A stretch of DNA of 60,407 nt, filler included, from Stramenopiles sp. TOSAG23-3 (GCA_900128585.1; 14 parts of 14 records of this genome joined end to end with filler, not necessarily neighbours in it); one strand, 5' to 3'. Shown: positions 1 to 60,407, numbered from the whole stretch's first letter. Notes: generated by a model not told the origin, from the sequence alone. Numbers and translations are program-made.

Positions 1-142
1 TATCGATTCGGATCGTGCATGGAGTCCATCTATCGATTAGTAAAACCACAAGAGCAAAGATAACTTCGCAATTTAGAGTTCACTCTTCGCAGTACATTCA
101 TTTTAATTACTTTTAAATAACAGCCAATTTTCTTGTGTTTTT
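1..142 (-). repeat. Dispersed 3'-associated element, copy 1 (longest type-A copy)
   Basis: Minus strand reads AAAACACAAGAAAATTGGCTGTTATTTAAAAGTAATTAAAATGAATGTACTGCGAAGAGTGAACTCTAAATTGCGAAGTTATCTTTGCTCTTGTGG...GGACTCCATGCACGATCCGAATCG. It lies ~150 nt after the stop of the 292..1599 gene and runs off the contig edge. Confidence 0.9.
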
Positions 143-291
143 TTAAAGACTTTTTAAAGATTTTGCATATGATACATCATACTATATATGATATAATTTG
201 TTTTTTAAAGACTTTTTACAAAACAGGGAAAAAAATTGACAATGGTATATCTTAAGAATTTACTGTAAGATTACCACACAGGGTGGCGAAA

Positions 292-1599
292 TCAATCTAG
301 CAGTGTTCGAAGAAACGAAGATGAGCTGAGAATTAGAAAGCCAATGCCAAACACAAAGATCAACAACAAAACAGCTTGCTCGAAAACTTTCTCAATCCGG
401 CTTCTTAAGTCGTCCGCAGCATCCCAGTACCCCCGTTTTTTCTGCAGTTTCCAGTAAAACAATGGGGGGAGTATGAAGCCAAGAATATTGTTTCCAAAAC
501 CGCCGGAGAGGCCGGTTAAAGCGCTGAAATCAGGGACCAGATATGCAACAAAGCCAACTGCGCACACCACTACTGTTCTTAACAGGTTTACTTTCCATGT
601 GCGGGAGGTCGCAGAAAATTCACTCTTCGACGGCTTCACCCATTCGTTTTCCAAGGCCTCGTTGAACGGAAACAAAAAAACGACGCATGTGAAAACTTGG
701 CCGATGCCTGAAAGGATAAGTACAACCGACTTTACAGGACCATCCGGTAAATTCATTATAACATTTCCCCGGACATTTTCTGTTCCGTAGAAGTACCAGC
801 ACGTAACACCAAACGACAAATTCATAATTGTTACAAAGACAATCGAACTATTAAAAACCCCATTAAAGTACGGTGCGCTCTCTTCATCCATATTCTGATG
901 CAAAGGAAGTACGGCCGTTGAAATTAGAAAACAAAACCCAGCGTTCCCCAAAAACATCGGATACGCTTCCACATCGAAAGATTTTAAGTCACTAAAATTC
1001 TGCGGAGGGTCCTTTGATCCCGCGTCTATCGCCACACTAATCACAGCAGTAAACAAAGCAACAATCCCAAAAGCCGATGTGACTGCCACCATGTTCAAAC
1101 GTCTCATCCAGCTCAGTGGTATAATTATACATATGGTTGCAAGCAATAAAAGCGTTTTGTTCCAACCTGTAACTTCGGCCAGGGCACTGGCTACAAACAC
1201 AATGTATGAACCGCAAACGCCCAATGTCATTGCAAGCAGACCAAACCATGATAGCAAATAACCAGGTCGCCCAATTGCACAATAACCAATTTCGTAGAAC
1301 TTTGGTTTGGACTGGGCTGTCAGAATACCCAGATTTTCGTCGGGCATTAAGTCACTGCAGTAGGCTAGTCGTCGTAAACTGTACGAAGAGAGAATCGCTA
1401 AAACAACCATTCCAACTGCGGACCCAACGATACCGCCGTCTGTAAACGCGTGGGGGATTTCAAAAATTCCGGCCCCTGTAAAGCATAGCGTAGTATTGAT
1501 CCAAAACGAGATTATTGAGGCCGTCAACTTTTTTTTTCCTGAACCCACCTTCTCAAGGGTTGGTAAAAGCAGATTTTGGTTCAAGATCTTCTGCTCCAT
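292..1599 (-). CDS. Amino acid transporter (AAAP/Aa_trans family)
   Basis: About 11 hydrophobic helices. N-terminal GAGIFEIPHAFTDGG and C-terminal LGFILPPLFY are typical of AAAP permeases. First ATG at 1599 (the ORF track starts at TTG 1614). Confidence 0.9.
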   Translation of the reverse strand: MEQKILNQNLLLPTLEKVGSGKKKLTASIISFWINTTLCFTGAGIFEIPHAFTDGGIVGSAVGMVVLAILSSYSLRRLAYCSDLMPDENLGILTAQSKPKFYEIGYCAIGRPGYLLSWFGLLAMTLGVCGSYIVFVASALAEVTGWNKTLLLLATICIIIPLSWMRRLNMVAVTSAFGIVALFTAVISVAIDAGSKDPPQNFSDLKSFDVEAYPMFLGNAGFCFLISTAVLPLHQNMDEESAPYFNGVFNSSIVFVTIMNLSFGVTCWYFYGTENVRGNVIMNLPDGPVKSVVLILSGIGQVFTCVVFLFPFNEALENEWVKPSKSEFSATSRTWKVNLLRTVVVCAVGFVAYLVPDFSALTGLSGGFGNNILGFILPPLFYWKLQKKRGYWDAADDLRSRIEKVFEQAVLLLIFVFGIGFLILSSSSFLRTLLD

Positions 1600-2027
1600 A
1601 GTAAAATACGACAAATTTTCTGTGCTGACTCCAGGGAAGTAATCTTCATGAACGAATTGAATATTTCTTTCCCATATAAATAGACGGCTGTGTTAAATGT
1701 ATTATTTGATAAAAGTTCACATGATAAATTTTACAAGTAATCTATAATCTTAAGAAAATGAAAACAAATACGAACTCTGACAAACGTGGTGTGAAAGTGT
1801 ATTAATAGGTGTACTACTACAGAGATGATAATTAATTACTATCCTTTTTTTTTTTCCCTTTCTTACTACTATTCCTATATTGCAATTTTTCATTTCAGCA
1901 CTAAAAATAAATTGCTATTTTTTTTGTGGTTGTTCGAAAGAAAAAGTTAACAAATGCTGAATACTCTTAAGGTAAAATATTCCTGGGGTATTGTCTTATA
2001 TATATTAATATATCATATGTCCTTAAA

Positions 2028-4246
2028 TTAGTCGCTCTTCTTCGTCCTTCGCAAATATGTGGTATAGTTTCCGTACGTGTTGTTTGGGTGATGAGAGAAC
2101 AGGAACGCCTTGTGAGGATCTAATGGATTTCCATTTTTGTCCGTTGGAAAGACGCTTGCTGCTTTACCAGAATAAGGCTCCTCCGACGGCGACTCATCAT
2201 CCAAAGTCCCGCAATGCGGCGGATGGCACTTTGGAGTGATCCCCGCACGACATAAACATGAGTCATAGCATGAGACTTCATCGTTGATGTTTTTATGTTC
2301 GAACCATTCGAGACAATTTGATAAGCATGCCGACACCTTCCAGCACGGTGTCAAATGTGTAAACCGGTTTAACAAATTATCGGGGCATCCTTTTATTCCA
2401 CGCCCATTGTGCAGATGGCAGTTATTTTTCTGCATTTCCCTCTCACGCTCCTGGTGCAACCGCTGAAGCTCTTTCTTGTGATGCTCCTCGTTTTTTTTCC
2501 AATCGTTGTCAAACATTTTAAGTTCGCATCCTTGGACATCAAAATATGTTTGACCTTGAAAACAACTGATTTGAGGGTTTCCTTCAAACCCAGCAGCGCA
2601 CGACAAATGACAATCTTTCACAGTTTTTTTTCCCTGGCACCCTGAAGTATTGTACGCATGCAGGGAACGGGGCAAACTGCACCTGTTTTTAGCGCATCCA
2701 GACAATTTTCCTTCACTCCCCCATGCAGGGCAGGAGAGTTTTGCGAGGCCCTGGCTTTCATTTGTGCCGCAATGTGCCAAACACTTTGATGGAACTGTTT
2801 CACCAGTACACCCGGCTAAAATAAACCCATTTTCCGCTTTTGGAGCATTGCAGCTTCTTTCTGTGCAGCCTGAAAGCTTGAACCGGTTGGTTTCTGTGCA
2901 TGTTGCCTCTGCTGTTCCGTCAAACTCTTTTGCGCAAGTTACCCCGCACTCGTCTTCGGAAAGGATGCCTTCGCACCCCGAAACATTGTAACCCTCGGTA
3001 TCCAATGGCAAAGCGCATACTCTCTTGTGGCAACCAGAGAAGTGAAAATCACCATTGCGTCGTAAGCACGATAATATTGGTTCGCCATCATAGGAGTAAT
3101 GATTTTCGGTACATCTAATCTTGCATTCCTCTGGCTTTACAAAACCACGACAAACATCGTGGTCGACGACTTCATATGCAGCCTTCCATGTACCATTTTC
3201 TGGGAGCTGGCAGGAGAAGTCTTGGCAGCCTGATATTTCAAACGGTCCTTGATCCTCTTTACATAAAATTTTTGTTTTCCCTTTTTTCCCTGGTGCACAA
3301 GAAATATCACATTTCGACGCTGCAACCATGCCTAAGCAATTATTGACAACGAAGCTTTTCGACAACGGCGTGTGCATTGGAATATAACACTGATTTTCCA
3401 CACACCCAGAAAAATTAAATGGTTTGCCGTTTCCAACGCACTCTACGTTAGCTGTGCCCGTGTGAGAGCTTTTACATTCAGGAGAACAACCGTGAATGGT
3501 GCCATTTTTACATTTGTTTAAGTTATAAGCGGATCGGACGAGGGCATCAGACGGAACGAAACATTTTGGTATTTCATCGTTCTTCACGCACCCCGTTAAA
3601 ATCATTGGGTATCCTGTTTGATTGCATTTTGCAGTAGGTGTGCCATGATACCCGATCGCACACGAAAGTTTGCACTCCTTTGGATCTACAAGACCCGAAG
3701 AGTCCTTCGACTGACAATGAGACAAATTGTAACCTTTCTTCGCGAGAGGATTACATGTTTTAGCAGTCACAGGGCATTTGCACGAAGATTCAATACGGAA
3801 TTCGCCTTCGTCTTCATTACACCTTGCAGTAGCGTGTCCTTGACATGGTGCTTTGCAGGACAACCTGCACTTTTGTTCTGGTATGTACTCCACAGAAGTA
3901 TTGCATTTGGTACTATTACCAAACTCAACAGGGGCGTATCCGGGAACGTAATACAGCCCTTCCTTCATTTCGTTATATTCATCCTTTCTGGCGCAATTGA
4001 TTGACCTTCCAGTAGTGCAGTCAGATACATTGATAAAGGATGGAAGACTATTTGTTTTCAAACGGCACCTATTTGGACTATCAGTTTTCTGACAACCCGT
4101 CGCTGAAAATTCACCATGATCTGAAGTGCAAAATGCGTAGATCTCACGGTTGCCTTGACTGTACCCTTCTGCACATTTCAAATGACACTCCGACGATGAT
4201 TTGAAGCCACCGCTGCAACCACTTGTATCGTATCCCTCTATACCAT
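2028..4246 (-). CDS. Cys-rich extracellular protein with ~60-aa sushi/CCP-like repeats (5' truncated)
   Basis: Repeated pattern C-x-LP...GYnxSgC...C-x-LsCa-GY/F-G-P...C...F-LsGC. The frame is open to the contig edge. Confidence 0.8.
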
Positions 4247-4346
4247 NNNNNNNNNNNNNNNNNNNNNNNNNNNNNNNNNNNNNNNNNNNNTTAATTAATT
4301 AANNNNNNNNNNNNNNNNNNNNNNNNNNNNNNNNNNNNNNNNNNNN
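4247..4346. other. Artificial contig-joining linker (N44-TTAATTAATTAA-N44), first of 13
   Basis: The same 100-nt linker, with stops in all six frames, recurs at 8590, 12928, 17261, 21590, 25917, 30243, 34564, 38879, 43188, 47495, 51800 and 56104. Contig lengths decrease steadily from 4246 to 4204. Confidence 0.99.
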
Positions 4347-4347
4347 A

Positions 4348-6189
4348 GTATTTTGTAAAGATCACGGAGATGCAATGCACTCTCGTGGCAACCGAAAGAT
4401 GAAGCATTCCATGGTTGACATACCAAAATGCGCGGAATGCTTGCAATGGACGCGGCCAGAACCCTACCACTTGCCCCAAGTCGCCACCATTGAAATGAAA
4501 GGCGGGAACTACGACGGAATTCAGCTGTGCGACGAATGCTGGCACGGGATTGTCAAAGACCAGGAAGATGGGGGAGTGATCCATAGGCTGGTGGCAGCAT
4601 GTGCGCAATGTAAATTGTACGCAGCTAGATGGGAATGCATGGAGTGCGGCGGTGAATTGTACTGCAATGACTGCTACGTCGAAGCACACAGGAGCGGGAA
4701 ACGCCAACTCCATCGTTCGACGCCGTTAACTTACTACCCACAATCCATGCTGCGCCATGATAGACACGAACGCGAACAATTGAAAACGAAGGAAGCTTTG
4801 GATGCAAAAATGGGGGCACTGAGAGACAAGAATACCGCCCTTGTGCGCAACCGTTCCGCAAAAACCATCCAGCGAGCGTTTAGGTTTTTCAGCGCCCAAA
4901 CAATGTACAAATCAAAGCGGAGACGAATCGGCAGGGCCCGGCACGCGAAATTTTTACAACGAAAGAAGGACGACAAAGTTCGCCGTTCCTGTACATACAA
5001 AATAAAACGGTTCTTTCGGGCTCACCCTGAACTTCCATCGGACGAGTTTTCGATACCAAAAACATTGTGGAGGCGAGCGTTGCTCTCGCTGAGCGTGGTC
5101 GGAACATCGTCCGTAAGTATGTCGTCAATGTTCGAGAAAGGTGCAAAGGTGGAAATATGTAACAAACGCCACGCGTTTTTTCGGGCCCAGGGTATTATAA
5201 TGACGCCGCCGGAGACGAAAAAGAAGCCATTTCATATATTTCTTTCGTCCGCTTCGAAATCAATCACAGTGATCCTTAAAGACATTCGTATTCCTCAGGG
5301 TGTGCAAGAGCGAATACAACGAAGGTGCGCCTATACAACCATGTTGGCGCGGGAACGAAATACTGATTGGTTTGGACTTCCGGTTAAACCGAAATTTCCC
5401 ACATTAAAGCGATCCCGGTACAAACTATCCCGCAAGATACGCCGCGTGTCTGCAAAGAAAGAAATGAAACGGTACGACGACATGGCTAAACAGAACCCTG
5501 ACATGGACTACAACGAACGCCTGGCCGCGGAAAGTAGGTTGTATGTCGCCCCGTTGAAGACCACCAGCTGGAATGCGTGGGAAGCGGAGAGAGTCCATGC
5601 ACAAGAATTGGGGAACTGGGAATGGCTAAATGGCCTGGCCACTGGGAATCGATATTGGCTCAATGTTGAAACAAATGAGCGAAGAGAGTTTAAACCTCGC
5701 ATATTCTTGACGAGAAAAGATATCCTGTGGTACTACACGGCACTTCAAATCAGGGAGACGTACCGCCAGTACACTATTCAAGACTATGAAAAGGTCGAGT
5801 GTGACTGGTTTATCGCGAAAAAGGTTCAAAAGGTTCTATCGGAAGAGGAAGTTAAGCGACAGGAAGCCGCAAAATGGAAGCGTGGCCACGACGATGCCAG
5901 CGATCGTCCGTTCTGGTACAGGACCGTCATCATTCGGGACGTTCCTGGCGCAGCCCAGATGGACGAGGAAGATTTTCCTACAAGGGAAGAGAAGGTATGG
6001 GAGATGCCATTAGAGCTAATGGACCCCGAAGAACGAACTAAGAAAATAATTGAACAACAAAAAGAAGCCCAACAAAAAGCTGCTGATGATGCGCTGAGGG
6101 AAGAAAATGAATTGAAGCAGGCAGCTCGTATGAGGGAGCTCGAGCGAAAAAAGGCCAAGCGTGGAAGCAAAGGTGGGCGGCGAAGATAA
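4348..6189 (+). CDS. B-box zinc finger / IQ / WW domain protein (5' truncated)
   Basis: CAQC...CMEC...YCNDCYVEAH...H (B-box); SAKTIQRAFR (IQ); WEWLNGLATGNRYWLNVETNERREFKP and WKRGHDDASDRPFWY...VWEMP (WW-like); C-terminal coiled coil. Confidence 0.8.
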   Translation, partial: VFCKDHGDAMHSRGNRKMKHSMVDIPKCAECLQWTRPEPYHLPQVATIEMKGGNYDGIQLCDECWHGIVKDQEDGGVIHRLVAACAQCKLYAARWECMECGGELYCNDCYVEAHRSGKRQLHRSTPLTYYPQSMLRHDRHEREQLKTKEALDAKMGALRDKNTALVRNRSAKTIQRAFRFFSAQTMYKSKRRRIGRARHAKFLQRKKDDKVRRSCTYKIKRFFRAHPELPSDEFSIPKTLWRRALLSLSVVGTSSVSMSSMFEKGAKVEICNKRHAFFRAQGIIMTPPETKKKPFHIFLSSASKSITVILKDIRIPQGVQERIQRRCAYTTMLARERNTDWFGLPVKPKFPTLKRSRYKLSRKIRRVSAKKEMKRYDDMAKQNPDMDYNERLAAESRLYVAPLKTTSWNAWEAERVHAQELGNWEWLNGLATGNRYWLNVETNERREFKPRIFLTRKDILWYYTALQIRETYRQYTIQDYEKVECDWFIAKKVQKVLSEEEVKRQEAAKWKRGHDDASDRPFWYRTVIIRDVPGAAQMDEEDFPTREEKVWEMPLELMDPEERTKKIIEQQKEAQQKAADDALREENELKQAARMRELERKKAKRGSKGGRRR

Positions 6190-6205
6190 TGCTGAGTTTT
6201 ATTTT

Positions 6206-6232
6206 AAAAACAAAAAATTGGCTGTTATTTAA
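6206..6232 (+). repeat. Dispersed 3'-associated element, copy 2 (core only)
   Basis: AAAAACAAAAAATTGGCTGTTATTTAA, 16 nt after the stop at 6189, in sense orientation. Confidence 0.85.
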
Positions 6233-6268
6233 CTTGGTGCAGAGCAACAATTTAAAAACGTATTTGCC

Positions 6269-8587
6269 CTATGACTCTGCCCTACTTGCTGCCTTTCTCA
6301 GAGCTGACAGCCGACCAAGTCTGTCCTTTCGGTCAGCACTGTTCTTCATCTGGAGCCGTCTCAACTCAACAACCATGCCTGGATCCACCCTTCGTTGCCT
6401 TAAGCATGCCATTTCATTTTCCAACTGCTGATTCCTGTTGGCCAATGCATGATTCCTTTTACTTTGTTGAACACATCGCAATTCCAACGCTTTGTTCCTT
6501 TCCTGAAGCAAAGCCACTGTTTCCGGACCATCCTGGTCGTTCGGGGCGGTCTGGATCTCCTTCAACTCCAACGATTTTTCGATGGGGTTCACGGTCCACT
6601 CTGCCTGGCTAGCACGGAGCCAAATTCCCATCCCTTTCTTGCAGCATGGTTGAAATACCCGCCAGCTCGACATAACGGCGCATACGGTCTTCGCCGTGCC
6701 TTGCAGCTGTTCTCTAGATTCTAAATAGGATAACCAAATGTACGTGCCCAGTCCGACAAGAAGGCAAAAAATATTCAAAAGAAGGACACCGGCTTCTGCA
6801 GCTTTGCAGATGGTGCTAGAGCCGCCACTGTCATTGCACCTGGGGTAAACCACGAATATCCCCCCCACCCACAGCGTTAGAAAGCAACAAGAATTGAGTA
6901 GGATTTCCAGCCGGGACAAGCTTTCCGTCTCGAACGGCTGGGCCATGACAGTGTGGGCGAGCAAGACGCCGACAACACCCAGGGCAAGGAGGACTTGCAA
7001 CTCTTTGCTAAAAATACCGATATAAATAATCGCCAACTTCCGGAGCACTACCCAAAACTCGTGCCTGTAGTGCGCTCGTTTGTACCCGTCGTACAGGAGC
7101 CCGAAACGGATGCGGGTGTTGGGCTCATCCAGTTTGTCGCGAAACCGGTACAGGGTGATGAACGCCGCTAGGGGGAGGCCAAGCACGTACACGACCACGG
7201 CAGGCCACCCGATAAAATTGACCCACCAACGGTGGCTTGCGTCCGTGCAGAGCGTTTCCGGGTCGACGACGAAAATTAGACCGACTCCTTCGACCTCTTC
7301 GCACTTCCATAGCCCAAAGACGGACGCGGTAATGGAGGGGTAAAGTAAGTACAGCAACAGCACTATGGTCCCAACCATCATTGGCCGGACTTGCTTTCGT
7401 TCGACGAAGCGGGGCCCCAGGGTCGACCAGACGACGACGGTGATGAAAACGAGACCCACGGGTAAAAGCACGTAGGAAAGGGTTTTCCAGTACTCCACTT
7501 CCGCTACTGACAATGTCTGTGCCATCATGCACCGGACGTCCATGAGTTCTTCCCCCACAGATGACACCAGCGCTTGGGTACGGAACAGTCCGATGTAATC
7601 CGCGGGCCAGGGAATGCTCATTGTTGCCGACAGGGCGGCCGTTTGGAGATAGGAGAGGTAGACCTTCTTCGCACCGTCGGAGGATTCAAACGCCCCCCCG
7701 CGCTGAATTACCGTGGACCACACCAAGAAACATAAAATGGCAAGAAGTGCAAGGATTGCCAGGACCGGCACTGCCACCTTTCCCCCCTCGTCGCATTTCT
7801 TGCAGGTGCCTCGCCCGTCCCGGCTGAACCCCATCAGGCAGTCCGCGCACAACCTGCCCCCTTCACGGTACCCTTTGTCAACGTTGCAGCTTTCGGGGTG
7901 GTCGGTGCTGGTTTCTTCTGGGCACTGGCTTGCCAAGTTAGGGTTTACCGCCCCGAGGCAAGCGCACGGGTTTAGGCAGGAAGAAAAAAGCGTCGTGTTT
8001 GGGACACGCCAAAACCCTGTCATGGCCTTTACCCCAGCTATGTCCGTACCGCCGGGGCAGTACCCACCCTTTGGACAAATCTTGCACTGCTTCCCGTCCA
8101 AGTATTGGCCCGCAGGGCAACCTTCGGGGCAGTAGTCTTCCAAGCGAGTGTTTTTTGTTTTGGAGAGCCCTGGTTGGTTGTTGTACCTTCCAACGGGGCA
8201 AACGGCGCACGCCTTTGCCTGTATGGCGCCCTCGACGTGGCCGTAAAGGCCTGCCGGGCAGTCCTGACAGGAAGAGTCCTGTTCGCTGCGGGCAATTAAC
8301 GAGATACCGGTCTTCCCGTATCTCCCTAATGCGCACGCCTTTTTTCCCCCATCTTTGCAGAAAAAACCGTCTGGGCAGGCAGTGCAATTAAAAGTGTTTT
8401 CGCCGTATTCTCCAGTGGGGCATGTGTCGCACACCCTGTCATGTTGTGCAGATCCCTCGGATAGGATTTTCTCGCTACAGTTCGACCACGGCGCGCAAGT
8501 CCAAGAGTTTTGGTGTGCCGAGAACGATCCCGTTTCGCACAGTGCACATGCCCAGTCATTCACAGCCGTGGCGTTCAGTGTGATAAT
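6269..8587 (-). CDS. Cys-rich (GCC2/GCC3- and TNFR-like repeats) multi-pass membrane protein (5' truncated)
   Basis: CxxCPxGxY repeats, then several TM helices with RFGLLYDGYK...FWVVLRKL typical of protist Cys-rich receptor-like proteins, then a coiled-coil tail. Confidence 0.85.
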   Translation of the reverse strand: MITLNATAVNDWACALCETGSFSAHQNSWTCAPWSNCSEKILSEGSAQHDRVCDTCPTGEYGENTFNCTACPDGFFCKDGGKKACALGRYGKTGISLIARSEQDSSCQDCPAGLYGHVEGAIQAKACAVCPVGRYNNQPGLSKTKNTRLEDYCPEGCPAGQYLDGKQCKICPKGGYCPGGTDIAGVKAMTGFWRVPNTTLFSSCLNPCACLGAVNPNLASQCPEETSTDHPESCNVDKGYREGGRLCADCLMGFSRDGRGTCKKCDEGGKVAVPVLAILALLAILCFLVWSTVIQRGGAFESSDGAKKVYLSYLQTAALSATMSIPWPADYIGLFRTQALVSSVGEELMDVRCMMAQTLSVAEVEYWKTLSYVLLPVGLVFITVVVWSTLGPRFVERKQVRPMMVGTIVLLLYLLYPSITASVFGLWKCEEVEGVGLIFVVDPETLCTDASHRWWVNFIGWPAVVVYVLGLPLAAFITLYRFRDKLDEPNTRIRFGLLYDGYKRAHYRHEFWVVLRKLAIIYIGIFSKELQVLLALGVVGVLLAHTVMAQPFETESLSRLEILLNSCCFLTLWVGGIFVVYPRCNDSGGSSTICKAAEAGVLLLNIFCLLVGLGTYIWLSYLESREQLQGTAKTVCAVMSSWRVFQPCCKKGMGIWLRASQAEWTVNPIEKSLELKEIQTAPNDQDGPETVALLQERNKALELRCVQQSKRNHALANRNQQLENEMACLRQRRVDPGMVVELRRLQMKNSADRKDRLGRLSALRKAASRAES

Positions 8588-9349
8588 GCNNNNNNNNNNN
8601 NNNNNNNNNNNNNNNNNNNNNNNNNNNNNNNNNTTAATTAATTAANNNNNNNNNNNNNNNNNNNNNNNNNNNNNNNNNNNNNNNNNNNNGGGGGGGGGGG
8701 GGGGGATCCAATAGCTTTCGAAGACTCCTCTTTTTCATCCAAACACTATGCTCAAAATTGACCTAGTTGAATTCTGCAGATTTTATTATAAATGTTTATT
8801 TCATCATCTGCTCGCTTGGTGGTGGTAATATTATTATATTTTATTAATAATTAATAATAATACTTTCTTCTTCCTTCTATAATTTAGAGAAAGAACCCCC
8901 TACTGCTCCATTAGAACGGGTTGATAAGCTGCTCCATTATATAGGACTAATATTATTAATATCCGTTTTTCCATGAGCCATGCATGCACGTCATAATTAA
9001 TTGCCAGCAATTAGTATACTTTTAATTATCCTCCTATTTACCAGGGACTTTCTTCTTTCTGCTTGCACTTCAGTTCAGTTTTTTTGGACTAAATAATATT
9101 TATTATATAGTATAGGTAGTAGACAGCAATGATGTGAGTGCGACAAGACAACAATACAACTTGTGCACCACCACCACCACCACCACCGAGTACTGAGTAC
9201 TGAATAGCCGTCTAGTAAAACAAACGTAAAAACTGCTTTCGGTTCAGCTTCGAATGGAAAATGCACCTTTGACGCAGTGTGTGAATATCTTCTTTTCGCA
9301 GTGTGAAGAGCAGCCACGCTGTGTAAAAGAGACTCCTGTGTGACATAGT

Positions 9350-10465
9350 ATGGCGGGAACTGGAAATTTGGCCCAACAGGACGACTATGGGGATGACCAA
9401 GCATTTTTCGGCGCTTCGTATGAAATAGTTGGTGACCCGTCGCAATCGCTTGCGGCGCTTCATGCCGCTCAGATGCACCAAGTTAAACCGAAGCAGCAGC
9501 AATTAAGTGCTGTCGAAATGCAAAGAAAGCATATGAAAAAGGAACTTGAAGCGTGGAACAATCAACTTGGAATGAAATCGAGCTGGGTGACATATCAGTG
9601 GCAGCAGCAGCAAAAGAAGTGTCACAAGAAAGCCCTTTCGACCATGACGTCGTTTGTTCAAGAAGACGTCAAAAAGCATATGCGAAAAATTAGAGACGAT
9701 GCGAAACTGTACAACAATGATGGGATGAAAGAAGCAGCCGCCAAGTACAAACAAGGCAGGTTAAATGAAAACAATAAAGAAATTTTGAAGCGCCTGTTCA
9801 TGGTCTCCGTGTCGGACAGCCCCATTTCCAAACTAAACTCAGCGGCAGGTAGAAAGCAGGAAAAACGGCAACGCATGGATCGAATCAAAGCGTTGAGACA
9901 GGCAAAGCAAATGAAAATGGACTACATCAACAGGGAAAACCAGCTAATGATCAAAAGAATTTCTCAGGCGAGGTCCAGTTTTGACCACAAGGAGGAAAAG
10001 AAATTTTTTGAGCGGCACAAGAAGCTCAGGGCAGCGATGCGCCGTGTCAAGGACAAACCGAAGAAAGGAAGAAAAGGCAGAGGGAAAAGAGGAAGGGGGA
10101 AAAAGGGAGAAAACAATGCAAGAAGCGCGGGTGGTCACCTTCCCCCCACGGAGATGTCGCCGACTTTACCCAGAATATCGAGGAAAGAAGATTCGAACGA
10201 CCCCCTCAAGCTCAACAACTCGGCGTATCAAACGATGGTCACTGTTGACGGCAGTCGTGTGCAAGCTTCCACGTTTGTGTACGCGGACCATTTGCGCTTT
10301 GAACTGCTGGACCCCAGAACAAATGCAGTACGGGGGTTTGAGCTGACCAACCAGGAACTGGGACAATTGATTGATACAAGGTTCCGCGAGTTGCGTGGGT
10401 TTAGCGGTAAAGAGAGGATAAAAGGGATTACAGAACGTCTCCCGCAGCTCTTGCAAGGATATTGA
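9350..10465 (+). CDS. CFAP97/KIAA1430 (hemingway)-domain-like basic coiled-coil protein
   Basis: Two copies of the I/L-x-x-E/N-N-x-x-L/M-x-KR-L/I motif (LNENNKEILKRL; INRENQLMIKRISQARSSFD). Confidence 0.6.
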   Translation: MAGTGNLAQQDDYGDDQAFFGASYEIVGDPSQSLAALHAAQMHQVKPKQQQLSAVEMQRKHMKKELEAWNNQLGMKSSWVTYQWQQQQKKCHKKALSTMTSFVQEDVKKHMRKIRDDAKLYNNDGMKEAAAKYKQGRLNENNKEILKRLFMVSVSDSPISKLNSAAGRKQEKRQRMDRIKALRQAKQMKMDYINRENQLMIKRISQARSSFDHKEEKKFFERHKKLRAAMRRVKDKPKKGRKGRGKRGRGKKGENNARSAGGHLPPTEMSPTLPRISRKEDSNDPLKLNNSAYQTMVTVDGSRVQASTFVYADHLRFELLDPRTNAVRGFELTNQELGQLIDTRFRELRGFSGKERIKGITERLPQLLQGY

Positions 10466-10707
10466 GTGTCTAGGTGCGCAACTGTGATGTATTTTTGTAC
10501 AAAGGTGCGCGTAATTCTTTAAACTCTCTTTTTATTTCAAAGTGTTCATTTCCGTTAAAATTCTTAAAGAATTAATAAATAAAAAACCGAAGTCAGTTTA
10601 TCTAGATTATGAGTAAAGGTGTTTCAATTTGAAAACAAATTATATAGTATGTTTTAAGACTCTCATTTTAAATCAAATATCGTTCGTCCCTTTATTGCCT
10701 GAATTCA

Positions 10708-10817
10708 AATTGATGTTAAACCATTTAAGAACAGGGTTAATTTGATGTTAAACCATTTAAGAAGGTTAATTTGATGGTAAACCAGTTTAAGAAAGATTAA
10801 TTTGATGTTAAACCATT
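10708..10817. repeat. Tandem ~30-bp minisatellite, 4 copies
   Basis: Unit AATTTGATGTTAAACCATTTAAGAA(cag)GGTT repeated with small variations, abutting element copy 3. Confidence 0.9.
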
Positions 10818-10828
10818 CCGAGATAGTT

Positions 10829-10920
10829 AAGTTCGCAGTTCATGGTCTAAATCTAGATTTCAGTTCGCAGTGTACATTAATTTTAATTACTTAAATAACA
10901 GCCAATTTTTTCTTGTTTTA
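10829..10920 (-). repeat. Dispersed 3'-associated element, copy 3
   Basis: Minus strand AAAACAAGAAAAAATTGGCTGTTATTTAAGTAATTAAAATTAATGTACACTGCGAACTGAAATCTAG...CTGCGAACTT, ~15 nt after the stop at 10935. Confidence 0.9.
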
Positions 10921-10934
10921 AAATAATCAGACCA

Positions 10935-21689: not shown

Positions 21690-22845
21690 CGCTGTTGTCT
21701 TCTACAGCTGGCTTTTCCTCCTCGCTGTTGTCTTCTACAGCTGGCTTTTCCTCCTCGCTGTTGTCTTCCTTGCGGTGGGCTTCCTCGTCCGCCTTTAATT
21801 CGGCAGCAATGGCCTCCTCTTGGTGGGCCATTTCAATGTCCTCCGCGGCTGGAATATCGCTACTCGGCCTTCGGACTGGAACGGCGGTTTTGCTGTCCTT
21901 TTCGTCCTCTTTCTCTTCGTCTTTTCGGATTTCTTCATCTTCCTTCGTCATTTCTTTCTTCGCAACCTGGGCTTCGTCTTTGGCGACCACAGCAGTTTCA
22001 GCTTCTTTCTCGACTTCCTCCTCTTCGTTTGCATCGGCTACTTTCGCCTCCTCTTTCGGTTTTTGTTTCTTTTCAGAGTCACCGTTCGTTTCCTCTTCGT
22101 CGTCAGCAGGGAACTCTTTGTCCTCTTCCTCTTTGGCAAGACGTTCGACCTCCTCTTCTTCCTTCTCGTCTTCCTTCTCGGCTTCGTTTGCATCGACTAC
22201 TTTCGCCTCCTCTTTGTCGTCAGCAGGGAACTCTTTGTCCTCTTCCTCTTTGGCAACACGTTCGACCTCTTCTTCTTCCTTCTTGCCTTCCTTCTCGGCT
22301 TCGTCTTCGACTTTAGTGCCTTCTTCTTCGACGGGTTCTGCGCCGGTCTCTTTTTCGTTCGTCCCAGTGCTGGATTCGTCGCTGTCAACCTCCTCTACTT
22401 CGTCCTCTGGTGCTCCTTCCTCTTTCGTGGATGGGACAACCTTTTTGCTGTCAACTTCTTCTTCAATCCCGGATTCGCTGTCAACTGCTTCTTCATTCCC
22501 GGATTTGCCTTCTTGTTCTGCGGCGCCGGTAGCGCCAGACGCGTCCTCGGTGTCCACCTGGGTCTCGGGGAGTTTACCCGCATCCATAAGCATCAGCTTT
22601 TTCAAGTTGGCCTTGGCAGTTTCGTTTTTCAAGGCGTTCTTCGCGACACTGCTTTCGATGGAGTTCAAGACGCCGTAGTTGTCAGAAACAACTATCCATG
22701 GCTTGTCTTGTTCCCCAACGGTGCTCTTCAAATGACCAGATACTCCCGTTTGACCACGCAAGTAGTTTTGGGAGCGAATGCTGGAGGCAGTACCACTGGC
22801 GGCCAACAGCCCAACGGCAAATGCTTTTGCGGCAATGGACTTCAT
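21690..22845 (-). CDS. Secreted, highly acidic (Glu-rich) repeat protein (3' truncated)
   Basis: Signal peptide, a ~39-aa duplication (EEEEVERxAKEEEDKEFPADD), and 11-aa tandem EDNSEEEKPAV repeats running into the contig end. Confidence 0.85.
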
Positions 22846-23734
22846 AGTTCAATTGTTCTCTTCTTCCTAATTCGAACAAACAACAAATCAATTCACTTCC
22901 AATACGTGACTTTCTTCAGTGTTAGTAACGGAATTAGATTGAATCGTAAACACATAAACAATCGTTTCCTTTTCTTCTTCAATAGCCTTTAGTCAAAGTA
23001 AGGAAAAGTAAAAATACAGATTTTGTGTTTATTCTATTCTTTCATTCTATGGTATTTTGATGCTATATAAATTTAAAATCCCTTTGTGATCTATGGATAT
23101 CAAGAATTAAAGGATTTATTTGTTTAGGGATTGATATATACTGTGTATATGTAAAAAAGAATACTTTGCTTTCAAGTAAAATGGTTTTTCATTTTAACTA
23201 GTTATTAATAAATGTAAAATAAATACACAGGATTACTTTCTACAAATACAGGTATTATCATACAAAAAAAAGGGAATCATCATAATCCATACAAACATAC
23301 ATCCTTAAGTTATCCTTCATCTTATTTCTATGAGTGAATTCTATTATTCATTAATTTTAATATTAGGGTACCCCCCTTCTTTTTGAGGGTCTTTTTTTAA
23401 AAAAATTCTAAAAAGTCTCCTTCTTTACTACAATATAAATAGCATTAGAGGTAGAACATAGAAATACTAGCCAAAAGGAATGTCAACAATTGATGAAATT
23501 AGGGAAATTGGCTGGAATAAAATATAAGGGAATTAATCACCGACGACATTTGTGACGACAGAATGTAATAGGAGGTGAGCACAACGAAATACGGTTACGT
23601 ACCAACAGTACGCTATTACGATAGGGTTCTCTTTGAATTATTAATTAAGTTTGTTTTTGGGAATTTTGTCGAAAATACGAAAAAACCTGAAACCACGACA
23701 AAAAAATGCAATTTATGTTGTATTGTAACATCAT

Positions 23735-23876
23735 GCTGTCTCACTTGCTCACTTGTTGAATTATTGGCATAAACACAGCTGTCACTTGCTGAATTATATA
23801 AACAGCTGTCACTGTTAAATTTTATTGATGTATAAACAGCTGACAGCTGTTAAATTATTAACAAATAACAACTGTT
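23735..23876. repeat. Degenerate ~30-bp tandem repeat carrying palindromic ACAGCTG(T)
   Basis: About 4 units of ATAAACAGCTGTCACTTGyTrAATTAT. Confidence 0.75.
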
Positions 23877-24069
23877 ACCACAACGCGGTTTCCCAAAACT
23901 ATTTTGGTCCTTTTCAAGCCGAACGAGTTCCTGTAGGAACACCAAGAACTATTTGTTTATGATGAAAGTAAATGTTTCCATTTGTTTGTAAACAGTAAAT
24001 TATATGTAAAAATATAATTTTCAATAAATTTAAACGCTTCCCTTTTTTAAAACTATGCAAGGAAAAAAT

Positions 24070-24381
24070 ATGGTTGGTGATGAGACCGATCGTGCCAAAG
24101 ACATGACACAAACTGACGCCTCGACCGATAACGTTACAGACCGCCCATTTCGCTACCGTATGCGCGACCTGTTACGGAGTTCTGCCTGGGACGGGGGTAG
24201 AGCAGTGATCGACGTCGAAACTATTTACATCGTCAACGGCGATCTGCAAAGCCCCCGTCGCAGCGTGCGCTTGATGATGGAGGCAAGAGGCTTTACAATT
24301 GAAGCCCATCCGACGCACTGGGTTGTTTCACACCCCGCCGTCAACGAATCAAACTGGCAAGATCAATTGTACAATTTTTGA
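24070..24381 (+). CDS. Small hypothetical protein (~103 aa)
   Basis: GC-elevated island within AT-rich DNA that coincides with the ORF. No family recognised. Confidence 0.55.
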   Translation: MVGDETDRAKDMTQTDASTDNVTDRPFRYRMRDLLRSSAWDGGRAVIDVETIYIVNGDLQSPRRSVRLMMEARGFTIEAHPTHWVVSHPAVNESNWQDQLYNF

Positions 24382-24669
24382 ACTACCGAGAGTTACGAAA
24401 AAGCTATATTTTGTTAGACAGGACAGTCTATTTAAAAAAAAACCAAAATAATTATATAAAAAAAACAAGTAGTGTATAATAGTGTATGCTTTATTAAATA
24501 GATTTTATTAAAAAGTTAATTGATACACACGTTAAGAATTCTTATGACATTGTTTGTTAAAGTTTCTTAAAAACAATTTAATCTATTGTTCTGGGTTAAT
24601 TGTTTCGTGCCCAGGATATTACGCCCAAATGTTAGTACACAACATCAACATTTTTTCCCGAATCAAAGC

Positions 24670-25914
24670 TCATGTTTGAATCCGGATTGCACTATCCCCT
24701 ATGTCTGCCCAGGCGTCCTGCTGCTGGGGTATCGGCACAGAAACTGAGTCGTTCGTATTGATGGGAGTCTCATCCAGCACGTGGTATTCTGCAGAAACAT
24801 CCGACGCCCGGGGGGTAGCATATTTCAACCTCTTCCAAAGCATGGATGCGGACAGAGTGCAGAAAAAGAGCCACGGAAACGCGCACACAATTTGCGACAC
24901 GGCGAGCACTGAAAAGCCGCTAAGAGCAGAGTCGCAGACGCCCTCCCGGACGACTTCCTTCCAAATCGAATGCAAACCCTCGCATTTCACCAACTCCCTA
25001 ACTTGGTCAAGTTGCCATATTGCCTCCGAAATTTCTCCTTGCAGGTTTGTCACGGCGGGGTCCGGGTCGACATCGCAATATTGTGTCCAAAGGTCCAGCT
25101 TTTGCCTCATCGCCAGCAGTGTCGCATTCGCCGACAAGATGTCTGATGACACGGGGTTGCTCCCCTCGCATTTCAAGTAAAAGGACATTTCTTTGTAGAC
25201 GAGACTGTCTTTCCCGATGGTACTGGCGCCAATGTCAAGGGCCATCGTCTCGGGGTCTACGCAGAAGTCGCCAAGGATCAAGGCTGCCCCAATCTCGAAC
25301 GCTGCTGCGCCGAGCAGAAGAAAAAATGCAAGGGCGACTAGGTACACAAACGTTACTTTCAGCCCACACGACGACGCAAAGCGAATGCTAAGGCACGCGC
25401 ACAGACTCACAAAAAACAGAAAAGCAAGGGGGAGACCGACAGCCACCCGGCGCAGCAACTTTAACCCATCGATCTTTTTGGGAATCTCCAAATCAAGAAT
25501 GAAAGTGATAGTGTCATCTGTCGACTGGGCAATGTTCTTCACCGTTTCTCCGTAGGCCTGGCTTTCTTTCTTCATTCTTTCCATCTCTTTCTCGGCTTCT
25601 GGCCAGATGCAATGTTGGACGCTATCCAGGTTGTCCAGCATGCTCTTCTCCAGGGCGACGGCACGGGTAGCAATCGACTGTGCAGGGATCAGAATGTTTG
25701 TCGCCCTCACCGCGCTCTGCTTGATTTGGGAAAACCCGTTATCGACAAATATGGTTCCGGGCGTGCCAAGCAACCCGCAGAAAACGGCGCTGAAGAGGAA
25801 GAAAAACGTGGTGTTCCTTGTGCATTTGTACGTCTGCTTCCTGCACTTCCTACTAGTTTTGCAGCAGCATGTTGCGCGACACGTGGCCCAAAGGAGCAAC
25901 AGAACAAAAAGGCA
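24670..25914 (-). CDS. Tweety/prominin-like membrane protein (5' truncated)
   Basis: GDFCVDPE after a TM pair, YLKC...NP, and a C-terminal CEGLHSIW...GVCD before the last TM, as in the Tweety family. Confidence 0.75.
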   Translation of the reverse strand, partial: CLFVLLLLWATCRATCCCKTSRKCRKQTYKCTRNTTFFFLFSAVFCGLLGTPGTIFVDNGFSQIKQSAVRATNILIPAQSIATRAVALEKSMLDNLDSVQHCIWPEAEKEMERMKKESQAYGETVKNIAQSTDDTITFILDLEIPKKIDGLKLLRRVAVGLPLAFLFFVSLCACLSIRFASSCGLKVTFVYLVALAFFLLLGAAAFEIGAALILGDFCVDPETMALDIGASTIGKDSLVYKEMSFYLKCEGSNPVSSDILSANATLLAMRQKLDLWTQYCDVDPDPAVTNLQGEISEAIWQLDQVRELVKCEGLHSIWKEVVREGVCDSALSGFSVLAVSQIVCAFPWLFFCTLSASMLWKRLKYATPRASDVSAEYHVLDETPINTNDSVSVPIPQQQDAWADIGDSAIRIQT

Positions 25915-26017
25915 AANNNNNNNNNNNNNNNNNNNNNNNNNNNNNNNNNNNNNNNNNNNNTTAATTAATTAANNNNNNNNNNNNNNNNNNNNNNNNNNNN
26001 NNNNNNNNNNNNNNNNA

Positions 26018-28060
26018 AAACGAAAATTATTAGGGCAATTTAAATTGACATTGACCATACCAACCGCCAAACTTGTCAGTATTAATGCGTTTAAAAAGAA
26101 AACTTCGTTTAAAGCTACGGACAAATTTCCTCCTTTAGAATTCAAGCTGAAGACGGAAGATGGTAGTTGGCCAAAGCACATAACTCGCCTTCAGTGTAAC
26201 CTGAAGATAGAATACGCTGCAGGAAGGGAAGGTGAATTCGCCGTGTTAACAAAATCGGGGCTGTACCAGTCGACCTGGTTTACAGAGGCAAATACAGTCC
26301 AGTTTAATCACGTCAAACCGGAAAATGCTGACGATAATTTATTCTGCTTCAAGAAAGTTGGAAAATACCGTATGACACTAACATTGCCTATCACGGAGGA
26401 TGACAGCACTAAGACGCTCACGGATAACGTTGAGATGAGTGTTTCCACCGGAAAGACCAAATATTTTCAGTTTCAATCCGAGACTGAGTTAAAACCTATT
26501 GTCCAAACCAGCAATACAGGGGCAAGTGAGTCGATATTTACATGTAATGGCAAAGCTCACATGTATATGTTCGATCAATTCAATAACAGGGAAAAGGTGC
26601 GCCGTAAACTTTATATGAAAGCTGTCCCATGCGACGCGCCCCCTGATCAGATGGTTGCTGCAGCATTATGCAAATCCAATAAGGGTGTACTTGCATTAAC
26701 AAGCACAGCTCAGGGCTATCAAATATCGGATCTAAAACTGAACTTTTTTTCCCCAAGCAATATTTCAACATTCCACTTTGGGGAATACCAGATTAGCATT
26801 TCGCTAACCAATAATGCAAACAGGGAGTTTATCAATTACGGCCCGCATTCTGGCGATGTTGTGAATGTAGTCGCACACGCCACAGAGGAAATGTTAAACT
26901 TACAAACACGTATCAACGAGAGTGAGAAGTCACGGAACCTTCTAGAAGAGGAAATACGTGACCTACAAGATGAGATCAAACGGGTCGAAGGATTGAACCT
27001 TTATAACGAGCAGAAGGTTTCGGCGTTTATCGAATCACTCGAATCCACAGCTTTTAACGTGGACGATGTTCGGTATGGTCGCCTAGATGCAATCAAAGCG
27101 TTGGTGGACAAGTCCCAAGCCAAACTGAACGAGTTCGACAGCAATAAGATGTACAATATTTTAAAGAGTGATGGAACGGAGTTCGTTCCTTACGCCAGGA
27201 TGTGCCAAAACCATGAAATACTGTCTGGCATCAAAGTGTGGAGCGACGTGGACCGGGTGGCTGTCAGCACCGTGTTGGGGCGTAACCTATTGGCAGACAT
27301 TCATCGGGTGAAAAAGACAGTCCCTGACCCGTCGTCTAGTGTACCAGTGATTTGGGCGTACGATACCAGCAACAGAAACATGGAACAAGCCTTTCGGGAG
27401 ACCGTACCTGCAAATTTTGTTCGTGCATTTGAACGTGTGAAATTTAACCGCACATCTGAAGAGACAATTAAAACCATTATGTTTCACTTGCTAAAAGATG
27501 TACTAATAACCAACAGTTTGGAGGCTGGCACAAAGTATCAAATGGCCCAAGCGAAAAAAGGAAAGATGAACGAGGATGTTTTAGTCGTTGAAATTGCAGA
27601 CAGGGATGGTGATCAGTCAATCAATATCAATGGGAAACGCTTTATTGCGACACTGCTAACGAAGGGTGGTGAGTGTCGGAGACTCTCGCCTCCGCCATTT
27701 ATTGTAAGGAGTCCCGCTCCACGTGAAGTCATGCAATCGGACAGCGCGGATGGCGACGAAATAATGAAGAGCTACCGAGCATGCGACAACGTTGTGCAAA
27801 AGAGCAGAGAAGTGCTCGAAATTGCAAGCGCACGGCACGAATTACCAAATTATGACACCACGAATCAAGATCGTCTGGCAAACCTCGAAGTTGATTTAAA
27901 CGATCTTTCGGAGAGAATCAAAGCAATGAAGGAAGAGTATAAAGGTCTTAAGGAAAATCGGAAGCGACAACGTTCCGATGGTGCGGGTGCAGGCCAGGAA
28001 CATTCGGTCAGTTCTACGGTCCTCCCAAAACGAAAAAAAACTAAGAAAATCACTATTTAA
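26018..28060 (+). CDS. SMCHD1/GMI1-like protein, C-terminal part (beta-rich region, coiled coil, SMC hinge-like domain, coiled coil); 5' truncated
   Basis: LLKDVLITNSLEAGTKY...ATLLTKGGE resembles the SMCHD1 hinge (LLGDTIILDNLDAANHY...PTLLTRDGD) and is flanked by coiled coils. Basic NLS-like tail. Confidence 0.65.
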   Translation, partial: KRKLLGQFKLTLTIPTAKLVSINAFKKKTSFKATDKFPPLEFKLKTEDGSWPKHITRLQCNLKIEYAAGREGEFAVLTKSGLYQSTWFTEANTVQFNHVKPENADDNLFCFKKVGKYRMTLTLPITEDDSTKTLTDNVEMSVSTGKTKYFQFQSETELKPIVQTSNTGASESIFTCNGKAHMYMFDQFNNREKVRRKLYMKAVPCDAPPDQMVAAALCKSNKGVLALTSTAQGYQISDLKLNFFSPSNISTFHFGEYQISISLTNNANREFINYGPHSGDVVNVVAHATEEMLNLQTRINESEKSRNLLEEEIRDLQDEIKRVEGLNLYNEQKVSAFIESLESTAFNVDDVRYGRLDAIKALVDKSQAKLNEFDSNKMYNILKSDGTEFVPYARMCQNHEILSGIKVWSDVDRVAVSTVLGRNLLADIHRVKKTVPDPSSSVPVIWAYDTSNRNMEQAFRETVPANFVRAFERVKFNRTSEETIKTIMFHLLKDVLITNSLEAGTKYQMAQAKKGKMNEDVLVVEIADRDGDQSININGKRFIATLLTKGGECRRLSPPPFIVRSPAPREVMQSDSADGDEIMKSYRACDNVVQKSREVLEIASARHELPNYDTTNQDRLANLEVDLNDLSERIKAMKEEYKGLKENRKRQRSDGAGAGQEHSVSSTVLPKRKKTKKITI

Positions 28061-28351
28061 TAACTCGTAATATTGTGGTGTCAAAAAAAGTACCAACGAC
28101 GAGAAATATTGTCAAAAGTAAAACTAACGACAACACCCTTCTTGTGACTTCATTAAATATTTTGCAGAGCCCGTAATGCTCTTACCCTCTCTTATTTTTG
28201 AAAATGAATTAAGAGTAACTCTCGTCACCAAATATTATATATGCGTTTAAACGCTTTTTGATTTAAGACATTTACTTTACAAGATCAAATACAAACGTTT
28301 AGAGATAAACTGTCATAAATTTTATGACACAGTTTATTTTTTTAAAAAGAA

Positions 28352-30007
28352 TTACTCAATCCCCGTCTGCCTCGCACGGAACTTGACGTACTCTTCATAC
28401 CGTCGGAGCTTTTCACGAATGGAAAGCTCTAGGCCCCCGCCTCCCTCGCTTGCAACGCCAATCGATTCCTTATTCAGCTCCGCAGTGCCAACATGATTCA
28501 ACAACGCTTGTGCACGATTCAAATCCTTCAACCCGAGCTTAAATTGGCACAAAAATTGCATTGCTTGGGCACGTCGGTACAGAATATTGATCATTTCCAT
28601 ACGATACGAGACAATCTCTGGGTCGTGCGTTTCAATCAGATCGATGGCAATGCGGTAGTGGTTCAGAGCACGCCTAACGGACTTCTCGTTCGAGCATTTA
28701 AAGTAGCAAGACGCGAGGTTCAAATTACAGCAAATCATAAACCGAACGTCATCATTTTTGGCGCGATCGTCGCTCTCATGCGTGGATAGCCGTGGCAGTG
28801 CAATGGCATCGGCTGCAATCTCATTCGCTACTTGAAACTTCACACCAGCAGATTCATAAAACTCCTCCAGGAAAAGAACAACACCCTCCTCTTTCACCCT
28901 TTCTGCTCTTCCCCAGGCCTCTGCAGTGGAGACCGGATATGTGGCACTCCGAGCTCTCTCCCACATTAATTGCTCATCCCGTGACCGTGCCGCGCGTTTC
29001 CTTGATTCGTGTTCTGCACGTTCGAGCGCTGCAATGGCTTTCTCACAGTCTTGATCCTCTTCCACAGCTCTGCGAAAATGTAAGATCGCGAGATGTGGAA
29101 TTCCCATCTCAAGGTACGCTACTCCTCGATGGGTCCATCCTTCCACATTGGAATGGTCTTGAAGCAAGACTTCCCGGAGTACTTCCACTGCTTCGTGGAG
29201 TTTCCCCGTCTTAACAAACATTTTTCCTTTGTACACAAGCAGTTGAGATCTCAGCCAGTTCAAAACGCTCCTGGTGCTAGTTATGGCTATTGTGGGAGTT
29301 TCCCCCCAATCTTCGTCTTCATGACTACTTTCACAGGCCTTGTTTTGATCATGGTTATCGCCCCCATCGCAATGGCTGTGCCCGTGACTATGCCCGTGCC
29401 CGTGACTGTGACTATGCCCATGTTCATTTTCATGTCCATGCTGACAGCCACCTTCGTGGGCATTTGGTGCCAATTGGCCTTTCGATTTCGTTTCCTTCTC
29501 GATAAGATCAAGATCACTTTTCCAAAACGAATCTGTCCTTTTCAAACTGTCGTTCAGTTGGTCAATGACCCCCTGCAACTCCTCGTCGTTGGCACTGTCA
29601 AAACAGGCGTTCGGTTGGGATGTACAATGTCCTCGAGTGTCGTTGTGACCATCTTCTATGGCGTTCAGCCCTAAACAATATGCACGTGCACCTTTCACTG
29701 CATCACCAACGACTTTGTAAAATGCAATACTCTCCTCCAAGTCTTCCATGCTACGTGGACTGTCCTGGGGATTCTTTCCGCGACGTCGCTTTGATTTTAA
29801 ACGCATGACTTTCAGTTTCGAACCGAGTTTGGCTGTGATATCTCCGAGGTTTCGTTCAACTTTTTCCGCCCGGCGAACTTTGATTCCTAGTTTCCTGTCC
29901 CGTTTCCTAATACGCTCCGCTTTCTCTGCTTCCATGTCCACCTTTTTCAACTCACCATTAACATCGAATTTCGACCATTGGTCGTAGTACGCCGAAAAGT
30001 CTGCCAT
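28352..30007 (-). CDS. TPR-repeat protein with His-rich insert
   Basis: TPR helices (GWTHRGVAYLEMG...; LNLASCYFK; ILYRRAQA), N-terminal YYDQWSKFD, and an HGHSHSHGHGHSH tract. Confidence 0.85.
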   Translation of the reverse strand: MADFSAYYDQWSKFDVNGELKKVDMEAEKAERIRKRDRKLGIKVRRAEKVERNLGDITAKLGSKLKVMRLKSKRRRGKNPQDSPRSMEDLEESIAFYKVVGDAVKGARAYCLGLNAIEDGHNDTRGHCTSQPNACFDSANDEELQGVIDQLNDSLKRTDSFWKSDLDLIEKETKSKGQLAPNAHEGGCQHGHENEHGHSHSHGHGHSHGHSHCDGGDNHDQNKACESSHEDEDWGETPTIAITSTRSVLNWLRSQLLVYKGKMFVKTGKLHEAVEVLREVLLQDHSNVEGWTHRGVAYLEMGIPHLAILHFRRAVEEDQDCEKAIAALERAEHESRKRAARSRDEQLMWERARSATYPVSTAEAWGRAERVKEEGVVLFLEEFYESAGVKFQVANEIAADAIALPRLSTHESDDRAKNDDVRFMICCNLNLASCYFKCSNEKSVRRALNHYRIAIDLIETHDPEIVSYRMEMINILYRRAQAMQFLCQFKLGLKDLNRAQALLNHVGTAELNKESIGVASEGGGGLELSIREKLRRYEEYVKFRARQTGIE

Positions 30008-31537
30008 GGGAGACAAAAAAACTGTTCGCACAAGTCGATACAAAACGAATACGAATACGAAAGCAATAAATCGAAAATAATTCTTCAAAGTTTGTGATGA
30101 AAACTTTCGTAGTTCTGCTTGATATCGTAATCATACTTTAATTCTTTTCAATTTTATACTATATATAGATTATAGATTTACAAATTCAATTCAATTATTC
30201 ACAACCCGCCGCCGCATCCCAGAAAGAAGAGTTAGTCGTCTTNNNNNNNNNNNNNNNNNNNNNNNNNNNNNNNNNNNNNNNNNNNNTTAATTAATTAANN
30301 NNNNNNNNNNNNNNNNNNNNNNNNNNNNNNNNNNNNNNNNNNGTAATTCCAAAAAGTTGAATCCACACGGTTATCGGGGGTCTAATCCCGTTCGGACTGG
30401 TGCCAACATAGTTTTAATCATAGCAATGTCTGTCTTAAATAAATTCACAAGGCACATTCAGCGGTAAGGGAGAAAGAAGAAACAAAAAGAAACGAACACC
30501 TGTGCATAGTTATACTTACGCCTTTAAGAGCTGATTCGCAGTTCAAACACCACTGCAAAGCAAGAGAAATAAACGACTCGTTGTCGCCGTTCTTCTTTAC
30601 AGTCGTCGCCTTTGTTGTTAATAGGTCAATGACAGTTGTAATACAAAACCCTTTAAACTAAAGACACAAGACCGTTCAATTCTGTGTCCATTTCTTCAGC
30701 TTAAAGTATTGGTAATAGTCTACGATATTCGGATTGTTGTTCTATTCTTTTCTTCTACACCACTTCTGTATTATTATACTACCGCTTCTTTCTTCTTCTT
30801 CTTCTTCTTCTTCTTTCTTACTTCGTGGATTCTTCCTCTTCTTTTTTTTCTTCTTCGCAACGCCATCATATAAACCATAATTAAGGATATTTGTATATAA
30901 TGATAATAATGTAAGATCCTTTGGCTTTCTTTGGAATAGATAAAGCCATTGTAGATATAAGGATTTAGATAATTTATTATAAATGATATTAATTATAACT
31001 AACTAGAATGAAACAAAATGATAAAATATACTTCTTTTATATATGCACAGTATATATATATTTACAACATAAATATATCCTTAATTAATCATGGCTTATT
31101 TTGTCTTCCTCATCAAACAAATCAAAATGATAAAATGATAAAATGATTGCAATTGGATTGGATTGCAATTGGATTGGATTGGATTGGATTGGTTGGTTGG
31201 GGGACTATTATTACTATTATTATATCATTTCTAAATTTAATATATGTATCCCTTAATCATTTATTAATGAATTAAGGATTATCTATATAATAATTTAAAT
31301 TATTATAAGAAGAAGATAGAAGAGAAAAAAGGTAAAGCTTAAAGCTTGTTGAAGTTAAAAAGCAAAAGAAGTTACCAGACAACAAACAGTGGTTTGTATT
31401 AGCAAAATACAAAACACCATTTGTAAGAAGAGGACGAGACAGAAATTGAATTGATAAATAACTAAAAATTTACCTGCAGCGTTTTCTAGGTTCCTTTTTA
31501 CTTCCATTTTGTGTGTTTCGTTTGTTTAGGGCGTATC

Positions 31538-32944
31538 ATGAGTTCGTTGGCAAACGGCAGCAACCCGAAGCGGGCAAAAACGTACCCGCACGCGTCGAAC
31601 AACCCGGAGATTCGTTTTTTTCAGGACCTTTTGCGGCATCGTACGGTATCGTCGGAAGCTCCGCGCACGGGTGCATACCGTGAGTGTGTAGAATTTCTGA
31701 ATGACAAGTGCAAAGAATTGAAGCTTACGACAAAAATTGTAGAATTTGTGGAGAACAAGCCCGTGCTGTTGGCCACGCGGGTGGGGACCGAGCCGGACCT
31801 GCCTGCTATTTTGTTGAACTCCCATTACGACGTCGTCCCGGTGATGCGAGAGCACTGGAACGTAGAGCCGTTCGAAGGGATCATCAAGGAAGATAAAATA
31901 TGGGGGCGCGGAACGCAGGACATGAAGTGCGTTTGTGCGCAGTACTTGATTGCATTAGAGCGGTTGAAGGACGTAGAATTGAAACGTACGATCCACCTTT
32001 CGTTCGTCCCAGACGAGGAGATTGGGGGTGCGGATGGGATGGGGCTGCTCGTGAAGAGCGAGGAGTTCAAGCAGCTGGGGAACATCGGGGTTGCGTTTGA
32101 CGAGGGGTTGGCGAACGAGAAGGACGCGTACACGGTCTTTTACGGGGTAAGTAAACTGGGCAGCGGGGGAAGCATTGGGCAGACGACGGGCGCATGACTA
32201 ACACTTTCTTTTTTAACTCACTCTCTCGCAAAACAGGAGCGCGCGCCGTTGTGGATCTTGGTGAAGGCGGAGGGCCCAACGGGGCACGGGTCCCGCTTTA
32301 TCCCGGACACCGCGGTGTCCAAATTGATCGAAGTAGCGAACAAAGCGCTGGAATTTCGCAAAGTCGAAGAGAAAAAGCTCGGGTACTCTGGGGGCTGCAA
32401 GCATTGCAACGCGAAGAAACTTGGGGACGTCACGACCTTGAACTTGACGATGCTGAAAGCCGGGGTCTCCGGTGACGAGGGCAAAACGTACGCGTTGAAC
32501 GTCATCCCTACCTGCGCGGAGGCGGGGTTCGACATCCGGGTGCCGCCAGAAGTGCCATGCAAGGAAATTTCTGACATGCTGGACAACTGGACGAAATCGG
32601 AAGGGCTGTCGTGGCAGTACGCCCCGTGGGTGGGGACTCCCATCACCGAGCACTACCTGTCCTCGATCGACCCGGTCAAGAGCCAGTGGTGGAAGCTGAT
32701 TTCTGAGACGTTCGAAACAGATTTCGGCACCAAGCTGGAACCGGAAATATTTCCAGCAGGCACGGACAGCCGCTTCCTTCGAGAAAACGGCATACCGTCG
32801 TACGGATTTAGCCCGATGGCAAAGTCGCCGGTGCTGTTGCACGAACACAACGAGTACATTGCCGTGGACGTGTTTAAGAAAGGGATCGACGTGTACGAGA
32901 CACTTCTTCCGAAACTGGGCAACCTTCCCGGTGGCAGTGCGTGA
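31538..32944 (+). CDS. ACY1: Aminoacylase-1 (peptidase M20A); exons 31538-32146 and 32237-32944
   Basis: LLNSHYDVVP, GRGTQDMK, VPDEEIGG, DEG, GHGSRF, GTDSRF, LLHEHNE. Removing the 90-nt intron (GTAAGT..GACTAAC..CAG) restores VFYG|ERAPLW. Confidence 0.95.
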
Positions 32945-33422
32945 ACTCTGGGGAAAGTCTGTGGTGTTAGATTTTTTACAATATTTAATTCTTACAAACA
33001 AAATGTCTATTCCGCGTACTATTTTCTACTTAGGGGGGGTGTCTTTTGCTTCCGGGGTTTTAAGAGAGGTACTCTGTCTATTCATTTTACTACCATATAC
33101 AAGAATCTTACCAAAGTGTGTGTGAAAGGAACCATAAATTCGTTTTGTAAATATTTTTTAAACTTATAATTAAAACTCTGGCACACTTTGGAAGAGGCGT
33201 GCGATCCAACGACCCCGGTCTCCCCCCATTCCCGGTTCCTTCAACAGTTTTGACCCATGAGCTGGCGTGCAGCGCGGGCATAACGACATAAAAATGCATA
33301 TGCCCACGCACGAAACTGCATATGTGTCGTACGATAGACAGTTTCTTCAACAGCGCATAGGGGGACCGGGGGCAACGCCCGGAAGGCGAAGGCCGTCCCC
33401 GCGGCCATCATAAGCACAACGC

Positions 33423-33839
33423 TTAGGACAAGTAGGTGCACAATCCAACGCCACTGATCGGGGAGCAGGTCATGTGCTCGTCGTGGGAGCATTGCGTGCC
33501 GCCGCCTCCTGGGGTGCATAGAAGGGCGCAGTACTTGTCGCCAGACTGGTCTTGCAAGACGCATTGTGGCTTGGCAACGGTGCCCGCGCAAGTGTCCGTT
33601 GGGCATCCACCGGTTGGCAGACATTTTGGTGCGCAGAAGGCACCTGGAACACCGGAGACAGTTACGTTAACTTCACCCGATTGGCAGGCGGGCGTTTTGT
33701 ATGGGTCTTCGTATTCGCAAGTGGCGAGTGGCTTGTTGATAGCGGCACCTTTGAACGCTGGCAACAAGTCCAATTTAAGGGCTGGGGTGGCCATTGCTGA
33801 AACAGCAACCAAGGCAAGTCCGGCGAGGGTAAGCTTCAT
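33423..33839 (-). CDS. Small secreted Cys-rich protein (138 aa)
   Basis: Signal peptide and YEDP...C...GAFCAPKC...CPTD...PQCVLQD...YCALLC pattern seen in protist secreted proteins. Confidence 0.85.
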   Translation of the reverse strand: MKLTLAGLALVAVSAMATPALKLDLLPAFKGAAINKPLATCEYEDPYKTPACQSGEVNVTVSGVPGAFCAPKCLPTGGCPTDTCAGTVAKPQCVLQDQSGDKYCALLCTPGGGGTQCSHDEHMTCSPISGVGLCTYLS

Positions 33840-34515
33840 GTTTGTAGTAGTTGTTTGTTTGTTGTTTGGTAAAAGAATTAATGAATAATTTGTTGTTGTT
33901 ATCTTTTGTAACTCTCTCTGACATGTGCACGTGAAATTAAATGTACAACCATTGCTTCAAGTGCATCTCTCTCTCTCACTCACTATCAGACGCAACACCC
34001 AATCCAAATCCACTTTTCCCTTTCAAAGAATGATGAAACCTCCTCTTTCTCTTCTTTTTCTTTCTTCTTCTATCTTCTTCTTGTTGTTGTTGAAAAAAAA
34101 GAATAAAGTTAATTGTTGTGTTTTAATGCTATGTTTATATTAATTGAAGACCTAAATTAAAGATTATTTATACTTCTTCTATTTAGATTATATTTTATAC
34201 TTTTTATTATTAATAAGACTTTGTTGTTTGTCAGGCTTCCCTTTGAAACGTTTGCTTCCTTGTGTTTATGTAAATGTGATTTTTATTAAAATGTACAAGA
34301 ACAAAACCTTCTTCTTTCTTCTATTTCTCTATGCTGTGTTTATATGTATTATTGTATCTATTACGGAAAGAAAGAAAGATATCTTTAAAAAAATAATCTT
34401 TTTGAGGTTGGTTATAATAACGTTATAGCATCGAACAATCCTTCTTAAAAAGTAAAGTTCAGTGTGAGGTTGAGAATCTCTTTCTTCTTTCTTTCGACTC
34501 TTTCTTTCTTTCGAC

Positions 34516-34563
<48 letters not shown>

Positions 34564-34663
34564 NNNNNNNNNNNNNNNNNNNNNNNNNNNNNNNNNNNNN
34601 NNNNNNNTTAATTAATTAANNNNNNNNNNNNNNNNNNNNNNNNNNNNNNNNNNNNNNNNNNNN

Positions 34664-36376
34664 CCCCCCGGTCGCGGCCCACCAGGAAGAGGCCCACCAG
34701 GCCGAGGCCCCCCACGAGGGAGAGGACCCCCCGGGCGCGGCCCACCGGGGAGAGGCCCACCAGGTCGGGGGCCACCACGAGGAAGAGGACCCCCCGGGCG
34801 CGGCCCACCGGGCCGAGGCCCCCCAGGACGTGGCCCCCCCGGCCCGCCCCGTGGCCGTGGCCCCCCCGGCCCACCCGGGAAGGGAGGCCCGCGCGGGCGA
34901 GGCCCCCCACCCCCGCCGGGGAAAAGGGGCCCGCCGGGCCCCCCAGGCGGGCGCGGCCCGCCCCCACCGCCCGGAGGAGGCCCGCGCGGGGCCCCAGGGA
35001 TGCGCCCCCCCGGGTCGGCGGCCAAGTTTGGGCGGCTGACGGTAAAGTGCATCGGGGCGGCCAATTTGGCGGCGGCCTCGTTCGTGGGGCAGGCCGACCC
35101 GTACTGCATGCTCCGCATCGGGGCCCAGGAGCACCAGACCAAGGTCGCCCAGGGCGGGGGGAAGAAGCCGGCCTGGGGCGACACGTTCGACTTCGACATC
35201 TCGAACGAGAAGGAGATGGCGATCCAGGTCATGGACAAGGAGGCGATGGGAAAGGACAAGCTGATCGGGCAGACGACCGTGTCGATCATGCAGTGGATCG
35301 CGAAGGGGACGTTCGACGGGGAGCTGGAGATCCAGGACACCCAAGGGAAGCCGGCGGGGAACGTGTCCCTGTCCATAAAGTTCACCAAGCCCGGGGCCGG
35401 CCTGGGGGCCCCGCCCCCGCCCCCCGGCGCCCCGGGCCCGCCCATGAAGGGGGGGATGGGAAAGGGGGGAGGCGGCGCGCCGGGCGCCCCGCCCGCGTAC
35501 GAGGCGCCGAGGGACCCGAACGGAAAGTTCACCGACCAGGAGATCAAGGAGGCCTTCGACGCGTTCGACCTGGACCACAACCATTTCGTCGGCGCGGCCG
35601 AGCTCCGGCACGTCCTGATCAACATTGGCGAGCAGGTCACGGACGAGGAGGTGGACGAGATGATTCGGATGTGCGACAAGGACGGGGATGGGCAGGTTAG
35701 TTTTGAAGAGTTTTACGAGATGGTCACGGGGGGAAAGAAGCCCCCGCTGTCGCTGCTCGGGACCCCGCTGGCCGGGGACGACATGGGCGGGCCGAAGGGC
35801 GTCGGCGGCCCCCGCGGCGGCGCCCCCGGGGTCTCCCCCGTCATCGCCGCCCGGAACGAGCGGAAGAATGCCTTGGACGAGTTTGCCGACACCAACTCCA
35901 TCAAGCCGGAGACCATCAAGAAGGCCTTCAAACGGTTCCAAGCGATCGACAAGGACCACAGCGGCATGATAGATTACACGGAGTTCTGCGAGATCATGCA
36001 GGTCGACCCGTCCCCGCAGTGCGAGAAGCTCTTTCAGCTCTTCGACAAGGACAAGGCCGGGCAGATCGACGTCAGGGAGTTCATGATCGGGCTGTCCAAC
36101 TTTACGGGCGCCGGAAAGGAGGAGAAGCTCAAGTTCGCGTTCATGGTCTTCGACGAGGACGGGAACGGGGTCATCACCAAGCAAGAGCTGATCAAGATCC
36201 TCAAGGCGAACCACATGGCGTCCAGCGACAAGGAGGTCATGCGGAAGGCGGAGACGATCATGGCCCAGGCCGACAAGGACGGGGACGGCGTCGTGTCCTT
36301 CGACGAGTTCGTCATTGTGTCCAAGAAGTTCCCCAACATTTTGTTTCCCGCGTACAGCCTCGGGAAGAAGAGTTGA
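34664..36376 (+). CDS. C2-domain plus multi-EF-hand (calmodulin / calcineurin-B-like) protein with N-terminal PGRG repeats (5' truncated)
   Basis: C2 (GQADPYC...PAWGDTF...DKLIG); EF loops [58 protein letters not shown]. Frame open from the contig start as [11 protein letters not shown]. Confidence 0.92.
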
Positions 36377-36475
36377 GGGAGGGTCTGAAGGCTCATTTTA
36401 AAGAGTGCTTTATTAAGCTGAAAGTTTTAAAACGTTTATTTTTAACTGCCTCACACGAGAGTGTAAAAAACAGGT

Positions 36476-38568
36476 TCACTTCTTTTTTGTGCTCGCCTCC
36501 CCCCCTCCGTGGGAATCGTATGTCTCGGTACCGCCTTCCTCAGAATACTCTCGGCTCCACCCCTCGCCACGGGACGCGGCAGGCGCGGCTTCCCAGTTTT
36601 CGTCCAACAGGGTGTTCATTGCGCCGATCGCCATCGGGTCTTCCTCCACTGCCACCAGGGAAGCATTGACGACCCTGCCCTTCCGCTTCCGCCTTCGCGT
36701 CGGAGAGTACGAGCGGTACTTTTTCCGCCTCCCTCGCCGCCTGCTACTGTCCCGACTCTTGCTCCGACTCTTGCTCCGACTCTTGCTCCTGCGAGACGGG
36801 GACACGGACCGAGTACCTTTTCTCCCCCTCTTCTTCTTCTTTTTTCTCTTCTTCTTCTTCTTCTTCTTTTTCTTCTTCTTCTTGCCGCTCTCCTCATCGT
36901 CTTCCGAAGAGGACGAATCGCCGGGTTGCTTGGCGGTCAAATCTGGAACAAGAAACATCTTCATTGCTAGTGCCATCCTCCCTTCATTCGACTCGGCAAG
37001 CCGTTCGGTTTGTTTCAACATTTGCTGTGCGGAATAAAAAGCTGTTAGCGGTGCGTGGCAGAGTGTGCTGTACCAACGCGCGAATTAGGAAAACTTACCT
37101 CTCTCTTTCTGCGGCGTTGCCGTTTTGTCAACGGTCGAGTGATAATGTCGACGCCTCTTAGCTTCTTGTCCAACCGGGAAAAGTTCTCGGGCAGTTCTAC
37201 CTGAAAGTCTTCGTGGACCTTTTTGAAATACTCTAGTTCCGCCCCCTCGTGCTTTAGGAGCATTTTTTTCAGGTAAAACAAGTCCGCCCGTTCCGGCATG
37301 TCAGCCTTCTCCTTGAAGAAAATCGCAAATTCAAGCTCCCAATCTATGTCTTCTAATCGCAGCTCTTCCACCGTTTCCTCCGCCAGGGGCTTCAAGCACT
37401 CCCGCAGGGCCGTTCCGTTCATGCTGACGTTCGCCAAAAACCCAAGGCTTTCTTGGATTTTCTTATCCTTTCGAAGGGCGTGGGAGAGAATGAGCGGTGC
37501 GGGGAAGCCCAATATGCGCTCCACGCCCGCAAAGCTAGGAACCGGCGCCCCGTCCTCGAGTTTCATCGAGACGTGGCACCCTATGCCAATAAGGGCTTCG
37601 ACGGCCGCACGGTTGCCGGTGGCAACGGCCAACGCGACCGCGTCCAGGCCGGACAGCGTCCGGGAATGGAGGTTTATTCCGTCCCACGAGCCCAGCACAG
37701 GGATGGCGTCGCAGTTGTGAATCGCGGCAAGGTGAAGTGTGGTGTACCCCGCGAACCTTGTTCGGTGCAGGCTGGGGTCAGCGCCACAGTCCAGGAGGGT
37801 GCGGACGGTGTCCAAGTTGGACGTGGCAACGCCCTTGCCTGCGACGACAGCGTACATTAGGGCCGTCATCCCGTCCGGGCCGCAGGGAGCGTCCACCGAT
37901 GCCCCGTACCCAACCAGTACCCTGCACACTTCCTCGTGCCCGTTTTGGCCCGCCAATGCAAGCGCGTGCATGCCAAACGAATCTTTCCGGTCCAAGTACG
38001 CCGAACCAATGTACTTTTCTTCAAACACGTCGAACAGCGTTCTGATGACGGCAATGTTTCCCGACGCGGCGGCGCGAAGCAGGCACGTGCGCCCGTTCTC
38101 ATCTTTTGCCTCTGAATTTGCACGCGGTTCGTGGGTGAGAAGCACCCGAAGGGTCTCTGGCGTTGCTACATGCACCGCGCAAGCGCCGTACTTGTCTCGG
38201 GCCTCCAAGTCGACGTGCGGCAAGGCCAGAAGGAGCGCCACGATATCGATGTGCCCAAATTCGCAGGCATAATGCAGGGCCGTTCGATGGTTAATTCTAT
38301 CGACTGCGTTCACGTCCGACCGGTAATCCAAAACGTCCCTGTGGGCGTACTCTTCCGCATCATCCTCTTCATCGTCCAAATACAACTCTAAATAGTACTT
38401 GCCCTTTGAAATAAACCATTCGCAAGCCGACACATCCCCCACCGCCGCCGCAGTTCTCAGCGTGTACGGATCAAACGACGCGATGGGATTATCGTCGTCG
38501 CCATTACCTTCGCCGCCGCCTGGTGGAACAGGAACACTTAATGGACGGTTGCATTCCTTTCCTTCCAT
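36476..38568 (-). CDS. Ankyrin-repeat protein with Lys/RS-rich C-terminus; exons 38568-37099 and 37024-36476
   Basis: TALHYAC, TCLLRAA, TALMYAV and TTLHLAA ankyrin motifs. A 74-nt phase-0 intron (GTAAGT..GCTAAC..CAG, 37098-37025) joins the two ORFs in frame. Confidence 0.88.
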
Positions 38569-38978
38569 TTGAAATATACCACCCAACGAAGAAGAAGACG
38601 AAATTGGTCTACAATTTATCCTTACTTTTTTGCGTCTGTGTGTGTTTATTTATTTGTATAAGAGACATTCGCATTTTATATACATATTGTTTCTTCAACT
38701 CTAACGAATATTATGAAAACTCTGATTTTAGACTATGATGATAAAAGAGAAAAAAAAAGAAGAAAAAAAAAAAGAAGAAGAGAAGAAGAGAAGAAGAAAG
38801 AAAGAAATCTAAATAATTTAAAGTATGGTTTTGTTATATTCTTAAAAAACGATCCCTATATAGTATAATAACGAAGAANNNNNNNNNNNNNNNNNNNNNN
38901 NNNNNNNNNNNNNNNNNNNNNNTTAATTAATTAANNNNNNNNNNNNNNNNNNNNNNNNNNNNNNNNNNNNNNNNNNNN

Positions 38979-39362
38979 AAACACGCGCCACCAATTCATT
39001 GGCGAATGGGCACTGTCGAGGTTCTCAAGTTCATTAAAATAATACAATGCTTTGTCCGTCATATTTAATTTCACAAATTTATTTGCCAAATTAAAAAGCA
39101 CTTTCCAACAATCATGCATATCTCTGCGAAAAGTATAATCCCTTCTAGAAGAATCGTATCGCATGGCTTGTTTGTATGACTCTATAAAATTCAAAGAATG
39201 GCTTTCCATGTTCGTCCTGGAATTAGTAGCAGACGCTTCCTTAATTTGTAGCAACTCATTTAAAGCCTTTTTCCTGAATTCCTCCCCCGGATCATGCCCA
39301 TGGACGATACTAAGAGAGAGTATTCCAAGGAGAACAAAAACGTACAAATTGCCAGAGACCAT
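38979..39362 (-). CDS. Secreted/membrane hypothetical protein, possibly TPR-like (3' truncated)
   Basis: Signal-peptide-like N-terminus. Frame open to the contig edge. Confidence 0.6.
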
Positions 39363-40068
39363 GCATGCAAATTTTGGCTTGCTCCGTGCGCCTTCTTCAG
39401 AAAAATATCATAGGTGTTCAAAATCACTTTCGGAAAAACTGGCGAATCAAAACAAGAAAGACAGGAACATGAACGCTTCGGTTTTTATTTTTGCCAAAAA
39501 TTGTTCAATTTCGAACGTAAACTATTAGATACATAATTATTTTAGAAAAAATTATTGAGAAATATATGTAGAACTCTTTTGCAGGATATATAATATAATT
39601 AAATTGTCGCGTCTTCTTTTTTTGTTTTTTTTTTTGTAGTTTTAGTACTACATTAAATCGAATAGCTATATCCACTATAGTTCCAATAGTCTAAAGTGTA
39701 TTTGTCAAAGTCCGTTCCACTAATTTTAATTATAAAATTAAATATCTACGAGGAGACGAAGATTTAAAAAAGGGCGACTCGATCAACATATATTTATTTT
39801 AAAAGGGGGGAAGCCCTATAGAATAACCCTATAAAAAATAATAATAATATGCCATTACATGTGCTATGTGCTGATGGTAATAAGTGAATAATCTGCATCA
39901 TCAAAATTGTTTTTCACATGTACTTGGTACTTGGTCTCCAAATCAGTTCAGGGGCAGAAATATTTTATCTTTTAAAGAGATTTTGATTAATGAATTAATG
40001 GATAATAAATGCAGCTGCATTTTTGATTGGTAGACTAAGAAGTATTGAACAATTTTGTTTTGTACAAT

Positions 40069-43000
40069 ATGGTTCGAATAATCGAAATGGGAGTATGTTT
40101 TGCAGCAGTGCTGCTGCTTTCATCAGCGGTGTCGTTGGCTTCTGGTGCAGAACAGAAACTCCAACAAAACTCGCCGCCAACGCGCTTATTGGAGCTGTTG
40201 CAGGAGACAGATACGAAAAGTGAAATTCGTTTGATGGAAAAAATGAACAGTTATTACAACGGAGAGGCACCTGTTGAATTTCAACGCGGTTCTTCTCATG
40301 CGTTCTTGAAGAAGTACAAACAGTTCGACGATTACGTTAATTTATTGGAGGAAGGAGGGCACGCGAAGCTAAAAGCGTTGGTAAAAGGAGACAAGCACAA
40401 GGAAGTTGTCTTGCGTGAAAGTGTGTCGAACGTAGAGAAAATCACAGAGCTCGTAAATGCAGTAGCGTTTGAAATCGGAAGTTCCACGTTTGTCCATGTT
40501 GAAGCCGGTCTTTCGTTGATTGGTTTGGGAGGCGGTGTTGGCGTTGGTTTCAGCATTGAAATAGCTGTAATTCCAAAACTATTAGCCGTTGTTGAGAATT
40601 TTTTGAGCCAATATTACAACATCGGGCAAGATGACCAGTCCGTTTTGGAATTCATGCGTAAATTGCAACATCATCTACACAAGAAACGAAATTGCAAAGA
40701 TGTTCTGAAAGACCTACTGGCCACTCGTTTTTCGTTCTCTGTTGGGATTGATATATCGATCAGTCGTGGTCTCGTCTCTCTCGGAGCTTTAACGGTGCTT
40801 CCGAAGACTGGCGCAGGGTTCGGTGTACCCGGTCGTCTTTTCTTCTCTGCCTCCACGTGTTTAGCTGAGCTTGGTATAAGTGGGATGAATTACATCGGTG
40901 ACCACAACCCATCATATAGCAAATACACAGACAAGGGCGCTAACCTTTTTAAAGGGTTAAAGGGAGGTATTAAGTCTGCAGGCACAGCGTTGTCGAAAGC
41001 GTTTTACAATGACCTCGTTGATTTTAATTTAGGCTATTCTTTTGCCCTGGGTAAAGGATTTCATGGAGTAGGATTTGGTTTATCACTATCGTGCTCACAG
41101 AAAAAGGGGGCAAAGCGCAGTGAGGGCGTTATGGCTGACTGTTACTCTGTATCAAAAAAATTGCTGAAAAAATTTGCAAAGTCGGCTGGCGTCAGTGAAA
41201 GGGTCGGAGATGGGAGACGTCGCTTACTTGCCACCGTCCAGAAGAAAAAAGAAAAACATGTTGACCTAGGCAAAGCTATATTAGCCCGCGTAAATGCAAA
41301 ATATAAAGAGCTAAGCCATCAAATTGAGACGACCAGTGACCCAGCGCTGCTGGAAATACTCTTACAGAAAAGGGCGGAAAATAAAGTTATTTTTCTTTCC
41401 ACAGCTGCTATTGTTGGCATCGTACTGGGATCCACTGGCGTAATAGGCGGTGGCATAGCTGGAGGTATCGCCATTGCGCATACCGCAAAAGCAAACACAG
41501 GCATGAATGGGAAACCATTGTTCAAAGGGGCTGAAAACATCGCAGAGACTGCCCTTTCACCCTTCGCGAAAGAGTATGATACCTGCCGGGGCGGGCTAGC
41601 CCTTACCTATGATTTCATGGATGTTGCTATTAACATCCAATACAGCAAAGGGCCCATTCGTAGTTGCATTCAATCCATTTGTAAGTCCGTGTTAACAAAT
41701 GTCGGGTATACCGACAACGAAGCGATATCAAAATGCACGTTGCAAAAAACAAAATTAAACAGTGAAAATCCGTTATTAGCGACTCCAAAACAGTTAGCCA
41801 AAGAAGACTCTCAGCGTACTGCGCAGCGCTCTACTGTCTATCGATGGAGGATTCAGGGCGAACAACCAGAGGATGTCGAGGATGTCGGCACTTGGTACGG
41901 GTCCAGGCCCTGGTCGGGGGAAATCAGCCATCCTTGGAACGAGTGGACTAAACCGTTTACAGTAATTGATATAGAAGGTAAACGGACCCACAGCATGTGC
42001 ATCCAAACACGAATGCCAGCATTTCACGATATTTATATACATTTGAAACCAGACAATGATATTATTTGCAAGGTACGAGCGAAATACGTAAATGATATGA
42101 TCGAAGACGAGAGCCCCTCTGCTGATGATCATTATGGGAAGCTGGATTTTACATGGGTACGCAAAGGCGCTTATAAAGACGACTATCGCAAGGAAAGAGA
42201 GTACTGGATCGAACGCAAGCTCGGAAATGGTTGGCATGGTGGCGTGAGAAAAGATGCATGTGGCAAAGCGGAGAATTATATGCTTTGTTTCACAAATTGC
42301 AACGGCTATACAAATGGCCACTTCAAAGTCAAATTTACAAAAAAAGTTTCGCGTGCATGCACGTTTGGAAAACTAGCCAAATATGTACAAGTCGGAGAAG
42401 AGGTGAAATTAACCAACAAGTGGGATTCGTCTTCTTTGCGGAAGGCGTTAATTCTTAATTTAGACGAACGGGCTCCCAATCTTAAAGATGAACATTTCTT
42501 CGAAGTTGTACGGAAACCAGGTGCCGGTAAAGACAAAACCTGTTGTTCTAATTATTGCGACGGTGAATTTTGTACCGAGCATGAAAATGTTAAACCACGA
42601 AGTGGCGGCAAATGTCTGAAGACGAGAGAGGAATACCGCAACGAATTTGAAGCAGCGAAGTATAAAAAGACGCGGTGCTACCAGTTTTTGGAGAAAAAAT
42701 GGCGAGGGATGGCCATGTTAGTAGCAAATTCAAAAAAGTCAAAACTGGTTAATGCTGTACAAATGGCGAGAGCAAAGAGTCAATTAAAGAAGCTCAGCTT
42801 CTATAAAATGCGAGATGAAGATGGAAATCCTGTACAAATAAAGTGCGGCAAGGAAGCTATTAAAAAAATGGATGAAGAAATCAAAACGCTGAGCAGAAAA
42901 GTCCGGGATAATTCAAATTTCGGTTGTGGGAAAAAAGGAACCGGGGATGGTTGGAAATCGTATAATCCAGATGAAGATGAGGACGGAACCACAAATAAGT

Positions 43001-43187
43001 ACGAATTAGCACTATTGGGGAACAAACAACGCGGGCGTCTGGGTGTGTGCATTGGTGCGCCTAAAGGTACCCCGAAGGACTTGCACGGCCTAACCATTGA
43101 AGATGTTTGTAACTGTGAACAATGTGGATGGAAGTTGATGACTATTTTTGCGAAAAAAGAGGAATTTGAGCGCATCCGTCTGGACAA
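40069..43187 (+). CDS. Large secreted/membrane hypothetical protein (>1000 aa, 3' truncated)
   Basis: Signal peptide, Gly-rich beta segments, a GRRRLL motif, a central Gly-rich hydrophobic helix, and a Cys/Lys-rich C-terminal half. Confidence 0.8.
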
Positions 43188-43303
43188 NNNNNNNNNNNNN
43201 NNNNNNNNNNNNNNNNNNNNNNNNNNNNNNNTTAATTAATTAANNNNNNNNNNNNNNNNNNNNNNNNNNNNNNNNNNNNNNNNNNNNGGAAGATTCTTCA
43301 ACG

Positions 43304-43325
43304 ACAGCCAATTTTCTTGGTTTTA
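43304..43325 (-). repeat. Dispersed 3'-associated element, copy 5 (core fragment)
   Basis: Minus strand TAAAACCAAGAAAATTGGCTGT, ~40 nt after the stop at 43366, near the contig edge. Confidence 0.75.
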
Positions 43326-43365
43326 ACAATGAATAAAAACTTAAAATTTCTTCTGTGGGCATTAT

Positions 43366-44916
43366 CTACAGAAGCATCGCCTTTTTGTTCAAACGGTTGT
43401 TTGAGCGACGTTCTCGCCGTTTCCTCTCAATATTTTCCTTGGCTTTTGACTCTGCGTCTTTCCTGGGCAGATCTGGAATTTCAATATCGTGAATGTCAAC
43501 GCCAAACTTCTCCTTCATCATCTGAAAAAGTTCTAGCTCATTCCAGAGGTATTTTTTTGCAACAACGTCAACGTTTGCCGTGTTTGTGATATCCAATCGC
43601 TTAAAATAATGGCAAATTTTGTGCTCCAACTCTACAAGCATCATTTCTGCGTTCAATTCCTCTTCTTTTTTTGCTGAAAAAATATTTTTCAACCCAGACA
43701 GCTTAAGCTTTTCCCCCGTTTTAATCTTCAAACTGTCCCCAATCGGAGAGTGTAGGGTTTTCTCGCCCTCGCCTCGTTTCGATTTTTTCTTTTTCTTCTT
43801 TTTCCTCTTCTTTCGGCGAACTTTTCCCAAGTCGGGCGCATCGTTACGCTGGGCCAACGAGTGGGCTACCTCTTTTCCATCACTGCCAAAGCACTTAACA
43901 GTGGGTCCTGGCGGGTTGCCACTCATACATCGGTATTCTATTGAAGAGGACGGCGCATACGCACTGTCACCGGGTACACCGTACAGGTTAACTTCCGACC
44001 CATCGGGTTTTCTCATCTGAAATACCCAGCCGAACCTCGTTCGCATGTATATCCTTTTTAACTGCACAGTTCTGGACGAGTTCGTGTAAACCGGCGCGTG
44101 GAGTTCATATTTATGGAACGTATAAGTGTCGTCGTTGCACTCTGGCGATCCCGAGCCATTTGCACAGTACGTTAGCAATTGTTCTGGGGGGAGCTTCGTT
44201 TTGCCAGGGTTCGGGGTCTGCAAAGGTTCATCTTGGTCTTGGCTCCCCGATTCTTGCCGACCCTGATTGTTGTCTGCATCATCGCCATCAATCGTCATGT
44301 GCGAGAGCGACACTGGGAGCATGAATGGAGAAATCTTCTGGTCTATTCGTTGGGCATCTAACTGCCTTGATTGCATGGCTTTCTTATGACTTTCTAATTC
44401 ATCTTGTGGGGTAGCAGTCTTTGTTCTTAGCCCCACGCTCGGGACTGTGAACCCCGTTGTCGCAAGTATGTCCTCTCTCTTCATACTATCACCAACATCG
44501 TCTGACAGGTCTAAACAATAGTTTTGCGACATGTTGTACAGGCCGATCGCGTTACTGTCGTCTTCGCCCCCATTGTCTTCTGAACTCACGTACTTGCGTA
44601 TCGCCTGGCTCAGGACGAAGGAATTAGGCATCATTTTGTCGACGGGGAAAAAAAATACGCGCGACTTAACAATGACGAAGCAGTAGTGCACGCTATTGTC
44701 CGGTTTTGTCTCAAGCTTAACTTTCCGTTCCTCCAAGACCGGAATAATGCTTTTGCATACGTCTGAGATGAATTCTATTTGGTACCCCTGCATCCTCAAC
44801 AACAAATTTAAAAAGTTTCGGTACCGGTAGGATACCCCACCGCTTCCAAAATAATTCTTCAGTGTTGGGAACTCCATGCCCAGGTTTCGAAAGATTTCGT
44901 TCTTCGATGCAGCCAT
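43366..44916 (-). CDS. Hypothetical protein with Lys-rich segment and small C-terminal helical domain
   Basis: Uninterrupted 516-aa ORF with ATG start. C-terminal YFKRLD...NVDVVAKKYLWNELELFQMMKEKFG. Confidence 0.75.
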   Translation of the reverse strand: MAASKNEIFRNLGMEFPTLKNYFGSGGVSYRYRNFLNLLLRMQGYQIEFISDVCKSIIPVLEERKVKLETKPDNSVHYCFVIVKSRVFFFPVDKMMPNSFVLSQAIRKYVSSEDNGGEDDSNAIGLYNMSQNYCLDLSDDVGDSMKREDILATTGFTVPSVGLRTKTATPQDELESHKKAMQSRQLDAQRIDQKISPFMLPVSLSHMTIDGDDADNNQGRQESGSQDQDEPLQTPNPGKTKLPPEQLLTYCANGSGSPECNDDTYTFHKYELHAPVYTNSSRTVQLKRIYMRTRFGWVFQMRKPDGSEVNLYGVPGDSAYAPSSSIEYRCMSGNPPGPTVKCFGSDGKEVAHSLAQRNDAPDLGKVRRKKRKKKKKKKSKRGEGEKTLHSPIGDSLKIKTGEKLKLSGLKNIFSAKKEEELNAEMMLVELEHKICHYFKRLDITNTANVDVVAKKYLWNELELFQMMKEKFGVDIHDIEIPDLPRKDAESKAKENIERKRRERRSNNRLNKKAMLL

Positions 44917-45002
44917 GGCAACGGGAACCGGAAGGCAATTAATATGTGTTACCGATTATAGAAAAATTACTAAGAAGCCAATTCAAGGATAATTTTTTCT
45001 TC

Positions 45003-45083
45003 AGCAAAGATAAGTTCGAAATTTAGAGTTCAGTTCGCAGTACATAAATTTTAATTACTAAAATAACAGCCAATTTTCCTGTT
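45003..45083 (-). repeat. Dispersed element, copy 6 (type A; exception lying in a divergent intergenic region)
   Basis: Minus strand AACAGGAAAATTGGCTGTTATTTTAGTAATTAAAATTTATGTACTGCGAACTGAACTCTAAATTTCGAACTTATCTTTGCT, colinear with copy 1. Confidence 0.9.
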
Positions 45084-45722
45084 CAAAATTGCATAAAACA
45101 AATTTTATTCACAAAATTCAATATTTATTAGTCTAATTATATATCATACTTCTTCTTACCATAAAATCGTGGTGTGTGTACTTCTGTTATAATACCGGTA
45201 TTAATAATAGTAGACCGACCTTTTTTTATTTCTATTGGCTGTTACACGTAGTCACTCACACAAAACGTCGTCGTCTTTGATATTATTATTATTTATTATA
45301 TTTTTTAAATCTAAATTATTAGTCTAATATATAGACTTAAGAAGAGAAAAGAAGAAGAAGAAGGAGGAAGAGGAGTGCGACGTGGCTTTTTGCTCTTCTT
45401 CGTCGGGTCGTCTGTGTCTTTACAAAAAAAAAAAAAGAAGAAGAGATAGAATAATATATTTAGAAGAAAGAAGAAGAGAAAGAAGAAGATACTTGGTAGA
45501 AGAAGCAAGAAAGAAGAAGAAAATGCATTTTTTCACTTCTTGATTATTTATATATTGGCTGACTCTGGTATAAAATAATACACCAAAGAAAATATGCAAA
45601 AAACTGTTGAATTCTAATCATCTTTTGCTTCAGGTGGTAATAATTACATCTGATTTTAAAGGTTTTTCAAAGGTTGGTAGTGTAATTAGAGATAGACCAA
45701 CAGATTATTCGTACTGCACCAA

Positions 45723-47378
45723 ATGGCGTCTCTCACGGAGGAAAATGCCCACGCGGGCGCGCCGGACACAAGCGTAATTTTTCCTGGTGAGTTTTGGGGG
45801 GCTTGCGCACTTGCGGACAAGCTGCTTGCTGTAGCTTCGGGAACACGGACCGAAGCAAAGGTTCTCAACGAATTCCTGTCAGTTCGCTCGGTAAAAGCGA
45901 TTATGGAAGAGTTGGCGCAAACGGAATCAGTAACGGTGGAACAGGTTGACTTAATCGTAAAGTTGCTGGAGCGCATCATTTTCAATAAGTGTGGAATGGT
46001 CGTAATATCACCGTCGTTGCCAGGTACAATGAACTATGTATTTTCAGGCCTCTCGTCGCACCACCGAAAGCTCCAAACATTGTCCGTTAACGTCATTGAC
46101 CACGTTTGCGGCGAGACTAGGACGAACCCGAAGCAGGCGTACACCTTTGACGAGCGGTACGTTCAGCCTCTGATCGACGTCCTTGGCAGCGAAAACCTGG
46201 AGGCAGCAGAGGCAGCCACGGATGTCATCGCGCGGGCAGCAGAGAGGGCGGAGCCTCCGCAAAAGCGACTTTTGGTTCGTTCCCTCATCGCCTTTTATAA
46301 AACACCCAAAGACGATTATGGTTTGTGTGAAATGAGGGGACTTCACTGCATTGCCCGCGCTGCCGCTACGGACGACGCGACGTTTCACATGTGCGAAGAC
46401 ATTGGTGCGATCAAGCTCTTTGACGAGGCCGTACAGACGGACGATATACTTCTTTGCATGAACGTTCTTGAAATGTTGAGGATAATGGCGATCCAGTTGT
46501 CGGGCGCAATTTATTTTTTCCAAAATACCACCGTTATCAGCGAGCTTTTCAATATGCTAGGCGTGAAGGACACAGGAGAGGACGCCACCGACCGGATTTC
46601 TAGCTTTGGGGGCGTATCCCTGCTTTGGGGGCCCGCCATTACGTTTTTTTCCGCTGTTTTTTGGCCCGACCTGCCCATCAAAGGGCTCGACCCGATCGCA
46701 TATGAAAACAGGGAGAAATTTGTACAGTCCTACATGGTTGTTTGCATATCGATTTTGAAGTATGGGCAAGAGATGCACGAGGAGGCCATGGTTTTGACCA
46801 CCATGGGGTCCTTGAAAGAGTTTGCTGACGGCGGGATGCAAAACGCCCGGACACTTATGGAACGAGAAACTCTGGTCGAAATTATTACAACTATGACCGC
46901 ATCGACGAATAGCATGTATCGCGGGACCGCTCTGCATATATTGGCCAGTGTGTTTCGTGCGGCGCTCCCCCCGATGGAATTCGGCGTAAAACTGTTTGAT
47001 GACATTGGTAAGGCGAACCGCAATGCAACCATGTCAACTATTGATGTCTTGCTCACCTACGCGAGGCAGCCTTTGGACGACACTAGGCGGGGGGTGTTTG
47101 ACCTTTTTGGCGCAATTCTTTCACAAGGCGGGGACTGGGGCATTCGGTTAACATTTAGCCATTCCAAGTTTGAGGAATGGCTGATGGATGCGAGATCAGA
47201 AACCAGCATGGAAATGAAGCAGTGGAAATTTCATATTTACGAAGCACTTTATGCATCCAGTAATATTAGTCTGCTTCGACCCGATCTGAGAGATGAAATT
47301 CTTAATAGGGTGAAGAACGGCCCGTACCACACTGGGGGCACGGCTAGCGCACAAGTTGCCACCGAGGAAGCAATGTGA
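45723..47378 (+). CDS. PSMD5: 26S proteasome assembly chaperone PSMD5/S5b/Hsm3-like
   Basis: ARM/HEAT-like helices, DDILLCMNVLEML, and C-terminal FEEWLMDARSE...K..K...L...GPYH...VATE matching the PSMD5 tail. Confidence 0.8.
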   Translation: MASLTEENAHAGAPDTSVIFPGEFWGACALADKLLAVASGTRTEAKVLNEFLSVRSVKAIMEELAQTESVTVEQVDLIVKLLERIIFNKCGMVVISPSLPGTMNYVFSGLSSHHRKLQTLSVNVIDHVCGETRTNPKQAYTFDERYVQPLIDVLGSENLEAAEAATDVIARAAERAEPPQKRLLVRSLIAFYKTPKDDYGLCEMRGLHCIARAAATDDATFHMCEDIGAIKLFDEAVQTDDILLCMNVLEMLRIMAIQLSGAIYFFQNTTVISELFNMLGVKDTGEDATDRISSFGGVSLLWGPAITFFSAVFWPDLPIKGLDPIAYENREKFVQSYMVVCISILKYGQEMHEEAMVLTTMGSLKEFADGGMQNARTLMERETLVEIITTMTASTNSMYRGTALHILASVFRAALPPMEFGVKLFDDIGKANRNATMSTIDVLLTYARQPLDDTRRGVFDLFGAILSQGGDWGIRLTFSHSKFEEWLMDARSETSMEMKQWKFHIYEALYASSNISLLRPDLRDEILNRVKNGPYHTGGTASAQVATEEAM

Positions 47379-47394
47379 GGAGATTCTTAAGATT

Positions 47395-47440
47395 AAAAAC
47401 AAGAAAAATTGGCTGTTATTTTATATAGTAAATTAAAATT
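47395..47440 (+). repeat. Dispersed 3'-associated element, copy 7
   Basis: AAAAACAAGAAAAATTGGCTGTTATTTTATATAGTAAATTAAAATT, 16 nt after the PSMD5 stop. Confidence 0.88.
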
Positions 47441-47594
47441 AAAGAAAAAAGAAGGTGTCAGTTCAAGAACAATATCTCCTCCTATTGCAGATCCNNNNNN
47501 NNNNNNNNNNNNNNNNNNNNNNNNNNNNNNNNNNNNNNTTAATTAATTAANNNNNNNNNNNNNNNNNNNNNNNNNNNNNNNNNNNNNNNNNNNN

Positions 47595-49095
47595 ATAACC
47601 CACCTAGTATACGCAGCAATGATGTTTTTCCCGTTCCAGAGGCCCCCATAATAATCAACGACTCTCCCTCTTTTACTTCAAACGATAACTCATGAAACAA
47701 AAGTTTGCCACGAAAGGCACCCGGCACTTCTGTGGTCTTGCCAGGAGCCCGACTGCAAAGATTTTCTACTGATATACTATTTGTGTTGCTTTTCACTGAA
47801 TGTTCTGAGTTTGGGGCAGTTGGAAGCTCCTTAATTGCTGCTAAAATTACGTCTTGCAATTCACCAACGCGATGAACCGCGCCCGCCATATTTGGGACCT
47901 TGGACCATAGTACGGGAATTAAAGCGAACACACCAATGCATATCTGTATTTGTTGGTCCCATTTCAAGATCAATTTTGGATTCACTGGCTGGCCATTTAT
48001 AGTACGCTCACTAACGGTTCTGGAAACATTTGTTGTGCTATTAAACATTTGGACCAGCTTTTCGTCTGTCATCCACACAATGACTGTATACCCAAAGGGG
48101 CCCATAAGAGCACCCGCTATGGTCCCAAAAGCGCCTACAACTGTGGTCCAGAAGATCAAACCACTCCTGTTCCGCACAACACTCGCAAACGTGGCTACGG
48201 CAGCCTCGCTCTCCGCTTTAACACCTCTGTAAAATACAATGCTTTCACTAAATTCACGGATGCGGGTGTGGACATACCTGAATGCGCCTTCTAAAAATTG
48301 TTGTTGAAACGTGAACTGGACTACTTTGCGCATGAACACGGTTGATAATACGAGGAAGAAAAGGGAGTAACATATCGTAGCTACTGCTGGACCCCAGCCA
48401 GAATTGAGAAATGGAGCAAGACTGGTTGCAAATAATGAAAGCAATTCAATGAGCCCACAACTCGGATTCAGCGAGTCATCCACGGAGCAAAGGACCATAT
48501 TCATAGACAAACCCGTCGCCAACTCAATATCGTTCGTTACTCGTTGGTCTATATTGTCTACGTCATGCTGAATGTTTGTTAAATAATAGGCAAGCTTTGA
48601 GGTGCCATAAATTTGTGAGTGGAAATGCCGCGTTAATTTAACTCGCCAGCGTAACCGAACGCTTTCGGATAAATATCCACCAACAGAACTGCTCACAGCC
48701 ATCGCAACAAAAACTACAGCTAACTTTGTGACACCATCACGAAACGCGGCAAGATTGCACTGAAATATAGGTGGCAACAATTCCGTGGCAACCCATTTAC
48801 TGGACAGTACTCCAAAGATACCGTTGAAAACGGAGAAAGGCACTGCAGCAAGACACATCAAAACCATCCTTGTGTCAAAGAAAGACAGCATGAACTTCAA
48901 CCGCCTCCAAAATGTTCCATCGACTTTGTAACTGTTTTTATTTCTGTTTCCGATAAAAGCAGAGAGTCGGCAAGCAGATTCCAGAGATGTTGTCTTCCTT
49001 GGTGGTGCCACCGACGAATTAACGCTATTCTCCATCTCGCCCAGCAACAGAGGCTGCCTTTGAGTCTGCTGAACCTGGGGTGCAGAAGTTGGCAT
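47595..49095 (-). CDS. ABC transporter subfamily D (peroxisomal type); truncated after Walker A
   Basis: LRWRVKLT, DNIDQRVTNDI, EGAFRYVHTRIREFSESIVFYRG (EAA-motif region), GASGTGKTSLLRILGGL. Confidence 0.93.
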
Positions 49096-49531
49096 CGCAA
49101 CAACTCAAACAAAATAGCGTACGATGGGGGCTTAAAGGTTACCTTCGTTTCGAAATTCTAAGTAAGATTTATCAAGACATTCGGCATTTAATGAACTCCT
49201 CGTCCAGTCGTCCATCCCACGACATAAGATTCTTGTTGATGATATGTGAATGACGAGGTATAATGAAGAAGGGCGGCGGCGGGCGGGGGTTGTTCAATTG
49301 AGAATTTATGATGAGACATTTTTTGTTGACGGGTGGTCCTTCTTCCAAGGGTTTGTATTCTTCAACAACAAGTACATATTAATATATTAATAAATAATAG
49401 GGGGGCGGGGGTCTCTTCTTGGGTACGGTAGGTACACTACAGGAAAATTAGGAATGCATGTTTCGGCAATTATTTGTTGATTGCTGTTATCGATAATAAT
49501 AATAACCTAAATTAGAAGCCTTCTTTCTTTT

Positions 49532-51139
49532 TCATTGACTATGTCTCTTTTTCTTTTCAACAGTTGCGGACGAGCCTATTATTGGTCTTAATTTTCTGCA
49601 CTTGACTGCCCAAGTCGACTTCATTTCTTCGACAAATTCCTGCCGGGTAGAGTCATTGGTTCCACCGAACGACTCAGGGAGTGCGTTCTTCCCGACGATG
49701 TCGTACAAGGCTTCCATATTGTTCAACATTGTGACTCTTTTCTGTAATTTAGCTGGCAAAACCTGGCACGCAATGGTCCATAACCACGACATCCAAGTTG
49801 GTTGGTTTGCAACCACAATCCCCAACATTCGCATGGGAAAACAATTTGCAGGGCTATACTTTTTCCAATCCACAGCTTTCAAACGGTAGGCATGCCGCAC
49901 CGAAAAGTCTTTTAAATCATGCACGACAAAAAACCCATTCAGACCCCAATCGTCATCGCCGCTTGTATACAGCAGGAAAAACACCGAAAACAAGATCAAA
50001 TCGTCGATGGCGACGTTCTGTAAAACAGCTGGCCTTGTAAGCAGCACCCGTTTCCCTGTGATTGTCCTTGAATTATTTCCAAGCATTACTATGCCCGAAG
50101 ACGACATGAATTGTTCCACAAACTCAGGGGTAACTTTGTCCAACAGACATTCCAACTTTATTGGATTTTCCATGTAAGAAGTGAACCCGTGAAACTGCTT
50201 TGCCGCTGCCTCAACGTGGTCACCAAAATTTCCCCCAAAAAAGCGAATGATTCGGCTCAATAATTGGTCCGAAAGTTCCGTGTTTTCTATGTACCTCTGC
50301 AGATCTGTGGAGTACTCTTCCCTGTCCGTATTGATTATTTGGTACCTAAGTGCTATGATATTGCTGGGGTGTTTGGAGTCTCTTTCCCCTTGCGTCCGGA
50401 GAAAAGGTGCTACCGACAGCGAAGCGTTCGCGGGATTCACAACAACGTCGGCAGTTGTTTTGCCCATGAGCGGAATCTCTGAAGTTGTTGGTTCTGTCGA
50501 TTGCGGTGACGACCGCATACGGAAAAACACCCACGTCGAGCAAACGATTGTTGCCGCTGACATGCACTGGTAATATTGCGAAGGGACGATTGTTCCAACG
50601 AAATGCGCCAAGAGTAAGAAAAATGTGCCAAGGGCAAAAGCAGCAGCGCCATCGCGGTTCATTTCAGAGTGCCTACCGACCGGTAGCGGCATAGGTGCCC
50701 CGGACTCCCTTGAATTCGGATGCGTGAGCTGCAAGCTCCCAAACAAGTCCAGAAACAGCTTGACTAAGTTTTTCATCTCGATTTCTGTATTGGCACGGAG
50801 GCGGAAAACCTCTACATCATTTTCCAATTCAAAGCAATATAGGTAGCTTTTATTCACAACCTTCCGTACTACCGAAGCCTCGTTCAACACGAAACCCCCT
50901 ATGGGGGCAACCCCCCCCCGTTCCTTCTGCGGGGTGTCCATCGAAAAGTATACCAGATTTGTGGTCGAGCTGCCATCGGGGGGCTTCAATAGTGCAAAGT
51001 ACCGCCGTTTCCAATTGCGACGTGAAAAGAGAGACGTCGATTTGGACCTCTCCTTCTTCCACAAAGCACCCTGGAACAGAGTTGGATAACTTGCACCACC
51101 GTATACAATTTCCCTGAATTGTTTTGCATTCTTCGCCAT
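49532..51139 (-). CDS. PH domain + TM hairpin + CRAL-TRIO (Sec14) lipid-binding protein
   Basis: PH: GALWKK...NWKRRYFAL...YCFEL...FRLRA. Two hydrophobic helices. CRAL-TRIO: HDLKDFS...FPMRM...NQP...LPAKLQKRV...LPESFGG. Confidence 0.85.
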   Translation of the reverse strand: MAKNAKQFREIVYGGASYPTLFQGALWKKERSKSTSLFSRRNWKRRYFALLKPPDGSSTTNLVYFSMDTPQKERGGVAPIGGFVLNEASVVRKVVNKSYLYCFELENDVEVFRLRANTEIEMKNLVKLFLDLFGSLQLTHPNSRESGAPMPLPVGRHSEMNRDGAAAFALGTFFLLLAHFVGTIVPSQYYQCMSAATIVCSTWVFFRMRSSPQSTEPTTSEIPLMGKTTADVVVNPANASLSVAPFLRTQGERDSKHPSNIIALRYQIINTDREEYSTDLQRYIENTELSDQLLSRIIRFFGGNFGDHVEAAAKQFHGFTSYMENPIKLECLLDKVTPEFVEQFMSSSGIVMLGNNSRTITGKRVLLTRPAVLQNVAIDDLILFSVFFLLYTSGDDDWGLNGFFVVHDLKDFSVRHAYRLKAVDWKKYSPANCFPMRMLGIVVANQPTWMSWLWTIACQVLPAKLQKRVTMLNNMEALYDIVGKNALPESFGGTNDSTRQEFVEEMKSTWAVKCRKLRPIIGSSATVEKKKRHSQ

Positions 51140-51899
51140 ACCAAAGCTGTCTCTGCGGGAGCTACTATAAGTATGAACACTCGCCTGACCCAAAGGAGAA
51201 ACCGGTGCTGCGTTCCCAGCGACGGCAGCAGAAAGCGCCTTTGGGTTGTCCCCCGTGGCGTGGTTGTGTCTTTGCTCTCGTCTGTTGCTCGGGTATTACC
51301 ACCCTATTCCCATTCTTGGAACAGTTTAATATAAAGCAATTAAAATGCAATAGACAAATGTTAATTTGAATCCACTCTGTTTTCGCCAAATTAAAAACAT
51401 TATATTATCATTTTTTATGGGTTTTTTATTATATTACTGGTATTATATTTTTGATTGAAATAATAATTGACAGAAGAAGAAGAAGAAGAAGAGAGAAGAA
51501 GAAGAGGAGGAAGAAGACGAGAAGAGAAAGCGAAGAAGGAAGAAGAAGAGAAGGACGAAGAAGGAAGAAAGAAGGAAGAAGAAGAGAAGAAGAAAGAACG
51601 AAGAAGAAGAAGAGAAGATGAAGATAGAAGAAGCAAGAAATTATTTTATATTTTCAATTGTGTGGGTGATTATGTGTGGTGTAATGTACGTATAATACTA
51701 TAATACACAATGTGTTATTTATGTCATATGCCTTTTTCTATTATTCTAAAAATGAACAATAAACTGGCGGCTGGCTTGCTTCTTTCTCAGAACTCAGAAN
51801 NNNNNNNNNNNNNNNNNNNNNNNNNNNNNNNNNNNNNNNNNNNTTAATTAATTAANNNNNNNNNNNNNNNNNNNNNNNNNNNNNNNNNNNNNNNNNNNN

Positions 51900-52043
51900 G
51901 TCACCGACGTACCCATCCTCCCCGAAATCAATGAGCCCCAAGAAAAAGGACGCGAAGTACACACAACGCAAAGAAGCAAAAAATACAAAGAGTTGAAGAA
52001 ATCGTACATTGAAGAAAGTGACGGCGGTTTATATTTATATTAA
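51900..52043 (+). CDS. 3' fragment of an unknown gene
   Basis: Open frame from the contig start, VTDVPILPE...GGLYLY*, with coding-like composition. Confidence 0.5.
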   Translation, partial: VTDVPILPEINEPQEKGREVHTTQRSKKYKELKKSYIEESDGGLYLY

Positions 52044-52183
52044 AAACAAAAAATTGTCTGTTGTTATTTAAGTAATTAAAATTTAGCTTTCTCCTGTACA
52101 GCGAAAATGAAACTGCTCCTTTTGTCCATTAGAGGTTTGCGTTCCTTCATGTATACTGCGAACTTATCTCTGCTCTTGTGGTT
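52041..52183 (+). repeat. Dispersed 3'-associated element, copy 8 (type B)
   Basis: Core begins at the TAA, followed by AAAATTTAGCTTTCTCCTGTACAGCGAAAATGAAACTGCTCCTTTTGTCCA and then CTGCGAACTTATCTCTGCTCTTGTGGTT. Confidence 0.85.
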
Positions 52184-52237
52184 ATATAATTTGTTAATAA
52201 TATTCATTATTAAGGAATGTAAACCTCGAATGTTTAG

Positions 52238-52309
52238 TAGATTTCAGTTCGCAGTTCGCAGTACATTTATTTTAATTTTACTTAAATAATAGCCAATTTT
52301 CTTGTTTTA
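52238..52309 (-). repeat. Dispersed element, copy 9 (type A)
   Basis: Minus strand TAAAACAAGAAAATTGGCTATTATTTAAGTAAAATTAAAATAAATGTACTGCGAACTGCGAACTGAAATCTA. Confidence 0.88.
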
Positions 52310-52680
52310 CTTAGTACTTCGTATTTTATATTTGATAAGTAAAAAACAAATAGTAACGGGGGCTAATTTAGAGATTAAATCTAAAGTGATTTAAGTTTAA
52401 AAAACAAACTAATTCAGGCCAATTTTTTATTAGTTAATATATACATATATAGAAGTTCTTTTACGAACGAAATAATAGCCAGACTACTTACCTCTTGAAA
52501 TGCCAAATTCATCCTTCTTTGCAATGTGAAACAAAATTATGGCTCTGTTATATTAGGTCAAGCACCTTTAAACAATTCACGCCGCTGCTTGGAAAATTAC
52601 ACAAGGACTGATTCATTTACGAGTGGGAAATCGTGCGAGGAAGTTGACTAACGGTCTTTTGACATCGACGCAAATCCACA

Positions 52681-52926
52681 TACCGATTCGGATCATGCAT
52701 GGAGTACACATGAGAATGAGATCGTCAAGACCAAAAGTGACTAAGAATATTATATTTTGGAAATTAAAAAGTAAAATCTCAGGAGCAGAGATAAGTTCGC
52801 AGCATTGTGAAAAAGAATCAAACGTAAATAATTTTTAAATTGGACCGAAGGAGCAGATTCACTTTCACGGTATATGGCAGAAGGTAAATTTTAAATACTT
52901 TAAACCACAGCCAAATTGTTCGTTTA
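52681..52926 (-). repeat. Dispersed 3'-associated element, copy 10 (type B, diverged, long)
   Basis: Starts ~5 nt after the stop at 52932: AATTTGGCTGTGGTTTAAAGTATTTAAAATTTACCTTCTGCCATATACCGTGAAAGTGAATCTGCTCCTTCGGTCCA...CTGCGAACTTATCTCTGCTCC...ACTCCATGCATGATCCGAATCGGTA. The last module is shared with copy 1. Confidence 0.85.
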
Positions 52927-52931
52927 ATATT

Positions 52932-54860
52932 TTAGGTCTCAAGCAACTCAACAAAACGTTTCCTACGATGCCTCAAAGCGAAGAAATACTCTTGCGAGTT
53001 TTTTTCAACTTCACGTATTGCCAGTATTCCCGCAAGGTTAAAAAATGCGTCTTGGTATAAAAAGGCTTGGATCTTAAAAGTAAGTGGGTCTAAGATTATT
53101 GACGCCACAACTCGAACCACACCCGACAGAACTATACCTACAGGGCCCACGTTCATTTCTGACGAAGAAAGCAAGGTGATCGTTTGTATGACAAACACCG
53201 TATACGTCGTTGCATAAAAGCTGTTGCAATAGAAAACACTGGGCAAGTTCTCAGTGCTGCAAGTTGACGAGAAATTTGCTCTATTTGCACCACTTAAACG
53301 GCATATTCGGTCGTGTACCAGCTCCCCCTTCAGCATTGCTGTGCCGTCATCATTTGTACGAGCAAGCGATTGTAATTCCATCCAATCCCGCATATTCAGA
53401 CCTTGGTCTTTGACATGGTTCCAACACGCCGGGCATCTATCACAGGCGCAGGTTTGGTTCATTGTGTGCGAGTTGTACAATTGTTCTCCTAATTGTTCCG
53501 AGCTTTCCATAGCGATCATCCACCCGGCTCCAAACAAGTAGGGTAGAAAGCCGAAAACCATAATCTTAGGGAGCCTTGCGTCTATACTGTAACAAGATTT
53601 TAATTTTTTACTTTTGCGGGCAATTAAAACAGAGAGACCGGCAAGCAGCATCAGCGAGGGCAAGCTGAGGTAAAACACAGGAAGCATAGCCTGCGTGTAT
53701 GCCTGACGATAGTTAATTTCCCCAGGAGTCCCATTATATTCTGGTATCATAAATATCAGAAAAACAATGGAGCCCACAATGCAAATAAAAATAGTGGATG
53801 CAATTTTTGACAAGACATACTTGGAATGCGCTTCCTCTTCAAATTTGCTATACTCGGCTGCAACTGCGGAATCTTTTAGTCTGAAACAAAACGAGCCTCC
53901 ACATCGGGAGCTATATTGAGCTTCCAAGTATTCCTTCTTCTGGGCTTTATTTCTCCAGAAATCATTTGCTATAGCAAAATTTCTGCGCGCTTTGGCTTCA
54001 ATTTTGTGAGACGATATTATACTAAAGAGCGAGGTTATCCCCAGGCTCCACATCGCACTTACAATGTTTGAAAACGAAATTTCTCTGCCAGGCTGGACAT
54101 GCAAAGCTATTAACTCTGCGATTGCGCACACCACAATAAAAAACACAGAACTTGAAAAACGAAGGGACAGGCCGATGGCAGCAAACCACAACAGCCCTTT
54201 GACGGTGGACGACAAATATAACAATCCACAATCGAGCCCATAATGAAAATCATCCACTGACAGCACTCGTTGTAGCATCTGCTGGGAAGTCAAAGTTAAC
54301 GAAATTACCAGAACAAAACTCCCAACAACATGGTCATAGTTGGCGAACGTCCACATCTTTTGCCACTTAGCTAAATAGAATATAACAAGGCCGATCGCAC
54401 TTGGTACAAAGGATACCACGTATACAATGGCCTCGTGGCCTTTCAGTAAATCAAGCAACGCGAAAAATTTTATTACAAACCCTGCACTAACAAGGATCGA
54501 AAACAATCTCAATGTGCCGATTCCTCTCCATTGTTCGATGAATTTTTCTTCTTCAATTTCATCCGTAAATTTCAACGACCAGTCGTTTATAACAAAACGC
54601 TCAGAGTCAACATATTCGGAGATTTCCCCCCGCACGGCTTGCAACGTTCTTGCAGCTGGGTTCAAGATGCACAAACTGTCAAGGAAAGATTTTTTCCTTT
54701 TACGCCTAGACTTTCTTCCACGACGACGCCGATGGGAAGATTTTCTCGGGACTATCTCTTTAGAAATACTTGATAACTCAACGTCAGTACTCTGGATAGC
54801 AGTCTTAGTCCAGACTATACTTTTATCCTTCCGCGCTTTCGAGGACGGGTTAACTGGCAT
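52932..54860 (-). CDS. Multi-pass membrane protein resembling two adenylyl/guanylyl-cyclase TM blocks, no catalytic domain
   Basis: Each block opens with an LxFxD..E..F/Y-type motif and closes with an E...R..F-type motif (IEAKARRNF; VEKNSQEYFF). Cys-rich extracellular loop in block 2. Confidence 0.6.
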   Translation of the reverse strand: MPVNPSSKARKDKSIVWTKTAIQSTDVELSSISKEIVPRKSSHRRRRGRKSRRKRKKSFLDSLCILNPAARTLQAVRGEISEYVDSERFVINDWSLKFTDEIEEEKFIEQWRGIGTLRLFSILVSAGFVIKFFALLDLLKGHEAIVYVVSFVPSAIGLVIFYLAKWQKMWTFANYDHVVGSFVLVISLTLTSQQMLQRVLSVDDFHYGLDCGLLYLSSTVKGLLWFAAIGLSLRFSSSVFFIVVCAIAELIALHVQPGREISFSNIVSAMWSLGITSLFSIISSHKIEAKARRNFAIANDFWRNKAQKKEYLEAQYSSRCGGSFCFRLKDSAVAAEYSKFEEEAHSKYVLSKIASTIFICIVGSIVFLIFMIPEYNGTPGEINYRQAYTQAMLPVFYLSLPSLMLLAGLSVLIARKSKKLKSCYSIDARLPKIMVFGFLPYLFGAGWMIAMESSEQLGEQLYNSHTMNQTCACDRCPACWNHVKDQGLNMRDWMELQSLARTNDDGTAMLKGELVHDRICRLSGANRANFSSTCSTENLPSVFYCNSFYATTYTVFVIQTITLLSSSEMNVGPVGIVLSGVVRVVASIILDPLTFKIQAFLYQDAFFNLAGILAIREVEKNSQEYFFALRHRRKRFVELLET

Positions 54861-55120
54861 TGTTGCAGCGCGAAGTTTTTCTGAGTAAGTTTTCTTTGGC
54901 CTTGAATTTCAACTATAAACGTGGTATGCACGAAATTAAGAAAGAAACCCTCTCGTGGGCAACTAGTGACAGAATCTTCAAGTTTTATCGCAGGAAGTAT
55001 GGGGAAAGGATGACCGCAATGACCGCAAAACAAATGGGGCGACGAAAGGCTTCCGGTTTTTGTTTTTAAATAATAAATAATTTATTATTATTAGTCTTAT
55101 GCTATTATGCTGTATTTCAG

Positions 55121-55365
55121 ACGCGCTCAGAAAAATCGGAAATCCCCCATTTAAAAAAAATAGGGTCTTTTATATAAAAAGCCTTAAAACATGGAGAAAA
55201 AAGAAGAATTTTTAGTCTTTCTTATATTGTATAAGAACACAAATAAATACATTATCCTAGCACTGTTTTAAGGCGATTATATACATTATAATATTACTAA
55301 TGCTGTATTAATGTTAAAACCCAATTATTGAAAAATGTGGGATTCCGATTTTTCTGAAGGCGCGT
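55121..55365. mobile_element. 245-bp foldback / MITE-like element
   Basis: Left arm ACGCGCTCAGAAAAATCGGAAATCCCCCATTT versus reverse complement of right arm ACGCGCCTTCAGAAAAATCGGAATCCCACATTT. Inner inverted pair GCCTTAAAACA / TGTTTTAAGGC. Confidence 0.7.
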
Positions 55366-55568
55366 AGTATGATTTTGATATTTTATTTTACTGTATTATA
55401 GTAGTCCTATGTTATGTCCTTTTTATTATTAATTATTTCTTTCTGGTTGGTTTTGTTTTATTAAATTTATAGTCGTATTTTATTATTAATGTTACGTTGT
55501 CAATGCTATGTTCTTCTTCTTCTATATTTTAATTTCATTTGAATAATAATAGCTAATTATAAAAACTT

Positions 55569-56102
55569 TTAACTCGACCCACTTTTACCACCGACCTGAA
55601 GCAATCTTCTCCTGCCACCTCCACAAGCTATTTCGTATTTTACGGTCTCAGCCTCGCCCTTTAACCATAAATTGTCATCACCCCGTGTTAATGTAACTTT
55701 TTCCCCATTCTCAGCCACGAACACAAGGCAATCGAGTAAGTTTGGGTTTGATTCGAAATCAAAATCGTAATCTGATTTGCAACTCGTGTCAATCCCAGCA
55801 AGCACTTTTGCCGCAGCAACACCGTTGCATTCCCCGGTGAAAGAAGAAGTCATTTCGAGAAATGATGGTGATGATGCTCTTGGAGATGACGCTCTTAGAG
55901 ATGATGTTTGCAAGAGATTTGTTTGACTTTTCAAACTTGCTTTGCTACCCTTTACTTCGACGCTGTTGGTTGGGTCGCACTCTTTATCCACACACTCTAT
56001 ATCCCTCGAAGGATTAAATGCACGGTTCTTGAATGGATGCTCCGGTGTTCCTGGCTGAAATTTCGATTTCTTGCCCAATTTATCTTTAAACCATTTGCCA
56101 AG
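55569..56102 (-). CDS. C-terminal part of a probable secreted protein ending GRRRLLQ..GSS (5' truncated)
   Basis: Open to the contig edge. NLLQTSSLRASS and SFLE segments, Cys pairs, and a terminal RRRLL motif. Confidence 0.65.
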   Translation of the reverse strand, partial: LGKWFKDKLGKKSKFQPGTPEHPFKNRAFNPSRDIECVDKECDPTNSVEVKGSKASLKSQTNLLQTSSLRASSPRASSPSFLEMTSSFTGECNGVAAAKVLAGIDTSCKSDYDFDFESNPNLLDCLVFVAENGEKVTLTRGDDNLWLKGEAETVKYEIACGGGRRRLLQVGGKSGSS

Positions 56103-56205
56103 ANNNNNNNNNNNNNNNNNNNNNNNNNNNNNNNNNNNNNNNNNNNNTTAATTAATTAANNNNNNNNNNNNNNNNNNNNNNNNNNNNNNNNNNNNNNNNN
56201 NNNTC

Positions 56206-56349
56206 TTAATTCATCTGGGGTACGACGAAACCGTGCGTGACTCGACAAAAGACGAGGTCCTGTTTCTGTCGGCCGAGTTGGCCAAAGGAGAGATAAGAAG
56301 ACTAAACGAGGATGCTCTTACCGGAGTTTTGATTACGAAAACGATTTGA
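56206..56349 (+). CDS. 3' fragment of an unknown gene
   Basis: Open frame from the contig start, LIHLGYDETVRD...LITKTI*, converging on PTH2. Confidence 0.5.
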   Translation, partial: LIHLGYDETVRDSTKDEVLFLSAELAKGEIRRLNEDALTGVLITKTI

Positions 56350-56387
56350 CCCCACACTATTATACCCAGGCGACTGTCCAGGGAAGA

Positions 56388-56981
56388 TCACATTAGCTTT
56401 AGGGGGTAGGCTCCCCCTGGGCCGGTGATTTTATTAATTTCGCTGACCGGGGCAGGGCCAATGGCGACGACAGTTCTGGACCCCGCGGCAATTTGGGTAC
56501 GACCAGCGTCGCACACGACATAAGAAACTAGTTTCAACTCGCGTGCCATTGCTTGGATGTTGAGCATCATTCCCTCGCTCGGACATTTTAGGGCAATCTT
56601 TGCAGAGCCTCCCCGCCAAAACTTCTTGTACAACTTCGGGGCTGCATACTCTGCTTTTTTCAACGCCCCAGTCGCACCATGGCACGCCTGTGCAACAATT
56701 TTTCCTTTCCCCATCTTTAAGTCTGTTCGAATGCATAGGACCATCTTTAAGTCTGTAAAGCACGACACATCATCGTTCACATCCCCATCTGAATCATCGC
56801 TGCTCTCTTCACCAGAAGATGCATCCTCCCCCGCGTCCTGTTTTGCTTTCCCCTTGGCCTGTTTCCCCGCCTGTACCCGACCGTTCAAGGCTTCGTGAAG
56901 CAGGTAACCGGCCAACAGCGAGCAGAGGTTCATTCCAAGGCTATACAATGACATACTTAACAATGCAGTAAATGGATCCAA
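56388..56981 (-). CDS. PTH2: Peptidyl-tRNA hydrolase 2 (start uncertain)
   Basis: KMVLCIRTDLKMGKGKIVAQACH, KIALK, DAGRTQIAAGSRTVVAIGP, plus an N-terminal hydrophobic anchor. Confidence 0.95.
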   Translation of the reverse strand: MDPFTALLSMSLYSLGMNLCSLLAGYLLHEALNGRVQAGKQAKGKAKQDAGEDASSGEESSDDSDGDVNDDVSCFTDLKMVLCIRTDLKMGKGKIVAQACHGATGALKKAEYAAPKLYKKFWRGGSAKIALKCPSEGMMLNIQAMARELKLVSYVVCDAGRTQIAAGSRTVVAIGPAPVSEINKITGPGGAYPLKLM

Positions 56982-57346
56982 ACCGACTAAAATCTAAAGC
57001 CAACTAATCGATATCAATCAATTCCTTTTTCATGCATGGCAGATAAAAGCAGACTTTAAATACCTTCAAACAAACTACGTCTTATTATTTTCAAAAGAAT
57101 CAATGTAAATCCCACCACCATCTCTTAACTTTTTTTCGTAGTATCAAACATCACGGAGAAGAAGAAGAACGAAAGAGAGAGATGTGATCTCTCTAAATCA
57201 AATGATAGGTAGTATAAATATTAATAAGTACAAATATTATGTATTATCATTAATAATATATGTACACAGCGACCAGCAAAAAACAACACACCACCACAGA
57301 ATAAAAAGGAGGATGGTTTTGACTTTTTTCTCTTTTTTCTTCTTCT

Positions 57347-58486
57347 TTACAAGTACTTGAATTTTTTCTTGAGGGGGATGCATTCTAACGTTGCGGGGGA
57401 TGGTATATCGGAGAGAAACTTTTTTATCATTAATGGCCCTTTCCCCTTTTTACCATCTTGGCCGGAGGACGATGCCACAGTCGTTTGAAGGGCAGCAGCG
57501 GAGTTCCCTTTTTTATTTTCTTTCGTGATCGACCTTACCGTTCGCAACATTGGTGGTCTTCCTCGTTTTTTTTTTGTACTTTGTCCGTTTTTGGAGGAGG
57601 GAACTTTTTCCCCTGGAAGCGTCTTCCCAAAGGGGATCGAGATCCCGGTAGGCACTACCTTAGCTTTCACCGAGCGGGCCTTTTCATCGATGGTGCACAG
57701 CAGGTGCAACAGGTCTTTGGAGTAGTCGGGGTGCTGCAAAATTTCTTCTACATGTTCGTCGGACGTCCCAATTTCAGTCAGCTGCGCCAACCGATCGGTT
57801 TTGGAGAGAGAAGGGTCTAGGGCTATTTTCGCCAACTTCTCTACTGCCCGCGACAATATTTTTTTGGGGACGTTTTTGGTCACGACGAAGCTCTTTCGCA
57901 AGCATCGCGCGACTTTTCGCGAGTTCCGCCTTTGCATAGAGTGCCAGTGGTTTTTTATCTGGTTGTCCGTGCGACCAGGAAGCATTTGTGCGATCAGAGC
58001 CCACTTGTTTCCGTGCAGCAATTGCCCGGCTCGGATGACATCCCCCTCCTCGTCCGTCAACGGGCCTTTCTTTATGCTCTTTGACAAGTGGTTGAACCAC
58101 CTGGTCCGGCATTGTTTCCCCGTGCGTTTGGAATAGTCTTCGCTTTGCATGTGCTTGTTCAAACACTCCGCCACCAGGGACCAGCGTTTTTTGCCGTACT
58201 CTGCGACCAAAACTCGAAGCTGCGCATCTTCTCCCACGGACCATGTTCGGCGTTCGTATGGCTGGAGCACCCCCCCCGCGTCTAATTCAGGGCGGGAGTC
58301 CAGGAGCAGTAGGGACTCGGCCGTCGCCGAGTCCACGCCTTCCCCGGCCTGAAACCGCACCGCCGCCGTGCTCGTCGGCGACGGCGACGAGGGCATCATC
58401 ATCTTCGTTGGCTCCTCCTTCAAACTTGCCCCGCTCTGTATCTCTGCAGGGCGGCGCTTCTGTTGCTGGTTCTTCGTAGCGCTCAT
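57347..58486 (-). CDS. R2R3-Myb transcription factor with AT-hook-like motif
   Basis: WSVGED...WSLVA...RTGKQCRTRWFNHL; GNKWALIAQMLPGRTDNQIKNHW; KKRGRPP. Confidence 0.92.
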   Translation of the reverse strand: MSATKNQQQKRRPAEIQSGASLKEEPTKMMMPSSPSPTSTAAVRFQAGEGVDSATAESLLLLDSRPELDAGGVLQPYERRTWSVGEDAQLRVLVAEYGKKRWSLVAECLNKHMQSEDYSKRTGKQCRTRWFNHLSKSIKKGPLTDEEGDVIRAGQLLHGNKWALIAQMLPGRTDNQIKNHWHSMQRRNSRKVARCLRKSFVVTKNVPKKILSRAVEKLAKIALDPSLSKTDRLAQLTEIGTSDEHVEEILQHPDYSKDLLHLLCTIDEKARSVKAKVVPTGISIPFGKTLPGEKVPSSKNGQSTKKKRGRPPMLRTVRSITKENKKGNSAAALQTTVASSSGQDGKKGKGPLMIKKFLSDIPSPATLECIPLKKKFKYL

Positions 58487-60335
58487 TTTTATCGTAACTA
58501 TCCCAAGGCGTCTTGTATGGTATATGTACTATATATTAAATAAAAAATCTCCGGCTGCGTATGTGTTGTTTGCCCGTTCTCTCTTCGTATGTACGCACGA
58601 GTGTATGAAGTAATGTCTGAGACAATAAGATGCTTCAATCGTCTGTTTTGATACGAAAGGTAACGATTCAATAGAGTAAACAAACAAAGTAGCCGGTGGT
58701 GGTATTTATTTTTGGTCGTCTTCTATTTCTACCGTACCCTACCGTGTTGTTTGTTGTGTTGTAGTTAACTTCTTCACATATTTTTTTTTGGCGGGGCTCA
58801 CTTACATTACATTTATTACATTTATTCATCTTCCTTTTCTGGTTCTATTTCTATGTAATTTAATTTTGTTTTTTTTTTAATAATATATAAATAATAGATG
58901 AATGAATGACGTTTGTAGAATAAATATAACAAAGACTAAAAAACAACAAGGACATACCATTGCTTTTTCATTTAATCATTTGGAAGTTACAAGTTTTCAG
59001 TTTTTAGTTCGTTAAACAAAGCTAAAATGTAATTAATATAATGTCCATATACAGACGGTAGCAATCAAAGCCTTCTTTGGGGATATGGGAAATTAGTGGC
59101 TGTTATGTAGGTTTCACTATTTTTTGACAACCAAAGACAAGCAAAGAAGAAGAAGAAAGAAGGAAGGAAGGAATGAAGAAAGGAATGAAGAAAGGAATGA
59201 AGGAAAGAAGGAAGGAAAGGAAGGAAAGAAGGAAAGAAGGAAGGAAAGGAAGGAAAGGAAGGAAAGAAGGAAAGAAGAAGAAGGATCATTTTCTTTTCTT
59301 TTATTTGAATCGTTTTGTTTATGTGTTTCAATCATATATTTATAACAAAAAAAAGAGAAGTATAAGTATTTAACTATGTGTAACAGGTACGGTGTAATAG
59401 AAGCAATGTACATAATAGTACTATAAAAATATACTTAATATATAATTAATATCAGTGAAACAAATTATATAAAATAGTTCAATAGTATAGCGGTATTGGA
59501 GGTAGGTTAGGTATTAAAATATATTTAAAATGTATAACGAACGTATTACATTCTATTTTGTTTATTTTCTGTAGTACTTATATTGTACACACTACTACGC
59601 GTATTATAATAAGCTTATTTAGATGATGTAGGAAGAAAGAAAGGTGAGGTTCCTCGTAAGGGTTAGGGGTTAGGTGAATGAAAAAATGAATGAATGAATG
59701 AAAGACTCGATCTTCATTTTTTTTTAGGTTTTATTATAAATTAGAAGGGACACTATATAGATAGAAAGAAAGACTACAATTTATAAATTGTTAAGTACAG
59801 TTTCATCTATATGATCGATCTATCATCAGCTCTTTTTTAAAAATTAAAACTCTTCTGAAAATTTCAACGAATCAATTTATTTATTTTAGATAATAATAAA
59901 TATTGAATATGTAAAACTATAATTTAATCAAAAGATAATAATTATTCTTTAATAGTTAGTCGTCTACTTATATATGAATATTAATATTTCAATGACCTTT
60001 CTAATACAACGTAATTGTACAAATAATGGCAATGACTATAATAAATAAAACAAATCGATTATCTTTCTTTCATCTATTTACTCACTAACTAGTACTACTA
60101 CTAGTATTAGTAGATGATAGGGAAGAAGGAATAGCTGATAGGGTAAGGAGAAGACGTAGAGAAGCACAGCAGCCAGAAGAAGAAAAACAAGACGTAGCAG
60201 GTGAGGAGCAAAAAGAGGACGATGTTGTGGTGCAACAAGGGGCAGAAGAGGAAAAAAGAGGGGAAGATTTTATATATAATTAATGGAAATGGAAAGAAGA
60301 AAGATCTTCTTCCTTTTTAATTTTTAATTTTCTCT

Positions 60336-60407
<72 letters not shown>

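Follow-up and report, generated by a model that had tools for sequence, protein, structure and literature searches.

A high-copy repeat beside gene ends of an uncultured marine protist as the probable 3′ terminus of an RLE-type LINE

The window, by which we mean the whole stretch of DNA analysed here (60,407 nucleotides), consists of 14 unlinked contigs of about 4.2 kb each, joined via N44-TTAATTAATTAA-N44 spacers. The host is an uncultured marine protist with few introns, a free-living flagellate to judge by its dynein and ODAD1 genes. Six of the 14 contigs (1, 2, 3, 4, 11 and 13) carry copies of a short repeat. An earlier, sequence-only reading had placed ten copies of its core in these contigs; every one of the ten intervals does hold a copy, but the 38-mer quoted as the core has no match at 3 mismatches because it contains indels relative to every copy. 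The true core, GAAAATTGGCTGTTATTTAA, matches 8 places in the window at up to 3 mismatches, where 0 are expected (100 shuffles). An nhmmer profile built from four copies and scanned against the window gave 9 matches (9-151, 6199-6232, 10786-10933, 14765-14808, 44953-45095, 47395-47441, 52037-52187, 52186-52322 and 52770-52934), and a tenth copy, at 43297-43316, came from the core-motif search rather than the profile. As had been noticed, several copies adjoin a contig end (1, 43288 and 47494) or an N gap (14849). We also drew a larger sample of copies from marine metagenome contigs, with loci named L001 and so on.

The first copy (1..143, + strand; nhmmer 9-151) matches locus L046 over 136 nt at 89.7%. 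Its 5′ part lies beyond the contig start and its 3′ terminus, ...CTTGTGTTTTTTT, is at 143, about 150 nt from the stop of the gene at 292..1614(-). Directly behind it is a second, related short repeat (144..218, + strand), in which a 49-nt insert (157-205, ending ...AATTTGTTTTTT) is flanked by direct repeats of 13 bp, TAAAGACTTTTTA, which occupy 144-156 and 206-218. This 13-mer occurs exactly twice in the window (0.00 expected), and a relative of the insert is found at 10632-10651(-). The copy in contig 2 (6199..6232, - strand) is a 3′ terminus of just 34 nt, matched by both core and profile, in the 80-nt spacer between the convergent ORFs 4375..6189(+) and 6269..8563(-). About 15 nt separate the 3′ terminus of the contig 3 copy (10820..10922, + strand; core and nhmmer matches) from the stop of 10935..11762(-); on its 5′ side a 31-nt tandem repeat at 10710-10817 adjoins it and leaves that border uncertain. 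The copy in contig 4 is longer than the 14770-14815 first given: it runs from 14767 to 15010(-) through an N gap (14849-14933), as delimited by tblastn and by a 12-bp duplication at its borders. The stretch 14935-15015(-) encodes residues 723-749 of the element protein P0043, described below, at 92.6% identity (tblastn). The duplication, CTCTCTCATTTT, lies at 14755..14766 and again at 15011..15022, its only exact occurrences in the window (0.03 expected). The empty site would have read ...CTCTCTCATTTT|AAAATAAAG....

Contig 11 carries three copies. The one at 43288..43325(+), a core match with 3 mismatches, is cut by the contig start, and its 3′ terminus and the stop of 43366..44916(-) are about 40 nt apart. 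The next (44953..45083, + strand; nhmmer 44953-45095, E 1.5e-33) is, as already pointed out for 45003-45083, exceptional in lying between two gene starts, those of 43366..44916(-) and 45723..47378(+). The third, of about 48 nt (47395..47442, - strand; core and nhmmer matches), ends 16 nt from the stop of 45723..47378(+), and the contig itself ends at 47494. Contig 13 also has three. The 3′ terminus of the first (52037..52187, - strand; nhmmer 52037-52187) overlaps the stop of an ORF that enters from the contig start, and the second (52186..52309, + strand; nhmmer 52186-52322 and a core match) is inverted relative to it, the two being joined 5′ end to 5′ end. The last (52558..52926, + strand) is a diverged copy of about 370 nt with blastn matches to L049, L022, L001, L070 and L061. 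It keeps a remnant of an ORF C-terminus (…EEVD*) along with the 3′UTR, and its 3′ terminus approaches the stop of 52932..54860(-) to 5 nt.

How general is the association with gene ends? The reported distances from stop to core are reproduced with same-strand ORF stops (about 150, 15-16, 15, 95, 40, 16, 0 and 5 nt). Of about 27 ORF ends in the window, 8-9 carry the core and about two-thirds lack it. In 5 of the 10 window copies a stop codon lies no more than 16 nt from the 3′ terminus, whereas just 4 of 59 metagenome copies come within 20 nt, a difference that counts against the LINE reading given below. The copies had been described as sense-oriented, but that choice of strand is arbitrary, and the element's own frame and 3′UTR run antisense to the neighbouring genes in the window. 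Those at 6213, 10891 and 14778 lie between convergent genes, so that each is in sense orientation for one of the pair and antisense for its partner; those at 1, 43297, 47404 and 52034 are at contig ends, where the core-side flank alone is visible. In the 59 metagenome copies, gene 3′ ends face the element's 3′ side 38 times and its 5′ side 43 times. Gene 5′ ends rarely face the element (6 and 1 on the two sides). Orientation relative to genes is unbiased, both in the 17 copies from tandem intergenic regions (9 vs 8) and in the 59-copy set (18 vs 15). A bias towards 3′ flanks is therefore confirmed, whereas the sense-strand rule does not hold in general; of the proposed targeting of gene 3′ ends, the enrichment stands and the strand specificity is not seen in the larger sample.

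When the opposite strand is read, the core is the invariant 3′ terminus, ending ...CAGCCAATTTTCTTGTTTT, of a much longer element. A full copy, in element sense, consists of a long ORF that continues through ...SEISDEEVDYGS... to DSD.SW.P.*, a 3′UTR of 110-130 nt that differs between subfamilies, and the invariant ...ATTTTAATTACTTAAATAACAGCCAATTTTCTTGTTTT. The ORF on the strand opposite the core spans 84, 130 and 202 aa in the longer copies at L022, L041 and L015. Measured from the shared terminus, the 119 filtered copies form a continuous series of lengths between 29 and 455 nt, with a median of about 72, and nearly all matches to an L046 query begin at 37-44, with scattered endpoints. Thus a constant 3′ end is combined with variable 5′ truncation, as in LINEs. 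The terminus is a T-run followed by just 1-13 A, with no long poly(A). The core also contains AAATAA, about 22 nt before the element's end, probably a poly(A) signal for the element's own strand.

The repeat is not a structured RNA. Its folding energy is no better than that of shuffled sequences on either strand (z +0.3 to +1.7). ARAGORN finds 0 tRNA genes in the window, Rfam has 0 window matches at gathering score, and four loci with long copies give a single, chance-level miRNA match, in agreement with the original impression that this is not a known ncRNA. Nor were terminal inverted repeats found, the copies having a single constant end. That the element is high-copy and mobile is supported. 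In two DNA runs, summed contig depth in the bin 10850-10957, which holds the contig 3 copy, reaches 9708 and 19989, whereas the gene bins beside it have about 4.5-8.5. This excess of the core over its flanks, about 2000-fold in two marine metagenomes, reflects the many contigs that carry the core and is not a copy number.

Target-site duplications, for which the sequence-only reading had suggested a search, are present. Exact flank matches of at least 9 nt occur in 8.9% of 90 copies and in 0.7% of shuffled-pair controls; for at least 10 nt the figures are 6.7% and 0.3%. Their length is variable, as is usual for LINEs, with examples of 11, 9, 11, 12 and 13 bp and an overall range of 9-13 bp, and they begin with A. 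In the window they comprise the 12 bp around the contig 4 copy and the 13 bp around the 49-nt insert, which is related to the element. A clear duplication accompanies just about 9% of copies, the majority being without one, and none was found for the window copies in contigs 2 and 3.

The same ORF is found in the database proteins P0043 (776 aa, a 116-member cluster), P0044, P0045 (851 aa, 83 members), P0046 and P0047, and 256 further representatives, all of them fragments, match it at E<=0.001. The ORF fragments (776-851 aa) have no Pfam family, with a sub-threshold zf-primase match only. P0047 has a CCHC knuckle, C7xC9...H28xxxC32 (H28 89% and C32 94% conserved), that recurs in P0043-P0046, P0049 and P0059 and lies just before a nuclease domain, as in RLE-type LINEs. 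An earlier AlphaFold2 model, of P0057 with 35 sequences, was poor (mean pLDDT 51). An alignment of 71 sequences gave a model of P0047 in which pLDDT mostly exceeds 90 between residues ~40 and 295, and which is predicted to adopt a PD-(D/E)XK restriction-endonuclease-like fold. Compared with 48,161 PDB chains, it is closest to the C-terminal endonuclease regions of two R2 proteins, 9dou_A (Z 10.0, rmsd 3.6, 180 aligned) and 8ibw_C (Z 9.4, rmsd 3.4, 171 aligned). These are followed by the Prp8 endonuclease-like domain (Z 7.3-6.3) and cap-snatching PD-(D/E)XK nucleases (about 6-7), so that R2Tg and R2Bm score about 2.5-3 Z above generic PD-(D/E)XK nucleases. The predicted fold of the nuclease is restriction-like and of the R2 type. 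Foldseek returned nothing at E<=0.001, placing the R2 chains at E 0.09-0.4 (R2Tg and R2Bm at E 0.09 and 0.12, with probability 0.92 and 0.87), and a profile of 35 sequences retrieved no R2 chain from PDB sequences at E<=10.

According to PMC4838377, the R2 scheme has CCHC downstream of the reverse transcriptase and before the nuclease, followed by the motif series RH - PD - (D/E) - K..KY - RG.W. The motif order of the element protein appears to fit, with CxC...HxxxC, H42, D107, D164 and K..KY. Conservation is high at H42 (95%), D164 (94%, in a strand) and Y186 (88%), and K..KY, literal in P0043 and P0045, falls in the helix after the D164 strand. D107 is less than 85% conserved, with 'AD' in place of 'PD', and RG.W is not evident in the protein alignment. 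Some 300 aa follow the nuclease, as a helical domain and an acidic low-complexity tail. The reverse transcriptase would lie upstream in the same ORF: about 380 aa before the CCHC is a stretch, 'FLGV...RRRGGMGF', that may resemble the end of such a domain. The proteins and loci stop short of it, and the N-terminal extensions P0130, P0178 and P0189 have no Pfam match.

Could the core instead be a signal of the host genes, acting in gene sense in 3′-end processing, termination or 3′UTR regulation? Eight window copies lie 0-150 nt behind a same-strand stop, five of them within 16 nt, and the core is present in RNA-library contigs (bin depth 352 and 348, against 0-8 in the flanks), one of them a 3.9-kb contig with the core 44-79 nt from its end. 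AAATAA would also suit, but probably serves the element's own strand. A polyadenylation or termination signal belongs at most gene ends, at a fixed distance and on one strand, whereas the core is missing from about two-thirds of window gene ends, varies in distance from 0 to 150 nt, has no preferred orientation in the 59- and 17-copy sets and in one case sits between two gene starts. In addition, it runs into a conserved ORF on the other strand, is flanked by target-site duplications, has neither a folding signal nor an Rfam match, and is part of copies about 90% identical over 40-360 nt, far beyond what a signal needs. We consider this part of the sequence-only reading contradicted and a host signal very unlikely.

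The other earlier proposal, a SINE- or MITE-like mobile element, was right about mobility and high copy number. Instead of being truncated LINE transcripts, the short copies might mostly belong to a SINE-like, non-autonomous derivative, about 230-360 nt long, with a 3′ tail borrowed from the LINE. Some 5′ ends do recur: four copies (L069, L096 and two in L049) begin at position 1213 of an L022 query and two at 1166, and six reach position 262 of an L046 query. Moreover, the middle of the 3′UTR falls into distinct subfamilies, with just the last ~40 nt common to all. However, the length distribution is continuous, the recurrent ends fall within coding sequence and the copies that start at 1166 (L041, L015) really extend into the ORF. 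SINEs have a tRNA-, 5S- or 7SL-like head with a Pol III promoter; the ARAGORN and Rfam searches found no such head, and the longer copies are coding, which makes this derivative improbable. A MITE or other DNA transposon, with the core as terminal inverted repeat and 52037-52187(-) plus 52186-52309(+) as one element, would account for that inverted pair, with its cores outermost, and for the converging pairs at loci such as L049 and L051. Yet the majority of copies stand alone and have a single constant end, tandem and inverted pairs are similarly common, the duplications vary (9-13 bp) instead of having a fixed length, and the constant end leads into a 3′UTR and ORF without a second inverted repeat. 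We regard this reading, too, as very unlikely.

Very probably, then, the repeat is the conserved 3′ end of a non-LTR (LINE-type) retrotransposon present in high copy number and represented mostly by 5′-truncated stubs. It would be a new RLE-type LINE family, an ordinary kind of element, and not a new gene-end signal. Insertion would proceed by target-primed reverse transcription, in which a nicked target serves as the place where the element RNA is turned into DNA, perhaps at sites where a T-run meets an A-run, such as TTTT|AAAA. Reverse transcription would usually halt early, leaving short 3′ stubs with a common tail and differing 5′ cuts, and insertions would gain short flanking duplications of variable length. 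A preference for certain targets, combined with the loss of insertions close to promoters, may account for the bias towards 3′ flanks.

The RLE LINEs (R2, R4, NeSL, CRE, HERO and Utopia) share with this element a CCHC followed by a PD-(D/E)XK-type nuclease, apparently also the placement of K..KY in the helix that follows the third strand, and the target-primed reverse transcription that we propose for it. R2Tg and R2Bm are its best structural matches and Prp8 the next; PMC5678591 deals with how RLE LINEs and Prp8 are linked. 5′-truncated copies are likewise a feature of R2, for which PMC4370867 notes 5′-deleted copies. Most RLE LINEs use one specific repeated target, e.g. rRNA genes or microsatellites (PMC4640811), whereas the present element is dispersed beside unrelated single-copy genes. 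Its similarity to R2 is not detectable in sequence by the PDB-sequence profile search. R2 ORFs end soon after the RLE, unlike the present one with its ~300 aa beyond the nuclease.

With L1 the element has in common 5′ truncation, variable duplications and a putative nick at TTTT|AAAA (the empty site in the window would be CATTTT|AAAATAAAG), the L1 consensus being TTTT/AA. It differs in that the L1-type nuclease is N-terminal and of the APE type, whereas the nuclease here has a predicted RLE fold downstream of the presumed reverse transcriptase end, and in its terminal T-run, which is followed by a very short A tail at most. Entamoeba EhLINE/EhSINE are non-site-specific RLE LINEs with SINE partners in compact protist genomes. 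They seem to resemble our element in dispersed insertion into AT-rich intergenic sequence by genes, in variable duplications and in many truncated copies, although the host here is a free-living marine flagellate.

The repeat noticed in the window is real, and so is its placement there, as the counts of its core, the profile matches and the reproduced distances from stop codon to core all show. The 38-mer that the sequence-only reading offered as the core has no match in the window, even at up to three mismatches; the true core, GAAAATTGGCTGTTATTTAA, matches eight times at up to three mismatches against zero expected. A profile built from four copies gave nine window matches, and with a match at 43297-43316 these confirm all ten intervals of that reading, in 6 of the 14 contigs. 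This is a density of about one copy per 6 kb. We name the copies by contig, from c1 to c13c. Copies c13a and c13b (52037-52309) are inverted, 5′-end to 5′-end, with both 3′ termini outermost, and the 890-nt spacer between two convergent genes on contig 13 is filled by three copies in all.

The host contigs, 14 unlinked pieces of ~4.2 kb joined in the window by N44-TTAATTAATTAA-N44 spacers, are those of a marine protist in character. Their long ORFs are eukaryotic and intron-poor, with products that include an amino-acid transporter, a tetraspanin, a CDKN3-like phosphatase, a peroxisomal-type ABC transporter and a CRAL-TRIO/PH protein. The closest database proteins, at 51% identity or less, come from marine metagenomes and protist transcriptomes. 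Fourteen runs contain at least half of the sampled words of contig 2; together with six RNA runs at a lower share these belong to 11 studies, mostly marine metagenomes. Purine-rich microsatellites, (GAA)n, (GGAA)n and (GAAA)n, occur at 11995-12130, 12199-12405, 12822-12927, 17133-17260, 17361-17497, 34479-34563, 59143-59295 and 60305-60407. Many adjoin an N gap or the end of a contig, and they are a further source of assembly breaks.

What, then, is the repeat? We ruled out a new RNA: Rfam returned nothing usable for the window at gathering scores, or for four loci with long copies at E<=1, ARAGORN found no tRNA match, and no structure emerged when the element strand was folded for four copies and the opposite strand for two (z of +0.3 to +1.7). 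A coding element accounts for it better. Similarity among the best copies runs far past the point taken as the distal end by the sequence-only reading, into an ORF on the strand opposite to the one called sense there. The ORF has the C-terminus ...SEISDEEVDYGS..S....D.DSD.SW.P.* and is followed by a 3′UTR of 110-130 nt, the middle part of which varies by subfamily; the last ~40 nt of the element are the core, with the terminus ...CAGCCAATTTTCTTGTTTT. In the window, 14935-15015 (minus strand) encodes residues 723-749 of the database protein P0043, and 52558-52926 keeps a decayed remnant of the ORF C-terminus. Loci from public contig collections carry 84 aa (L022), 130 aa (L041) and 202 aa (L015) of the ORF. 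Database proteins of 744-851 aa extend it further, and their clusters at 90% identity have 116, 11 and 83 members. Further relatives amount to 256 representatives at E<=0.001; among the 150 listed, all are fragments of 419 aa or less.

The upstream part of the protein, where a reverse transcriptase would lie, offers some leads. Pfam gave nothing significant for the ORF proteins and no family for the N-terminal extensions P0130, P0178 and P0189, and no RVT domain was found in the 73 long ORFs of the stored loci, which are ordinary host genes. The three extensions share a conserved ...FLGV...N.LR.TF.RRRGGMGF... stretch, which may resemble the end of LINE reverse transcriptase domains. In the ESM Atlas the nearest named cluster to P0043 is zf-RVT (17% of members, score 0.84), and this is a lead only. 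The first ~40 residues of P0178 (acidic, ...DSPSNSDGFEEV...) match L008, L013, L037, L041 and L092 apart from the main ORF match; it could represent a variant form of the family's C-terminal tail or a further coding fragment that is repeated. In P0048 and P0155 host-type domains (DUF229/sulfatase-like; FAE1/type III PKS-like) are fused to element ORF fragments. These two are chimeric calls, or gene-end insertions read through by gene finders.

Further copies were collected by scanning prokaryote genomes and metagenome contigs with the 17-mer AAAATTGGCTGTTATTT. The prokaryote genome contigs gave 120 loci, nearly all bare chance matches; L141, L153 and L160, with short extensions of 23-45 nt only, were taken as chance too. 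The sole real match there (L216 / L251) is a 4.1-kb eukaryote-like contig in a 2.3-Mb bacterial MAG labelled Dehalococcoidia, and it is probably misbinned eukaryotic DNA, because the remainder of the MAG carries no other copy. The metagenome contigs gave at least 131 stretches, stored as 130 loci, and similarity extends past the 17-mer in 93 of these 130. Of 184 candidates, 119 remained once duplicates were taken out and a match was demanded over the 9 nt next to the core. Most of the 65 excluded are 16-mers that occur by chance in unrelated contigs, and some are diverged copies; five of the ten window copies fail the same filter.

These copies bear the marks of retroposition. The length over which similarity extends from the shared terminus varies among the 119 copies in a continuous distribution between 29 and 455 nt (median ~72); these lengths are lower bounds, and long young copies were probably lost in assemblies. 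To look for flanking direct repeats, we compared the two flanks of 90 copies and, as a control, flanks paired by shuffling. Exact matches of at least 9 nt occur in 8.9% of copies versus 0.7% of the control pairs, and those of at least 10 nt in 6.7% versus 0.3%. Most of the 90 copies have no duplication, and none was found at c2 or c3 in the window. Among the eight cases listed, that of L103 is an artefact produced by copies in tandem. Clear duplications are of 9-13 bp, lie directly behind the terminal T-run of the element and mostly begin with A. One brackets c4: CTCTCTCATTTT occurs exactly twice in the window, at 14755-14766 and 15011-15022, where 0.03 occurrences are expected, and the empty site can therefore be written as ...CATTTT|AAAATAAAG. 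We consider it very probable that the repeat is the 3′ stub of 5′-truncated copies of a LINE-type retrotransposon that had no name before and carries a predicted R2-like endonuclease, and the earlier proposal of a host 3′-end signal is rejected.

A second short repeat may use the same machinery, given that both share a terminal TTGTTTT. Its 49-nt copy (157-205, ending AATTTGTTTTTT) stands directly behind c1 and is bracketed by a 13-bp repeat (whole 144-218); a relative lies at 10632-10651, and the family terminus is ...ATAATTTGTTTT(TT). The bin 10634-10741 has summed metagenome depths of 3639 and 9680. A 31-nt tandem repeat (10710-10817; 3.5 copies, 88% matches), present in only 1 of 251 loci, abuts the 5′ side of c3. 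One metagenome contig (run X6, record 28) has 21 other letters in place of the 102 nt at 10633-10734 and matches on both sides; the spacer beside c3 is thus structurally polymorphic.

At c3 itself the core bin has a summed contig depth of 9708 and 19989 in two marine metagenomes, versus ~4.5-8.5 in neighbouring gene bins, and of 352 and 348 versus 0-8 in two metatranscriptomes; these sums reflect the many contigs that carry the repeat, and are neither copy number nor expression level. DNA contigs of two metagenomes enter the copy from both sides and none skips it, which shows the insertion to be shared. A search of the metagenome reads and contigs turned up no empty allele, and no contig joins across; the joints listed around c3 have sides of only 21-30 nt, from other copies. 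RNA contigs cover the neighbouring genes in part and stop short of their 3′ ends, so that no poly(A) site can be placed.

Where does the element insert? ORFs of at least 120 or 150 codons served as stand-ins for genes, a crude measure that takes the first ATG as the start and disregards introns. In loci of at least 2 kb, 24 of 28 convergent (tail-tail) spacers hold 34 copies, 13 of 25 tandem spacers hold 17, and the nine divergent (head-head) spacers hold none of the 51; as the loci were picked for carrying the element, only the split among spacer types is informative. For 59 copies outside the window with at least 600 nt of flank on both sides, the element 3′ end has a gene tail no more than 400 nt away in 38 cases and a gene head in 6, with 43 and 1 at the 5′ end (an earlier version of the test, on 63 copies, gave 40/6 and 44/3). 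Orientation is unbiased, with 9 copies one way and 8 the other in tandem spacers, and in tail-tail spacers 18 copies have the 3′ end nearer and 15 the 5′ end. GC rises slightly sooner on the 3′ side, reaching 0.45 or more within 30-90 nt in 25% of copies versus 14% on the 5′ side. Tails facing both ends and unbiased orientation mean that the rule is downstream of genes, either way round, and the proposed rule of copies lying sense to the gene is not general. The window seemed strand-specific because three of the sense copies sit between convergent genes, and because four copies at contig ends expose only the core-side flank, assemblies breaking inside the repeat and copies having been spotted via the core. 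One feature of the window does not recur in the larger sample: 5 of its 10 copies end 16 nt or less from a stop codon, versus 4 of 59 locus copies at 20 nt or less. The loci may mix related species.

The confinement to 3′ flanks could reflect the target sequence, selection or an extra targeting mechanism. Over the first 120 nt past a stop, TTTTA and TAAAA are evenly distributed and only ~1.5-2 times as frequent as in the 120 nt upstream of starts. There is no sharp motif behind stops, and a host T-run there was rejected as a strand-defining target. A preference for target sequence alone seems too weak for 0 of 51 copies in head-head spacers, which leaves either selection removing promoter-near insertions or additional targeting, and the data here fit either. 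Half of the window copies end within 16 nt of a stop, none of the 51 locus copies falls between diverging genes and the motif excess is small, so there is room for targeting beyond mere tolerance. LINEs with a restriction-like endonuclease (RLE) usually target a single kind of site, in rDNA, snRNA or spliced-leader genes. It is possible, if unlikely, that this lineage swapped such specificity for active targeting of Pol II gene 3′ ends and convergent spacers. In that case the unusual extension of ~300 aa that follows the nuclease, and whose acidic tail ...SDEEVDYGS...DSD.W is conserved, would act as a tether to the 3′-end processing or termination machinery, and gene ends would offer RLE LINEs a ‘safe haven’ of a new kind. 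Among the papers listed for retrotransposons lying downstream of genes or between convergent ones, none was directly relevant.

What looked like a new signal at gene ends is to be annotated as a transposable element. The family has no name in any library searched, Rfam and Pfam among them, and it is abundant in marine metagenomes of several studies. In practice, the stubs cause assemblies to break at gene ends and give rise to chimeric gene calls in metagenome protein databases. Confinement to 3′ flanks in a compact protist genome is also a clean test case for targeting versus selection. Early-branching RLE LINEs are informative on how LINEs choose their targets, and are under development as gene-insertion tools; the element adds a dispersed, non-rDNA member to them.

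The predicted nuclease provides the link to this group. In the ORF sequence a C-x-C...H-x3-C pattern precedes conserved positions H, E, D and K..KY. When PDB sequences were searched by profile, the matches were at chance level only. A first AlphaFold2 model (P0057) was poor, with a pLDDT of 51; the second (P0047, 71 aligned sequences) has a pLDDT mostly above 90 over residues ~40-295. Foldseek found no match to the P0047 model at E<=0.001, and its only high-probability rows are R2 retrotransposon proteins (0.92 and 0.87, ~295 columns). When the model was compared exhaustively with the structures of 48,161 chains, two R2 proteins came out on top, R2Tg (Z 10.0, rmsd 3.6 over 180 residues) and R2Bm (Z 9.4, rmsd 3.4 over 171 residues), each matched in its C-terminal endonuclease region, followed by the Prp8 endonuclease-like domain (Z 7.3-6.3) and viral cap-snatching PD-(D/E)XK nucleases (Z ~6-7). 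According to PMC4838377, R2 is laid out as a reverse transcriptase, then a CCHC motif, then a PD-(D/E)XK-type nuclease with the motifs RH, PD, D/E, K..KY (the catalytic lysine being in helix 2) and RG.W. The order CCHC - H42 - D107 - D164 - K..KY in the element fits this layout in part, with no visible RG.W and with ‘AD’ in place of ‘PD’.
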